Made by a program: the position numbers and the translations under genes. From Nitrosopumilaceae archaeon (GTDB lineage Archaea > Thermoproteota > Nitrososphaeria > Nitrososphaerales > Nitrosopumilaceae): DNA of 64,000 bases. Under the pieces are notes generated by a model. That model made no database searches and was not told the origin of the DNA. It saw only the letters and a program-made list of their open reading frames with translations. Of this stretch, positions 1 to 64,000 are shown in pieces. The DNA lies in NCBI GenBank assembly GCA_965200155.1, contig CBDATR010000010.1:320001-384000 (forward strand). The letters run 5' to 3'. Each line of letters opens with the position of its first letter. Position 1 is the stretch's first letter.

Positions 1-41
1 GCCAAGTGTTTGCCATCGACACCGCGATCAACGCCGGTTTG
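1..41 (-). pseudogene. Fragment of a TnpB-like gene (RuvC-I region), running off the window start
   Basis: The reverse complement ACCGGCGTTGATCGCGGTGTCGATGGCAAACACTTGGC closely resembles 48943-48987 (TGVIRGMGVGGKHLA) of the TnpB pseudogene. Confidence 0.6.
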
Positions 42-1159
42 TAGTTTGTTGCATAACTGACTTTGATAGAACACAGGTTCGCTATGTCGTGATCTAATTT
101 TCTACGCTGCAACCGCGTCCACCTATTTGTTGTACTTGGCTACCCTCATTGCGATTTCCTGTACTATTCCCATCTTCGCGACTATACTACGTGCCCGAAT
201 ACTCGCTTGAATGAGAACACCGCTTTATTATGATATCAATTGCCCATCGCTTGTCATGCCGCCTTCCAGTTGTTTGTTTTCGGTTTTACCCTCTGACATG
301 AGGCAGTTGTACACTTTTTGGCTTTCGCCCAGCTGATCCCGGACTGCAATCCCCGACGCTCACCTTTCCCTTGCATGATGGAATTCAGCCAAACCGGAAA
401 CTCTGCTGGAGTTCGCGATTCTGACAAATATCATGTTATTCCTGTACGCGTATGCCCATCCGTTAGTAGCCCCTTGTACGCGTGCTTTTGTTCATCAGAC
501 ATTTGTAATGTCAGGCGTGACTTGCCAACATCCGGCTGCTTCTAATTTTAATCTGGTAATTTCAGCAGCCCACCAGCTCCCTTAGTATCGGTGGGTCGCC
601 GGTTTGCTCATCCGTGACTGCGGTTGCATGGATTAGTACGCTTTCCTCATCCACCAGCACGTGCAGCTTGCTGAATCTCCGTTTCACCTTCCATTCGTAG
701 TCAATCCATTCACCACAGCTACACATTTCCAGTTCGATGGAGTCGACAATCATGGTCCATGTTTTATCGCGATTGGTACAGGCAACTAGGCGAGTCGCCA
801 TTATCTATGTTGACATCAAGGTCTTGCATACGCCGGCATATTGTAGAGTAGTGTGAGGATTTGTATCCGTTGTGCATCATAAAAAAAGCCGGATAGCTAT
901 GTCTGTTTCTCATATTTGTTGCGACATACATGGCGCCGACAACAATTATCTGGGCATCCAAATGGCGCACCCTCCACGAGGTATTGGGCCCAAATACATT
1001 CCCACTGGACATATTCGACGTTGTCAATAAATATTATCAAGTTTGTTGAAATATTCTCAGAAATTAATGCTTGGATCTAAGACTAACAAAGTGAGCAGGA
1101 ATTCGTAAACTTTCTCATCAGTGCAATTTTATTACATGATTGAGTTATGCAACAAACTA
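42..1159 (-). mobile_element. Decayed IS5-family (IS903-like) element with frameshifted transposase
   Basis: Perfect 17-bp TIR TAGTTTGTTGCATAACT (42-58 / 1143-1159). ORF 562-801 has VDS..GEW..WK.KRRFSKLHVLVD, typical of IS903-group transposases. No TSD visible. Confidence 0.85.
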
Positions 1160-1162
1160 TAT

Positions 1163-1194
1163 CTACCCGGCAAGGAGTTATGGCGGGCGCTATA
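1163..1194 (-). mobile_element. Left end of a second TIR-TnpB element (reverse orientation)
   Basis: CTACCCGGCAAGGAGTTATGGCGGGCGCTATA resembles the reverse complement of 48217-48248 (TATAGCGTCCACCATAAGTCTTTGCCGGGTAT). Confidence 0.65.
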
Positions 1195-1272
1195 CCATAA
1201 GTCTATGGTATGCAAGACGGGTACTTGACAAATACAGAATTTGTCATCCAGAGATTTATGGCGGGCGCTATA
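1191..1272. mobile_element. Degenerate family-C MITE (TATAGCG..CCATAAG-type TIRs)
   Basis: TATACCATAAGTCT...GATTTATGGCGGGCGCTATA, with an interior similar to 7407-7498. Confidence 0.6.
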
Positions 1273-1583
1273 AATCCACCATATTCTAAAATGACTACTA
1301 GAATAGTGCATTACGCCTCTACTGCACGGGTATTACATAGTACAGAACAAGATTCCGCACACTGACTCTGGGAATACTGGTGGCCTATCCTAACAAAAGC
1401 GTGAATGTTATCTTTGGAGAGCTAAACGGCTATGCCTGCACGGCATTGTGGATATGTGAGTTCGACTGACACCTATCTGCGCATGTCTAATAGCAATGAC
1501 CTGTATGATTTGAGTACGGGATTGGATATACTGACAGATACCATACCTAAAATTTAAGAACGGCCATAGAAACATTTGCACTG

Positions 1584-2462
1584 TTGCCTGGAATCACCAT
1601 ATTATCGGGTACATCCTCAACTGACTTGGCCCAAAAACTGGCCAGCAGATTAGGTGTGGATTTACTCAACTGTGATATCCGGGTGTTTCCTGACGGTGAG
1701 TCCAAACTAACAATTCCACAAATGCCTCATGGCCATTGCATTCTAGTCCACTCCACAGGTCCCCCATCAGATACGAACTTGGTTCACCTCCTCTCCATTA
1801 TACACAAGATACACAATCATGTGGATAAAATAACGGTCATAATCCCGTATCTTGGCTATGCCAGACAAGACAAAGAATTCGTGGCCGGTGAGGTAGTTAC
1901 TCTCAAAGTTGTAGCCAATATACTCCGGGGGACAAACATTGATCGTATAATAACCATAGATATACACAGCATGGTGGGCTTGGAGTATTTCCATAATGCC
2001 ACTAATCTGACAGCAACCCCGGAGTTGGCGCGGTACTTTGGTACAAAGAGTCTGGAGAGGCCCATATGTGTGTCTCCGGACCGTGGTGGCCGGGAGAGAG
2101 CTGCTTCATTCGCGTACATATTGGGAATAGAGAGTCTAGCCTTAAACAAGATACGGGATCGTGATACCGGCGCCGTTACCATAAAGAACGACAATGTGGA
2201 TGTTTCTGGTCGTGATGTGATACTGGTGGATGATATGATAAGTACGGGTGGTAGCGTGATCAAGGCTACTGCATTTCTCAAGGAACAGGGGTGTGGTAGG
2301 GTTTTTGTTGCATGCACCCATGCTTTAATGGTAGACAAGGCGTCTCGCAAAATAATCGATGCGGGAGCGGCAGAGATAGTTAGTACAAACACGGTACCCG
2401 GCAACACGGCCGTTGTAGACATGTCTGGTGCTATACACAAAGCCTTGATAAAGAATCAATAA
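1584..2462 (+). CDS. prs: Ribose-phosphate pyrophosphokinase
   Basis: FPDGE, PYLGYARQDK, VSPDRGG and VILVDDMISTGGS motifs. Confidence 0.97.
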   Translation: MPGITILSGTSSTDLAQKLASRLGVDLLNCDIRVFPDGESKLTIPQMPHGHCILVHSTGPPSDTNLVHLLSIIHKIHNHVDKITVIIPYLGYARQDKEFVAGEVVTLKVVANILRGTNIDRIITIDIHSMVGLEYFHNATNLTATPELARYFGTKSLERPICVSPDRGGRERAASFAYILGIESLALNKIRDRDTGAVTIKNDNVDVSGRDVILVDDMISTGGSVIKATAFLKEQGCGRVFVACTHALMVDKASRKIIDAGAAEIVSTNTVPGNTAVVDMSGAIHKALIKNQ

Positions 2463-2487
2463 TAATCAGAATTAATGGGTGAGGGAC

Positions 2488-3618
2488 ATGGTGAAAAGCA
2501 ATTATGAAATATTGGGAATAGAGGAAGAGGCTACACCCAAAGATATACGTAATGCATTCCGTCGGTTGGCACTACAAGCACACTCTGACAGGGGGGGCAC
2601 CAGTACCGAGTTCATAAAGATAAAACAAGCCTATGAGGATCTAAAGGTAGGCAAGAAATATCCGGACACCCCACTAGAAAAACTTCGAAACTCGCGTGTA
2701 TTCTCTGGAGATACAGACGCAGAGATTAGGCGGAGGAACGAGGTTATAGGTCAGGAACTGAGTGCAGAGATGAGGGCAGCTCAGGAATGGGCTGGTGCAA
2801 TTTATCGCAGTGGTATAACCGGGAGCAGAATGTTTGGCTCAAAAACTATGGGAGAGATGGAGTTTGAGGTAAAAGACAACAGGACACTATTCATGAAGGG
2901 AAACTATATGGCCGGGAGTCTAAAGTATTCCGGTCCTGTATTGCTTCAAGGTAACATTTCCAGTCCATCATGGACAAACGAGTTTCGGACTAACATTGTT
3001 GTCGGTGATGGAGACTTTAAGCTTCTCAACCCCTTGGTGAATGGATACCGAATCGAGAATGGAGCCTCTATCACATCTCATACTGGCAATATTGTGATGG
3101 GTAATGTCTTTGGGAGAAAGTTTAGGGTTGAGGATCCCGGTGGGCGCGTGGGCGTATACACGATCCGGGAACACCGTACTCATCTACTGGCTCCTAGAGG
3201 GCGCGTTATCGTTGAAAATGCAGTAAACACCGTACTCCTAGAGGGTGATGTCGTAATAATTCTCAATCTGGAAGATGATGTCGTGATATCTGGACGTGAG
3301 ATTCTCATATATGGTAATAAGATGACTTACGACTGCATTATACGACTAAAGGCCGGTGGCATGATACGATTCTTTGAAACAAACTCCTTTGTGGGGCTGA
3401 GCGATGATGCTATAATAGAGTTGGATAACGGAAAACGGCTGTATCTTCGTGACATAAAGTCAAAAAAGATACACAGATTGGCTGAGGGATTGGTGACAAA
3501 TTTGGGTCAATATGACAAAAACCAAACCATGGTGGGTGGAGGTTTCTCCATAACATATGACATGCTGGATAGTGTGGCAAGGAACCCCGGTAAAAAACGC
3601 AAGATTTTTGGTGTATGA
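2488..3618 (+). CDS. J-domain (DnaJ-like) protein with thaumarchaeal C-terminal region
   Basis: N-terminal NYEILG...IRNAFRRLALQAHSDRGG J-domain, with HSD in place of HPD. Start placed at ATG 2488. Confidence 0.85.
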   Translation: MVKSNYEILGIEEEATPKDIRNAFRRLALQAHSDRGGTSTEFIKIKQAYEDLKVGKKYPDTPLEKLRNSRVFSGDTDAEIRRRNEVIGQELSAEMRAAQEWAGAIYRSGITGSRMFGSKTMGEMEFEVKDNRTLFMKGNYMAGSLKYSGPVLLQGNISSPSWTNEFRTNIVVGDGDFKLLNPLVNGYRIENGASITSHTGNIVMGNVFGRKFRVEDPGGRVGVYTIREHRTHLLAPRGRVIVENAVNTVLLEGDVVIILNLEDDVVISGREILIYGNKMTYDCIIRLKAGGMIRFFETNSFVGLSDDAIIELDNGKRLYLRDIKSKKIHRLAEGLVTNLGQYDKNQTMVGGGFSITYDMLDSVARNPGKKRKIFGV

Positions 3619-3735
3619 TTTTATACCATTTGAACAGAGTTACATCTGCTGCCATATTCAGTATAGTGTTAACAGCCAGATCAAAGACCATCGTAGATGA
3701 CATTTCCTAAGTCCTTCTCGGATAGCACATTGGCG

Positions 3736-4027
3736 GGTAATTGCTTAAGTCACTCTTTCATTTACCACCAAAGCAGAGACTAAATCCTGTTATTTCGTAT
3801 GAGTTCACCTGTGTTTAAATTTACGCATAACTGATCGCGACAGTTAATGTGATTTGTGCACAAGATTCCGGAAGACGTGAACTCATACGTTATTTCACTA
3901 CACGACATTTGCATAGCAATGTAGCACAGGACTGGCAAGGATCATTCCCTATCGGTTTGGAACGCTTATGTTTGACGGATTTTGTGTTATGAAAACATAC
4001 CTCAATTCGGAGCGACCTAAATGGTTA
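3736..4027. mobile_element. Family-B MITE relic (GTAACCGTTTAGGTC-type ends) carrying a nested family-A MITE
   Basis: Ends GTAATTGCTTAAGTCACTC / GGAGCGACCTAAATGGTTA. Interior similar to 23140-23305 and 54547-54705. Confidence 0.6.
3797..3888 (+). mobile_element. Family-A MITE (92 bp, IS66-type TIR GTATGAGTTCAC)
   Basis: TIRs GTATGAGTTCAC/GTGAACTCATAC, 8-bp TSD GTTATTTC. Confidence 0.95.
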
Positions 4028-4107
4028 TCATTAGTGGTATGCTCTTTGTCAAAATTTACGTACCGTGATTTATGTACGTGATTGGGAAAGACGTGAACTC
4101 ATATTTT

Positions 4108-4199
4108 GTATGAGTTCACGTCTTCCGGAATCTTGTGCACAAATCACATTAACTGTCGCGATCAGTTGTGCGTAAATTTAGACACAGGTGAACTCATAC
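4108..4199 (-). mobile_element. Family-A MITE
   Basis: 92 bp, TSD CATATTTT, inserted at the end of an older degenerate copy (..AAGACGTGAACTCATA at ~4088-4103). Confidence 0.95.
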
Positions 4200-4209
4200 C
4201 ATATTTTGT

Positions 4210-4749
4210 CTAGAATCCGGGGAGCATAACTCCTGCATCGCGGACCATCTCTATCATCTGATGCTCTATTAGACCTCCACCTAGGAGCAATCCTGCCACC
4301 ATGCCTACTTCTATGAGAATATTCCTCAAGTCTTTCTTTATTCCTTCACGCCTGATTATCATTATGGTGAGCAATAAACTCCTAGAACTTGCAATTGAGT
4401 AAGCCGTTAGTTCCATTATACCGAATGGTGTTAGGAACAATATTGACAGTGGCTGAATGTCGATCAGTAAGGGGTTTAGTGTAGCTAGAGCTGCAAACGT
4501 AAAACCGGTGGACCAGGCAGAGAAGAGACTAAGGGCTACACCGAAACCGGGTACAAACATGGGAAGTGCCAATGTTGTGTTATGAAAGAATATCCCAGCA
4601 CCGTCAATTCCATCTATAATCTCCATAAACTCATCTACCAGCGCCTGGGCCTGCTCGGGTGTATGCTCGTGCATGGTTCCGGCATAAAATGTGATGGCAA
4701 AGAGTCCCATCATCCCAAAGAAAGTAACAATCCTCCACACAACCCTCAC
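4210..4749 (-). CDS. SpoIIM-family (DUF95) membrane protein
   Basis: GIFFHNT..ALPMFVPGFG, PFGIMELTAY and LIE motifs, multiple TM segments. Confidence 0.85.
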   Translation of the reverse strand: MRVVWRIVTFFGMMGLFAITFYAGTMHEHTPEQAQALVDEFMEIIDGIDGAGIFFHNTTLALPMFVPGFGVALSLFSAWSTGFTFAALATLNPLLIDIQPLSILFLTPFGIMELTAYSIASSRSLLLTIMIIRREGIKKDLRNILIEVGMVAGLLLGGGLIEHQMIEMVRDAGVMLPGF

Positions 4750-4826
4750 TCCTAAAATGATATATTTGAACTCATACGGACCGTTTCACGAACGTGATTG
4801 GACTGGCCACATCCGGGATTCATTCA

Positions 4827-4949
4827 GTAACCGTTAAGGTGGCGTAAAAGATCAGACATCTATACATGGGCATATGTGTGACAAAAAAACAAGAGTGGTA
4901 TGTTGCAGTGTATCTCAAACAGTTGTCTAGGGGTGACCTAAACGGTTAC
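4827..4949. mobile_element. Family-B MITE
   Basis: GTAACCGTTAAGGT...GACCTAAACGGTTAC ends, interior resembles the reverse complement of 41214-41354. Confidence 0.7.
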
Positions 4950-5128
4950 CCGTCACCAATGGCACACCTATTCAATAATTAGAAAAAATACAGTAGTCAC
5001 TAGCATGCCTGCGCCTCGTCATGCGAACCTAAACCATACTATTTGTCACGTAGCGCCGGTACCGGCGTCGTACGTAAATCTAGACACTCATACTGCCAAG
5101 CCATTGATGGGAAAAACAGGGTTCGGCC

Positions 5129-6055
5129 TCATACCTTTGAAATCTTGCCATCAATGTCCAGTTTTTTCTGCATTAGTACAACACCATTTCGTATAGTAAC
5201 ATCGCTAACTCCCGTAATTCTTGATAGTGTCCTCTGTGTTACCCGTTCTTCTGTAATTAGGCATGCGATATAGATTGCCGCCGCAGCCATAGCCATGGGG
5301 TGCTTGCCTGCAGTAAGCAGCTTCTTTTCACTTTGCACAAGTATGTCTAGGGCATGTCGTTTCGTGATCTCGGAGAGGTTTATGTTGTTGGCTATCTTTG
5401 TTACAAACGAGGATATTTCATATTGATTTAGGCGAATATCCAACTTTTTGAGTATTACGCGCACATCCCGGAGTAGCACTTTTCTTTCAACATTAGTAAC
5501 TGCCAACATGTCATCCAAAGTTCTTGGTGTGTCACTTTCTCTGCAGGCTATGTATAACGAAGCAACAGTCAATGAAGTTATAGTTCTGCCTCGTGTAAGT
5601 CCGGCCGACACAGTTTTGCGGTATATGTAGGCAGCTCGTTCTACCACATTATTGGGTATGGCAAGTTTGGTCTTCATTGAATGCAACAGAGTAAATGCTT
5701 TACTTAGTGTGGCAGCCGAGCGTGACTTACTCCTCTGATCCCACATTCTAAGTCGTGTAAACTTGTTTTTGGTTTTAATGGAGAGTGTATTACCACCAGA
5801 GTCCCTATTATTTCCTATTATGGTGGACAGACCATTATCGTGCATTACAATAGAAGTACGAGGACCAGTGCGTGTTTGTGCACTAAATTCTTCTGCCGTA
5901 TGCGCCGCGGTATCGTGGGAAATGTCCGGCATATAATCAATCATTATAGTTCCACATCCTTCACAGAATACCTCGCCTCGCTCTTCATCTGTAACATATG
6001 AGGAATTACAGGATGCATCTGAGCACTTTCCAAAATTATCATCATATAATGCCAT
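5129..6055 (-). CDS. tfb: Transcription initiation factor IIB
   Basis: Zn ribbon (C..C...D.ERGEVFCEGCG), RTGP..MHDNGLST, two cyclin repeats, TRGRTI and GVSDVTIRN. Confidence 0.95.
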   Translation of the reverse strand: MALYDDNFGKCSDASCNSSYVTDEERGEVFCEGCGTIMIDYMPDISHDTAAHTAEEFSAQTRTGPRTSIVMHDNGLSTIIGNNRDSGGNTLSIKTKNKFTRLRMWDQRSKSRSAATLSKAFTLLHSMKTKLAIPNNVVERAAYIYRKTVSAGLTRGRTITSLTVASLYIACRESDTPRTLDDMLAVTNVERKVLLRDVRVILKKLDIRLNQYEISSFVTKIANNINLSEITKRHALDILVQSEKKLLTAGKHPMAMAAAAIYIACLITEERVTQRTLSRITGVSDVTIRNGVVLMQKKLDIDGKISKV

Positions 6056-6472
6056 AGGTATATTATATACCACTCCGTCATATAAAAACGGCAGTTTATA
6101 GGCTAAAATTTACCAAAAATTAATAATTGCAGTAAAAATTGCAAATTACTTACTATGAAGTATATTCAAATGGGTCAGGGAATCCAAAGTAGCAAGTTTT
6201 GTGTGTGATCGTTGAGCTTTGTAGACCGATTTGCATAATGACCAATTTTGCTAGACGAAACATTCTAAATAAGTTTTATGTAATGTATAAAAAGTCGGTC
6301 CGCTAGTCATTGGCATCCTGCTCCATCCATTTTGCATCATTTGCCCTAATTGTTTGGGTTGCCTTTTTATTACTGAAGCGGTGTCTCGCCGTTATCTATA
6401 TCCAGTGAGAAGTGCAATCTTCTCTCATTGTAGTAGTCTACATAATCCCGGAGACTGTAATAATGCCATATC

Positions 6473-6564
6473 GTATGAGTTCACCTATGTCTAAATTTAC
6501 GCACAACTGATCGCGACAGTTAATGTGATTTGTGCACAAGATTCCGGAAGACGTGAACTAATAC
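6473..6564 (+). mobile_element. Family-A MITE nested in the IS481-like element
   Basis: 92 bp, near-TSD GCCATATC/ACCATATC. Confidence 0.93.
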
Positions 6565-6756
6565 ACCATATCTCGTCCTCAATCGTTCTATGGAAGCGCT
6601 CCAGTTTACCATTTGTCTGCGGGTGGCATGGCCTGGAATTGATTAGTATGATGTCTTGATCCAGCAGTTCTTCCTAGCATAGCGTGGGTTTCCAGCTTTT
6701 CTTGCCCTTTTATTGTCCTACGAAACACGCGCCGTTATCAGATAGCATGGATGCAG

Positions 6757-6864
6757 GGGCGCCGAATCGTTTCGTTGCCCGTCTCAGTAATATGCCATAT
6801 CCTTGTAACGAACCATGATTGGAACAAAGGGCGCCGAATCGTTTCATTGCTAGTCTCAGTAATA
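6757..6864. repeat. 36-bp direct repeat flanking a 36-bp unique insert
   Basis: GGGCGCCGAATCGTTTC(G/A)TTGC(CC/TA)GTCTCAGTAATA at 6757-6792 and 6829-6864. The paralogous IS has a single copy at 16900-16935. Confidence 0.9.
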
Positions 6865-7406
6865 GAACGGCGTTCTCTGAGGTTGCATGCTCAAATAGTG
6901 CCGCCCCGACGATGCATCATCTATGAGATTCAGTCCCTCGAAGCGCTCATCTTTCATGACATGCCAGTGCCACATTGCATTGGAATATTTACGCTCATAG
7001 TGTACCCACTCTGACTTTGCAGGTGATGATCCTGCCGTACCGTTCTTTTTCATTATGCGATATACTGCGCGATATATTGTCATTCTGTCTAAGCCTCTTT
7101 GCAATACGTACTACTCCGGCGGGATCCTTGCTGTATGCTTCAGTTACCATTCGTATCTGGGTGGCGGTGATTGGTATCATGGGCCTGCCTATCTTTACTC
7201 GAGTCGTTCCCGTCCTCTGGTTCACAATCTTCGTACGTGTCTTGTTTCAGGTCTTGAGCTATTTTGGTTGTGGCAACGCCTCTTTTGTCTTGATTCCTCT
7301 GTTATTCTCTTTACCATCTGGCTTGTGCAATCTGGACTACTGTACGCCGGATCCTAAGCGGACTTTTCGTACTATTGATAGTAAAATAACAGGATTTGGT
7401 AGCACA

Positions 7407-7498
7407 TATAGCGAACACCATAAGTCTTTGACATGAAGGACGGGGATTGTATGTCAGATGTAGGATTTGTTACCGAGAAACTTATGGTGACCGCTATA
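7407..7498. mobile_element. Family-C MITE sharing TIRs with the TnpB element
   Basis: TATAGCGAACACCATAAGTCTTTG ... AAACTTATGGTGACCGCTATA, TA at both ends, located in a family-B relic (7379-7530). Confidence 0.8.
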
Positions 7499-7781
7499 GG
7501 AGAAATTACTTAGTCGACCTAGACGGTTACTCCCACCCCAGTTACACACAAATCATACCAATAGCCTTTGCATAATAATCCCCTATAACGTCACAATTTT
7601 TAGACCAAGCCACTATTGAGCGGCAGTTTTACATTGTATGCAACTTGTACACACAATCTGAAAGTCAAAGTAGTAGTGATCTGAGTTCGCGTATTGCCAA
7701 TCCTGTGCATGAATGGAGTATGTGTGAACCCATGCAATAATTCATGTACGATACATATAGACGCCTATGAATTAGGGAGTA

Positions 7782-8495
7782 ATGGGGGTTCGCATAATGG
7801 AGGTATTTACCTCTGTGGAAGGGGAAGGTATACTCTATGGTACAAAAACCCTTTTTGTCAGGCTAGCCGGATGCCCCTTCTCCTGCGGTTACTGTGATAC
7901 AGTGGAGGCTCTACCAGCCGATTCAGGAGAGGAGTATGAGATAGACGAGGCCAAAGCGTTGGTGGACGATAATCTCCAGCAACACACCTACAAGGTCAAC
8001 TTTACCGGTGGCGAACCCCTAGTACAACACAGGTCTGTTGCTATATTGGCGAAGCATGTAAGAGACAGGGGCATTCCCACATACCTGGAATCATCTTGTT
8101 TTAGTGCGTCGCGTTTTAGGCATGTGTTGCCACATATGGACTATATCAAGATAGAATTCAAGACGCCAGAATCAGGATTTGTAGGTGCAGAAGAACACGA
8201 CTCACTGCAAAACGAGGCCATGTTGTGCCTTAAGGAGTCCATTAAGGCAGGCAGGACTACCTATGTCAAAGTCGTGGTAGGGGAACAGACCACACTCAAA
8301 TACATACAGGCGCTGGTGCGCGACGTATTTGATGCAATATCTGCGCATAGACTGGCAGGTTTTACCATACAGCCGGTTTATGGCGCCGGAGCGCCGTCTC
8401 TGGCCTTGTTGCTACAGATGTATGACATTGTGCATTCACTATACCCCGATGTGCGTATATTGCCCCAAATGCACAAATATTTAGGGGCACCATAG
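7782..8495 (+). CDS. queE: 7-carboxy-7-deazaguanine synthase (radical SAM)
   Basis: EVFTSVEGEG, FVRLAGCPFSCGYCDT, TGGEP and C-terminal PQMHK. Confidence 0.93.
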   Translation: MGVRIMEVFTSVEGEGILYGTKTLFVRLAGCPFSCGYCDTVEALPADSGEEYEIDEAKALVDDNLQQHTYKVNFTGGEPLVQHRSVAILAKHVRDRGIPTYLESSCFSASRFRHVLPHMDYIKIEFKTPESGFVGAEEHDSLQNEAMLCLKESIKAGRTTYVKVVVGEQTTLKYIQALVRDVFDAISAHRLAGFTIQPVYGAGAPSLALLLQMYDIVHSLYPDVRILPQMHKYLGAP

Positions 8496-8836
8496 CGGTA
8501 CGAGTTCACCTCTAATTATGCATCGATGATACAGTGTCCAAAATTAGACGCAGGTTTATCAAAGATTATCATGTTTTGTTGCACAGATTAAATGGAAGAA
8601 AACAGCCTTGAGTCAGAGACCGAACTGCCTGCAAGAGACTTGTGCAAATTTTAGACCCCGTGAGCCATAGACACGTCAAGCCAGACTACTTTCAATGTAG
8701 GACGTCGTACATGGGAGTCTACTAGAATAGACCTTATGCGCATGATTGACAGTAACAGCCTAGGTTGCTTCAAACTGGGGTGTATTTTATGGCACACAAT
8801 CAGTCAAGCATGAACAATGTGAATGGCACCTGCCAG

Positions 8837-9166
8837 GTATGAGTTCACGTGTTTTGATCATTCACTAAGATGTATAGATTGGTATGACAATATTTTGCTT
8901 AAATACTAAATTTGCAATAAGAATCTAATGAGAAGACGCCGGTCCTATAAGGAATTGGAACTGAAAAATCGTATGAGTTCACGTCTTCCGGAATCTTGTA
9001 CACAAATCACATTAACTGTCGCGATCAGTTATGCGTAAATTTAGACACAGGTGAACTCATACCCTGTGTCTTCTCATTATTCTTATTACAAATTTTGTAT
9101 TTAAGCAAAATATTGCCATACCAATCTATACATCTTAGTGAATGATCAAAACACGTGAACTCATAC
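8837..9166. mobile_element. Foldback composite: IS66 left end + family-A MITE + inverted IS66 left end
   Basis: Both arms match the left end at 31920-32037 and 35178-35300. Outer 8-bp TSD CCTGCCAG. Confidence 0.9.
8971..9062 (-). mobile_element. Family-A MITE (centre of the foldback composite)
   Basis: 92-bp consensus, no TSD of its own. Confidence 0.93.
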
Positions 9167-9339
9167 CCTGCCAGCGCTAACGTATGCCGTGATTGCAAAT
9201 ATCGTGTAGTGGGGTGACCGGATCTTGATGACGTATATCATGTGATCTAAACGGTTACCACAAAACCCATTAATTTAGTGGATTTTCTGATGAGTAATAT
9301 TCGAATTATAATATCATGGAAATTATGGACAGATATTTT

Positions 9340-9431
9340 GTATGAGTTCATCTGTGTCTAAATCTACGCATAACTGATCGCGACAGTTAATGTGATTTGT
9401 GCATAAGATTCCGGAAGGCGTGAACTCATAC
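9340..9431 (+). mobile_element. Family-A MITE
   Basis: TSD GATATTTT, truncates the IS5 transposase C-terminus. Confidence 0.95.
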
Positions 9432-10600
9432 GATATTTTTCAGAAATTTCTTGTACCTGTTATGCTTGTGCATAATGTGCAAATTATGCAACCCGGATAC
9501 TACGAGTAGATCTTCCCGAAATTCCTCACGACTGCCATCATATACCTGACTTAATCTACGATATACCTTGAGCATACGTATGACATGCTCGATTAATATG
9601 CGCCTTTTTGACACAGTTTGGTTGTATTTCCTTTCAGTTTTAGTGAGTGATTCCCCGCCCTTGTATGAAATTATGACCTCTGCGCCGGGTAGGAAGTCTT
9701 TCATCTCCTGGTATCCTGCATCTACAACTACTGTTATCTTATCAGATGGCGGCGTGGTTTATTCTTCTAGGGACTTACCACCGAGGGGAATATCATGAAT
9801 ACGCCATAATCGTGTCTTTTTCCCTCATATACTCCACTGATGTGAATTATCAGTCTTGTTTGATGTTATCTGTACGTTGTATGGGTGGGTTTTTTGTTTA
9901 CCAGTGTACATTGCCTCCTGATTTTTTTCAGGATGCTGTACGCGTACATGTGTCCCGTCAGTCTTTATCTCCACTCCGGCTCGACCGGGAACAATTTCCT
10001 TAAAGTCGGGTGTTGACTTGATTTGTGATATTGCTTTTGCAACGGTATCGGCCGTTGGGAGTATCTTGATCAGTCCCTGCTTTGTAAACTGGATGTAACG
10101 GCATATGTTTGACTGGTTTATCTTGAGTATAGATGCCAGCAGCTCCTGCTTTGTATTGCAGCGCAGGCGTATCAGTGTAACTAAGAGTACATGCCTGACC
10201 GGAAATTTGTTCACGTGCCCGCGTTCATTTGTAAGTTCTAAGAATCGCCGTGCATCATCGCCTTCCAGGGACTCTACGTATTCTGTGAATCTGGTTAGTA
10301 TCCATTTGAACTCTTCCGGGGTGCATCCGGTCAGGAAATGAAGCTGATCCTTGCGTTCTATGATGTCATCGAGATTTGAAACGAGGGCATTCTTTGTGAG
10401 CTTCAAGTTTGCCATGCAGGTTGTATGAGTTCACGTCTTCCGGAATCTTATGCACAAATCACATTAACTGTCGCGATCAGTTATGCGTAAATTTAGACAC
10501 AGGTGAACTCACACCGCAGGTTTGTTACTTCGGCCTCGGTGCGTAGCCGGTTGTACTCTGTGACTAACTGCTCCTTGGTGAGTTCTTCTGCTTTTAGCAT
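9432..10600 (-). pseudogene. IS5-family transposase pseudogene (HTH_Tnp_4 + DDE_Tnp_4)
   Basis: LTGCTPEEF, LLVTLIRLR, TDGTH, YTGKQKTH, D(A)GYQ and RRILIEHVIRMLK motifs. Frameshifts and MITE interruption. Confidence 0.88.
10423..10514 (-). mobile_element. Family-A MITE
   Basis: Near-TSD TGCAGGTT/CGCAGGTT, interrupts the transposase 5' end. Confidence 0.93.
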
Positions 10601-10619
10601 ACCTGGTACTACAAAATTA

Positions 10620-10711
10620 GTATGAGTTCACGTCTTCCGGAATCTTGTGCACAAATCACATTAACTGTCGCGATCAGTTGTGCGTAAATTTAGACACAGG
10701 TGAACTCATAC
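10620..10711 (-). mobile_element. Family-A MITE
   Basis: TSD CAAAATTA. Confidence 0.95.
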
Positions 10712-10951
10712 CAAAATTAGGTCTTAACTTTTCTGTTTCACAAGAGTCTGTGTGGGAAAACCCATGACACTAGGTCAATTGTTCGTATCTAATAACTTGG
10801 TTTAGACGTGCAGGGTGGGAGAAGTGATTCTGCGCATACGGTCTAATGTATTAATTATTACCATAAACTGATAATGCATTTTTCTATCAGACATTGATAA
10901 GTAGACGATGTGGCAAGTAGCTCAAGATTATCGGAGAGTATGGCAGTGGAT

Positions 10952-11096
10952 CAACTTTTCATACATTACACATAGTACAGGAAATCACAATGAGGGTAGC
11001 CAAGTACAACAAGTGGGTGGACGCGGCGGCAACGTAGAAAATTAGATCACGACATGGGGAACCCGTATTCTGTCAAAGTCAGTTATGCAACAAACT
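10952..11096 (+). mobile_element. IS481-like terminal repeat abutting a 3'-end fragment of the IS903-like element
   Basis: ACTTTTCATACATTACA (to 10970), then 10972-11096 matching the reverse complement of 43-168 including the TIR AGTTATGCAACAAACT. Confidence 0.8.
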
Positions 11097-11138
11097 CAAA
11101 ATCGAAATATTTTTGAATTAGTATGCCGTGTGTATTGT

Positions 11139-11405
11139 GTGGAAGTTACGTATCTGAAGGCTATGACGGCGCATGATTTGAGTGATATGGAAATTATCAA
11201 GCGCGACATAAAACGTGGTCTTATACTGATTATTCGGGTGGGCCCTATGGCACTAAAGGATGTCCAAGAATTGCGCCATTTAATAAAAGAGCTTTATGAT
11301 GTTGCCAAAGCTGAAGGATCAGATATAGCACGTCTAGGAGAGGAGAGAATGGTGATCACACCCCCTCATGTGCAGATATGGCGCCCGCAGTACGATTTAA
11401 AATAA
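11139..11405 (+). CDS. sepF: Cell division protein SepF-like
   Basis: IKRDIKRGLILII...GSDIARLGEERMVITPPHVQI. GTG start chosen because the upstream ATG lies inside an IS TIR. Confidence 0.8.
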   Translation: MEVTYLKAMTAHDLSDMEIIKRDIKRGLILIIRVGPMALKDVQELRHLIKELYDVAKAEGSDIARLGEERMVITPPHVQIWRPQYDLK

Positions 11406-13322
11406 CTTTACAGCTTCCTGAACTTGTGGGTTGTGGGTAGGAATCTTGTACATTCTTCTTATGTTCAATACCAGACTCTCTGATTTTCGCCTTTCCCCAT
11501 GGTTTACCAGAACACGACGAAGCTTGGGGCGCATCTTTTGTATGAACGACATGAGTTGGTTGTAGTCGCTGTGCCCGCTGAATCCGTCCAGCTTCTCTAT
11601 GTTAGCGTTAACGGTCACTGCTCTTACCTTCCCGCCTTTTTCCAGCATGGAGACCTGCTTGGCTCCGTCCAAAACACGTCTGCCCATAGTACCATTCACT
11701 TGATAGGAAACAAAGAGTATGGTATTTTGTTCATGGGGTGCTATATTCTTGAAATACTCGAGTACCGGCCCTCCCTCTAGCATACCGGAAGTGGCCAGTA
11801 TTATTCCCGGCGAATCTTCCCTGATGGCCTCCCCGCGGGAGTCAGAGTGATCAATATTGGTAAAGTATTCTGAGTCAAACGGATTATCGTCCGTTTCCAG
11901 TATCTTTTGTCGTAACTCCTTGGCCAGGTATTCCGGATATGCTTCATGTATGGCCGATGCCTCGGAGATCATGCCCTCAGTAAAGACTGGCGCCTCCACC
12001 ATCTGGCCCGCTTTCATGTAGTGATCCACAACCATCATTATCTCCTGGGCTCTGCCTACGGCCGGTATGGGTATAAGCACCTTGCCACCATTGGCCAACG
12101 TACGGTTGACCACGTTTATGAATGCGGACTCTACCTCTTGGCGGGTGGGTTGTATATCCTCCTTTAGGCCATATGTACTTTCAATAAGAAGCGTCTCTGC
12201 CCTGGGGAATTTCCATTCAGCGGCCTCAAAGAGTATACTCTTTCCAAACTTTATGTCTCCTGAGTATACAAAGTTGTGATCTCCGTTTCCTATGTGAAGG
12301 TGACAAAGTGCAGAGCCCAGTATATGGCCCGCATTAGCTAGGACCAACTTTATGTCAGGAGATATGTCGGTGACCGAACTGTAGGGAAGTGTGATAGTCT
12401 GTTTCATTACCTGCCTGACATCCCTCTCCGAATAGAGCGGTATCTTGCCTTGGGCATTGGCAACCTTGATGGCATCAAGTTGTATGAGATTCATCATGGG
12501 TAGTGTGGGTTCACTACAGTATATTGGACCCCGGTATCCGTATTTGCAAAGCGCCGGGAGAAAACCTGTATGATCCAGATGTGCATGTCCGATAACCACT
12601 GCATCTATCTCGTCCAGTGTAATGTTGGCCCAGTCCAATCGCGGATATGCCTCGTTGGCTGTGCGCGCTCCCGGATTCACGCCACAATCTAGGAGTATCT
12701 TGGACTCTGGCGTGATTAGCAGCATACAGGAGCGTCCAACCTGCCCAAAGCCTCCCAAAGTCAGCAATGACACCTCAGCCTGTTGTGTCATCCGGGGCCG
12801 GAATATCTCCTCGCCTATCTGCTTAAATTGCTTGATTCTTTCGGTGGTGGACATCTTTAGGTTGTAGTTTATGGATTGTATCGTGCTTGAGCTGGTGGTT
12901 GTGGCCTTGCGTATCCTAATACGCCATCCCAACTCCTCGGTTATCTCATTATGATTAAACTTCGGGCCGCGCAAGAGCCATGGACGCTTTACCTCTATGT
13001 TTATCTCGCCGATGGCTCCGTCAAAGAAGGTGCCCTGCAAATCTGCCTCTTTAGGTATGTGTGACGTCAGTATTGCTTTGGCTTCTGTTTCAGATTTTCG
13101 TATGGATTGGTCTGTCCTTATCACAATGCGCTTCTTGATGGCGCTCACCAAGTTGGAGAGTATTTGACTACGATCCAGCAGAAACTTGGGCGATGTAGTG
13201 TATATTGCTATGCGCGGGCCTTCATACTCTATCTTTGTTACCTTTGCGCCCTTGGGTATCTTCTGTAATATTATGGCTATTATATTTTGGATTGGCAGAT
13301 TGCTCTCTGTTTTTTTGTGCAT
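11397..13322 (-). CDS. Beta-CASP ribonuclease aCPSF1 / transcription termination factor FttA
   Basis: N-terminal KH domains, LGGFGQVGRS, HAHLDH, AGHILGSA and FSGHSD. Confidence 0.96.
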   Translation of the reverse strand: MHKKTESNLPIQNIIAIILQKIPKGAKVTKIEYEGPRIAIYTTSPKFLLDRSQILSNLVSAIKKRIVIRTDQSIRKSETEAKAILTSHIPKEADLQGTFFDGAIGEINIEVKRPWLLRGPKFNHNEITEELGWRIRIRKATTTSSSTIQSINYNLKMSTTERIKQFKQIGEEIFRPRMTQQAEVSLLTLGGFGQVGRSCMLLITPESKILLDCGVNPGARTANEAYPRLDWANITLDEIDAVVIGHAHLDHTGFLPALCKYGYRGPIYCSEPTLPMMNLIQLDAIKVANAQGKIPLYSERDVRQVMKQTITLPYSSVTDISPDIKLVLANAGHILGSALCHLHIGNGDHNFVYSGDIKFGKSILFEAAEWKFPRAETLLIESTYGLKEDIQPTRQEVESAFINVVNRTLANGGKVLIPIPAVGRAQEIMMVVDHYMKAGQMVEAPVFTEGMISEASAIHEAYPEYLAKELRQKILETDDNPFDSEYFTNIDHSDSRGEAIREDSPGIILATSGMLEGGPVLEYFKNIAPHEQNTILFVSYQVNGTMGRRVLDGAKQVSMLEKGGKVRAVTVNANIEKLDGFSGHSDYNQLMSFIQKMRPKLRRVLVNHGERRKSESLVLNIRRMYKIPTHNPQVQEAVKLF

Positions 13323-13329
13323 TATATCA

Positions 13330-13959
13330 CTAGAGTCGAATCTCTGCCTTTTTCTGTTCGTTTTCTAGCAACCGGAATCCGTCGTTGTCCATCACTGCCA
13401 AGTTTATACCATCGCCGGTACCTATATTTCTAATAATGGCGGCCCGAACAGCTTCAAGAGCTAGCGATTTGGCATCGTCCAGTTTTAAGTTGCTCTGGTA
13501 TCCGTCCTCTAATACACCATATGCTACAGGAGAGCCGCTCCCTGTGGTGACATATGGTTTTGCTTCAACCGAACCAAACATATCCACATTGAATAGGGCT
13601 GGTCCATTCGCATCATATCCTCCCAGCAATATGTCGGCCATAAATGGATAGCCACGATTCTGGTGGAACATGATGGATGTGAGCCTTGCCAATGAATTAA
13701 TCGGAATTGCAGTGTTTGCATGCAAGCGATGCAGGTTGGCATGGTATCTTAGCGCACTCACTATATTTTGTGCATCAGCTACGCCACCTGCCAGTGTAAG
13801 TCCGGCGTGGTGATCTATCTTTTGTATCTTCATGGTGTTATTGTTGGCTATAAAGTAGCCAGCACTGGCTCTCATGTCGGCGCACAACACCACACCATGA
13901 TCCGTTTTTATCCCTACGGTCGTAGTCCCATGTAAAATTTTATCCTGTATAGCGGTCAA
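13330..13959 (-). CDS. psmB: Proteasome subunit beta
   Basis: HG/TTTVG autocleavage site, TGSGSP, GTGDG. TTG start at 13959 inferred. Confidence 0.95.
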   Translation of the reverse strand: MTAIQDKILHGTTTVGIKTDHGVVLCADMRASAGYFIANNNTMKIQKIDHHAGLTLAGGVADAQNIVSALRYHANLHRLHANTAIPINSLARLTSIMFHQNRGYPFMADILLGGYDANGPALFNVDMFGSVEAKPYVTTGSGSPVAYGVLEDGYQSNLKLDDAKSLALEAVRAAIIRNIGTGDGINLAVMDNDGFRLLENEQKKAEIRL

Positions 13960-14025
13960 AATCACACCTTTTGTAGTTAGTATACAATAATACCCTTTTA
14001 AATAACTTGTCAAAGTCCGGGTTCT

Positions 14026-15066
14026 ATGTCCGGTTCTCATGTCATGGAGCTTCCCCGGCGGATAGTGATAGGTGAGGGAAACATGTGTGATCTGGGAAAG
14101 TTTGCTGTATCCCTGATTGGTGCACGGGAGGTGGCACTGATATGCGGCCCGCATGTAAGAGAGGATATAGGATCCACGGTACAGGATTCGCTGACTCGGG
14201 TGGATCTCTCGTATAGGTGGTGTATGCCCCGAGATAATACATTTGATACAGTTAATCTGGTACAGGAAGAGATACGGGGATCTGGCGCAGTACTGGGTAT
14301 CGGTGGGGGTAGATCCGTGGACATGGCAAAGATGACCGCAAACAGACTGGGGTTGCCCTACATCAGCGTGCCTACCGCAGCCTCACACGATGGTATGGCT
14401 AGCCCCTTTGCCTCAATACGTGGGGATAAGCCACATTCAATGCTAGTTTCGGCCCCCTTGGGCGTGTTTGTGGACATATCTGTTATCAAAAAGGCTCCCC
14501 CTAGACTCTTGGCTAGCGGATGCGGGGATCTGATTGCTAATATAATCGCCGTGCGGGATTGGACTCTGGGACATCAGAGGACAGGGGAATATTATGGCAG
14601 GTACTCTGCCGACTTGGCAATACTCAGCGCCAATATAATAATGGAAAACTCGGGTATCTTCGCGCAGAATGGCCTTGATGCGCGTATGATAGTGGAGGCC
14701 CTGATAAGTGCAGGTGTGGCCTCGTGTATTGCAGGAAGTAGCAGGCCATGTTCCGGATCTGAACATCTATTCTCTCATGCATTGGACCAGATAGCTCCTG
14801 GTATAGGACTGCATGGTGAGAAATGTGGCATTGGGTCTATCCTTATGGCAAAACTTCACAAGCTGGACTGGGTGGGTATATCCCAGGCGCTGAGAGATGT
14901 AGGTGCCCCTATCAGGGCTGCACAAATTGGACTAAGTGATGAGCAAGTGATCAAGGCGCTCACGGTGGCACAGCAGATGAGGCCAGAGAGATACACAATT
15001 TTACAAGAGGTAAAACTGGATGTACAAGGCGCCAGACGGTTGGGCGAGGAGACTGGCGTTTTGTGA
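14026..15066 (+). CDS. egsA: sn-glycerol-1-phosphate dehydrogenase
   Basis: GIGGGRSVD, PTAASHDG, SRPCSGSEHLFSHALD and LHGEKCG. Confidence 0.96.
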   Translation: MSGSHVMELPRRIVIGEGNMCDLGKFAVSLIGAREVALICGPHVREDIGSTVQDSLTRVDLSYRWCMPRDNTFDTVNLVQEEIRGSGAVLGIGGGRSVDMAKMTANRLGLPYISVPTAASHDGMASPFASIRGDKPHSMLVSAPLGVFVDISVIKKAPPRLLASGCGDLIANIIAVRDWTLGHQRTGEYYGRYSADLAILSANIIMENSGIFAQNGLDARMIVEALISAGVASCIAGSSRPCSGSEHLFSHALDQIAPGIGLHGEKCGIGSILMAKLHKLDWVGISQALRDVGAPIRAAQIGLSDEQVIKALTVAQQMRPERYTILQEVKLDVQGARRLGEETGVL

Positions 15067-15338
15067 CTTTGCTAATTCACGCGTGATATCTTTCCGGCTG
15101 TGAGATGCATATTGTTATCTACGCGCCTGCAAGCGAACCATTCTGTCACTATTATTCACGTGTTCATATTCGGCAGCTGTGCATTCACTACCATTTCCAG
15201 CTTCCGGTAATGGCAAGACTTGCACATTTGAGGTGAGAACCATTTTTTGTATAACGGCGCGAGCTTATGCCTTGACACAAGTCATACTCATCGTGCGTGA
15301 ATTTATGCGCCAGCGAATTCATACACGGAACCTGTATC

Positions 15339-16031
15339 TTACGTGATGAACATTTTGGAGTCCAGGACTTCATGTGACATTTGAACTATCTCTGCTTGGG
15401 GACAAAACTGCCACATAATGTCCGTACTGCAGCTACGCTGAGCCGCCCTATACATTATCGGTTTGAGATTATGTATCACTACTTGGGCCTCGTAGTGGTC
15501 AATTATACCCAACCGCAGGGCCGCCCCCACATTTCCTGCCACAAAATTGTATAGCAGCATCTGCGGTACCACCTCTCTTGCTATACCCAGTGATTGGCAG
15601 CATATGCCAAAGGATACAGGGTGCGCTCCTGATGCTCTCTTCTTCTTTATCGCTTCTAGATACTTGCCTAGCATGACTGTTTTCTCCTGAAACTTTGCTA
15701 CGCAACGACAGAGTTGGGTCCCGGAACGGCTGGAGGCATCCCGTGATTCCCGAACCGGTCTCTGGGACTGAAACATTTCGTCCAAGCGTACTATTCCGTC
15801 TACGTCATCCTGCTTTGCCATATCATACGCAAAAATGGCCGCCACACAATCTGTGGGTCCCACTTGTTGCTCTACATACATGGCATTCAGGCACTCTATG
15901 TCTGCCGCGGTTCTGATGTGACCTGATGCATACATGGACTCTATACCATTGGATATGGCAAAAGCCCCTGTGGGAAACATAGAGTCACATAATTGGAACA
16001 TACTCAGAAAAGAGTCATGGCCTTCTGGCAT
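15339..16031 (-). CDS. ureF: Urease accessory protein UreF
   Basis: QLCDSMFPTGAFAISNGIE, ESRDASSRSGTQL, AALRLG and C-terminal H..LDSKMFIT. Confidence 0.92.
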   Translation of the reverse strand: MPEGHDSFLSMFQLCDSMFPTGAFAISNGIESMYASGHIRTAADIECLNAMYVEQQVGPTDCVAAIFAYDMAKQDDVDGIVRLDEMFQSQRPVRESRDASSRSGTQLCRCVAKFQEKTVMLGKYLEAIKKKRASGAHPVSFGICCQSLGIAREVVPQMLLYNFVAGNVGAALRLGIIDHYEAQVVIHNLKPIMYRAAQRSCSTDIMWQFCPQAEIVQMSHEVLDSKMFIT

Positions 16032-16174
16032 ACTCGCGTTTGTTACATAATGAAGTACAAAAATATTCTAGATGAAAATTCAGTCTCCCTCTTCCCGTCG
16101 GGTGACGCCTAATCTAACCCTGTGATATTTTGTAACAATTTACAAGATTGGTGGTTAGACATGAGTATGCCTAT

Positions 16175-17301
16175 TGTAATGTATGAAAAGTCGGTCCGCT
16201 AGTCATTGGCATTGCACTCCATCCATTTTGCATCATTTGCCCTAATTGTCTGGGTCGCCTTTTTATTCCTGAAGCGGCGTTTCGCCGTTATCTATATCTA
16301 GTGAGAAGTGCAATCTTCTCTCATTGTAGTAGTCTACATAATCCCGGAGACTGTCATAATGCCATATCTCATCTCAATAGTACGAAAAGTAAGTCCGCTT
16401 AGGATCCGGCGTACAGTAGTTCAGATTGCACAAGCCAGATGGTAAAGAGAATAACAGAGGAATCAAGACAAAAGAGGCGTTGCCGCCACCAACATCTCAA
16501 GACCTGAAACAAGACACGTACGAAGATTGTGAACCAGAGAACGGGAACGACTCGAGTAAAGATGGGCAGGCCTATGATACCAATCACCGCCACCCAGATA
16601 CGAATGGTAACTGAAGCATACAGCAAGGATCCCGCCGGAGTAGTACGTATTGCAAAGAGGCTTAGACAGAATTACAATATATTGCGCAGTATATCGCATA
16701 ATGAAAAAGAACGGTACGGCAGGATCATCACCTGCAAAGTCAGAGTGGGTACGCTACGAGCGTAAATATTCCAATGCAATGTGGCATTGGCATGTCATGA
16801 AAGATGAGCGCTTCAGGGGACTGAATCTCATAGATGATGCATCTAGGTGTATAGTCGGAGCGGCACTATTTGAGCATGCAACCTCAGAGAACGCCGTTCT
16901 ATTACTGAGACTGGCGATAAAGAGATTCGGCGCCCCTGCATCTAGGATAACGGCGCGTGTTTCGTAGGACAATAAAGAGGCAAAAAGAACTGGAAACCCA
17001 CTATTCTAGGAAGAACTGCTGGATCAATACATCATACTAATCAGTTCCAGACCATACCACCCGCAGACAAATGGCAAACTGGAGCGCATCCATAGAACGA
17101 TTGAGGACGATATATGGCATTATGACAGTCTCCGGGATTATGTTGACTACTACAATGAGAGAAGATTGCACTTCTCACTGGATAGATAACGGCGAAACAC
17201 CACTCCAGGAATAAAAGGCGATCCAGACAATTAGGGTAAATGATGCAAAATGGATGGAGCGGGATGCCAATGACTAGCGGACCGACTTTTCATACATTAC
17301 A
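16175..17301 (+). mobile_element. IS481-like element (16374-17301) preceded by an inverted copy of its own right end (16175-16378)
   Basis: TGTAATGTATGAAAAGTCGG at 16175 and its complement ending at 17301. PQTNGKLERIHRTI at ~17060. Frameshifted ORFs. Confidence 0.87.
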
Positions 17302-17346
17302 ATGTGATGACAATACTAATATTACTATCGACCATACTTTATCAAA

Positions 17347-18896
17347 ATGTTACAATCTACGAACAATAACAATATCGTACTTAAAGCTTTAATCGGGGGG
17401 GGGGGGGTCTCCTCCTTACACTTTCACTAGTATTAGTACCGGCCACTGATCTTGCGTTTGCTCAAACAGAAAAGGAGCATATTACCTACATGACTGTATC
17501 TGACACCACCTACACTGGTGCCACCGTTACATGGTATCAGTACAAGGTCGAGGACTATATAAGAGTCCAACCAGGGGATGATGATTATGTTAACAAATAT
17601 GTCGTGGTGTTAAGTTATGGAAATGGAACTAAAGTTCCTGATAAGACAACAACAGTTCAAGGAACCACAACACATGATATTACCGGACTGACTCCTGGCA
17701 CCGACTATGAGGTATTTGTCAGAACCACTGGAAACAACAATGTCAAGTCCAACACTAAATCCTTTAGCACAACTGATATAGATCCACCTATAATCTCAGA
17801 AAGAACGTCAAATTCTATAACTATCGAAGTACCTAGAGCTCAGCCAACAAATGGTAAATACTCACCTCTTTGTGTAGTAGCTGATGTCTTTGAATCTTCC
17901 CCACGGAAGTATATACGGACCGAATCTCTGACTGTTAATGATAAAATGACAATCACAGACCTCTTACCTAATACTGATTACACCATCAGTGTGATCAACG
18001 AATGCGATGGTCTAAGACCTTTAGAAACCTTCAATGTCGATACCTCCATCCTCAGATTCACTAATACTATACCAGACATTACCATGGACGAGGGTACAGT
18101 ACGTTCCATAAAGCTAAATGCAGCTGATTATAATGATAGAGACATTACATATAGTGTAAAGGTCCTGAACGACAAGACATTACCTGGGCATGCAGGAATA
18201 TTCGATGATACCCACCTCCACTTGGAGCCTGATAGAACAGCAGCAGGGGAATACACTCTACGTGTCACAGCAACTGCTGGTAGCGACACTAAACGTGATG
18301 AATTTGTACTTACCGTAAGTGATCCTGGTATTAATCCACCCCAAATCAAAACTCAAAATAGCACCTCTGTAACTATAGAGGTCGCCTCAGAGGACTATAA
18401 TACAAAAGACCCAACCTGTACAACCGCCGCTATCTTCAAAACCTCCTCCGGACCTTCAGGTGCTGATTTAGAGGATTTCGAATCAAACCCCTTAACAATT
18501 ACGGGCCTCTCACCTGATACTGCGTACACCATACGTGTGTTTAAATCCTGTGAACCCGATGTTGGAAGGCTGGGAATCCTACAGTTCACTACATCATCTA
18601 GTGGCAGTGAAGATCAGACATCACCTGACGATCAGACATCTTTAACACTAAGTAGAGACATAAGTGGCAATGATGTTACTCTAAGCTGGAACGACTTGGC
18701 AGATACTATCTATATCGTGGCGGTATTTGATGGGGAAAGAAACCGAGTCATTGAAGGCGGAGCGGCACGCGTATCAACTAACTCCTATACCCTCAATGAC
18801 CTAGATGCTGACACATATACTGCATTTGTGAGAACCCCTGGACCCTCAGGAACTCATACCATGTCCAACACTGTAACCTTTACCATCACTAGTTAA
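17347..18896 (+). CDS. Secreted/surface fibronectin type III domain protein, signal peptide out of frame at a G13 tract
   Basis: Several FN3 motifs (ITGLTPGTDYEVFV, ITDLLPNTDYTISV, ITGLSPDTAYTIRV). Upstream in-frame GLLLTLSLVLVPATDLAFAQ. ATG 17347 joins only if the G tract is 11 or 14. Confidence 0.85.
17395..17407 (+). repeat. Poly-G homopolymer (G13) in the signal-peptide coding region
   Basis: 13 consecutive G counted directly. Confidence 0.9.
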
Positions 18897-18957
18897 TTTT
18901 TTTCTCAGTTTAAGTTGGCTCACGCGTTCAGATGCCAACCTGGCTTGTATGAGAGTG

Positions 18958-19033
18958 CGGCAGAGCCACGGTACTGTTCTAGCCGCCCAACCACGGGACG
19001 GCATAGCCACGGTACTGTTCTAGCCGTCCAGCC
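18958..19033. repeat. Imperfect tandem duplication (period 41 bp)
   Basis: CGGCA(G/T)AGCCACGGTACTGTTCTAGCCG(C/T)CCA twice. Confidence 0.8.
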
Positions 19034-19146
19034 GTCAAAAGACAGTAAGGCTGGCGTATATCCTGTCCCGACAGAGTACACATAACGGAGTTAATGCCAG
19101 CTAGAATGTGCGGCAGTAGTGAGCGGGAATGATTCCAGTTGGGTGC

Positions 19147-19255
19147 GGTAAATAAAGGGGCGATCATTCCCGCCCAATTAGGATAGATTACTTTGAGCCC
19201 TTTGCAAGCCTCCTGAAAGGTAAACAAAGGGGCGACCATTCCCGCCCAATGAGGA
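19147..19255. repeat. 37-bp direct repeat flanking a 35-bp unique insert
   Basis: GGTAAA(T/C)AAAGGGGCGA(T/C)CATTCCCGCCCAAT(T/G)AGGA at 19147-19183 and 19219-19255. Confidence 0.9.
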
Positions 19256-19289
19256 GTGCCCACCACAACAGATTGCATACCGCCCAGAT

Positions 19290-19381
19290 GTATGAGTTCA
19301 CCTGTGTCTAAATTTACGCATAACTGATCGCGACAGTTAATGTGATTTGTGCATAAGATTCCGGAAGACGTGAACTCATAC
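19290..19381 (+). mobile_element. Family-A MITE
   Basis: 92-bp consensus, no TSD. Confidence 0.93.
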
Positions 19382-19497
19382 TCAGTTCGCGCTATTTTCA
19401 TCCTGTCGCATCAGTGCTAGGATAACCATTCTCATCTATACGCAGTTAGGGGGAATGAAGTACGGGCCAAGATCATGAAAAACCTCAAGCAGCTTGG

Positions 19498-21237
19498 TTA
19501 TTCTGAGTCAGTACCTGTCTCGCTAACACTGTCTGGTATGAGATCTCCTGTTCCATGCTTGTCCACCACTTTCTGACGTTGTCCATCCAACTGGTTTATC
19601 TCCGCTTGTTCTTTTTTGTCGTCGCTGTTGTAAATGGTCCTGATAGGCCAGGGTATGCGTATATCATATTTTTGGAACTCCTCGTATATCATAACCCTAA
19701 TGTTGGTTTCTACCACAAACTGGGATCCATAGTCCCGTACGTAGACCCATAAAGAAAAATTCAGCGATGAGTCGGCAAAGTCTTGGAAGCGCACAACCGG
19801 TTGGGCCACATCTACATGCAGGTCCTTGTCACATCCACAGCTAGCCTTGTTCTCGTCCAAATACGGACAACGCGGCTGCCGTATGAGGTGCCTCTGGCTA
19901 GAATCCACAATCTCTTTCATGGCACGCTTCCCCACCATTTGTAAGATGGATGCAACTTGGCGTGGATTGTTAAGATATGATACTCCCACTTTTACTTCTG
20001 CCGGTACAAGCCTGTTCTCCTTGGTGTAGTTTATGATCTGGGCATTTACTAATTGCAGGGTGGGTATTACAGCCACAGACTCGTATAATGCATCCATTAC
20101 GTATGTTACCCGGGGGGTTATTTTGTACACATTTCCAATATATCCGCTCTCCAGACGAACCCGATCCCCCTCTATAAACACCCTATCTTTGCGTATCACG
20201 ATATATGCAAAGTAATTCTGCATAGTATCCTGTAGCGCCAAACCCAAACCGATGGAAAATCCTCCCGTGGCCGTGGCCAGAACAAACAAGTCTATGCCCC
20301 ACCATGCGGCCACCCCCAGTACGGTGGCGATAAAAATGCCTATTGGGAGTATCTGTCTTACCGATAGTGGTGTCTCCTTGCGTTTTTTTAGGGCATATCC
20401 TGGCGGCCTGTTGCCTGGCATTACCGGTTCATACCCGTGTGTTCTCTTCTCATTCCTCCATATGTCTATGGGAAATATTTCTGCCGGACGCGCATCAGGT
20501 CTTAATTTAAGCCCGGACTGGTTGTTTCCGGAAACACAATCCTTGTAATATTTTGCATATTTCTTGCGCTCTGACTCCTTCCATGTCTCATATGGATCTT
20601 CAACTAGGGCCTCATAACCGCCTATGGGATTTCCCTTAGACGTACGGTATCTCTCCAGACGCTCTCTTCCCTCTTTGGTCTCTAACAGGTCCTGAAACAT
20701 TTTTTCTCCCATATCTACAGGCGCCTTATGGGGAGGGACCCATCGATATAATTTATGAAATAGATCACCCTCGTCATCCACAAATCCTCTCAGCCCAAAC
20801 CAGGCGTTAAAATCACTTTCTTCTAATTCTGATTTCTCCCGTTTGTTCATTATTATGGGAATGAGATGAGCTACGGTATAACCAACCACTAACACATTAA
20901 ACGTGTCCAGTATCTTGGCGAACGTATCCTTTATGGAGAGACCGTGTACCCCCTCTGGAAATGTGTATATCTGTATATATAGATTTATAGAAGTAATCAA
21001 AGCAATTGCGAATAGCGGCAGGGCAGCCCGTCGCAAGAAGCGAGAGACGTGGGGCCTTCTGTAATACAACTCCCTGGAAGTTATCCAGAACGAGAATCTT
21101 CTATACGCCACGGTGATGCCTATCATACCTACAATCAAAATTACAAAGGCGATCTGTATTGATGTGGATGATACTATGAGGTCCCAAACATTTTCAAACT
21201 CAGTGACAGATAACTGGGCAATCTCTTCCTCAACCAT
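19498..21237 (-). CDS. MscS-family mechanosensitive channel with large cytoplasmic insertion
   Basis: IGLGLALQDTMQNYFA, FIEGDRVRL..GYIGNV, F.DFADSSLNF and IRIPWP. Confidence 0.9.
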   Translation of the reverse strand: MVEEEIAQLSVTEFENVWDLIVSSTSIQIAFVILIVGMIGITVAYRRFSFWITSRELYYRRPHVSRFLRRAALPLFAIALITSINLYIQIYTFPEGVHGLSIKDTFAKILDTFNVLVVGYTVAHLIPIIMNKREKSELEESDFNAWFGLRGFVDDEGDLFHKLYRWVPPHKAPVDMGEKMFQDLLETKEGRERLERYRTSKGNPIGGYEALVEDPYETWKESERKKYAKYYKDCVSGNNQSGLKLRPDARPAEIFPIDIWRNEKRTHGYEPVMPGNRPPGYALKKRKETPLSVRQILPIGIFIATVLGVAAWWGIDLFVLATATGGFSIGLGLALQDTMQNYFAYIVIRKDRVFIEGDRVRLESGYIGNVYKITPRVTYVMDALYESVAVIPTLQLVNAQIINYTKENRLVPAEVKVGVSYLNNPRQVASILQMVGKRAMKEIVDSSQRHLIRQPRCPYLDENKASCGCDKDLHVDVAQPVVRFQDFADSSLNFSLWVYVRDYGSQFVVETNIRVMIYEEFQKYDIRIPWPIRTIYNSDDKKEQAEINQLDGQRQKVVDKHGTGDLIPDSVSETGTDSE

Positions 21238-21651
21238 GATCTTGTGGTGGCAATGTTGAATACAAAAGTTTGGTCTATCCGTAAAAACAAACATGTTTTC
21301 GAAATTTGTTTATTCGCAAACATACTGTGTGATTAAACAAACCAATGCGAGAATTTACTGGTAGCCATTCCGGCAATCCATGTCGAGACAGCGTTCATGT
21401 CATAACATACATGTCTGATTGATCGGCAGGCTTGAGCAAGACTCCCAGAACACGCGGATACCGGAATTGCCTCATACCGATACAAGTCATATTGCCCCAG
21501 TTTGGCGCAGCAACAGGATCCCTGTGATTCTGGTCGTTGTCTGGTGTATGTGGGCAGCCGATATCATAGGTGTGGCTATTGTCTCTGCATGGCGAGACTT
21601 GAATAACTATCATACGTGACATTTAATAATGATTCTTGGTTTACTGATATA

Positions 21652-22992
21652 GTGACCTATCAGACTACTGTGTGGACGGATTCTCCAAACATAAGCTCAT
21701 ACACCTTGGCTAACTTTCGTAGCATACCGCAGATTGCCGCATTGCCCGAAGAGAAACAGTTTGAGATGGAGGTGGTAGGTAACGTATTACCATTTAAGGC
21801 CAACAACTATGTAGTTGAGCAGCTCATAGACTGGGATAATATGTACCAAGATCCCATGTTTGTCCTTACGTTTCCGCAAAAGGGTATGTTAAAGCCGGGT
21901 CACTTTGAACAAATGGCATCCACGCTCCGGCAAGGGGCAAGCAGAAAGGAAGTGTCTGAGGTGTCTAATGAAATTAGGCTACAACTAAACCCCCATCCTG
22001 CAGGCCAGATGGAGCTTAACGTACCGCAATTGAAGGATGGTACGCGGTTATACGGCATGCAGCACAAATACAAGGAGACATGCCTATTCTTCCCCAGCCA
22101 AAGTCAGACCTGTCATGCGTATTGCAGCTTTTGCTTCCGTTGGCCACAGTTTGTAGGTATGGGTGACATGAAATTTGCCATGAAAGAGGTGGAGCAGGTC
22201 ATACAATATGTTAGGGAACACTCTGAGATATCTGACATACTATTCACCGGTGGGGACCCCATGATCATGAAGTCCTCCATATTTGCTGCGTATATAGATG
22301 CCATACTTGATGCAGCCCTTCCAAACCTGAGGACTATCCGGATAGGAACCAAGGCGTTGTCTTACTGGCCATACAAATTCCTCACGGATCCAGATGCGGA
22401 TATTCTCCTGAACACCTTTGAGAAGATCACTGCCCGGGGACTGCATTTGGCCATGATGGCACACTTTAACCACCCACGGGAAATGGAGACAACTGCCTTG
22501 GCTAGAGCTGTTAAGGCCGTGCGTCGTACTGGGGCCCAGATACGAACTCAATCGCCCCTGCTGGCACATATCAACGATGATGGGGATCTCTGGGCTGGAA
22601 TGTGGCGGAACCAAGTTCGTATGGGTTGTATTCCATACTACATGTTTGTGGTACGAGACACAGGCGCTCAACACTTTTTCGGAGTTCCGTTGGTACGCGC
22701 CTATGGCATATTTCGTCATGCATACCAGCAAGTTAGTGGCTTGGGGAGGACAGTACGTGGCCCTAGTATGTCTGCTACTCCGGGTAAAGTACAGATTGAC
22801 GGCACTCCTACAATAAATGGCCAAAAGGTGCTACAGCTTAGATTTTTGCAGGGGCGCAATCCTGACTGGGTACAGAGACCCTTCTTTGCCAAATACGATG
22901 AGAATGCAATATGGCTTGACGATCTAACACCCGCGTTTGATGATTCCTTCTTCTTTGAGGATGAAATGTCTAGGCTAAAAAAATCAAGCTAG
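21652..22992 (+). CDS. KamA-family radical SAM protein (lysine 2,3-aminomutase-like)
   Basis: HKYKET, CHAYCSFCFR, TGGDP, IRIGTK, HFNHPRE and QSPLL. Confidence 0.9.
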   Translation: MTYQTTVWTDSPNISSYTLANFRSIPQIAALPEEKQFEMEVVGNVLPFKANNYVVEQLIDWDNMYQDPMFVLTFPQKGMLKPGHFEQMASTLRQGASRKEVSEVSNEIRLQLNPHPAGQMELNVPQLKDGTRLYGMQHKYKETCLFFPSQSQTCHAYCSFCFRWPQFVGMGDMKFAMKEVEQVIQYVREHSEISDILFTGGDPMIMKSSIFAAYIDAILDAALPNLRTIRIGTKALSYWPYKFLTDPDADILLNTFEKITARGLHLAMMAHFNHPREMETTALARAVKAVRRTGAQIRTQSPLLAHINDDGDLWAGMWRNQVRMGCIPYYMFVVRDTGAQHFFGVPLVRAYGIFRHAYQQVSGLGRTVRGPSMSATPGKVQIDGTPTINGQKVLQLRFLQGRNPDWVQRPFFAKYDENAIWLDDLTPAFDDSFFFEDEMSRLKKSS

Positions 22993-23139
22993 GCTTCCGG
23001 TTTTCCGAATATCTGTACAGATTTTTAAAGTATATCTCATCATTATACTCGCTGGGATAATGGTAGAAATCCACGCTCCCCTTTCTACATGACTCACGTA
23101 TGCTTTCTAGTACGAGATAGTAAATTACATCCTCTAGTG

Positions 23140-23305
23140 GTGATCGTTTAGGTCACTCTTTCACATACGACGCCAAGGTGGAGGCTAACTCCTGTTATTT
23201 CACTAGCATAGCATGGCGACACGGTATAGGGCTGGCGGTGGCTATTCCCTACCTGATTTTGTACCAGAAAAACACGCCTTAATTCGGAGCGACCTAAACG
23301 GTTAC
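23140..23305. mobile_element. Family-B MITE
   Basis: GTGATCGTTTAGGTCAC...GCGACCTAAACGGTTAC. Confidence 0.72.
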
Positions 23306-23348
23306 TACACTATGCCTATGATTTAATAGCGCCATCGGATAATTCATA

Positions 23349-23558
23349 ATGATGCGAGACAGGAAGGCGAGGGTAAAGCTTCTTGTGCTACTGGGAATAA
23401 TCTGGATTGTAGTCACGTTGCCTCTTCCTTGGGTGGTGGGAAATCCGGATGTACCTGAGACACAATTGTATAACATATTGGGCATAATAGGAATAATATC
23501 GGTCCCGTTCGTAATGCTTGCGGCAGTTTGGACCCTTAAGCCAGAGCTGACCACATAA
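23349..23558 (+). CDS. Small two-TM hypothetical protein
   Basis: 69 aa, two hydrophobic helices, stop overlaps the cysQ start. Confidence 0.7.
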   Translation: MMRDRKARVKLLVLLGIIWIVVTLPLPWVVGNPDVPETQLYNILGIIGIISVPFVMLAAVWTLKPELTT

Positions 23559-24379
23559 TGTCCGCTCCTACAATAGAAGTAGGATCGTACATGGAGACTG
23601 CCATAAAATCTGCCCGAGAGGGAGGACAAGCTATAATGGACTTGTATGACTCGGATTTAAAATATACAAGTAAAAGTGACAGTTCTCCAGTAACAAACGC
23701 TGACTTGGCCAGCAATAGTGTCATAAAGAAGGTCTTGGCAAGGACAAACATACCCGTACTCTCTGAGGAGGATGCAGACTCCGACACGCGCTTGGGCTCA
23801 GATATCATATGGGTAGTGGATCCGCTGGACGGAACACTGGATTTTCTTGAGCATACAGGTGAATTCACAGTGATGGTGGCTCTGGTACAAAACACCCGAC
23901 CAACCCTTGGCGTCATATACTGGCCGGATAATGATATACTATATGCCGCTTGGACGGGTGGTGGTGCATGGCGCCACGATAGATCCGGATGGGGCAAGAT
24001 TGGAGTGAAGAAGACCGCATCTTTACCATACTGCACTTTGGTGACCTCAAGACACCACATTACCGAGTCTGAGGAGAAATTCATTAACTCGTTGGGCTTT
24101 GGGGATAGGCGGACTCTTGGAAGTTCTTTAAAAGTTGTTGATATCTGCTCCGCCCAAGCTGATGCCTACTTTACTTTTACTGATAAAATGAAAGAGTGGG
24201 ATACCGCGGCATCATGCTGCATACTGCATGAAGCCGGTGGGAAAATGACCGATATGAATGGCAATCCCTTATTCTATAATGATGCTGATGTATTTCATCG
24301 CAATGGCATACTGGCTACCAATGGGGTAGTACATGATCACATTTTGCGCAGATATCGGGAATTACAGCAGGCTTCGTGA
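23558..24379 (+). CDS. cysQ: 3'(2'),5'-bisphosphate nucleotidase
   Basis: SPVTNAD, LSEE, WVVDPLDGT, GSSLK and EWDTAA. Confidence 0.93.
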   Translation: MSAPTIEVGSYMETAIKSAREGGQAIMDLYDSDLKYTSKSDSSPVTNADLASNSVIKKVLARTNIPVLSEEDADSDTRLGSDIIWVVDPLDGTLDFLEHTGEFTVMVALVQNTRPTLGVIYWPDNDILYAAWTGGGAWRHDRSGWGKIGVKKTASLPYCTLVTSRHHITESEEKFINSLGFGDRRTLGSSLKVVDICSAQADAYFTFTDKMKEWDTAASCCILHEAGGKMTDMNGNPLFYNDADVFHRNGILATNGVVHDHILRRYRELQQAS

Positions 24380-24877
24380 TCTCAGAAAGTCCATTACTTG
24401 ACCTGAGCTCTCCTCTAGCGTGTCTGTCTCTGTATCCAGGGTTATGTCTGGATTGTCCGGGGCCTCATATGGGTCATCTATGCCAGTAAAGCCCTTTATT
24501 TCGCCCCTGCGCGCTTTTGCGTACATTCCCTTGACATCCCTCTCTTCACATTTGGCCAAGGAACATCGTACGTAGCACTCCGCGAACTGTTCTCCAGCGT
24601 CTACCACACTACGGGCATCACTACGATTGTCTTTGTATGGTGATACAAGAGACACTACTGAAGGCACGCCGTGTTTCAGGAGAAGTTTGGCCAAATATGC
24701 GACGCGATGGTTGTGTTCATCGCGGCCTGCCTTGGAAAAGTCCTTGGGGGAGAACCATTCCCGCAATTCATCGCCGTCCAGCATGGCCAGATTTGGTATA
24801 TCCTTTTGTAGACGTCTCACAATGGTACTCTTTCCAGAACAGGGCAATCCTGTCATCCATAACACGAAAGGTTTCAC
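24362..24877 (-). CDS. cysC: Adenylyl-sulfate kinase
   Basis: WMTGLPCSGKST, LDGDELR, RDVKGMYAKAR.GEIKGFTGIDDPYEAP. Confidence 0.97.
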   Translation of the reverse strand: MKPFVLWMTGLPCSGKSTIVRRLQKDIPNLAMLDGDELREWFSPKDFSKAGRDEHNHRVAYLAKLLLKHGVPSVVSLVSPYKDNRSDARSVVDAGEQFAECYVRCSLAKCEERDVKGMYAKARRGEIKGFTGIDDPYEAPDNPDITLDTETDTLEESSGQVMDFLRSRSLL

Positions 24878-24901
24878 AACAAGTCACAAGCATACGGCTT
24901 T

Positions 24902-25456
24902 TTATTCCTTGAGCCACTTACAACCTTCCAGATACGACAAGTCCTGTAGCATATCATTGAGTCGCGCTATGTCTACTCCTGACTCGTAAAAGTGCTCATA
25001 CATCTCCCGTTCTTCCTCCACGGTAAGCACAGACTCCTCTACAGTGTCGAAGAATTTTTCCTCCTTCTCCATATGGTCTTTTAGGTATATGGCATAGGTT
25101 CTAAGAAATCGTCCTATTGGCTCTCTGCTGTTGTGTCCTCTCTTCCACTGTTCCAGATATTTTGATATATTTGCAGATATGCGTCGTGAAAATTCATGCT
25201 CGATAAGGAGCTTGCGAATGTCCTTGTCATGTTCTCCATATCCCGCTACACAGGGAAAGTATGCATTCTCTTCTACTGCATAATGTACCGTATACAGAAA
25301 TCCGTCCATTATGCGGGTCATGCGCTCGATGTCCTCTAGTGGTATTTCATACCCATCTGCCAGTCTTTCTTGGCAGACCCAGACAATCTTTTCAAGACGC
25401 CGCAGGTGGCGGTGATCCTCCCGAAGGGCATTGGTAGCGCGCATGTTGACTGTCAT
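24902..25456 (-). CDS. Hemerythrin-domain protein
   Basis: LREDH, H...EE..YFP, EH and H..KEE..FF HHE motifs. Confidence 0.88.
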   Translation of the reverse strand: MTVNMRATNALREDHRHLRRLEKIVWVCQERLADGYEIPLEDIERMTRIMDGFLYTVHYAVEENAYFPCVAGYGEHDKDIRKLLIEHEFSRRISANISKYLEQWKRGHNSREPIGRFLRTYAIYLKDHMEKEEKFFDTVEESVLTVEEEREMYEHFYESGVDIARLNDMLQDLSYLEGCKWLKE

Positions 25457-25685
25457 ACGATGAACTCCATAAGTATTTGCATACACAAATCTTGTTTAAG
25501 CATACTAAAATTAGGTCGCACTAAGATATGACGATCATAGAACAAGTTTACGTCTTAATTAGCACACAAATCGTAACGCTGGTACTATCTGTCGTGCGTA
25601 AATTTAGACAATGGCTAACACAAATCGAGTAATGACATGTTGGCGTGCAGATTATGATATCTATCTTTCTGGTTACTGGAGCAGT

Positions 25686-25796
25686 ATTGCTGCCCCCATC
25701 TATTCGGGATGCGACATGTGGGTTGTTTTTGGCCTGCGCGGCTCTCTTTGGGCTGGCGGATTGCTGCCCCCATCTATTCGGGATGCGACATGTGGG
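25686..25796. repeat. Perfect 37-bp direct repeat flanking a 37-bp unique insert (CRISPR-like repeat-spacer-repeat, no cas genes in the window)
   Basis: ATTGCTGCCCCCATCTATTCGGGATGCGACATGTGGG at 25686-25722 and 25760-25796. Confidence 0.92.
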
Positions 25797-26140
25797 AGAG
25801 TCATTGTACAGCTCAGGGCCATGACATAACTCATAACTCCTGCGATCATAGTGCCATCGCAAGTCTCTGAGCAACAGTTCCTACATTTGTCCCACACAAT
25901 CACTACCTTACGTGTTATCGACTTGTGGAGTACGCTATCCACTATGGACCAAAATGTAAATGGCTCCAGTCTGTGCCAAGCACACATGGCGGTCGTTACA
26001 ATAAAGATAACTTGGAGAAAGCGCGGGTTGAATACGGCGGACTCACTTTTTCATGATCGCGTCCTAAACAGTTACTCATTCCGTCTGAGCATGAGCGCGT
26101 ATCAAATCCTTTTTTATACCCATACACACATCACTAATCG

Positions 26141-26434
26141 TTGGCAAATTCGGAGTATTTGATAACAAAAGCAGAGTATGGTCCAGGCCGACAGCTTCGC
26201 TCTGTCGTACGAAACAAGATCACAGAGCAAGGAGTACTGGAGGGAGAGATCATAGACAAAATGACTCTGGTCTCTGATATCAAGCGCGGGGCCGTATACA
26301 CAACCGCATATGACAACACTACTAGCTGGATAAAGTCCAGCAGTGTACGTACGTACAAACTAAATGCACAACCTTACGTAAGAATAGATGGAAATAACGT
26401 AGAGTTTGATAATTTAGGTGACCTGTCATGGTAG
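26141..26434 (+). CDS. DUF3892-like small protein
   Basis: YLIT... and C-terminal YVRIDGNNVEFDNLGDL resembling the family motif. Overlaps the start of the repeat gene. Confidence 0.6.
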   Translation: MANSEYLITKAEYGPGRQLRSVVRNKITEQGVLEGEIIDKMTLVSDIKRGAVYTTAYDNTTSWIKSSSVRTYKLNAQPYVRIDGNNVEFDNLGDLSW

Positions 26435-29400
26435 CTGGTGATGACAAGGAGACCTCTGGTGGCTTTAGCTCTTTTTTAAGTAGGTTTAGGCGTAGGAAAG
26501 AGAGCCCTGATACCTCTACTGATACGGATTCGACAAAAAATAATTCGGCCGATGTGGAAGATCCTGTAGATTCCTTGACCAATGAGCCTGAGTCCCCCTC
26601 CGAGCCTGAGTCCCCCTCCGAGCCTGAGTCCCCCTCCGAGCCTGAGTCCCCCTCCGAGCCTGAGTCCCCCTCCGAGCCTGAGTCCCCCTCCGAGCCTGAG
26701 TCCCCCTCCGAGCCTGAGTCCCCCTCCGAGCCTGAGTCCCCCTCCGAGCCTGAGTCCCCCTCCGAGCCTGAGTCCCCCTCCGAGCCTGAGTCCCCCTCCG
26801 AGCCTGAGTCCCCCTCCGAGCCTGAGTCCCCCTCCGAGCCTGAGTCCCCCTCCGAGCCTGAGTCCCCCTCCGAGCCTGAGTCCCCCTCCGAGCCTGAGTC
26901 CCCCTCCGAGCCTGAGTCCCCCTCCGAGCCTGAGTCCCCCTCCGAGCCTGAGTCCCCCTCCGAGCCTGAGTCCCCCTCCGAGCCTGAGTCCCCCTCCGAG
27001 CCTGAGTCCCCCTCCGAGCCTGAGTCCCCCTCCGAGCCTGAGTCCCCCTCCGAGCCTGAGTCCCCCTCCGAGCCTGAGTCCCCCTCCGAGCCTGAGTCCC
27101 CCTCCGAGCCTGAGTCCCCCTCCGAGCCTGAGTCCCCCTCCGAGCCTGAGTCCCCCTCCGAGCCTGAGTCCCCCTCCGAGCCTGAGTCCCCCTCCGAGCC
27201 TGAGTCCCCCTCCGAGCCTGAGTCCCCCTCCGAGCCTGAGTCCCCCTCCGAGCCTGAGTCCCCCTCCGAGCCTGAGTCCCCCTCCGAGCCTGAGTCCCCC
27301 TCCGAGCCTGAGTCCCCCTCCGAGCCTGAGTCCCCCTCCGAGCCTGAGTCCCCCTCCGAGCCTGAGTCCCCCTCCGAGCCTGAGTCCCCCTCCGAGCCTG
27401 AGTCCCCCTCCGAGCCTGAGTCCCCCTCCGAGCCTGAGTCCCCCTCCGAGCCTGAGTCCCCCTCCGAGCCTGAGTCCCCCTCCGAGCCTGAGTCCCCCTC
27501 CGAGCCTGAGTCCCCCTCCGAGCCTGAGTCCCCCTCCGAGCCTGAGTCCCCCTCCGAGCCTGATGTAAAGCCTGAGCCAGCCAAAAAGTCACCCCGAGGC
27601 ACTCTGCCAAAGGGTATGGAAGCACCAAAGCCTGAGCCTGATGTAAAGCCTGAGCCAGCCAAAAAGTCACCCCGAGGCACTCTGCCAAAGGGTATGGAAG
27701 CACCAAAGCCTGAGCCTGATGTAAAGCCTGAGCCAGCCAAAAAGTCACCCCGAGGCACTCTGCCAAAGGGTATGGAAGCACCAAAGCCTGAGCCTGATGT
27801 AAAGCCTGAGCCAGCCAAAAAGTCACCCCGAGCACTCTGCCAAAGGGTATGGAAGCACCAAAGCCTGAGCCTGAAAGCCTGAGCCAGCCAAAAAGTCACC
27901 CCGAGGCACTCTGCCAAAGGGTATGGAAGCACCAAAGCCTGAGCCTGATGTAAAGCCTGAGCCAGCCAAAAAGTCACCCCGAGGCACTCTGCCAAAGGGT
28001 ATGGAAGCACCAAAGCCTGAGCCTGATGTAAAGCCTGAGCCAGCCAAAAAGTCACCCCGAGGCACTCTGCCAAAGGGTATGGAAGCACCAAAGCCTGAGC
28101 CTGATGTAAAGCCTGAGCCAGCCAAAAAGTCACCCCGAGGCACTCTGCCAAAGGGTATGGAAGCACCAAAGCCTGAGCCTGATGTAAAGCCTGAGCCAGC
28201 CAAAAAGTCACCCCGAGGCACTCTGCCAAAGGGTATGGAAGCACCAAAGCCTGAGCCTGATGTAAAGCCTGAGCCAGCCAAAAAGTCACCCCGAGGCACT
28301 CTGCCAAAGGGTATGGAAGCACCAAAGCCTGAGCCTGATGTAAAGCCTGAGCCAGCCAAAAAGTCACCCCGAGGCACTCTGCCAAAGGGTATGGAAGCAC
28401 CAAAGCCTGATCCAAAACCTGATCCCGCCCAGGCTCAGCGCATAACCGAGCTAGAGGCCAAGATCAACCAGGTTCCATCACTGCTTGCCGGACTGGAAGA
28501 CATGATTGCCAAGCTACAATCCGTACCCGAGCCCAAGCCAAAACCTGATCCCGCCCAGGCTCAGCGCATAACCGAGCTAGAGGCCAAGATCAACCAGGTT
28601 CCATCACTGCTTGCCGGACTGGAAGACATGATTGCCAAGCTACAATCCGTACCCGAGCCCAAGCCAAAACCTGATCCCGCCCAGGCTCAGCGCATAACCG
28701 AGCTAGAGGCCAAGATCAACCAGGTTCCATCACTGCTTGCCGGACTGGAAGACATGATTGCCAAGCTACAATCCGTACCCGAGCCCAAGCCAAAACCTGA
28801 TCCCGCCCAGGCTCAGCGCATAACCGAGCTAGAGGCCAAGATCAACCAGGTTCCATCACTGCTTGCCGGACTGGAAGACATGATTGCCAAGCTACAATCC
28901 GTACCCGAGCCCAAGCCAAAACCTGATCCCGCCCAGGCTCAGCGCATAACCGAGCTAGAGGCCAAGATATCCCACGTAGTGCTGGACACCACTCATCTAG
29001 AGACCAAGATATCCCAGCTGGAATCTATTCCGGAGTCTCAACCAAAACCTGATCCCGCCCAGGCTCAGCGCATAACCGAGCTAGAGGCAAAAATAATCAA
29101 GATGCCTCTAAGTATATCTCATCTAGAGACCAAGATATCCCAGCTGGAATCTATTCCGGAGTCTCAACCAAAACCTGATCCCGCCCAGGCTCAGCGCATA
29201 ACCGAGCTAGAGGCCAAGATCAACCAGGTTCCATCACTGCTTGCCGGACTGGAAGACATGATTGCCAAGCTACAATCCGTACCCGAGCCCAAGCCAAAAC
29301 CTGATCCCGCCCAGGCTCAGCGCATAACCGAGCTAGAGGCCAAGATCAACCAGGTTCCATCACTGCTTGCCGGACTGGAAGACATGATTGCCAAGCTACA

Positions 29401-30172
29401 ATCCGTACCCGAGCCCAAGCCAAAACCTGATCCCGCCCAGGCTCAGCGCATAACCGAGCTAGAGGCCAAGATCAACCAGGTTCCATCACTGCTTGCCGGA
29501 CTGGAAGACATGATTGCCAAGCTACAATCCGTACCCGAGCCCAAGCCAAAACCTGATCCCGCCCAGGCTCAGCGCATAACCGAGCTAGAGGCCAAGATCA
29601 ACCAGGTTCCATCACTGCTTGCCGGACTGGAAGACATGATTGCCAAGCTACAATCCGTACCCGAGCCCAAGCCAAAACCTGATCCCGCCCAGGCTCAGCG
29701 CATAACCGAGCTAGAGGCCAAGATCAACCAGGTTCCATCACTGCTTGCCGGACTGGAAGACATGATTGCCAAGCTACAATCCGTACCCGAGCCCAAGCCA
29801 AAACCTGATCCCGCCCAGGCTCAGCGCATAACCGAGCTAGAGGCCAAGATCAACCAGGTTCCATCACTGCTTGCCGGACTGGAAGACATGATTGCCAAGC
29901 TACAATCCGTACCCGAGCCCAAGCCAAAACCTGATCCCGCCCAGGCTCAGCGCATAACCGAGCTAGAGGCCAAGATCAACCAGGTTCCATCACTGCTTGC
30001 CGGACTGGAAGACATGATTGCCAAGCTACAATCCGTACCCGAGCCCAAGCCAAAACCTGATCCCGCCCAGGCTCAGCGCATAACCGAGCTAGAAGACATG
30101 CTGGCAAAACTGACATCTCTAACCAAGCAAAACGCGCCTGCCAAGCATCGCTCTAGACGAAAGAAACAATGA
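26428..30172 (+). CDS. Giant Pro/Glu-rich tandem-repeat protein (~1250 aa), split by two small deletions near 27831 and 27874
   Basis: ORFs 26428-27882 and 27923-30172 join if 1+4 nt are restored to two 78-bp units. Confidence 0.75.
26584..27555 (+). repeat. 18-bp tandem repeat x54 (EPESPS)
   Basis: GAGCCTGAGTCCCCCTCC, 972 bp, no visible variant. Confidence 0.97.
27556..28408 (+). repeat. 78-bp tandem repeat x11 (EPDVKPEPAKKSPRGTLPKGMEAPKP)
   Basis: Identical units except for a 1-nt and a 4-nt deletion in units 4 and 5. Confidence 0.95.
28412..30094 (+). repeat. 126-bp tandem repeat x13 plus a partial unit (42-aa coiled-coil-like unit)
   Basis: PKPDPAQAQRITELEAKINQVPSLLAGLEDMIAKLQSVPEPK, with units 5 and 6 divergent. 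Confidence 0.95.
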
Positions 30173-30176
30173 TGTT

Positions 30177-30268
30177 GTATGAGTTCACCTGTGTCTAAAT
30201 TTACGCACAACTGATCGCGACAGTTAATGTGATTTGTGCACAAGATTCCGGAAGACGTGAACTCATAC
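30177..30268 (+). mobile_element. Family-A MITE
   Basis: TSD ATGATGTT, 4 bp after the stop codon of the repeat gene. Confidence 0.95.
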
Positions 30269-31014
30269 ATGATGTTTGTTAGTGTGAATCTGATAATGAT
30301 ATTCGGAAGTAGTTTTATCCACTGATCCTATCGCTCCTGAAGACCCTGGACATTCTAATGAAATGTGAGAGTTGGTGTGCCCGTTAGTGACCTTGTTATC
30401 TTGAGTCATGCCCTAATCTCTGGACTGTATTTTTATTAATCAGCACCAAAAGTGAGCATCGTAGTTATCTATGCCCAGCTAGAAATGCATTCTCGTAATA
30501 ACCAATACCGAAGACTGTCAGTGCCATATTGTATGAGTTCACGTGTTTTGATCACATAATAAGATAGAATGCATCCCAGTTTTTTAATTATAATTGCATT
30601 CTGGCAGCAACCTCGTTCATTACAGAAAGGCCCTGAGCCCTCCATGTCTGAATACATGATACGAATGTGGACATGCGGCGCATGGCCCTTTCACCACCCT
30701 TTATCTGGCCACTAATTTTGCGGAATACCACTGCGTATCGCAGAGCCTGCTCCGCTGGATTGTTGGTGGGCTCCACACCGTCATATTCTAAGAATACGAA
30801 CATGCCTGGTATGGCCTTATTCAATCCTTTTACCTTCTTTTGCAGTTCAGTATCATCAACATCACAGTACTGATGCATCTGCTCCTGCCTCAAATGAGTG
30901 TCGTAATTGCGCGGACGGCCCGCAACGATTCACGTGCGCTCCGGAACAATTCTTTCAAATCGTTGTCAAGTTTGATCCGGGCGTCCTGATCACCGGGATC
31001 GATATAGAATCCTG

Positions 31015-31106
31015 GTATGAGTTCACCTGTGTCTAAATTTACGCATAACTGATCGCGACAGTTAATGTGATTTGTGCATAAGATTCCGGAAGACGTGAAC
31101 TCATAC
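31015..31106 (+). mobile_element. Family-A MITE inside the IS66 transposase
   Basis: 92 bp, no TSD (adjacent deletion likely). Confidence 0.93.
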
Positions 31107-31338
31107 GACAATTATGTTGTTTACCGCACCCACCGATATATTCAGGCCGAAGAGATCCCTCGAAATTACAGGTATGCGCTTTATTGGAATCTTTTCCACA
31201 CGTAATGCAGTGATGGCACCACATCTCAAAACCACCACTCTCTGGGACGCCCGCTGCTGGGGCCAGTTGTTTTTTGCCGCACATACATGTGGCCATTTCT
31301 ATCACATGAAGGGTCTCCTCTATTCTGGCTGGTATTAA

Positions 31339-31430
31339 GTATGAGTTCACCTGTGTCTAAATTTACGCATAACTGATCGCGACAGTTAATGTGATTTGTG
31401 CATAAGATTCCGGAAGACGTGAACTCATAC
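31339..31430 (+). mobile_element. Family-A MITE inside the IS66 transposase
   Basis: TSD GGTATTAA. Confidence 0.95.
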
Positions 31431-32037
31431 GGTATTAATTCTGTTATGCGTCGTTGTTTCCAACCACTTTTTCTCATCATATTGCCGCACTCACATATTG
31501 GAGTATGCTCAAAGTTGTGGCGCATTACTCTGTCGGGGTTGTGGGAACGGGAAACCCCCTTGTGCCCCTTTTGCGCGCCAGCCTTTTTGGCGGATTTCGT
31601 ACTGGCTTCTGTCTGTTGCTTATTATCTCCCTGTTTCCGCTTCTTGTACTGGAGGGATTGAAGGGATGGTGGCGAGTGAGCATTATCATAATATTTAAGT
31701 CGCGTTGTGATTACCGCAATTTTCCCCTGTTTTTCTTCTAATTTCTCATTCAATTCATTTACATAATTCCTAATAATTTGGAAATCTTGTGTGAGATTTC
31801 GTATTTCTTTTGTGGTGCGGGACACATATGCTTCCAATACTCTCACACGTTCCTTGTAATGTGCAAGTTCTTTCTTGGTAGACGCAAGGGTATACTGAAG
31901 AAGCTTATTTTTCAGTTCCAATTCCTTATAGGACAGGCGTCTTCTCATTAGATTCTTATTACAAATTTGATATTTAAGCAAAATATTGTCATGCCAATCT
32001 ATATCTTAGTGAATGATCAAAACACGTGAACTCATAC

Positions 32038-32196
32038 TGTTTCAGGTCTTGAGCTATTTTGGTTGTGGCAACGCCTCTTTTGCGTTGTCTTACTATTGAT
32101 TCCTCTGTTATTCTATTTACCATAGCCTTTCGTGGTTTGTGCAATCTGAACTACTGTACGCCGGATCCTAAGCGGACTTACTTTTCGTACTATTGA
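32038..32196 (-). mobile_element. Left-end fragment of the IS481-like element
   Basis: Matches 7243-7378. A diverged right-end relic lies at ~30370-30530 on the other side of the IS66. Confidence 0.8.
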
Positions 32197-32339
32197 ATGG
32201 CAGTAACTATGTGTCTAAATTTATGTGTGGTGAATAGCAACGATTAGTGTGATTTGTTCTTGGGTTGACAAATCATAAACTTCCACCATAAAATGGAAAA
32301 GCACCAAGAGTTAAATACTCAAATTGACAATTGTATACC

Positions 32340-32600
32340 GTGCCAACAGCTTATGTGTTGTTGAATTCAGACCTTGGGTCGGACACGACAGTAATAGTAG
32401 AAGTAAAAGACATACTAGCCAATGAGAGTAATATTCGTTATGAGATACAGGGTGTATACGGAGTTTACGACATCGTACTGAAATTGACGGCATCAGATAC
32501 AGATATTTTAAGGTACGTCATAACCAACAAAATACGTAGAATTCCAAAGGTTCAATCTACTCTGACAATGATGGTCATAGAAGAACAAGAGATATTCTAG
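32340..32600 (+). CDS. Lrp/AsnC ligand-binding domain protein
   Basis: AYVLLN..LG, VYGVYDIVLK and IRRIPKVQSTLT. Confidence 0.9.
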   Translation: MPTAYVLLNSDLGSDTTVIVEVKDILANESNIRYEIQGVYGVYDIVLKLTASDTDILRYVITNKIRRIPKVQSTLTMMVIEEQEIF

Positions 32601-32862
32601 TAGTGGTTGGGTTCTCCTAGAAATAATTATGATAATTTAGTTATGTAAAGAGTAAACAAAGGAATCATAAGTTCTAATATATTTTGGGAGATAACTAGTA
32701 CGCCATAACTGTATCTATAATCTCTCCGCAGATATGATGAATCCTCTCTTTCTGCCCTTCTACTGACTGCTGGTCTTGGGTCCAGTAGAATATCTGGGAA
32801 TTACTTGTGTTGCCGTATTTCCATTATGTCACTAAAAACGTAGACGCACATGAAGAATATTC

Positions 32863-33999
32863 CTAAATGTTCTTGACAACCTCAATAGCTTGCATCATCT
32901 CGGACTCAGTATTGTAAAAGTGGGGTGCCGCGCGTACTACCTTGAGACGGCCTATCTCTCGTACTGCCATAATTATTCCCTGATCTTCCATTCTACGTAC
33001 CACCTCATCCGGATCATGATTCTGTACACTGAATGGTACCACACCTATGCGACAATCCGGCGGCCCATACAGCGTAACGCCTTGTATACCGGATAATTCA
33101 TCCCGTAGTATATCACTCATCTTGGTGTTGTGGTGTAGTATGGCGTCCAAACCCCACTGTATTATCACATCCAGTGAGGCATCAAGTCCTGCAAGCCCTA
33201 TAAAATTACGATATCCTGCCTCAAATCTGTTGGGGATGTCTTTTAATGCAACCTTTGTATCATCGTACACCATGGCGGTCTCGCCTCCTACATAAGTGGG
33301 TTCTATTGCATCTATCGCCTTTCGATTACAATATAGGATACCTGTTCCCATGGGGCCGCAGAGCCATTTTGAACAGGGAAATGCCATAAAATCGCATTCC
33401 AACCTAGAAAAGTCATATTCGCCTATACTTCCTACCGACTGGGCCGCATCCACGAAAAAAATTGCGTCTTTCGGAATACTCTTCCTTATGTGCTCTAGCG
33501 GTAACACAGCTCCTGTGTTATACAACACATGACTTAGAGATACCAGTGCTGTATTCTCGTCCAGTCTATTTTCCATATCTTTAATACTAAATAATCCATT
33601 ATTGTCCGTAGGTATGATGCGTATGTCCACACGATCCTGTAGGTGTAGCCACGGAAGTGAGTTTGCATGATGTTCGTATATGACTTCTCTTATAACTAAG
33701 TTGGACCGCGGCCCAAATTTCATTCCACTAGATACGATGTTGATGCCATTTGTTGCGCTCTGTGTAAATATTATCTCATTGATCTGACAATGAAGTATGG
33801 ATGCTATCTTGCGACGGACTTTACTAGATAGATCCTCTATCATTTTTGCGGCAGCTTGTGAGTCTGGACCCACATCGTTATACTGCAGTAAAAAATCATT
33901 CATAGCTTGTATAGATGAGAGGGGTAGTCTAGAAACGGATGCATTATTCATATATGATACGCCCATACTGGGAAACTCGTGATATATGTCAGACACCAT
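32863..33999 (-). CDS. Class V PLP-dependent aminotransferase / cysteine desulfurase-like
   Basis: YMNNAS, EHHAN.LPW, VDAAQSVG, KWLCGPMGTG, RFEAG and HFYNT. Confidence 0.92.
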   Translation of the reverse strand: MVSDIYHEFPSMGVSYMNNASVSRLPLSSIQAMNDFLLQYNDVGPDSQAAAKMIEDLSSKVRRKIASILHCQINEIIFTQSATNGINIVSSGMKFGPRSNLVIREVIYEHHANSLPWLHLQDRVDIRIIPTDNNGLFSIKDMENRLDENTALVSLSHVLYNTGAVLPLEHIRKSIPKDAIFFVDAAQSVGSIGEYDFSRLECDFMAFPCSKWLCGPMGTGILYCNRKAIDAIEPTYVGGETAMVYDDTKVALKDIPNRFEAGYRNFIGLAGLDASLDVIIQWGLDAILHHNTKMSDILRDELSGIQGVTLYGPPDCRIGVVPFSVQNHDPDEVVRRMEDQGIIMAVREIGRLKVVRAAPHFYNTESEMMQAIEVVKNI

Positions 34000-34023
34000 T
34001 TATACCAACAAACCGCCAACTAT

Positions 34024-34584
34024 ATGATGAATAAAGATTCTGTTCAACCAATCCAATTCATGCAGTATGGATTAAATATCATACTATGTTCTCATCCATT
34101 TGCTAAATCAGTATTCTTGGATGCACTGGCACACTCATCCAACAATGCTGTTTTATACCTAGATTTTGATCTTTTGTATAGTGGTTATATAGAATCCGGA
34201 CTCCTAAAACCACGCGATAATGTTACCATATTTCGTCCTCATTTAAAATGGGAGGAGAGTCTTGTTACTATACTCAGTAAAATATCAATGACGCCCTACA
34301 CAGTAATAATAGATTCATTACACGGTATGAGTGCTCTGTGGTCTGATCGCCGTAGTATTCAACGGGTAAACCGTTCCATCATGTTACTTACTGCCCTAAG
34401 TAATGAAGTGGGCACACAGGTAATGGCAACCATGATGGGAGATATGCCAAAACACGGTTGGGCGATGGTGCCTGGTGGAAATTCTCCATCAAACCTTGAT
34501 AGAACATTTGTCATAAACGGGACTTCGAATTCCATACGCCTGCTTAGATACGATGAGCGACCACTGTGCGAGATATTTCTATAA
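34024..34584 (+). CDS. Hypothetical protein with degenerate RecA-like features
   Basis: VLYLDFD and VIIDS motifs without a clear Walker A. Confidence 0.6.
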   Translation: MMNKDSVQPIQFMQYGLNIILCSHPFAKSVFLDALAHSSNNAVLYLDFDLLYSGYIESGLLKPRDNVTIFRPHLKWEESLVTILSKISMTPYTVIIDSLHGMSALWSDRRSIQRVNRSIMLLTALSNEVGTQVMATMMGDMPKHGWAMVPGGNSPSNLDRTFVINGTSNSIRLLRYDERPLCEIFL

Positions 34585-34664
34585 CTGTGTTATATTTCTC
34601 AAACGGCGTTATAGAACTGATCTTTTGAGCAAATTATATTAAGAAAAACCGTAACATGTATGGT

Positions 34665-34964
34665 ATGCCAGTAGGTATTATTCCTGACATTGGTGAGCAG
34701 ATGTGTATTGGCTGCGCGCTATGCGTAGAGATATGCACAAGTTTGGGACCTGATGTCCTTAGGATAAAACCAGTGGAAGGTTGGAAGCGAGGTAAGGCAT
34801 TTGTCTTTTACCCAGAACGATGCATCTCTGATGGTGCATGTATTGGTGTTTGTCCCACCAAGGCAATATTCTGGATGAGGCCGATGGACTTTACCGTTGG
34901 ACAGCCAGTTCCACTGTACAAGAACTCCGTGTTTGAGAACGGCTGGACCGAGCTCATAGATTAA
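34665..34964 (+). CDS. 4Fe-4S dicluster ferredoxin
   Basis: CIGCALCVEIC and CISDGACIGVCP. Confidence 0.93.
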   Translation: MPVGIIPDIGEQMCIGCALCVEICTSLGPDVLRIKPVEGWKRGKAFVFYPERCISDGACIGVCPTKAIFWMRPMDFTVGQPVPLYKNSVFENGWTELID

Positions 34965-35074
34965 AGCTTAGATTTTTCACTTTTTCATTTTACTCCAGTT
35001 TTATTATTTGTGTTATTATTGCACTTGTCTACATTTTTAAAGTAATAAATTAATTATTTGAAAGTAAAATTCAT

Positions 35075-35166
35075 GTATGAGTTCACGTCTTCCGGAATCT
35101 TATGCACAAATCACATTAACTGTCGCGATCAGTTATGCGTAAATTTAGACACAGATGAACTCATAC
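35075..35166 (-). mobile_element. Family-A MITE
   Basis: 92-bp consensus, abuts an older degenerate copy. Confidence 0.93.
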
Positions 35167-35177
35167 GTTCATCTATC

Positions 35178-35924
35178 GTATGAGTTCACGTGTTTTGATC
35201 ATTCACTAAGATATAGATCGGTATGGCAATATTTTACTTAAATACCAAATTTACAATAAGAATCTAATGAGAAGACGCCGGTCCTATAAGGAATTGGAAC
35301 TGGAAAATAAACTTCTTCAGGATACCCTTGCGTCTACCAAGAAAGATATTGCACATTACAAGGAACGTGTGAGAGTATTGGAAGCACATACGTCACACAC
35401 CATAAAAGAAATATGAAATCATATGCAAGATTTCCAAATTATTAGAAATTATGTAAGTGAATTAAAAGAGGAATTAGTAGAAAAAGACAGGAAAATTGCG
35501 GTATTCACAACGCGACTTAAATATTATGAGAATGCTCACTCGCCACCATCCCTTCAATCCCTCCAGTACAAGAAGCGAAAACAGGAGGAACAGAAGCGAA
35601 AACAGGAGGAACAGAAGCGAAAACAGGGAGATAATAAGAAACAGAAAGAAGCCAGTACTAAATCAGCCAAAAAGGCTGGCGCTCAAAAGGGACACAAGGG
35701 GGTTTCCCGTTCCCACAACCCCGGCAGAATAGTGCATCACACCTTTGAGTACACACCAATATGTGAGTGCGGCAATATGATGACAAAAATTGGTTGGAAA
35801 CAACGACACATAACGGAATTAATGTATGAGTTCACCTGTGTCTAAATTTACGCACAACTGATGGAACAGGTTGTTCTAGTTAATGTGATTTGTGCACAAG
35901 ATTCCGGAAGACGTGAACTCATAC
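35178..35924 (+). mobile_element. Hybrid element: IS66 left end with 5' transposase fragment + variant MITE as right end
   Basis: Homologous to 31431-32037, near-TSD CATCTATC/CATCCATC, internal stop and ~21-bp x3 slippage repeat. Confidence 0.88.
35824..35924 (+). mobile_element. Variant family-A MITE (101 bp)
   Basis: Central CGCGAC replaced by GGAACAGGTTGTTCT. Confidence 0.92.
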
Positions 35925-36182
35925 CATCCATCTCTAAATTTACGCACGAAAGATGGCGGTAATTAGTATGATTTAAGCACACGATCTGAGAAGACGTGAA
36001 CTCAAACAATTATTCAGATACATGGACAAATAATTACGCACAAAATTCATCACTGAATTTCTTGACTTATTTGCATAATCTCCTAAAAACAAAATTCCAA
36101 CGATAAACCCTATTTGAGCACAGAATAATGTCTGAACTCTTGCATCTACAAATAAATCGTCGGTGGTAATTATTTCACAAGG

Positions 36183-37505
36183 CTACCATACGTCGTCTAT
36201 CTCATGCAATTCTCCGTACTCCTTTATACGCGGCTTATTGGAGAGTTGAAGGCGGGCTATATCTCTGTCAAATACAAAATCTACTGTCCAGTCCACTACT
36301 AGTCGTATTCGTTTGGATAATGTGGGTATTTTTGAGAGATATATGTTTCTCCACAGGAACCAGGCAAGGCTTCCCCTAATATTCATACCAAAAACTGATG
36401 CTATTCCAGTCCTTTTGCCCAGTATTGCCATTTGGCCTTTTGGCTTGTAACTGAACCGATTTCTTGTTTGGTTATTGATTATGGCATACAGGTTGCGCGC
36501 TATCAATCTGGCCTGTGCCTCGGCCAGTTGGGCAGTAGCAACAAAAGGTTGCTCTGTTGTAGGATCAACGCACAGGGCACAGTCTCCGGCGGCAAACACC
36601 CCCGGAAATCCTTGCGCCTCCAAATACTCGTCCACAACCATCTTCCCACGCTCCGTCTTGAATATGGATCTCTTTATGGTGTTAACCGGTGTAACTCCTG
36701 CTGTCCAAATGACTGTCTTTGCTTGAATGCTGTAGGTCTTTTCTGTCTCTAGATCCTTCACCTGAACCTTACTTCCATCAAAGCCTGTTACGGCTGTATG
36801 CAACTTTATCTTTATGCCCCGCTTTTCCAGCACATCCTGTGTAAATTTTGCCAGCTTGCTAGAGAAGCCTGGAAGTATCTCATTTATTGCCTCCAGAACC
36901 ATTACGGTAATGTCTTCCTCTCGCATGTTTGGATAATGTTTAACTAAATCCATCAAAAAATCATGTACTTCGCCCGCAGTCTCTATTCCGGAGAAGCCTC
37001 CGCCTACAACAACAAACGTAAGCAGACTCTGCTTGATCTCATTGGATTCATGATCTGCCTGCTCCAGCATATCTACTACACGGTTCCGAACTTCTACGGC
37101 ATCATTCAGTGTCTTCATACGGTACGCATTGTTCTCCAAATCACTCATTCCAAAGAAATCTGTTTCACTACCAAGCGCTACCACTAAATAGTCATACTCA
37201 AGCGTCATGCCCGGTTTTTCCGGCGTCCCCCACAATCTTATCTTCTTAGAAGTAGGATTGATATCTTTAACGCGACCCTCGTAAAAATTCGCTCTCTTTA
37301 TTATAATGCGAATGGGCATAACTATGTTCCTGGTCTGTATGGATCCTGATGCTACTTGCGGTAACATGGGTGTGAAAAGTAGAAAATTATCCTCGCTCAC
37401 CAGTGTTATCTCTATGTCTGAATTCTTCCTTGCATGCTTTTGTAACTGCTTTGCACATTCAACTCCCGCAAAGCCACCTCCCAATATTACAATCCGCTTG
37501 CCCAT
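36183..37505 (-). CDS. ndh: Type II NADH:quinone oxidoreductase
   Basis: Two Rossmann motifs (ILGGGFAG, VVGGGFSGIETAGE), FTPML, WTAGV and AGD. Confidence 0.92.
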   Translation of the reverse strand: MGKRIVILGGGFAGVECAKQLQKHARKNSDIEITLVSEDNFLLFTPMLPQVASGSIQTRNIVMPIRIIIKRANFYEGRVKDINPTSKKIRLWGTPEKPGMTLEYDYLVVALGSETDFFGMSDLENNAYRMKTLNDAVEVRNRVVDMLEQADHESNEIKQSLLTFVVVGGGFSGIETAGEVHDFLMDLVKHYPNMREEDITVMVLEAINEILPGFSSKLAKFTQDVLEKRGIKIKLHTAVTGFDGSKVQVKDLETEKTYSIQAKTVIWTAGVTPVNTIKRSIFKTERGKMVVDEYLEAQGFPGVFAAGDCALCVDPTTEQPFVATAQLAEAQARLIARNLYAIINNQTRNRFSYKPKGQMAILGKRTGIASVFGMNIRGSLAWFLWRNIYLSKIPTLSKRIRLVVDWTVDFVFDRDIARLQLSNKPRIKEYGELHEIDDVW

Positions 37506-37512
37506 GATGTCT

Positions 37513-38172
37513 TCATAACGTTCTGACTATGTCTGAGCGCAGGACTTCATACGCCCGTGACGCATGCCTCTCATTCACAACTAGGGTGGTCTCATTTTCG
37601 CTGAAAAAGGCATTACGTAACTCGATACCATTGTTATGTAATACCTCTGCAATATAGGAAACAACATCGGGCTGGGAATGTCTGGGGGGGATGGTAACCT
37701 TGATCCGGGCTAAACCGGTGTTACATGTTCGTTCCCCGCTGATCTCATCAAGGACCTTTCGCACGGCCTCCATATCGACGGCCAAAAACCTAACAGAGTC
37801 TGCCATCCTGAAAAAGTCATAGTCATCGGTGGCCTCCGCGAGTTTGGTAAGTATGGCCACGGGCTCCATGCCCAATTCTTCCACAGACAGATGAATGTCT
37901 AATATACCATCGGTGAGCGAGAGTCGTGCGTTCTTGAGTATGCTCCCCTCGCGCAATTCTTCTCCATCAAACGAATCTGCATACCTCTTGAGCGCTACCA
38001 CCACCGTGTTGAGGTTGACTGGCCGTCCTGTCTCTCTCTCCACATCCGGACGTATGCGAATGGCTAGGGCTGTATAGTTTATGACGTTCATCTTTATGCA
38101 GTCATATATGGAACGGTTCCTGGTTACAATCTCCCGTATTACGTCGGTAACCGAAACTCCTGTCGTCCTCAT
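37513..38172 (-). CDS. Archaeal ACT-domain regulatory protein
   Basis: VINYTALA..I, VVVALKRY and C-terminal ACT-like LHNNGIE...ETTLVV. Confidence 0.8.
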   Translation of the reverse strand: MRTTGVSVTDVIREIVTRNRSIYDCIKMNVINYTALAIRIRPDVERETGRPVNLNTVVVALKRYADSFDGEELREGSILKNARLSLTDGILDIHLSVEELGMEPVAILTKLAEATDDYDFFRMADSVRFLAVDMEAVRKVLDEISGERTCNTGLARIKVTIPPRHSQPDVVSYIAEVLHNNGIELRNAFFSENETTLVVNERHASRAYEVLRSDIVRTL

Positions 38173-38290
38173 ACCATAATAAAGTTCTGTCACACATATT
38201 AGCATTGTTTTATAGCATTACATTTACTGTCAATTTTTGCTACTAAGACTGTAATAACTTATATTATGTAATAGTGATTACATAAGTAAT

Positions 38291-38749
38291 ATGAAAATTA
38301 CAACATTTGAAGATTTTGACAAAGTCTTCAATAGCATAGTTATGGGCCGATTCCCTGTCGGCCTGCCAGTATGGTATAGTTATGAGGTTGTAGAGTCTAA
38401 TGACGCATCCGGGTCTCGCGTAACGGGGTGCAATACCGGTTCATACGAGGCATGTGGTTGTGACCAGAGTCGGGAGATACAGGTAGATGTCATAGAGGAC
38501 GAAAAGAATGGTAAGGTAAAGTTGGTGGCAGAGATACCCGGGGTAGAGAAGAAGGACATAAGCGTGACACTTGAGGGACGCGAGGTCGTGATCAAGACCA
38601 CCCGCGACGACAAGTCATATGATGCCAAGGTATCCATTAAGCAGAGGGTAAGCCCCGACAGTGCAACCGCGTCATATCGTAACGGTATTCTGGAGATTGT
38701 CTTTAATGTGGACAACAGAACTAGGGGAAAAACGGTGAGGGTGAACTAA
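38291..38749 (+). CDS. hsp20: Small heat-shock protein
   Basis: VAEIPGVEKKDI and A.ASYRNGILEI alpha-crystallin motifs. Confidence 0.93.
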   Translation: MKITTFEDFDKVFNSIVMGRFPVGLPVWYSYEVVESNDASGSRVTGCNTGSYEACGCDQSREIQVDVIEDEKNGKVKLVAEIPGVEKKDISVTLEGREVVIKTTRDDKSYDAKVSIKQRVSPDSATASYRNGILEIVFNVDNRTRGKTVRVN

Positions 38750-38774
38750 TCCTCTTTTTTTTTATTATGGTGAT

Positions 38775-40883
38775 ATGGTGATGGAGTCAGAAAAATATAC
38801 ACTAAAGGTCTCGGAGATGGCACGACGTCATGGTGGTCTGGGACGGGCAGTGGTGGACCCACAGGTTGTGGAGACGGCTAATTGGACAACTGGCCAGATT
38901 CTTGAGGTATCTTATGGAAAAACGACTTTTGTAAGACTGTGGCCGGGTTCGGTGTTATATAGATCTGGTGTCATAGAGATAGATGGCATAACCCGGCAGA
39001 ACGCGGGAGCTGGCATAGGCGACCGAGTTATAGTGAGGAGTAGCACTGCGCATGTGGGTCGCGAGGTTGTACTCTCGCCTACTGAGAATGTACAAGTGAG
39101 TGGATTGGGGGAATTTGTCCAACAAAACTATGTCAATCGCGTAATGAGCTTGGGTGATGGCATAATTGCCGGAACGCATCTTGGATATCGTGTGCAGCTC
39201 ATTGTAGTATCCACAAAACCCTCCAGCCCAGTGATAATAGACAGGGATACCCGAATTATAGTGGGCAAGCCGGGAATGTCTGCAGCAGCTCCCGGATTCA
39301 CTTATGATGATTTGGGGGGACTGGATACGGAGATCAAAAAGATTAGGGAGATGGTCGAGCTTCCACTACGACACCCGGAACTCTTTGAGAAGGTTGGCGT
39401 GGATGCTCCAAAAGGCGTATTACTGTATGGCCCGCCCGGTACCGGTAAAACCCTGCTGGCCCGCGCAGTGGCAGGTGAGACCAGCGCGAACTTTTTGCAT
39501 GTTAGCGGTCCGGAGATAATGGGAAAATATCATGGTGAGAGCGAGGAGCGGCTCCGGGATATCTTTAGAGACGCATCAGAGAATGCGCCTTCCATAATAT
39601 TCATTGACGAGATTGATTCTATAGCTCCCAAGCGAGATGATGTGGCAGGCGAGGTCGAGAAGCGCGTGGTCTCCCAACTACTAACGCTTATGGACGGTCT
39701 CAAGAACAGGGGCAAGGTTGTGGTAGTTGCCGCCACAAACCGTCCTGATTCTATTGATCCTGCCTTACGGCGGGGTGGCCGGTTCGACAGGGAGATGGAG
39801 ATAGGCATACCTGACTATTCTGGCAGGCAGGATATATTGCGGATACACACGCATGGGATGCCCCTTGTAGAAGTTGACTTGGACCAGATAGCTCGCGTGA
39901 CTCACGGCTTTGTGGGTGCGGATTTACAGGCACTCTCAAAGGAGGCTGCAATGTCCTCGTTGAGGCGTATTATGCCCAAAATTGATTTGGAACAGGAGCG
40001 AATATCTCCAGATATATTGCAGCAGATTCAAATAGTGCCGGAGGACTTTCGGGGAGCCCTGCGGGAGGTTCGGCCCAGCGCCCTGCGGGAGGTTTTGGTT
40101 CAGGTGCCTGATGTAAAGTGGAGTGATGTGGGCGGACTAGATAGACTGAAGGCAGATCTGCGGGAAGCAACCGAGTGGCCACTAAAGTATGCTGATGCCT
40201 TCAAGCATGTGGATGCCACGTCTCCCAAAGGTATAATGTTACACGGACCTCCCGGGACCGGAAAGACGCTGGTGGCCAAAGCACTAGCACACGAGACTGA
40301 CTCCAATTTCATCAGTATCAAGGGACCGGAATTACTTTCCAAGTGGGTAGGTGAATCTGAGAAGGGCATACGGGAGGTCTTCCGTAAGGCGCGCCAGGCA
40401 GCGCCCTGTGTCATATTCTTCGACGAGATGGATTCGCTTACTCCTAGGCGTGGCATGGACATGGGTACCCATGTTACCGAGAACGTAGTGTCTCAGATAC
40501 TCTCGGAGATGGACGGTTTGGAGGAGTTGCATGATGTGGTTGTGGTTGGCGCCACAAACCGTGTGGATATGATAGACGAGGCGCTTTTGCGTCCCGGCAG
40601 ATTTGACTTGGTGATAGAGGTGCCCAGTCCTGACAGTAAGGGCAGGGCGCAAATATTGCGTATACACACAAGGAATAAGCCCCTGTCCAGTAACGTTGAC
40701 TTTGGGGCGCTGGTAGAGTCTACTGACGGTTTCACTGGCGCCCAACTCATGGCTGTAACCAACATTGCGGCCATGTCTGCACTGCGGCGATATGTGGAAT
40801 GCGGCAGTTCCGTTAATGATACTGTTATACTGATGGATGATCTGGAGCGCGCGGTAAAGAAGATTAAATTCGTGCCTAACTAG
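38775..40883 (+). CDS. cdc48: CDC48/VAT family AAA ATPase
   Basis: Two AAA modules (GPPGTGKT x2, IFIDEID / IFFDEMD, RRGGRFD / RPGRFD). Confidence 0.96.
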
Positions 40884-41213
40884 ATTCTTCTTGTAATAAG
40901 AATGGCATTCATTGGTTGATATTGGTATGTGTCTGCCACAACATTTGGGGTAGCTACGCGTGGTAAGTTCCACAAGTCTTTGCACAGTTATGATGACGCC
41001 TGACCGGCAAGTTTGTTGTATATCTCAATCATGTAGACAAATCACATTGATAGAAAAAAGTTTGTATATTTCCGTTACACAAACATATGTTGGCAGCCAT
41101 TAGATCCAAACATTCAAATCTGAGAATATATAACAAGTTAGGTGACATTAATTGACAACAGGAAATACGTCCAGTGAGGGGTCTGCTGTTTGTCTTCAAC
41201 CATGTGTGGGATT

Positions 41214-41354
41214 GTAACCGTTTAGGTCACCTCCGGGCAACTGTTGAAAACACAGCGCTAACATGTCCATTCTTACCTTTTCTATCATGTTGCATTACAT
41301 ATGCCTAGGAATTTACCATTAGGTGTTGATCTTTAACGCGACCTAAACGGTTAC
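41214..41354. mobile_element. Family-B MITE
   Basis: Perfect 15-bp TIR GTAACCGTTTAGGTC / GACCTAAACGGTTAC. Confidence 0.8.
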
Positions 41355-41485
41355 ACCCGGGGACTTGTATTGGTCACTATAACTAGGCCTCTGTCAGCAG
41401 TGACTGGTATACGAGGCCATGACAAAGCGTGCACAACATACACTTAGCCTGATCCCACGGTATGGGATTAGCGCGTCAGTCCCTG

Positions 41486-41644
41486 TTAGCGGCGCTTGTA
41501 ATCCCTGACAATAATTATCACGATCCATACAAGTGATATGGCTATGGTACCAACACCAAGGCCTGCATAGAAAGGTCCCTCTAACTGGGTCATGCCTAAT
41601 CCTATGATGATTAGAACTACCGCCGCGGCGTATTGCTTATCCAT
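41486..41644 (-). CDS. Small two-TM hypothetical protein
   Basis: MDKQYAAAVVLIIIGLG..., basic C-terminus. Confidence 0.6.
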   Translation of the reverse strand: MDKQYAAAVVLIIIGLGMTQLEGPFYAGLGVGTIAISLVWIVIIIVRDYKRR

Positions 41645-41755
41645 GTGTTGTAATATCACATCATGCATATATGAGCATGGCAGATTTACGCGATACACAA
41701 ATTCATCACATATCCACTAATCCGATATCTGAGTGACGCATCTCATTATGTCTAC

Positions 41756-41847
41756 GTATGAGTTCACCTGTGTCTAAATTTACGCACAACTGATCGCGAC
41801 AGTTAATGTGATTTGTGCACAAGATTCCGGAAGACGTGAACTCATAC
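41756..41847 (+). mobile_element. Family-A MITE
   Basis: TSD ATGTCTAC. Confidence 0.95.
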
Positions 41848-41944
41848 ATGTCTACAGTCTCCGCTTACGTGGCAGTGAAACTACCGCCTTCAAGCTGCTC
41901 GACAAGGGGGAGATAATATGGTAAACTATCTGGACCACAGTAAT

Positions 41945-43522
41945 TCATGCCGATTGTGCGCACTCTTCATTCCGCTTTGTTCTCTTGCGAAACATATCGC
42001 GCAATATGAAGAGGGCTAGTGCCGGGGATCCCATATATGATACTAAAATTAACACAATTGTTAACACACCATATGTGAGGGCAGTAACCTCTGTGTCCAT
42101 ATTGGCATAGTTCAGTACAGAGAGTGCTGATAGCATGGGTGTTATGGACACTCTTACAACTTCTCGAAATAGGGGATTCTCTCGCTCATAGTCTGCTATG
42201 GTGGGGCTGAAGGTGTAGTATATGGAGTTAAACCCATTCAGAAAGTCGGCCCCAACTTTTGTCTGAGACAGGGACATATCTCGAATCTCACGAAGCTGTT
42301 GCACTTGGGGGGCCATTTCTGTTCCAAATGCGGCAGTAGCTATGAGACAGCCGCCGCCCAAATTAGATATGGGATCCTCCGGCGTGGCCTCCTCTGTTCG
42401 ATTTAAAATCTGGAACGATTGAAGGGATTCTTCCAACATCGCCGCATCTGTATCAAAGAATTCCATTTCACTAGTGAGCAGGAATGTATAGATCATGTCT
42501 TCAGCAATCATGGTTACCTCTCGATGCTTGATTGAGACAGTACCCATATCTGTATCAAACAGGTTAGTTGCCTCCAGTACAAATGCTGGCGTGTTGTTTA
42601 CCTCTGTCATTTCTTGTAATATAATTTGAAATGGTCCCGCGTCTGTCAATACTTCCAAATCCGCAAGCTTGGACTCCACTATAGCATCCAGCGTACTTCC
42701 GTCTGCCGGTATTGCATGTATGGCAATAGATGAGGGCAAGGCTCCAATTTGAGGAGCGACTGCCACTGCATTGGGCAAGCCGGGTCCAGATAATCTCTGT
42801 ACTACCCATCCCGTAGGGAATTTTACAGAAAAGTTCAGCTCTGGTATCTCTAGGGTTCCGTCAATGGTACTTGGCTCCTCGTCAACAAAAGTGGTCCGCA
42901 CAGGTGGACTCTGATCTAACAGCTCCATACCCGCTGCTGTTGCTTGGGCGCGTGTCATTACCTCTGTTGTCGTTATCCTAACTGATTCTGGGAAGAGCGG
43001 CCTGTCTTGTGCATCGGTGCTTGTTGCCGCTATGGTATCCAGTGTACGATAGCTATCATCAGTTACAAGTCTGCCAAATACGGTATATTGCGTATCCAGA
43101 AAGTTAGAGTTCTGGTGCACAATAAAGAACTGGGATCCAGCACTGTCTGGATTGGCGGATCTTGCCATAGACACTATGCCCCGACTATGCATAATGTCAT
43201 TAAATTCGGCTACCAGCATCTCATCTGGCCCTCCCGTTCCCCAAAGGTCTTGGGGACCACCGGGTCTTGTATTAGGATCACCGCCCTGTATCATAAAACC
43301 TGATATTATTCGATGAAATAGTGTGTTGTCATAATATCCGTCCTGGGCCAGCCCAACAAAATTTGCTACATGGTTGGGGGCATCTTCGGGGAAGAATTCT
43401 ATAACCAGTTCTCCCTGCGGAGTGTATAATATCACAATGTCATCATCCAAGCTTTGGGCGAATACATTACCGGTTACACCTATTGCCACCACTAGTATAA
43501 AAATGGGCAAAAGTCGTATCAA
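41945..43522 (-). CDS. Secreted cyclophilin-type PPIase with PsbP-like domain and CFI-box C-terminal anchor
   Basis: Signal peptide, FHRIISGFMIQGGDP, SAGSQFFI, GGGCLIATAAFGTE and C-terminal TM. Confidence 0.92.
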   Translation of the reverse strand: MIRLLPIFILVVAIGVTGNVFAQSLDDDIVILYTPQGELVIEFFPEDAPNHVANFVGLAQDGYYDNTLFHRIISGFMIQGGDPNTRPGGPQDLWGTGGPDEMLVAEFNDIMHSRGIVSMARSANPDSAGSQFFIVHQNSNFLDTQYTVFGRLVTDDSYRTLDTIAATSTDAQDRPLFPESVRITTTEVMTRAQATAAGMELLDQSPPVRTTFVDEEPSTIDGTLEIPELNFSVKFPTGWVVQRLSGPGLPNAVAVAPQIGALPSSIAIHAIPADGSTLDAIVESKLADLEVLTDAGPFQIILQEMTEVNNTPAFVLEATNLFDTDMGTVSIKHREVTMIAEDMIYTFLLTSEMEFFDTDAAMLEESLQSFQILNRTEEATPEDPISNLGGGCLIATAAFGTEMAPQVQQLREIRDMSLSQTKVGADFLNGFNSIYYTFSPTIADYERENPLFREVVRVSITPMLSALSVLNYANMDTEVTALTYGVLTIVLILVSYMGSPALALFILRDMFRKRTKRNEECAQSA

Positions 43523-43570
43523 TATCGGCGTTTCTTGTGTGCCATATAAAAGCTAAATGAACCGCGCGGA

Positions 43571-43712
43571 GGTCCGTTTAGGTCTTCTCTGGGGTAACCA
43601 CTTAAAACTTACCGCGAACATGCCCTTCCTACCTCTTCTATCATAATGCCTCACATGTGCCCATGAATTCATAGTCTAGATGTATTATCTTTAGCGTGAC
43701 CTAAATGGTTAC
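43571..43712. mobile_element. Family-B MITE (degenerate)
   Basis: CCGTTTAGGTC...GTGACCTAAATGGTTAC, interior similar to 41214-41354. Confidence 0.68.
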
Positions 43713-43938
43713 CACTGGATTGGCTACATGTTGAAGATACGCGAGCTTTGGCAGGGAATAGTTTGAGATCTTTGAATTATCATTATCACCCATTTATTTC
43801 TGAATGCTGGTACGCTAGTGTCTAATTTCTGGGTATGTGAATTATTTGGGTATTGGCGTATGCAATGTAGATATGAAATAATTCAGGAAACTGTTGTCAC
43901 GCAAACAACATTAAATAATTCCAAATTTGGGTTATATT

Positions 43939-44607
43939 ATGAATCGTTACGTGCCAATGGCAGTAGTATTTGTCTCTGTTCTAGTCGTGGCTAGCTCGGT
44001 CGCCTTCTCACAGCAGAGTATGGTGCCGGACTGGTTAAAGATTACTGCAGGATGGTGGTCGCAAAACTTGGTTGGTGATGATGATTTTATACGCGTTGTG
44101 GCATGGCTTGTGGATAATGGTTATATTGTAACAGATTCTGAGGACAAAAATCAGATTATACTACGCGAAGACAAGTACAGTATAATGCAACCATCCGGTT
44201 GGGAGTGGCAGACGCCATTACGGGATGATCCCATACTGGGAACGTTGGATCGCATGATAATGCGCGATACTATAGATGAGGATGTGCCCAGCGCGATATC
44301 GGTATCAACTGTTGCCATGAAAGGTGACACCTTGGAGGCGCACAGAGAATGGGGGCTGGTTTTAGTGGATGATATCTTGGGTGATGCCTTTAATCACACC
44401 TCTGCAACGTCCACTGTTGTACTGGGCAATCCGGGATACATTGATGAGTATACCGTGAACATACCAAAAATACAGATTCAGGGTAAATCGTACAATTTTG
44501 TGCACGATGGTATCGTTTATGAGATCAAATACGAGACAGATGCAAAAAGCTATGAAAAGTATCTTTCTGTCTTTGAGGACGTGATGGACACATTCATGCT
44601 AATGTAG
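43939..44607 (+). CDS. Secreted thaumarchaeal protein (P.W.K..AGWW motif + PsbP-like domain)
   Basis: Signal peptide, VPDWLKITAGWW..DDDF, C-terminal Y..Y...F..VMDTF. Confidence 0.75.
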   Translation: MNRYVPMAVVFVSVLVVASSVAFSQQSMVPDWLKITAGWWSQNLVGDDDFIRVVAWLVDNGYIVTDSEDKNQIILREDKYSIMQPSGWEWQTPLRDDPILGTLDRMIMRDTIDEDVPSAISVSTVAMKGDTLEAHREWGLVLVDDILGDAFNHTSATSTVVLGNPGYIDEYTVNIPKIQIQGKSYNFVHDGIVYEIKYETDAKSYEKYLSVFEDVMDTFMLM

Positions 44608-44650
44608 ATAGCAGATCATTTTTTATCCGCCCCTAACATGGTTGTAATAC

Positions 44651-45142
44651 ATGGAGTCTGGCGAACATATACACGCACACCTGCTTTCTGTGTGGAGGGA
44701 ATCGCGCAAGTTCCTCAGTATGGGCGGTAAAGAGGGCATGCTAGTACTTACCGATAACCATCTCATCTTCATTCAAAAGACTACCGCAAAGTCTGAGTGG
44801 TGGAATGCGCTGAGGCGCAGGCAAGTACTAAGACTTCTCAAGTCTACCGATACCATGATCACCCATGATGGTTACGACGAATCAATTCTTGTACGCGATA
44901 TGGAGAATCCCAAAAATCTGGAGCTTACCTTTGATAACATATTGGACATATACCACCAGGAGAAAGACTGGGGAAGCGTCCTTTACCTAGAATATGTTGA
45001 CAAGGGGAAAAAAGAGAAATACCAGTACTCGATAGCCCAGGACTGGGTAAAGTACCCGGCCAAGGATGCTCTCAAGTTCATGAAGGTGAATTGGGAACCA
45101 TTTGTGTCGTTCATAAGGGCGCGACAAAGGGTAACCAGATGA
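44651..45142 (+). CDS. Hypothetical protein (PH/GRAM-like motif)
   Basis: GMLVLTDNHLIF motif, overlaps the cbiE start. Confidence 0.7.
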   Translation: MESGEHIHAHLLSVWRESRKFLSMGGKEGMLVLTDNHLIFIQKTTAKSEWWNALRRRQVLRLLKSTDTMITHDGYDESILVRDMENPKNLELTFDNILDIYHQEKDWGSVLYLEYVDKGKKEKYQYSIAQDWVKYPAKDALKFMKVNWEPFVSFIRARQRVTR

Positions 45143-45855
45143 TGAGAGTATTCGCGGTGGGTGTGGGACCCGGCTCTCCTGCATGTGTCACCAGGGAGGC
45201 TGAAGAAATTATTACAAAATGTGATGTTGTGGCAGGATACCGCTATACCATAGATACTATACAGCATCTTCTAGGCGACCAACAGGTATATCACGTAACC
45301 ATGTTCAACCAGGAAGATATCTACCAGAGTATAAGACAGACTCTGGGTGAGAAAATGCTTGTAATTCCATTTACCGGCGATGTCAACTTTTCCGAGTCTG
45401 AAGTGGTGGATAGGCTGTCTGAGATATTTGGTAGCGTCCAACTAGTGCCCGGTATAAGCTCCGTGCAGGTGGCCGCCTCAAGATCTTGTATACCTCTGGA
45501 CAAGGCTAGGGTGATAACCATGCATGTAACCGGAGATATCGCGGCAAAGAAGCGTCGCATGATAAGTGCATTGCGTGACGGACTAAGTGTCATACTGGTG
45601 CCCCGGCCATGGCCCCGGAGGCCTGATCTGGAATTCATGCCTCACCAGATAGTTGATCACATCTCCGCAAATGGCATAGACGTGAGTAACCTGAGAATTC
45701 ATGTATATGAAAACCTGACCACACCGGAGGAGCGCGTATTCAGTGGGGATATAGATCAGCTAAAAAACCAACGATTCTCGGATATGTTGGTTATGGTAAT
45801 AGACCAAAACAAGCCAGACTCATACATGAATTATGTCTGGCAATGGAAAAAGTAA
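45139..45855 (+). CDS. cbiE: Cobalt-precorrin-7 / precorrin-6Y C5-methyltransferase
   Basis: VGVGPGS, TGD, VPGISSVQVAA, ENLT.PEERV and FSD. Confidence 0.9.
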   Translation: MMRVFAVGVGPGSPACVTREAEEIITKCDVVAGYRYTIDTIQHLLGDQQVYHVTMFNQEDIYQSIRQTLGEKMLVIPFTGDVNFSESEVVDRLSEIFGSVQLVPGISSVQVAASRSCIPLDKARVITMHVTGDIAAKKRRMISALRDGLSVILVPRPWPRRPDLEFMPHQIVDHISANGIDVSNLRIHVYENLTTPEERVFSGDIDQLKNQRFSDMLVMVIDQNKPDSYMNYVWQWKK

Positions 45856-46074
45856 CAACTAGTCCTAATATGGCATAGCCTGCCAGACGGCAAGCACTGA
45901 ATGTAGCTCCAGTTTACTGGTGACTGGCATATGATAGAAATGGGGTTGGATTGCGAGGTGACTTGATCATTATTCCGGACTGGGAATCTTGACTGCTTGG
46001 TGCAACCAATACGCGCTTGTTTCCAATCTAGATGTTGCAAACGTTTCATCCATGTTTGCGATTACTCGCAGGTA

Positions 46075-46464
46075 TTATCCCAGCCATTCCATAATGTCCT
46101 GCATACAACTTGATCTAACTGTTATCCTAATTGGACCTAAGGGAGACTCCTCGGAATTCTCGCACACTGCTGCAACTCCTGCATATGCCGCCTGCTTGTT
46201 CAGGTAGAACCATGTTTCACTATTGCCTGCGTTATGTCGTACGTTCCGGCCTAAACTGCCCTGAGATTGTCTTGACACGATCATGTCATATAAAATGCGC
46301 AGGGGGGCAGCATTGTCGCTAACTACTTTGACATATGACTTGGCTACAGTACTGGTAGATTCTGGCAATACGTTTGATACGGCATCCAGTACCTTGTCGG
46401 GGTCTTCTGATGGATTGATCGCTGTCCATGCTTCCACATTACAGGATGGTAAATGCAAGTTCAT
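46075..46464 (-). CDS. DUF54/UPF0201 RNA-binding-domain protein
   Basis: INPSEDPDKV..AV.N, LNKQAA..G and SPLGPI. Confidence 0.88.
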   Translation of the reverse strand: MNLHLPSCNVEAWTAINPSEDPDKVLDAVSNVLPESTSTVAKSYVKVVSDNAAPLRILYDMIVSRQSQGSLGRNVRHNAGNSETWFYLNKQAAYAGVAAVCENSEESPLGPIRITVRSSCMQDIMEWLG

Positions 46465-47006
46465 GCTTCCCAGCCCTGTACAATCCTGTGTGCCACATCT
46501 ACTAACTCTTCCCGGGCCATGCTACTGTTTGAGATGGACGCGTCCGCCAATGCTATGGGGTCGCTGATTCCAACGCTTAACTCACGCCGATCTCGTTTAC
46601 TCATCTCGTCTCTTGTATCCGGGTCATCGGTTCGTCCGCGCCTTATCAGAAAATCTAGTCTTGTATCCGTGGATGCGTGTACTGCTAAAAGCTTGACATC
46701 ACCACATTCCCGCAGCACATCTAATTCATACTCTGATCTAACCCCGTCGACGATAACAGTCCCAGTATTCTTTACGACTTGGGGCTTGATCAGCTGTGCA
46801 ACTACTCCGGGTCCGTGTTTTTGGCGCACCTCCAGCATTAAATTTCCTAGGTTTTCTCCGGTAGGCTCTATTCCGCGTTCACTTGCCTCTACACGTATGG
46901 CATTTCCCATATTTAGCACTGGATAGCCTTTGGTTTCCAGGCCGTTAGCTATGGTGGACTTACCTGCGCCTGGCATCCCTACAATACATACTATAATCTT
47001 AGACAA
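46461..47006 (-). CDS. UPF0200 P-loop kinase (dephospho-CoA kinase-like)
   Basis: GMPGAGKS, MG..IR, VDGVRS..E, RGRTDD and RD.REL..G. Confidence 0.88.
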   Translation of the reverse strand: MSKIIVCIVGMPGAGKSTIANGLETKGYPVLNMGNAIRVEASERGIEPTGENLGNLMLEVRQKHGPGVVAQLIKPQVVKNTGTVIVDGVRSEYELDVLRECGDVKLLAVHASTDTRLDFLIRRGRTDDPDTRDEMSKRDRRELSVGISDPIALADASISNSSMAREELVDVAHRIVQGWEA

Positions 47007-47406
47007 TAGCACGACAACAAATCCCTGACCTATGAACCTATAGTGACACCCGTTTAAGTTACTCATCACATCCGCGGCGCCACATCTGCGCAGTGACCAC
47101 GTTTACGTCTTGGTCATGCGCCAAAGTCACTGCAATTCGTTGTGTTACACAGGTAAGCTCATCCACACTGTGAGTATCAAGTTCGATGGCAGGCTTGAGC
47201 GCCCCTCATCACCGTCGCGCAGAGATGGAGTCACACTGCTATAACGGGGCAATACTGGCGCCCGTGTCTTGGTGGAGAAAGTGGTGATGATTTCACCCAT
47301 GACTAAATTTACACCGGAGGTAACTGTGACAACAGTTTGGGCATAGGAGTGAACTTGTACAGTTTTTCACAAATGCAATAAATACCAGTTTTGTACATAT
47401 GGCGCC

Positions 47407-48054
47407 GTGAAACAACTTGATTTGACACTGGAGATATCCAGTACGTTACCCATGTTTCCAGGCACTCCTATTCCTTACATAATACCTTGGAGTACCATGC
47501 GAGTAGACGGCTACATATCGGAGATGCTCTTCATGAGCTCCCATTCGGGTACGCATATGGATGCACCATACCATTTTGATGAGGAAGGTCTCCGTATACA
47601 CCAGTTACCTTTGTCTAGATTGATGGGATGCGCCTTTCTTTTAGACATGCCAAAAGGCGCCCGTCAAGCAATTACAGACAGTGATATCCAAGAATATCAA
47701 AAAATACACGGGAGTATGCCCTACAACTCAGCGATAATATTTCACACCGGCTGGCAAAGCCATCTGCATGACGCAGATTATTTTACGCATAATCCGGGAC
47801 TTGCACCTAGCGCCGCCGAGTATTTGGCCTCAAAACATACAAGTTTGGTGGGTATAGACGCGCCCAGCATCGATGTGGGCGGTGATTCTTTGTTTCCAGC
47901 TCACAAGATACTAGCCCGGTGCGGAACTATAAACGTAGAAAATTTGGCTAATTTGGGCAAAATAGAATCACCAACTTTTCAATATGTCTTCTTACCGTTG
48001 AATATGGCCACGACCGGTTCGCCAATTCGTGCCTTGGCAGTGCTGCCTGATTGA
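47407..48054 (+). CDS. Cyclase family / kynurenine formamidase-like metallohydrolase
   Basis: HSGTHMDAPYHF, VGIDAPSID, ENLANL and GSPIRALA. Confidence 0.92.
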   Translation: MKQLDLTLEISSTLPMFPGTPIPYIIPWSTMRVDGYISEMLFMSSHSGTHMDAPYHFDEEGLRIHQLPLSRLMGCAFLLDMPKGARQAITDSDIQEYQKIHGSMPYNSAIIFHTGWQSHLHDADYFTHNPGLAPSAAEYLASKHTSLVGIDAPSIDVGGDSLFPAHKILARCGTINVENLANLGKIESPTFQYVFLPLNMATTGSPIRALAVLPD

Positions 48055-49227
48055 GTTTCACTATGAGTTAGCGTCTGTTCTTGTCTCCGTAATCGAAAAA
48101 AGACGTGAACCCATATCGTGCATCTGCTAATCCCGTGCCCAATTGCCATTTACCGTTCACAAATCCAGGCATGGATGAACTCGCGCCAACGCAGCAGACA
48201 CGGTCTGGCATAATTGTATAGCGTCCACCATAAGTCTTTGCCGGGTATAGGACCGTACTTATATAGAACCACTAGAGTAAAACCATTGATAACATAATTC
48301 AGACCGTCATTATACCGTTGAAGAATGATAAGGAGTTCTTCCGGCGCGCCAAGATATTTGGTCACACCTCCGATTACGTGTATAACAGGGCGGTATCCGA
48401 GATCACGCTGGGCGGTTACTACATGCCCGGAACCACTCTTGAATTGAAGCATGATCCGGCTAGGGTCAAGAATAAGAACGAGTCCGCCAAGTCACCATAT
48501 GAACTAAAGAAGGGCGTTTCATTATACGTGAATCAGATACCACGTTCTAGAACGGTTATCAAGAGACGGTTTACCCGTCCAACAAGAATGGCTTGTTCCT
48601 GGAATTGACAAAGTGGCGCCCTGATCTGGAGTGGATGCGCGAGTTACAAGCTAACTATGGCCGGGGTGCCATACTACAGGCGTCTGCCGCGTGCAGGCGC
48701 GCGTACGAGGATCATTCTAATTACATACCACACCGGCGTGACTGACAGATCATACTATCATGTGTAGGACCACCAATCTGTCGTGGTGAGTTCGAGTTGG
48801 ACCTGTGCTGTTCTGGTGTGGTGAGAACAACCAAACCAATCGTTCATTCCCGGGACATGCGCTCATTCAAGATAGTGGAACGAGTAACCAATAGTATGGA
48901 GCATCAATTCGAGATTCACATCAATATACGGGAGAAACCATCGACCGGCGTTATTCGCGGTATGGGTGTCGGCGGGAAACATCTAGCTGTAACAGCTGAC
49001 ACGAATGGCAGAACGATTATTCACCACATGAGACATCTTTCCATATTGCGGGAGATTATCTCACTCCAGAGTATTAGAACGCGAAAAGGTAAGCGCAGGA
49101 AGCGAAATATTGAGAAACAAATCACTCAATTACGGCAGAAAGCCAACAACATAACTAACGACTACGTGAATAGAGTAATCCACGCGATCACCAAAGATGC
49201 AGACAAGGTAGTACTAGAGGATTTATC

Positions 49228-49319
49228 GTATGAGTTCACGTCTTCCGGAATCTTGTGCACAAATCACATTAACTGTCGCGATCAGTTGTGCGTAAATTTA
49301 GACACAGGTGAACTCATAC
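49228..49319 (-). mobile_element. Family-A MITE inserted next to the TnpB RuvC-II motif
   Basis: TSD GATTTATC. Confidence 0.95.
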
Positions 49320-49471
49320 GATTTATCACCGAAATCAATCAGTCATGGCGGGAACCGGAAAAGAGCAATGAACCGCTCGATGCGCGAGAATCGCGTCGGC
49401 GAGTTCCGCCGGAAAGTAGTACAAAAGTGGAGGCACTGGGGATTGAATTGGTGGCTGTGCCAGCGAGATAC

Positions 49472-49500
49472 ACGAGTGGGCGGTTTACCCGCCCAACGAG
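49472..49500. repeat. 19-bp hairpin flanked by a 5-bp direct repeat
   Basis: ACGAG-TGGGCGGTTTACCCGCCCA-ACGAG splitting the YTSQTC motif. Confidence 0.85.
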
Positions 49501-49787
49501 CCAGACCTGTCACGTGTGTGGACACGTTGGCAACAAATCACGATCAACTGAGACACATTCAATATGTAACCAGGAATTTCACGCCGATATCAACGCGGCG
49601 TTTAGTAACCGGTTTCCCTGTATGGGGCGGCAGAGCGTGTCGTCCGGGGGCGGGGACCGTTCCCCACCCAACCGGAGGCGCCAGGGCGGGAATAATGGTG
49701 ACAAGCGAAAGTCATGTTCTCAAAGACTTATGGTGACCGCTATACAAATAGACACAATCATAAAATGGTGTATCCGGTGCGCGCATA

Positions 49788-50279
49788 ATGAGTAAGCCCG
49801 GTAATATATGGAGAAAAGTGCACGGCTACATATCAGGGCGACCCACTAACTTTTCCTGGATAGTGCCTAATAGAGTGGCCGGATGCGGGCTTCCCACCAC
49901 CCGTGAGGAGTTTGACTGGTTGTTAGAACAAGGTGTACAGTCGGTGGTGACCACGACCGAAGATGCGCTTTCCGGTTCATGGACCGGCAGAATATCCTAC
50001 TTGCATATACCAACAGTGGATATGACTGCTCCTAGCTTGAAGAACATAAACGATGCGGTAGAATTCATGCATCAAAGTGTCTCGCAGGGTAAGCCTGTGG
50101 TGGTGCACTGTGCTGCGGGGTTGGGCCGGACCGGGACAGTTCTGGCTTGCTATATGATAAAGTACCACAAAATGGATGCTGGCGATGCAATACACGAAAT
50201 TCGCCGCCAAAGACCCGGCTCAATTCAATCATACGTACAGGAAGAAGCCATATTCATGTATCAAAAGCAGCTTAGCTAG
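49788..50279 (+). CDS. Dual-specificity protein phosphatase
   Basis: NFSWI, VHCAAGLGRTG, IR..RPGSIQ...Q. Confidence 0.93.
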   Translation: MSKPGNIWRKVHGYISGRPTNFSWIVPNRVAGCGLPTTREEFDWLLEQGVQSVVTTTEDALSGSWTGRISYLHIPTVDMTAPSLKNINDAVEFMHQSVSQGKPVVVHCAAGLGRTGTVLACYMIKYHKMDAGDAIHEIRRQRPGSIQSYVQEEAIFMYQKQLS

Positions 50280-50418
50280 ATACCTCGGATACCAGTTTAC
50301 CACCCAAAACATTGATGGATACACGTCTTCCTTCCTTGAAGGTCAGTGTAATATTTTCATCGCTCTCTTCCACTGATACCAGCTCAGACATCTTTATTTC
50401 CTCATATGTACTCATCAT
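50272..50418 (-). CDS. Small hypothetical protein (48 aa), absent from the ORF track
   Basis: Manual translation MMSTYEEIKMSELVSVEESDENITLTFKEGRRVSINVLGGKLVSEVSS*. Confidence 0.6.
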   Translation of the reverse strand: MMSTYEEIKMSELVSVEESDENITLTFKEGRRVSINVLGGKLVSEVSS

Positions 50419-50421
50419 GCA

Positions 50422-50574
50422 TCACTCTGGTATGGAGAGACTGGAAATCTTCCCGCCTTCGACCTTCACGAACAAGAACCTATTATCTTTGAAGATAAAG
50501 GTTATGCCCCCTTCCTTGTCTGGCTCCTCTACCTCCAGTAGTGGCTGGCCAAGAAGTCCGTCAAATTTTGCCAT
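50422..50574 (-). CDS. Small hypothetical protein (50 aa), absent from the ORF track
   Basis: Manual translation MAKFDGLLGQPLLEVEEPDKEGGITFIFKDNRFLFVKVEGGKISSLSIPE*. Confidence 0.65.
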   Translation of the reverse strand: MAKFDGLLGQPLLEVEEPDKEGGITFIFKDNRFLFVKVEGGKISSLSIPE

Positions 50575-50899
50575 AATGCTGTTTTATGACTACTACTTAT
50601 ATCCTTAGTGCATTTCCGGAGTGCGGGCTCATCTGTGGCAGCTATCTCATCCATTAATCATGACTCGCCGTTGAAAATGCAATGCCCTCTCCCATCGAAT
50701 AAACCATCAGTTCTTGTGACTGGCGTGATGAGTCCATAATCATATGTACAAATTTTTTGCCGCTTCGTATCAGAACCAATTATCAAGATCAGTTACGTGT
50801 AAATTTCCGCACAGATTAACCACACCATTCACGTGACACAAAACGCGATCATTGGCGCGATGCTATCTGGCACAAGTTGAAAATTTGTCCCAGTATCTA

Positions 50900-51430
50900 T
50901 TACCTGACCCTTACTTCAATACCCTGTATGTTCCCCTTGATGCTAGTTTGCTTCAGGAAATGATGCTTCTGCCAAGAGACGTGCACATCGCCGCTTACTG
51001 TGTGAGTCCCTGATCCTAACTCTGATGCCTTGATAGTGTAGGACTCTTCAAAATCAAAGAGCTCCTGGCGTACCTCTTCCTCGCTCATACGTATTACGGG
51101 CGTAAAGTTCTTTGCAACTTGAACCCATACGCGTTTTTCTTTCATGGGATTTACCAGTTTGGGATTTCTTGTCCAGAATATGGCAGCTCTTTTGTACGTG
51201 TCTATGGGCTTGCCTAACTCCTTCTTCCTTATTCCACCGGCAACTAATCTGACACCATACTTGATCTTGACTGCTACGTCGTTGGCATTGTATGACTCTG
51301 TCCAATTGCTTTCGTTGAATGAATCTCTTCCGTCTCCCACGACTGAGAACTTTACTATTATTCTTACATCCTCGTCCCTCGAATATTCCTCCTTTTCACA
51401 CTCCATTCTTACATTTTTGATCTGACTCAT
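50900..51430 (-). CDS. Hypothetical protein
   Basis: 176-aa ORF with normal composition, divergent from rpoL. Confidence 0.7.
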   Translation of the reverse strand: MSQIKNVRMECEKEEYSRDEDVRIIVKFSVVGDGRDSFNESNWTESYNANDVAVKIKYGVRLVAGGIRKKELGKPIDTYKRAAIFWTRNPKLVNPMKEKRVWVQVAKNFTPVIRMSEEEVRQELFDFEESYTIKASELGSGTHTVSGDVHVSWQKHHFLKQTSIKGNIQGIEVRVR

Positions 51431-51475
51431 ATCTACAATAGTTTATATCCGCAATATTTTCTTTTACAAAGCACC

Positions 51476-51751
51476 GTGGACATACAAGTAATAAGCTCAT
51501 CACAGGGGGAGGAAAAACTTTCCTTCAAAAAGACCGACATTTCCACTCTATACATAGTACAACACGAGATACAAAAGAACCCTGATGTAGACTTTGCAGG
51601 TGTTATAGTTAAACACCCTCTTACTAATGAATGCTGGATGCGCCTCTCCTCAAAATCTGATCCCCGTCAAAATCTATCTAATGCCACCGAGAATGCTGTA
51701 CGTGCAGTCAATGACATGCGGAACGCACTGAACGCGGATATATCGACATGA
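51476..51751 (+). CDS. rpoL: RNA polymerase subunit Rpo11/L
   Basis: PDVDFAG...KHPL motif, coupled to tfs. Confidence 0.88.
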   Translation: MDIQVISSSQGEEKLSFKKTDISTLYIVQHEIQKNPDVDFAGVIVKHPLTNECWMRLSSKSDPRQNLSNATENAVRAVNDMRNALNADIST

Positions 51752-52059
51752 AATTTTGTCCCGTCTGTAAGACGCGACTCCGTCATGCAGAAGGCATAAT
51801 GCTGTGCTCTCAATGCGAATACAAAGAGAGTGGTATTGTTGCGCCCGCTACAAAAATCATACAGGACGAGTCATCGGGGTTCAATGTTTTGGGTGAAGGT
51901 GATCAGCAGGGGACATTGCCTACAGTAAACGTGAACTGTCCCAAGTGTGGTCATGGTGAGGCCGTTTGGTGGATGCTACAGACTAGAAGCGCCGATGAAC
52001 CGACAACACAGTTCTATCGTTGCATCAAATGCGAGCACACTTGGCGTGATTACTCATAG
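51748..52059 (+). CDS. tfs: Transcription factor S
   Basis: MKFCPVC, CPKCGH and QTRSADEPTTQFYRC..C.HTWR. Confidence 0.95.
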   Translation: MKFCPVCKTRLRHAEGIMLCSQCEYKESGIVAPATKIIQDESSGFNVLGEGDQQGTLPTVNVNCPKCGHGEAVWWMLQTRSADEPTTQFYRCIKCEHTWRDYS

Positions 52060-52097
52060 CCGCTTGCAGTTCTACGTATACGTGACGCTGATAATCA

Positions 52098-52808
52098 TTA
52101 TTGGGATTTTTGGCGCCCCGTATGTGTTCCACTGACAGACATGTTCTTGGCCCTGCTTAGAAATTCCACCATTGCCTCTTGGCGTTCCCTACTCATGTTC
52201 ATAAATGACTCCAGCAGGCCACAACACGCCACAAGAAGGCTATCCTTAGGTAGCTTCTCCAGTCTCGACGAATCCAGATCCGCCTCACCCCTGCACCAAT
52301 TCTCCACATGCTGTTGTATGGATATGTACACTAACTCCGGACTACTCTCGGCTATGGCGATTAGCGTACCTGCCTCGGACAGCTCGCTTTCAAGGAACGT
52401 ATTCAGCATACCTGATCGTCCGGGCATCTCGCTTATGGCGAGCGCGACCATAGTACCTTTCACGGTAAGTCCGTAGTATGGATTCCCCTGACTCTGTAGT
52501 GCCTTGGGTCCGCGCCTCATGGGCAATCTTCCTTCCTCTTTTATTACACCGGTGGGCAGCATTATGTCCTTTATGTCCTTGAATACTCCCGGGTATGCCG
52601 TCTGCCACTTTGACTCTGTAGGTCCTGCTATTCTCTTAGCTATGGCAATCCGTGTCCTCTCGTTGGGGTTGCTATGCTGTGCTAGCACACACATGATGGC
52701 GCGTTGTCGTCTTGCCCTGGTGCTAAGCTGACCACTACGCGTCTTGAGGGTTTCAAAAATGGAGAGGCGGGTCTCAGATCGTTTTACATTATATGAGTCT
52801 AGTTTCAT
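52098..52808 (-). CDS. Hypothetical protein, possible winged-helix regulator
   Basis: Basic N-terminus, IAIAKRI and YYGLTVKG wing-like motif. Divergent from amt. Confidence 0.65.
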   Translation of the reverse strand: MKLDSYNVKRSETRLSIFETLKTRSGQLSTRARRQRAIMCVLAQHSNPNERTRIAIAKRIAGPTESKWQTAYPGVFKDIKDIMLPTGVIKEEGRLPMRRGPKALQSQGNPYYGLTVKGTMVALAISEMPGRSGMLNTFLESELSEAGTLIAIAESSPELVYISIQQHVENWCRGEADLDSSRLEKLPKDSLLVACCGLLESFMNMSRERQEAMVEFLSRAKNMSVSGTHTGRQKSQ

Positions 52809-52889
52809 AATATATTATAATTCTTGGATTTTATAAAAGTTATTTTTTTATTACATTTTTTACTATAAATCCTTATATAATATAAAAAA

Positions 52890-54446
52890 ATGCCTGTAAC
52901 AATGAAATCTAAGAACCACAAGTATGCTCTAGTACTTGTGGCCGCAATTGCTGTCGTGGCAGCTGGCGCAATGTCAGAGGCCTTTGCACAACAAGTTACT
53001 GACGGAATGGACGGATACGTGCTTGGGACTAGTGGAATATACACTGGAAACGAGAATGAATGCTGGTATGAAGAAGATGGAGGTATGCTTCCCTGTAGGA
53101 TAGACACAGGAGATACTGCATGGATGCTGACCGCGTCCTCACTGGTACTCTTTATGAGCCCCGGTGTAGCGTTCTTCTATGGCGGTCTTGCAAGAAGCAA
53201 GAACATCAACAACGTACTGGGTATGGTACTGATAATAATGGGTATCATTGCAGTTCAATGGGTTGTATATGGATACTCCTTGGCGTTTGGTCCAGGGGGC
53301 AATCTTTTCATGGGCAACCTAGACTACGCAGGACTGAACCAGGTCTCCCACTATGCACCACTGGGCGCCGCCGGACCCTGTACCGATACATGGTCTGCAG
53401 CGTATCAGATGCAGGTATTCCACGAAGATGAAGTGTGTAGTCAAGACTGGCCCGGAACAATCCCCCATGCTCTGTTCATGGCGTTCCAGGGAACCTTTGC
53501 AATCATCACCCCAATACTCATTGTAGGTGGTCTGATTGACAGGATCAAATTCAGTGCACTGATAATATTCACACTACTCTGGGCTACCTTCGTCTACGAT
53601 CCTATTGCCCACTGGGTATGGGGTGGTGGCGTAATAGCCTCGTTAGACTTCGACCCGAATCTTAGTCCGTCAGGAGCGCTTGACTTTGCAGGTGGAACTG
53701 TGGTACACATATCCTCAGGATTCTCTGCACTGGCTGGTGCACTGCTGTTGGGCAGGAGGCTGGGCTATGGCAAGGTACCCATGGAGCCACACAATGTTCC
53801 CATGGTAGTACTTGGCGCATCCATACTCTGGTTTGGCTGGTTTGGCTTTAATGCTGGTAGCGAAGTCATGGTAGACGGTATTACCGTAATGGCGTGGGTT
53901 GTGACCAACATTGCAACCGGCATGGCTGTCGTAACTTGGGTACTCATGTCTTGGGCTCACACTGGAAAGCCAAGCATTGTTGGAGCGGCAACCGGTGCGG
54001 TCGCAGGATTGGTAACCATTACACCAGCCTCTGGTTGGGTAGGGCCTATGGCAGCAATAATAATGGGTATTGCAGCTGGAACTGTCTGTTATGCGGCGGT
54101 AGCCTTCAAGAACGCCCGTAAATGGGACGACGCCCTGGATGTCTGGGGTGTACACGGAATTGGCGGCCTAACCGGTGCTATACTTACAGGAACACTCGCT
54201 AGTCCACACGTTTGGGATACCGGTGACGGTATTGGCGCATGGACTGGTACACCCGAAGGTATGGAAACACAAGCACTCAGCATTACCGGAGCAGCAATAT
54301 CTATAGGATATGCATTTGGTCTGACTATAGTAATCCTAAAGATAATGGACCTTGTCTGGCCAGGTGGGATCAGAGTCACTCCAAAAGAAGAGGAGGTTGG
54401 CTTGGATATTGCACAACATGGCGAGAGAGCCTACGTCAACGAATAG
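52890..54446 (+). CDS. amt: Ammonium transporter
   Basis: DTGDTAW, FFYGGL, DFAGGTVVH, LWFGWFGFNAGS and DDALDVWGVHG. Confidence 0.97.
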   Translation: MPVTMKSKNHKYALVLVAAIAVVAAGAMSEAFAQQVTDGMDGYVLGTSGIYTGNENECWYEEDGGMLPCRIDTGDTAWMLTASSLVLFMSPGVAFFYGGLARSKNINNVLGMVLIIMGIIAVQWVVYGYSLAFGPGGNLFMGNLDYAGLNQVSHYAPLGAAGPCTDTWSAAYQMQVFHEDEVCSQDWPGTIPHALFMAFQGTFAIITPILIVGGLIDRIKFSALIIFTLLWATFVYDPIAHWVWGGGVIASLDFDPNLSPSGALDFAGGTVVHISSGFSALAGALLLGRRLGYGKVPMEPHNVPMVVLGASILWFGWFGFNAGSEVMVDGITVMAWVVTNIATGMAVVTWVLMSWAHTGKPSIVGAATGAVAGLVTITPASGWVGPMAAIIMGIAAGTVCYAAVAFKNARKWDDALDVWGVHGIGGLTGAILTGTLASPHVWDTGDGIGAWTGTPEGMETQALSITGAAISIGYAFGLTIVILKIMDLVWPGGIRVTPKEEEVGLDIAQHGERAYVNE

Positions 54447-54546
54447 ACATATCAAATTATTTTACTATTTATGATCTGTGCCCTATTGGTGCTTGTCGTA
54501 TGTGTCTTCACTAGAATTTCAGACTCCCATGGGCTCGCCTAGTGAC

Positions 54547-54705
54547 GTGACCGTTTAGGTCACTCCGAATTAATGTGCGTTTTCATGGCACAAAATCCGG
54601 TAAGTAAAAACAAACCGGTAGGGGATGGTCCCAACCAGCCCTGACTGTGGTTGCAAATGTCGTGCATTGAAATAACAGGATTTAGTCCGTTTCTTGGACG
54701 GTTAC
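54547..54705. mobile_element. Family-B MITE
   Basis: GTGACCGTTTAGGTCACTCCGAATT...GGACGGTTAC, reverse similarity to 23140-23305. Confidence 0.7.
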
Positions 54706-54756
54706 GTCACTAGACTAATATCAATGTGGTTGTAGAATACGCGCCTCTGACTTGTA

Positions 54757-56856
54757 CTAGCGTTTCTTCCAGTAGAATTGGTTGTATATGAGCTCTGGTC
54801 GTATGGCCCGGAAGGGCTGGGCGCCTCCATCATACCATTTTGTAAAGAACTCGTATAGGTGAAGCCGCAGAGACTGTATGTAGACGATAAGCCCCTCTAT
54901 CATCATTATTCCCAAGTTTCCGCCCACTATCATGGCTATGGCTCCCACGGATCCTGCGCCGCCGAGCGATACATACGCGTTATTGACTGTAAGCAGCAGC
55001 GCGGCATGGACAAGCAACATTATTCCCAACCGGGCATAGCTTATGGTGTGCGCCAGGCTCTCCACAGTCTTGCCCAGAAAGACCTCCATTACGACATTGG
55101 CGGTGCTTCCGCCATCCTCGGGGTGCCTCTTGGCGTGCAGTATGCCTCCAACCATCATTATCGCCATGGACCCTATGACTATTACCACGGCTATTCTGGT
55201 CACAATCCATACGGTGGCCCACTCGCCCAAGAACATGGTTACCCATGGGACCGGTTCGTTGTGTATGCGTGAGTACATGTTCATCACGTCATACTGGGCT
55301 CCGATGGCACACATTATGATCACCACAATGCCTCCGTACAGGGTAATGTTGGGTATGGATTCCATGAATGCCACCATCTTGTGTCCTGCCTTCAATTGTC
55401 GTCGGACCCGCAGTATCATGGCCCACACTAGGTGTACTATTCCGAGGAATAGCGAGACTTTGAGTATGTCTATGACCTGCTCAAAGGTCAGCTCCGCTAC
55501 ACTAAGTATGCCTACCAGCCAGGATACGGCATGCAGGGGTCCGCCCTCTTTCAGGAGGCTCGCAAAGGGCTCAAAGTAATCTATATGATAGCCAAACATC
55601 TCGCCTGCCCCTACGCCTGCAATGGCCGAGGCGGCTCCAGATATTCCAATTAGCATGCCCCATCTAGAGAGTGTACCCTGTCCCTTTACCTTGAAGAGCA
55701 ATCCCATGCCCATAAGGAGCAGACCGTGTCCCAAGTCTGCAAACATAATTCCGTAGAATATGGGCCACATGAGCGCAATCATTGGGGTGGGATCAGTCTC
55801 TCCCTTCTTTGGTATACCCTGACTCTCGGTTATGACCTCGAAGGTGCGAACGAATCTCTTATTGTCAAATAATACCGGGGCATCTCGTATCAGTTTGGGA
55901 TCTGTAACATCCTCCACGATGGGGGTCCACTGTCCCATCTTCTCTTGGAACTTGGACTCCATCTTCTTTGGTATGTATCCCTGAATTACAGCAAAGTTCT
56001 TTGTACCGCCCGGCTTTCGTAGGGTCTCCAATACATCTTTGGCTATCTTTGCCTCCTCGTGTATTGTGAGTATGTCTCTTCTGAGACTTTTTCTCATGCC
56101 TGACAGCTTCTTTTCCGCGGCGGTTTTCTTTTTGGTGACCTCTTCTATCTTCTCGACCAGCATACTATATGCCTGACTGGGAACTTGAGGCAACCCCTGA
56201 GGGATAGCAAAGGTTGCTGCACCAAACCCGCGAAACACCTTGAGTACTGTCTCCGCGCTGTTTGCATCGGACACGACCAGTACTGCTGCCTTGTCCTTGG
56301 ACTGGAGATCATACCTGTATAGGGTCGTACCTTCCAGTGACCGTGCAATCTCGTCGTAGTCCTTGGATTCTATTATGAACAGGTTTGTGTAAAAGTATCT
56401 CATAAGACCAAAACCGCTGAGATCCATGTCTAACTTTGCGGCTACCTCCATTGTATCCTTGATGGAGCGATACTCGTCCAGGGCACGGCTATTGTCGGCT
56501 ATCTCCTGTAGCAGATCCGATGCCTCTGATATTATGCTGGGCGCTCTGCTGGATAGGTCGTCCACTATATCTCGTATCTGGTACAGCTCATAACTCTTGG
56601 GCTTAATCATAGTGCCCTTGAATAGTATCTCTATCATGCCAACCCTTGCGGGTACTTGTAGCCCCTTGACCACATCGTCAATGGACTGAAATATCTTTTG
56701 CGCCTCTAGCAAAAGATCATCCACCTCCGGAGTAACTAGATCTCCCTCGCTGTCTATCTTGTGGAACCATTCAAACTCCGTAAGCCTGGAGATAGCCATG
56801 GGCGACTCGCTTCTGGGCAGTATCACAGTACCTAGCCGCAGATCTGCTATAGCCAT
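54757..56856 (-). CDS. atpI: A/V-type ATP synthase subunit I
   Basis: GIMFADLGHG, TISYARL and SLRLHLYEFF.KWY. Confidence 0.96.
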   Translation of the reverse strand: MAIADLRLGTVILPRSESPMAISRLTEFEWFHKIDSEGDLVTPEVDDLLLEAQKIFQSIDDVVKGLQVPARVGMIEILFKGTMIKPKSYELYQIRDIVDDLSSRAPSIISEASDLLQEIADNSRALDEYRSIKDTMEVAAKLDMDLSGFGLMRYFYTNLFIIESKDYDEIARSLEGTTLYRYDLQSKDKAAVLVVSDANSAETVLKVFRGFGAATFAIPQGLPQVPSQAYSMLVEKIEEVTKKKTAAEKKLSGMRKSLRRDILTIHEEAKIAKDVLETLRKPGGTKNFAVIQGYIPKKMESKFQEKMGQWTPIVEDVTDPKLIRDAPVLFDNKRFVRTFEVITESQGIPKKGETDPTPMIALMWPIFYGIMFADLGHGLLLMGMGLLFKVKGQGTLSRWGMLIGISGAASAIAGVGAGEMFGYHIDYFEPFASLLKEGGPLHAVSWLVGILSVAELTFEQVIDILKVSLFLGIVHLVWAMILRVRRQLKAGHKMVAFMESIPNITLYGGIVVIIMCAIGAQYDVMNMYSRIHNEPVPWVTMFLGEWATVWIVTRIAVVIVIGSMAIMMVGGILHAKRHPEDGGSTANVVMEVFLGKTVESLAHTISYARLGIMLLVHAALLLTVNNAYVSLGGAGSVGAIAMIVGGNLGIMMIEGLIVYIQSLRLHLYEFFTKWYDGGAQPFRAIRPELIYNQFYWKKR

Positions 56857-57152
56857 ACTATACTCAGGCCAACCACATTGTGTTTAATATCTTTCGAAAA
56901 ATTACAAATCGCATAACTGCAGATTCTCATCACACTGGACCCTGACTTGGTGATCAGTACCGGGATGGATGCCTGGTCTCCTGTTCTGGGCAACCAGAAC
57001 CTGGACTGGCGTATTTTGCAACTGATCAGTATTCTATCATCATAATGATCTCTACAAATTCATATCCGGGCTTTTGTCTTGTGCGGCCTGAACTGTCACT
57101 CACAGACGCTTCACTCCAAACATTAAAATCCATTTGACAGGTCACCGCATTC

Positions 57153-57743
57153 ATGCTTGTGAATCTAGAACAGACGGTGGATAAGATACTAGATCAAACT
57201 CATCAAAATATAGAGTCGCGTCTATCTGAATCGTTACAGGAATCACGCCAGAAACTTGATGGGGCACTTGTAGGCTTGGAAGCCGAGTATAATCGCATAA
57301 TATCTGATGGCAAGAAGGAGGCAGACAAGATAGAGAAGCAGATAGTAGGTAGCTCGGACTTGGAGGCACGTAACAAGGAACTCCTACTAGTCGAGGAGGC
57401 GGTAAACCGCGCCTTTGATTATGCGTTACGTAGACTGTCCCAGACTGACAGGGATGGCTCCTATACAGATTTGGTAGAATCACTATTACAGGAGGCCGTG
57501 GATGCCCTGGGGTCTGCCGATGTATTGGTATACACTAGCCCCGCGGACAAGGACGCAGTGCTGGTGGCCATGGAGAAGTTTCCTGATGCTAGATTCGCTG
57601 AGGAGATACAATGTTTGGGCGGCGTCAGGGTCGTATCCGGCGATGGTACAATGACATTTGATAACACCCTGGATGCTAGAATATCACGTTTAAAGCCTTT
57701 AATTAGGAAAAAAATTGCCGCTAAGTTCGAGGTGACACAGTAA
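57153..57743 (+). CDS. atpE: A/V-type ATP synthase subunit E
   Basis: Coiled-coil N-terminus, LGGVRV...DG.MTFDNTLDAR. Confidence 0.92.
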   Translation: MLVNLEQTVDKILDQTHQNIESRLSESLQESRQKLDGALVGLEAEYNRIISDGKKEADKIEKQIVGSSDLEARNKELLLVEEAVNRAFDYALRRLSQTDRDGSYTDLVESLLQEAVDALGSADVLVYTSPADKDAVLVAMEKFPDARFAEEIQCLGGVRVVSGDGTMTFDNTLDARISRLKPLIRKKIAAKFEVTQ

Positions 57744-59516
57744 ATGGTTGCACAGGGACGTATAGTATGGGTCAGTGGGCCTGCAGTAAGGGCGGACGGA
57801 ATGTCAGACGCCAAGATGTATGAGACCGTCATTGTGGGCGAGGCACGGCTTATAGGCGAGGTTATACGACTGACCGGCGATGTGGCCTTCATACAGGTAT
57901 ACGAGTCCACCAGCGGTCTCAAACCCGGTGAGCCTGTGGTGGGTACAGGAAACCCTCTGAGTGTGTTACTAGGACCAGGTATAATCGGACAAATATACGA
58001 TGGCATACAGAGGCCGCTTAAGGATCTCTCCAAGGCTTCGGGCTCTTATATTGGCCGTGGTATAACTACCACCCCTGTGGATTTGTCCAAAAAGTATCAC
58101 TTCGTGCCCAGTGTAAAAGTGGATCAAGAGATAAGCGCAGGTAACATAATCGGCGTAGTCCAGGAAACGGATCTAATAGATCATCCTATAATGGTACCAC
58201 CGGATCATGCAGGAGGCAAGATTGTCAATGTCGTTAGTGAGGGTGACTATGACTTGGAGACAGACTTGGTTACTGTGGAACGGGATGGTCAGTCCACAAC
58301 GCTAAAGATGTATCATAAATGGCCCGTACGAAAACCCCGTCCATTCAGGACCAGATATGATCCTACTATACCATTGCTTACTGGTCAGCGAGTAATTGAT
58401 ACATTCTTCCCCATAGCAAAGGGGGGTACAGGTTCCATTCCTGGCGCCTTTGGTACGGGCAAGACCGTGACGTTGCACCAGATAGCAAAATGGGCCGATT
58501 CCCAGGTTGTTGTGTATATTGGATGTGGTGAGAGGGGTAATGAAATGACCGAGGTATTGGTAGAGTTCCCCCATCTCAAGGACCCGCGCACCGGCAAGCC
58601 CCTGATGGATCGTACTGTTCTTGTGGCAAATACAAGTAATATGCCAGTAGCAGCCAGGGAGGCTAGCATTTACACCGGCGTGACCATAGCCGAGTACTAT
58701 CGTGATATGGGCAAGGATGTCGTGCTTGTAGCAGACTCCACTAGCCGCTGGGCTGAGGCTCTACGAGAGATGAGTGGAAGGCTTGAGGAGATGCCTGCCG
58801 AGGAGGGTTATCCGTCATACCTTGCGTCCAGACTAGCAGAGTTCTATGAACGGGCAGGCCGTGTTCGCGCCACGGGCAGCCCTGACAGGGACGGTTCTGT
58901 GACACTGGTCGGTGCGGTTTCCCCGTCTGGTGGTGACTTTACCGAACCTGTGACTACCCACACCATGAGATTCATCAAGACATTCTGGGCACTGGATGCA
59001 AAACTGGCATATTCCAGACACTATCCGTCCATCAACTGGATGAATAGCTACTCTGGATATCTGGCAGATATTGCAAAGTGGTGGAGCCAGAATGTAAGCG
59101 AAGACTGGCTTACACTACGGGGCGAGGCCTATGCGATACTACAGCGTGAGGACACGCTAAAAGAAGTGGTAAGACTATTGGGCCCTGAGGCACTCCCGGA
59201 TGAGCAAAAGCTCATACTGGAAGTGGCTCGTATGATAAAGATAGGCTTGCTTCAGCAGAACTCCTTTGATGACGTAGATACGTATTGCGGAGTGCAAAAG
59301 CAGTATCAATTACTCAAATTACTGGTTGACTTTTACAAGAGGGGTCAGCAAGCCATCAAGGAGGGCTCTACCATATCTGGCATACAGTCTATGCCCGTTA
59401 TCAGTAATCTTCTGAAAGCCCGGATGGATGTCAAGGATGATGAATTAGAAAAACTGAACCAGCTAGATACATTGATGAAGGAACAGTTCAAGGGTTCACT
59501 GGTGGTAAAGAATTGA
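57744..59516 (+). CDS. atpA: A/V-type ATP synthase subunit A
   Basis: [25 protein letters not shown] and HYPSINW. Confidence 0.98.
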
Positions 59517-60904
59517 GTAGCACTGGCGGTATACAATATAGCAAGATAGCCGAGATTAAGGGTCCCCTGGTTGTGGTAGATGATGTGGAGAACGCGGCTT
59601 TTGATGAGCTGGTTGAGGTGGAGACCGGTGACGGTGAGCGACGACTGGGCAAGGTTTTGGAAGTAGGCAATGGCAAGGCTATCGTGCAGGTATTTGAGGG
59701 AACCACTGGTTTGTCCATATCCGGAACATCTGCCCGCTTTGTGGGTCGAGTGATGGAGATGCCTGTATCTAAAGAGGTACTGGGGCGTGTATTTGACGGC
59801 TTGGGTAGACCCAAAGACAATCTGCCTGACCCAATCGCGGACAAATTCTTGGACATCAATGGCGCTCCCATGAACCCGGAGCAGCGGGAGTATCCCAAGG
59901 ACTTTATCCAGACGGGTGTCTCAGTTATTGATGGAATGATTACGCTTGTACGGGGACAGAAATTGCCAATATTCTCCGGCTCCGGCATGTCTCATAACAT
60001 CCTGGCTGCACAGATAGCCCGGCAAGCCACCGTGGTCGGCAAGAGCGAGGAATTTGCGGTGGTTTTTGCTGCCATCGGGGTGCAGTACAGTGAGGCAGAA
60101 TACTTCCGCCGAACGCTGGAAGAATCCGGGGCTCTGAAGCGCAGTGTACTTTTCCTAAATGTGGCCGATGATCCTGCCATTGAGCGTATAATTACGCCTA
60201 GAGTGGCGTTGACGGTAGCCGAGTACATGGCGTTTGAGCTTGGCATGCACGTGCTTGTAATACTAACTGACATGACCAATTACGCTGAGGCTCTTCGGGA
60301 GATCAGTGCGGCCCGGGAAGAGGTTCCTGGCCGTAAGGGTTATCCCGGATACCTGTACACGGACCTCTCCACCATATATGAGAGAGCAGGCAAGCTGACG
60401 GGCCGCCCTGGCAGTGTAACGCAAGTGCCCATACTCTCCATGCCATCCGATGATATAACACACCCGGTTCCAGATCTTACCGGATACATAACCGAGGGAC
60501 AAATTGTTCTGGGCAGGGATCTCTTCCGGCAGGGTGTATATCCGCCTGTAAGCATACTCATGAGTCTATCCAGGCTCATGAAGGACGGTATTGGTGCTGG
60601 CCGGACCCGGGATGACCATGGTGAGGTGTCCAACCAGAATTATGACTCCTACTCCAGAGCCCAGGAGGTACGGGCCCTGGCAGGCATAGTGGGCAAGGCC
60701 GGTCTTACCGAGATTGATCTCAAGTATATGGATGTGGGAGATATCTTTGAGAAGGAGTTTCTGACTCAGGCTGTAGACGAGAACCGCAATCTTGATGAAT
60801 CTCTCTCGTTACTATGGAAGGTAGTCTCCAGTTTGCCCACTACGGAGCTGACAAAAATAAAGGACAAGTATGTTGAAAAGTACTACCAGGGAAAAGAATC
60901 CTAA
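59513..60904 (+). CDS. atpB: A/V-type ATP synthase subunit B
   Basis: [21 protein letters not shown] and [10 protein letters not shown]. Confidence 0.98.
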
Positions 60905-61537
60905 ATGTCGTTCGGGCAGAACGTTGCGGCTACTAAAATAGAACTACTAAAGTACAAGCGTTCCAGCCAAGTGGCTCTCATGGTACAAAAGATACTGGAC
61001 GATAAGCGCAAGGTACTGCTGAAGAATATAGAGGAGATGATACAGGCAGCCTCCAGCGCTCGGGGTGGCATATGGGATCCGCTTCAGGAGATATATTCAT
61101 CAGTGAACGAGGCATACCTTACCTTGGGGACCGGCACTGTGGATTCAGTCGCTGAGTCCACGCCGCCTGCAATGGAGGTAGATGTGAAGGTGCGCCGGGT
61201 CGTTGATGTGAAGGTACCGGTACTGACTGTGTCCGAAAAGGATACCAAGTCTGTACCCTACGGCTTTGCGGACACCAACTCCTCCATAGACCGCGCGGCC
61301 AAGCAGATAAAGATACTACTTCCCAAAATATGCAAGGCGGCCGAGTATGAAAACTCAATATTCAGTCTGGCAAAGGCATTGGAGAAAACCCAAAAGCTCC
61401 TTAATGCCTTGGAGAATGTGATAATCCCCCAATACCAGGAGCGGGTACGCTTTATACTGGCCACCCTGGAGGAGCGGGAGCGTGAGGAGTTTGCAAAACT
61501 CAAGAAATTAAAAGAGGCTATGGAGAAGCGAAAGTAG
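60905..61537 (+). CDS. atpD: A/V-type ATP synthase subunit D
   Basis: ATKIELL, KT...LNALENVIIP and LEEREREEF. Confidence 0.96.
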   Translation: MSFGQNVAATKIELLKYKRSSQVALMVQKILDDKRKVLLKNIEEMIQAASSARGGIWDPLQEIYSSVNEAYLTLGTGTVDSVAESTPPAMEVDVKVRRVVDVKVPVLTVSEKDTKSVPYGFADTNSSIDRAAKQIKILLPKICKAAEYENSIFSLAKALEKTQKLLNALENVIIPQYQERVRFILATLEEREREEFAKLKKLKEAMEKRK

Positions 61538-61538
61538 G

Positions 61539-61670
61539 ATGACAAAAGAGGATCTTGCTCAACTTCTTGCCAAATCCAAGGCAAATTTGGACAAGGAGCA
61601 TCAGGTCTTTGCCGAGTCCATTCGCAAGGATTTGGACTCCTTCAAGAAGAAGGCTATGTCGAAAATCTAG
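61539..61670 (+). CDS. Small helical protein (43 aa) downstream of atpD, absent from the ORF track
   Basis: MTKEDLAQLLAKSKANLDKEHQVFAESIRKDLDSFKKKAMSKI*, starting 1 nt after the atpD stop. Confidence 0.65.
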   Translation: MTKEDLAQLLAKSKANLDKEHQVFAESIRKDLDSFKKKAMSKI

Positions 61671-61824
61671 TATCCCATGTTTTATTACTCCCGGCCCTGG
61701 CAGGCGGCGCGTACATGTACGGGTTCCCCGTGTGGCTGGGAAAAAGACGCACCATTATGGTGCATTCCAGAAGTCTGCGAGATACAAGTCAGGGATTGTA
61801 CGTGATATCCGGAGACTTGTGGTA

Positions 61825-62096
61825 GTATGAGTTCACGTCTTCCGGAATATTATGCACAAATCACATTAACTGTCGCGATCAGTTATGCGTAAATTTAGAC
61901 ACAGGTGAACTCATACAGATTAGTGGCCAGATAAAGGGTGGTGAAAGGGGCCATGCGCCGCATGTCCATATGTGTTCAGACATGGAGGGCTCAGGGCCTT
62001 TCTGTAATGAACGAGGTTGCTACCAGAATGCAATTATAATTAAAAAACTGGGATGCATTCTATCTTATTATGTGATCAAAACACGTGAACTCATAC
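61825..62096 (+). mobile_element. Hybrid element: family-A MITE (61825-61916) + IS66 right end
   Basis: 61917-62096 matches the reverse complement of 30531-~30720. Outer TSD TTGTGGTA. Confidence 0.92.
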
Positions 62097-62341
62097 TTGT
62101 GGTAACCACTTACACCCTGTGATCGTTTAAGCCGCCCCACTCATGAATATTGGTTCTCTCCAGCCGCGTTCTTGGTAGCCGGTAAGACTTGCTGAGCATA
62201 TTTTGTCCTTTATTCCGTAAAGCGGTTCCCGTATTTGCAATCTGGGGGATGCCCGCAGTTGATCGTTTGCGTGACTTGGCTACTCACCGTATACTCATCA
62301 TTATGGTTTAAATTAGGACTTCGAGGGATGCTAACCCATAC

Positions 62342-62647
62342 ATGAAACCAATCTTCTTGGTACTTATGGTTGCTGGCATAGTGGCGAGCGCAAGTATGGC
62401 GGGAACCGCATACGCGCAAGAGGGCGATGCCAGCAGCTCTGACTCGTTTAAGATACTGGGTGCTGGTTTGGCATTTGGTTTGGCTGCATTTGGCGCAGGT
62501 ATAGGCTTGGGCCAGGCTGGCGCAGCGGGTCTTGCAGTTATTAGCGAAAACCCTGCACTACAGTCAAAGGTGTTCATTATAGTCGGTATGGTGGAATCCA
62601 TTGCCATATACGGTATTGTGATGATGTTCATCATATTGGGTCAGTAA
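62342..62647 (+). CDS. atpK: A/V-type ATP synthase proteolipid subunit K (c)
   Basis: GAGLAFGLAAFGAGIGLG, ISENP and GMVESIAIYG, with a signal-like N-terminus. Confidence 0.95.
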   Translation: MKPIFLVLMVAGIVASASMAGTAYAQEGDASSSDSFKILGAGLAFGLAAFGAGIGLGQAGAAGLAVISENPALQSKVFIIVGMVESIAIYGIVMMFIILGQ

Positions 62648-62715
62648 GCGATTTTTGTATAATTTTGGGATACTTGGGTATAGCCTCCCGGCTGATCATT
62701 CCACTACTAAAATGA

Positions 62716-63186
62716 CTAGTCTACTGACTGTCTTTGCGGCTGCTTCACGTCCAGCAGCCGACGGCAGTACCTGCACCGCAGTATCCTGCCTTCCCTGTCC
62801 ACCACATCCATTACGGGTTCAATCTGCTTGGTGCTGTTGCTGATACATTGGGGGTTGTTACAGCGGAATATCCTTTCTATCTCATTTGGTAGAGATACTC
62901 GCCGCTTCTCGGCCAGTTTAAAGTTGCGTATCTTGTTGATTGTGGCATGGGGCGCTATGACCGCCAACTTGTTGGTGTCATCCTCCTCCAGAAAGCGGTT
63001 CTCTACCTTTATGATGTCCTTCTTTCCAAACTTGCCGCTGGGCACATTCAACGCAATGGTTATGAGCCCTCCATCGGTGCCGTCTATATCTATCTCCTTG
63101 AGCACCCTGAGGCCCACGCCTGCATCTATGTGATCAATGACCGTTCCCTCCTTTATGCGCCGTACTAAAAGCTCTGAGCGCTCCAA
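62716..63186 (-). CDS. pyrI: Aspartate carbamoyltransferase regulatory subunit
   Basis: LVRRIKEGTVIDHI, KKDIIKVE, CNNPQCISN and CRYC. TTG start inferred. Confidence 0.95.
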   Translation of the reverse strand: MERSELLVRRIKEGTVIDHIDAGVGLRVLKEIDIDGTDGGLITIALNVPSGKFGKKDIIKVENRFLEEDDTNKLAVIAPHATINKIRNFKLAEKRRVSLPNEIERIFRCNNPQCISNSTKQIEPVMDVVDREGRILRCRYCRRLLDVKQPQRQSVD

Positions 63187-63225
63187 TGTAAAAACGCGTA
63201 TATTTACCATTATATCACTTGATCC

Positions 63226-64000
63226 ATGAACCGGTTCTACGGCAAGGATATCATATCCATAATGGACATGTCCAAGGATGATCTGGAGACCGTCTTTGCC
63301 ACCACCGGTGATATTATGTTCATGCCCCCGGACCGGCGGCGGGAACTGTGTCGAGGTCGGACGCTGGGTTACCTCTTTTACGAACCCAGTACCCGAACGC
63401 GGCTTAGCTTTGAGGCGGCCATGGCCTCGCTGGGGGGCAACTCGCTGGGCCTCTCGGATATGGACAACTCCTCGATGCAGAAGGGTGAGAGCTTGGCTGA
63501 TACTGTGCGCATAATGTCCGGATACTGTGATGCCATGGTGCTTCGTCATCCCCTGGACGGCTCCAGCCGGTTCGCCGCGGAGGTATCCCCAAAGCCGATC
63601 ATAAATGGTGGCAGTGGTACAGAAGAGCATCCTACACAGGCGATGCTAGACCTGTACACCATAAAGCGTGATCTGGGACGGATAGACGGGCTTACCATCG
63701 GCATAATCGGGGATTTAAAGCACGGACGAACCGTTTACTCATTACTGTATGGACTGGCACGATACAATGTTCGGGTGCATCTTATATCACCTGAATCCCT
63801 GCGTATACGCTCGGACTCTACGTACGAGATAAAAAAACGGATAACCTACCATGAGACCGAGTACATTGATGACTGCATTGATGATCTTGATGTTCTATAC
63901 GTGACCCGAATACAAAGGGAGCGGTTCCCCGATACCGAGGAATACATCAAGGTGCGTGGCAGCTATGTTGTGGGTCTGGATATGCTGAGCCGCATGAAGG
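63226..64000 (+). CDS. pyrB: Aspartate carbamoyltransferase catalytic subunit (runs off the window end)
   Basis: Manual translation from ATG 63226: LFYEPSTRTRLSFE, KGESLADT, HPTQAMLD, GDLKHGRTV and YVTRIQRERF. Confidence 0.96.
   Translation, partial: MNRFYGKDIISIMDMSKDDLETVFATTGDIMFMPPDRRRELCRGRTLGYLFYEPSTRTRLSFEAAMASLGGNSLGLSDMDNSSMQKGESLADTVRIMSGYCDAMVLRHPLDGSSRFAAEVSPKPIINGGSGTEEHPTQAMLDLYTIKRDLGRIDGLTIGIIGDLKHGRTVYSLLYGLARYNVRVHLISPESLRIRSDSTYEIKKRITYHETEYIDDCIDDLDVLYVTRIQRERFPDTEEYIKVRGSYVVGLDMLSRMK

Follow-up and report, generated by a model that had tools for sequence, protein, structure and literature searches.

Three repeat-insert-repeat units in a 64,000-nucleotide stretch of DNA (the window) from a sponge-associated, ammonia-oxidising archaeon of the family Nitrosopumilaceae, together with about 66 more elsewhere in the same genome, are very probably scars left by the archaeon's own type I-G Cas4g/Cas1g-Cas2 complex in the course of off-target spacer integration. 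We infer Cas1-Cas2 to be the catalyst from the anatomy of the units and from the co-occurrence of the enzyme genes. In the proposed mechanism, the complex would capture a DNA fragment of ~36 bp, from the cell's chromosome and from other sources at about equal frequency, and would join each of the two 3' ends of this fragment to one strand of a target, at points 36-37 bp apart, which is the spacing used on the canonical 36-nt repeat. Gap repair would then leave the 36-37-bp target duplicated on either side of the insert. At the leader, the same process would extend the CRISPR array, and off the leader it would create a single repeat-spacer-repeat unit, the 'repeat' of which is local sequence. 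The scattering of single-spacer units by a Cas1-type integrase had already been proposed in the initial annotation, and the lengths of the units, the origin of their inserts and the presence of a Cas1 gene all support it.

The three window units read exactly as they had been described in the initial annotation, in their coordinates and lengths, in the mutual unrelatedness of their duplicated sequences and in the number of mismatches between copies (3, 3 and 0; given there as 0 or 3). Unit 1 (36/36/36) lies within one copy of a high-copy repeat element and consists of a left target copy of 36 bp (6757..6792), an insert of 36 bp (6793..6828) and a right target copy (6829..6864), which differs from the left one by 3 mismatches. 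The insert is 100% identical to C10:412069-412104, a locus outside the window, on the opposite strand. A paralogous empty site of the same target family is found at 16884..16949, where one target copy is present in reverse orientation with contiguous flanks, and this family has further empty paralogues. Unit 2 (37/35/37) also belongs to a repeat family and comprises a left copy of 37 bp (19147..19183), a 35-bp insert (19184..19218) and a right copy (19219..19255) with 3 mismatches to the left one; its insert is a 97% copy (34/35 bases identical) of a protospacer on the minus strand of the window at 55549..55583, opposite to the insert. The repeat around unit 2 has been duplicated, and its copy on contig C35 also contains the entire unit. 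Unit 3 (37/37/37) is located in unique intergenic DNA, with a hemerythrin-domain gene on one side and a large tandem-repeat ORF on the other, and its two 37-bp copies (25686..25722 and 25760..25796) have 0 mismatches, which marks it as a young event. Its 37-bp insert (25723..25759) is the only one of the three for which the search for a source, conducted in the genome, in viral contigs and in metagenome contigs, gave no match. An orthologous or allelic empty site was looked for and not found for any of units 1 to 3. The window also contains sources of inserts that lie elsewhere: 53492..53528 (plus strand) is the protospacer of the insert in the ectopic unit C22:6122 (37/37 identical), which has the same target family as unit 2, and 63947..63980 (minus strand) is the source locus of the insert in the ectopic unit C24:352098 (34/34 identical).

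The whole genome (2.38 Mb in 51 contigs, 87.6% complete) was scanned for direct repeats at offsets of 50-99 with an identity of at least 30/32; the canonical array, a tandem protein repeat at C10:346000-350200 and contigs of less than 12 kb were left out. Isolated pairs at offsets of 71, 72, 73, 74 and 75 numbered 5, 29, 19, 8 and 6, respectively, a total of 67 compared to a mean of 0.74 per other offset (Poisson p ~5e-59). The near-constancy of lengths noticed in the window thus holds for the genome, in which the distribution is sharply peaked rather than broad. An X-drop scan yielded 69 isolated units, and up to ~90 units rise above background at looser thresholds. The 69 units correspond to an average of ~1.9 per 64 kb, which is lower than the ~3 per 64 kb that had been claimed from the window. 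Duplications of 36 bp (21 units) and 37 bp (32 units) dominate, inserts measure 35-37 bp in 51 of the 69 units, the two copies are identical in 48, and some units contain 3-4 repeats. The commonest duplication exceeds the canonical 36-nt repeat by 1 bp, and part of this difference is chance extension of the match.

A period of roughly twice the duplication length would also fit ~72-bp tandem duplications or replication slippage, in which the middle part has diverged. This origin is highly improbable: the inserts bear no relation to the copies on either side, 31 of the 63 distinct ones reproduce distant loci exactly or nearly so, and in the 48 units with identical copies the middle part would have had no time to diverge. 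Assembly or chimera artefacts deserve consideration in a metagenome-assembled genome of this fragmentation and completeness. Against them, in 4 of 4 sequencing runs from two studies, of which the best-matching run may be the source sample, contigs end at window position 25715, 30 nt into the left copy of unit 3, and restart at 25767, 8 nt into the right copy. This is how a short-word assembly graph would be expected to behave where 37 nt are exactly duplicated, and artefacts would yield neither fixed lengths nor hot spots nor sources within the genome, so that an artefactual origin is scarcely credible.

Empty sites support insertion. For 29 of the 69 units, there are paralogues in which the target is present once and its flanks are contiguous, in 26 of these 29 at a flank identity of at least 88%. 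Furthermore, the same target boundaries (within 1 nt) hold different inserts in different copies of a repeat family, with 3 different inserts in one family and at least 6 in the IS66 family. Two unoccupied copies of the IS66-family hot-spot target are present in the window, one at 31838..31903 and a second at 35312-35377; IS66-family transposase genes carry this target in their N-terminal part, and some units travel with IS66 copies. In addition, a 37-bp target spanning the cas1/cas2 junction of this genome is triplicated around two self-derived inserts, and the relative G005, in which the stop of cas4/1 lies 1 nt from the start of cas2, provides the orthologous empty site. These single targets with the same flanks in paralogous and orthologous copies speak against the units being remnants of ordinary or mobile mini-CRISPR arrays that were horizontally acquired or decayed in place, an origin to which the 3-4 repeats of some units and the association of others with IS66 might point. 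There are 52 distinct 'repeats', each of which is local sequence and unrelated to the canonical repeat, and no Rfam family was matched in window positions 6000-26500; array remnants are thus very unlikely. With no one conserved repeat among the 52 duplicated sequences, an identity of the units as canonical arrays was likewise rejected.

A query of the assembly with Cas1 retrieved a single locus, which is CRISPR-linked and lies on contig C9, where a Cas4g/Cas1g fusion and Cas2 form an intact type I-G adaptation module. The fusion protein is encoded by an uninterrupted frame of 549 aa (NCBIfam score of 710.7 bits, cut-off 560), and Cas2, of 91 aa, scores above its curated cut-off. The initial annotation was right that the window contains no cas gene; the enzyme, which it had not named, now has a candidate in this module. 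Both genes are located directly upstream of the canonical array (C9:71011-92015), which consists of 288 repeats of 36 nt separated by spacers of 35-39 nt (36-38 nt in 248 of 287), with periods of 72-74. The dimensions of the array are therefore those of the scattered units. Cas3g, Csb1/Cas7g and Csb2/Cas5-6 were also identified in this genome above curated cut-offs, and an IS adjoins csb1. The large subunit Csx17/Cas8g was not found in this genome; among the relatives, it was found in G001 and not in G006, G005 and G023.

The targets are not wholly random: they include hot spots, share a weak motif that resembles the repeat and are enriched next to the cas locus. The information content of the target motif is 5.86 bits compared to 3.81 +/- 0.17 bits for 20 random sets, and the motif partly overlaps the first 13 positions of the canonical repeat. 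Identity of the targets to the canonical repeat is in slight excess (13.8/36 vs 13.1/36 for random 36-mers, p = 0.002). Unlike the canonical repeat, the targets have no excess hairpin potential. Five units are located within 12 kb upstream of the array, where 0.35 would be expected (p = 3.5e-5). Only 23-28% of the units are found in open frames of at least 150 aa, compared to 68% of random positions, and this depletion in coding sequence is a sign of selection and points to a cost of the integrase.

For 31 of the 63 distinct inserts, a full-length match with 94-100% identity was found elsewhere in the genome, at a distant locus that is not itself part of a unit, and the identical stretches shared by inserts and source loci are mostly 36-38 nt long. 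The inserts are thus neither diverged halves of tandem duplications nor locally templated, two origins against which the initial annotation had weighed its proposal. Searches of the genome and of viral and metagenome contigs gave no match for 30 of all 69 inserts. By comparison, only 1 of the 287 canonical spacers matches the genome, and this match lies within an ectopic insert (31/63 vs 1/287, Fisher p = 4e-27). One canonical spacer and one ectopic insert overlap by 28 nt, which indicates that both sites sampled the same source DNA. The shared PAM envisaged in the initial annotation did not emerge, as no clear PAM is discernible beside the self protospacers; TTN is found on one side in 9 of 29 (3.9 expected, p = 0.011), and the side on which it lies shows no link with the orientation inferred for the target. 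The contrast between ectopic inserts and canonical spacers may be explained by selection. The repeats of the units bear no relation to the canonical one, and the units should therefore not yield crRNA; self-derived inserts would then be harmless there and persist, while self-derived spacers in the canonical array would be purged.

A broader reading combines these observations and is put forward tentatively, at slightly less than even confidence: the units may form an unselected fossil record of capture and insertion by the native Cas4/1-Cas2, in which about half of the captures are self and little PAM filtering takes place, the array would be self-free by purging, the integrase would act as an endogenous mutagen, and units on IS66 copies would seed arrays. 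If this is true, the self-free state of the 287-spacer array is kept by autoimmune purging and not by discrimination at capture. The integrase would further be a measurable endogenous mutagen of the symbiont genome that has hit even its own operon, twice, and the units on IS66 copies would be seeds from which new CRISPR-like arrays multiply.

In casposons, which are self-synthesising transposons, a Cas1-family casposase likewise makes staggered joins that result in target-site duplication, but these elements are kilobase-sized, carry terminal inverted repeats and generate a much shorter duplication. The inserts described here differ in being ~36 bp long without inverted ends, and the sole match of the Cas1 query is CRISPR-linked. 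Off-target Cas1-Cas2 integration as such is already known, mainly from over-expression experiments. Nivala, Shipman and Church (2018) are reported in other papers to have observed off-target integration by the E. coli type I-E Cas1-Cas2 that leads to 'neo-CRISPR' loci, which resemble the present units in the spacer-length insert, the repeat-length duplication, the location at non-CRISPR sites and the ability to grow into small arrays. The E. coli events reportedly involved over-expressed Cas1-Cas2 and supplied oligonucleotides and were guided by IHF-like sites, whereas those reported here comprise ~70 fixed events of a wild archaeal type I-G system, of which half are self-derived, some were spread by IS and two lie within the cas1/cas2 junction. 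Natural evidence for off-target integration, in two other species, has been described as 'circumstantial' in the text consulted. The Geobacter sulfurreducens type I-U/I-G system (PMC6547450, in the parts considered) also has a Cas4/1 fusion and Cas2 next to the leader, predominantly 36-bp spacers and naive acquisition that is partly chromosomal. However, TTN accompanies at least 50% of the unique new spacers of Geobacter Cas4/1, compared to 9 of 29 self protospacers on one side here, and in those parts integration was measured at the array only. Pyrococcus furiosus Cas1-Cas2 uses off-target sites paired at repeat-length spacing in vitro (PMC6698737, likewise in part); these sites resemble the repeat, especially its borders, whereas the resemblance is weaker here, and they were obtained on plasmids with a 30-bp repeat, in contrast to events fixed in a genome in vivo.

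In the literature searched, no report was found of this many events in a wild genome or of such self-derived content. Among natural samples of off-target sites, and of spacers that selection by interference has not removed, the ~70 fixed events are the first of appreciable size. How well adaptation discriminates between self and non-self in nature is a long-standing question, for which ectopic inserts and canonical spacers of one genome offer a direct test. In addition, the units present the integrase as an agent of insertional mutation, and they document the birth of repeat-spacer structures, their growth to 3-4 repeats and their spread on an IS. A simple scan for a period of repeat plus spacer is applicable to all CRISPR-bearing genomes.

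An alternative to be weighed against integration by the native complex is another enzyme or repair pathway, for example a different integrase, or template switching during break repair, by which 36-37-bp staggered breaks would be filled with ~36-bp templated filler from elsewhere. The case for Cas1-Cas2 as the catalyst is an anatomical one, a clear PAM is missing, and IS and repeat elements abound in the genome, among them the IS66, IS605 OrfB and DDE_Tnp_4 families. Moreover, the relatives G005 and G001 possess orthologous Cas4/1, but no such units were found in samples of 400 kb, which implies that the enzyme family alone does not produce the pattern. Nevertheless, such a pathway is unlikely, since duplication and insert lengths both coincide with those of the canonical array of the same genome, more units than expected lie next to the cas locus, the target motif overlaps with the repeat's leader-proximal end, and canonical spacer and ectopic insert share 28 nt of source DNA. 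To our knowledge, no other mechanism combines a fixed ~36-bp insert with a ~36-bp duplication. In G006, which belongs to the same genus and encodes orthologous Cas4/1, 4 isolated units with a period of 72 were detected in a 400-kb sample, so that they are rarer than here; one of them lies ~370 bp from the cas4/1 gene and carries a 35-nt insert that matches another G006 locus at 33/35 positions.

All three units of the initial annotation, each an isolated duplicated target on either side of an insert, were recovered on re-reading with exactly the same lengths and mismatch counts. Unit 1 (window 6757-6864) has a target/insert/target structure of 36/36/36 bp with copies differing at 3 positions, unit 2 (19147-19255) reads 37/35/37 bp, also with 3 differing positions, and both copies of unit 3 (25686-25796; 37/37/37 bp) are identical. 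None of them overlaps a recognisable gene; unit 1 is flanked by a TFIIB gene and a radical-SAM gene, unit 2 by an fn3-domain gene and an MscS-like gene, and unit 3 by a hemerythrin-domain gene and a large tandem-repeat ORF. Short ORFs overlapping the units had no match in Pfam, and an Rfam search of window 6000-26500 and of the organism's canonical CRISPR array returned no matches. A MITE-like repeated element of ~93 bp with inverted ends (GTATGAGTTCAC...GTGAACTCA) is present in many copies, among them window 10423-10515 and 10620-10712, with related pieces at 4081-4198, 9047-9170, 19290-19360 and 35877-36010; one copy immediately adjoins unit 2. Within long ORFs of window 26428-30172, units of 18 bp (54 copies, 100% identity), 78 bp (11 copies) and 126 bp (13 copies) are repeated in tandem with high regularity, and for the second tandem-repeat ORF of this stretch (749 aa) Pfam gives coiled-coil-type matches only.

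The assembly (2.38 Mb, 51 contigs), in which the window corresponds to C10:320001-384000, was scanned for direct repeats at every offset. Seed-and-extend matching produced a sharp peak at 72-75 bp, to which a single canonical CRISPR array on contig C9 contributed 284 matches, the remainder being isolated pairs on twelve contigs. Seven small low-GC contigs with microsatellite-like repeats (C2, C8, C26, C29, C32, C38 and C40) and a tandem protein repeat at C10:346000-350200 were dropped before counting, and 69 isolated units were left. The seven contigs and other short ones have 35-42% GC, with microsatellite-like and minisatellite repeats, compared to 47% GC in the main genome, and could represent contamination of the bin by host or other DNA. 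The duplication measures 36 bp in 21 units, 37 bp in 32, 38 bp in five and another length in 11; inserts of 35, 36 and 37 bp occur 18, 17 and 16 times, respectively, and 18 have other lengths. Periods of 71, 72, 73, 74 and 75 bp were found in 5, 32, 18, 8 and 6 units, and those divisible by three are over-represented compared to the canonical array (38/69 versus 101/287, p = 0.004). The constancy of length claimed from three loci thus holds genome-wide: a window-based scan at >=30/32 identity is sharply peaked, the 67 pairs at offsets 71-75 contrasting with an average of 0.74 at each other offset. The two copies are identical in 48 of the 69 units; at 22/32 identity, 109 pairs were found at offsets 71-75 versus 3.6 per offset, and therefore older, more diverged events probably exist too.

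The genome belongs to an archaeon, as TFIIB is present, and carries archaeal amoA; sponge-metagenome runs of two studies contain the window stretch. The initial annotation had proposed a Cas1-type or unknown integrase and had seen no cas gene in the window; such a gene is found on C9, where the genes of a 549-aa Cas4g/Cas1g fusion protein (710.7 bits in NCBIfam, with a cut-off of 560) and of Cas2 (91 aa) lie immediately upstream of the canonical array. This array consists of 288 36-nt repeats (ATTTCCGCAGCCTAACGGTTGCGGCCTCATTGAAGG) separated by spacers of 35-39 nt (mode 37), and the scattered units therefore share the dimensions of the organism's own array. On its opposite side lie csb1/cas7g, csb2, cas3g and a Cas3-extension gene, a gene content by which the resident system is probably of type I-G. 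Csx17, the large subunit, could not be located in this genome, and the same search also missed it in three out of four system-bearing relatives. A phage collection had no match to the first 20 kb of the array. When the assembly was queried with Cas1, the C9 locus was the sole match; that another enzyme with the same two lengths made the units is regarded as very improbable.

The origin of the inserts separates the units sharply from the array. Another match in the genome exists for 39 of the 69 inserts; once matches inside other units are removed and copies collapsed, distant loci with 94-100% identity remain for 31 of the 63 distinct inserts, mostly with identical stretches of 36-38 nt. The insert of unit 1 equals C10:412069-412104 and that of unit 2 agrees with window 55549-55583 at 34 of 35 bases, so that two of the three inserts could be traced, while that of unit 3 has no match in the genome and none in viral_contigs or metagenome_contigs. 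Distant sources rule out tandem duplication, and the inserts are not halves of longer tandem repeats, a case that the initial annotation had recognised as fatal to its proposal. Outside the array, the genome contains a match to just one of the 287 canonical spacers, which shares 28 overlapping nt with the insert of the ectopic unit at C25:4760; spacer and insert therefore sampled overlapping pieces of source DNA, which is absent from the assembly. Counting matches outside units, 31/63 inserts stand against 0/287 canonical spacers (Fisher p = 4e-27). Contig C10 is the source of 16 of the 31 self-derived inserts, though it makes up 22.7% of the genome (p = 4e-4), and may be particularly prone to prespacer capture.

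Empty sites reveal the state before insertion. For 29 of the 69 units, other copies of the surrounding repeat family run through left flank, single target and right flank without a break, 26 of them at >=88% flank identity. In the family of unit 1, all 11 other copies listed have a single target when read by eye, an example being window 16884-16949. Decayed or imported mini-arrays are ruled out by these empty sites and by the 52 different 'repeats'. Among 40 relatives, no orthologous empty sites were found for the loci of the window; DNA identity was ~65% in the neighbouring gene and nothing aligned across the units. An orthologous empty site does exist for the cas operon itself: in the relative G005, cas2 starts 1 nt from the cas4/1 stop codon. 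In the present genome, 148 bp are inserted at this junction: at C9:70400-70587 (19400-19587 in the coordinates of stretch L001), a 37-bp target spanning the cas4/1 stop and the cas2 start is present in three copies around two inserts, both of which derive from distant loci. The Cas4/1 frame terminates within the first target copy and the Cas2 frame opens in the third, so neither is disrupted.

Target choice is non-uniform. The same target boundaries (within 1 nt) hold different inserts in different copies of repeat families, with three different inserts in the unit-1 family, two each in three other families and at least six at a target in the N-terminal coding portion of IS66-family transposases. 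Two of the IS66-family inserts recur in several copies of the IS, which means that transposition distributed these units once they had been integrated; at three loci, the structure has expanded to 3-4 repeats. Window 6700-7050 and 16700-16950 are two copies of a repeat element of a few hundred bp, with up to about 75 copies, in which three different targets (the families of C24:302846, C34:19810 and unit 1) lie adjacent to each other and jointly received at least six independent hits genome-wide. An orientation-free motif search with 52 distinct targets gave 5.86 bits, compared to 3.81 +/- 0.17 (maximum 4.12) in 20 random-site sets, and the informative motif positions on the left (..TGC..tggCCT) agree with the start of the canonical repeat (ATTTCCGCAGCCT) at six positions. 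Targets also share slightly more identities with the canonical repeat than random 36-mers do (13.8 versus 13.1, p = 0.002), and their hairpin potential does not differ from that of random 36-mers. Within the 12 kb upstream of the array there are five units, compared to 0.35 expected (p = 3.5e-5). Open frames of >=150 aa contain 23% of the units (28% with the unit removed in silico) versus 68% of random positions; units within long open frames are located at gene ends, and for none of them could inactivation of a housekeeping gene be clearly demonstrated.

The fixed-length duplication, the fixed-length insert copied from elsewhere, the empty sites, the hot spots and the gene set most probably result from off-target spacer integration, in which Cas4g/Cas1g-Cas2 would capture fragments of ~36 bp and join them to target strands 36-37 bp apart via a repeat-length ruler, with subsequent repair duplicating the target. 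The 'repeats' of the units would be no substrate for crRNA processing, thereby making the units tolerated, and self-derived inserts would for this reason persist in them and be purged from the canonical array. Weak points of this reading are that the commonest duplication is 37 bp, not 36 bp, that samples of two relatives lack units and that the PAM is not clear. A clear shared PAM, for which the initial annotation had suggested looking, did not emerge: TTN is only weakly enriched on one side of self protospacers (9/29 versus 3.9 expected, p = 0.011), and its side is uncoupled from target orientation (four upstream, five downstream). For the Geobacter I-U Cas4/1 module, PMC6547450 reports 36-bp spacers and TTN in >=50% of unique spacers.

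Off-target integration as such is already known. Over-expressed E. coli Cas1-Cas2 is reported to integrate off-target and to be able to seed new arrays (Nivala et al. 2018), natural evidence being described in other papers as circumstantial and from two species, and Pyrococcus furiosus Cas1-Cas2 integrates in vitro at repeat-like non-CRISPR sites with repeat-length spacing (PMC6698737). What is notable in the present genome is the number of events, their self-derived content, their spread on insertion sequences and the hits in the system's own operon; full-text literature searches did not bring up any description of numerous units of this kind in a wild genome, or of their occurrence in sponge-associated archaea. 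Candidate explanations for their abundance are relaxed selection in a repeat-rich symbiont and disturbed expression of Cas2 following the double insertion at the cas4/1-cas2 junction.

Isolated pairs at offsets 50-99 were also counted in 400-kb samples of three same-genus genomes with orthologous Cas4/1. Four of six pairs in G006 have an offset of 72, and none of three in G005 and none of two in G001 fall at 71-75; the phenomenon is not unique to the present genome, in which it is about three times denser than in G006. In G006, one unit is located at a distance of about 370 bp from the cas4/1 gene and has a 35-nt insert matching another G006 locus (33/35); the remaining three inserts had no second match. 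Protein repeats of 75 bp (25 aa) form very long arrays at G006:C1:875000-895000 and 1123000-1132000, which dominate any period-75 scan and need masking when ectopic units are sought. Logan contigs of four runs, aligned to window 6400-26300, stop in 4/4 runs at 25715, in the left copy of unit 3, and restart at 25767, in its right copy, which suggests that the duplication is present in the data of these runs, one of which may be the source of the assembly. These contigs break at the duplications, and filled and empty alleles are therefore indistinguishable in them; none of the alignment rows listed for these contigs had a row or joint leaving out 72-74 bp, and the left flank of unit 3 with the target start had no match in metagenome_contigs. 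An assembly artefact is unlikely in view of these contig breaks in other runs, the fixed lengths, the hot spots and the in-genome sources.

The surroundings of the cas locus hold further genes that are probably defence-related. Just upstream of the operon, C9:62000-66000 (L001:11000-15000) contains gene fragments of a HaeIII-type restriction endonuclease and a D12 adenine methyltransferase with partial Pfam matches, within and next to which ectopic units sit; the region looks like a decayed restriction-modification system. At C9:100700-105800 (8753-13803 of stretch L002), genes for DUF1156 (anti-phage-associated, methyltransferase-like) and DUF499 adjoin the CRISPR-Cas locus, separated from csb1 by an insertion sequence (DDE_Tnp_4), and this region is probably a defence island.
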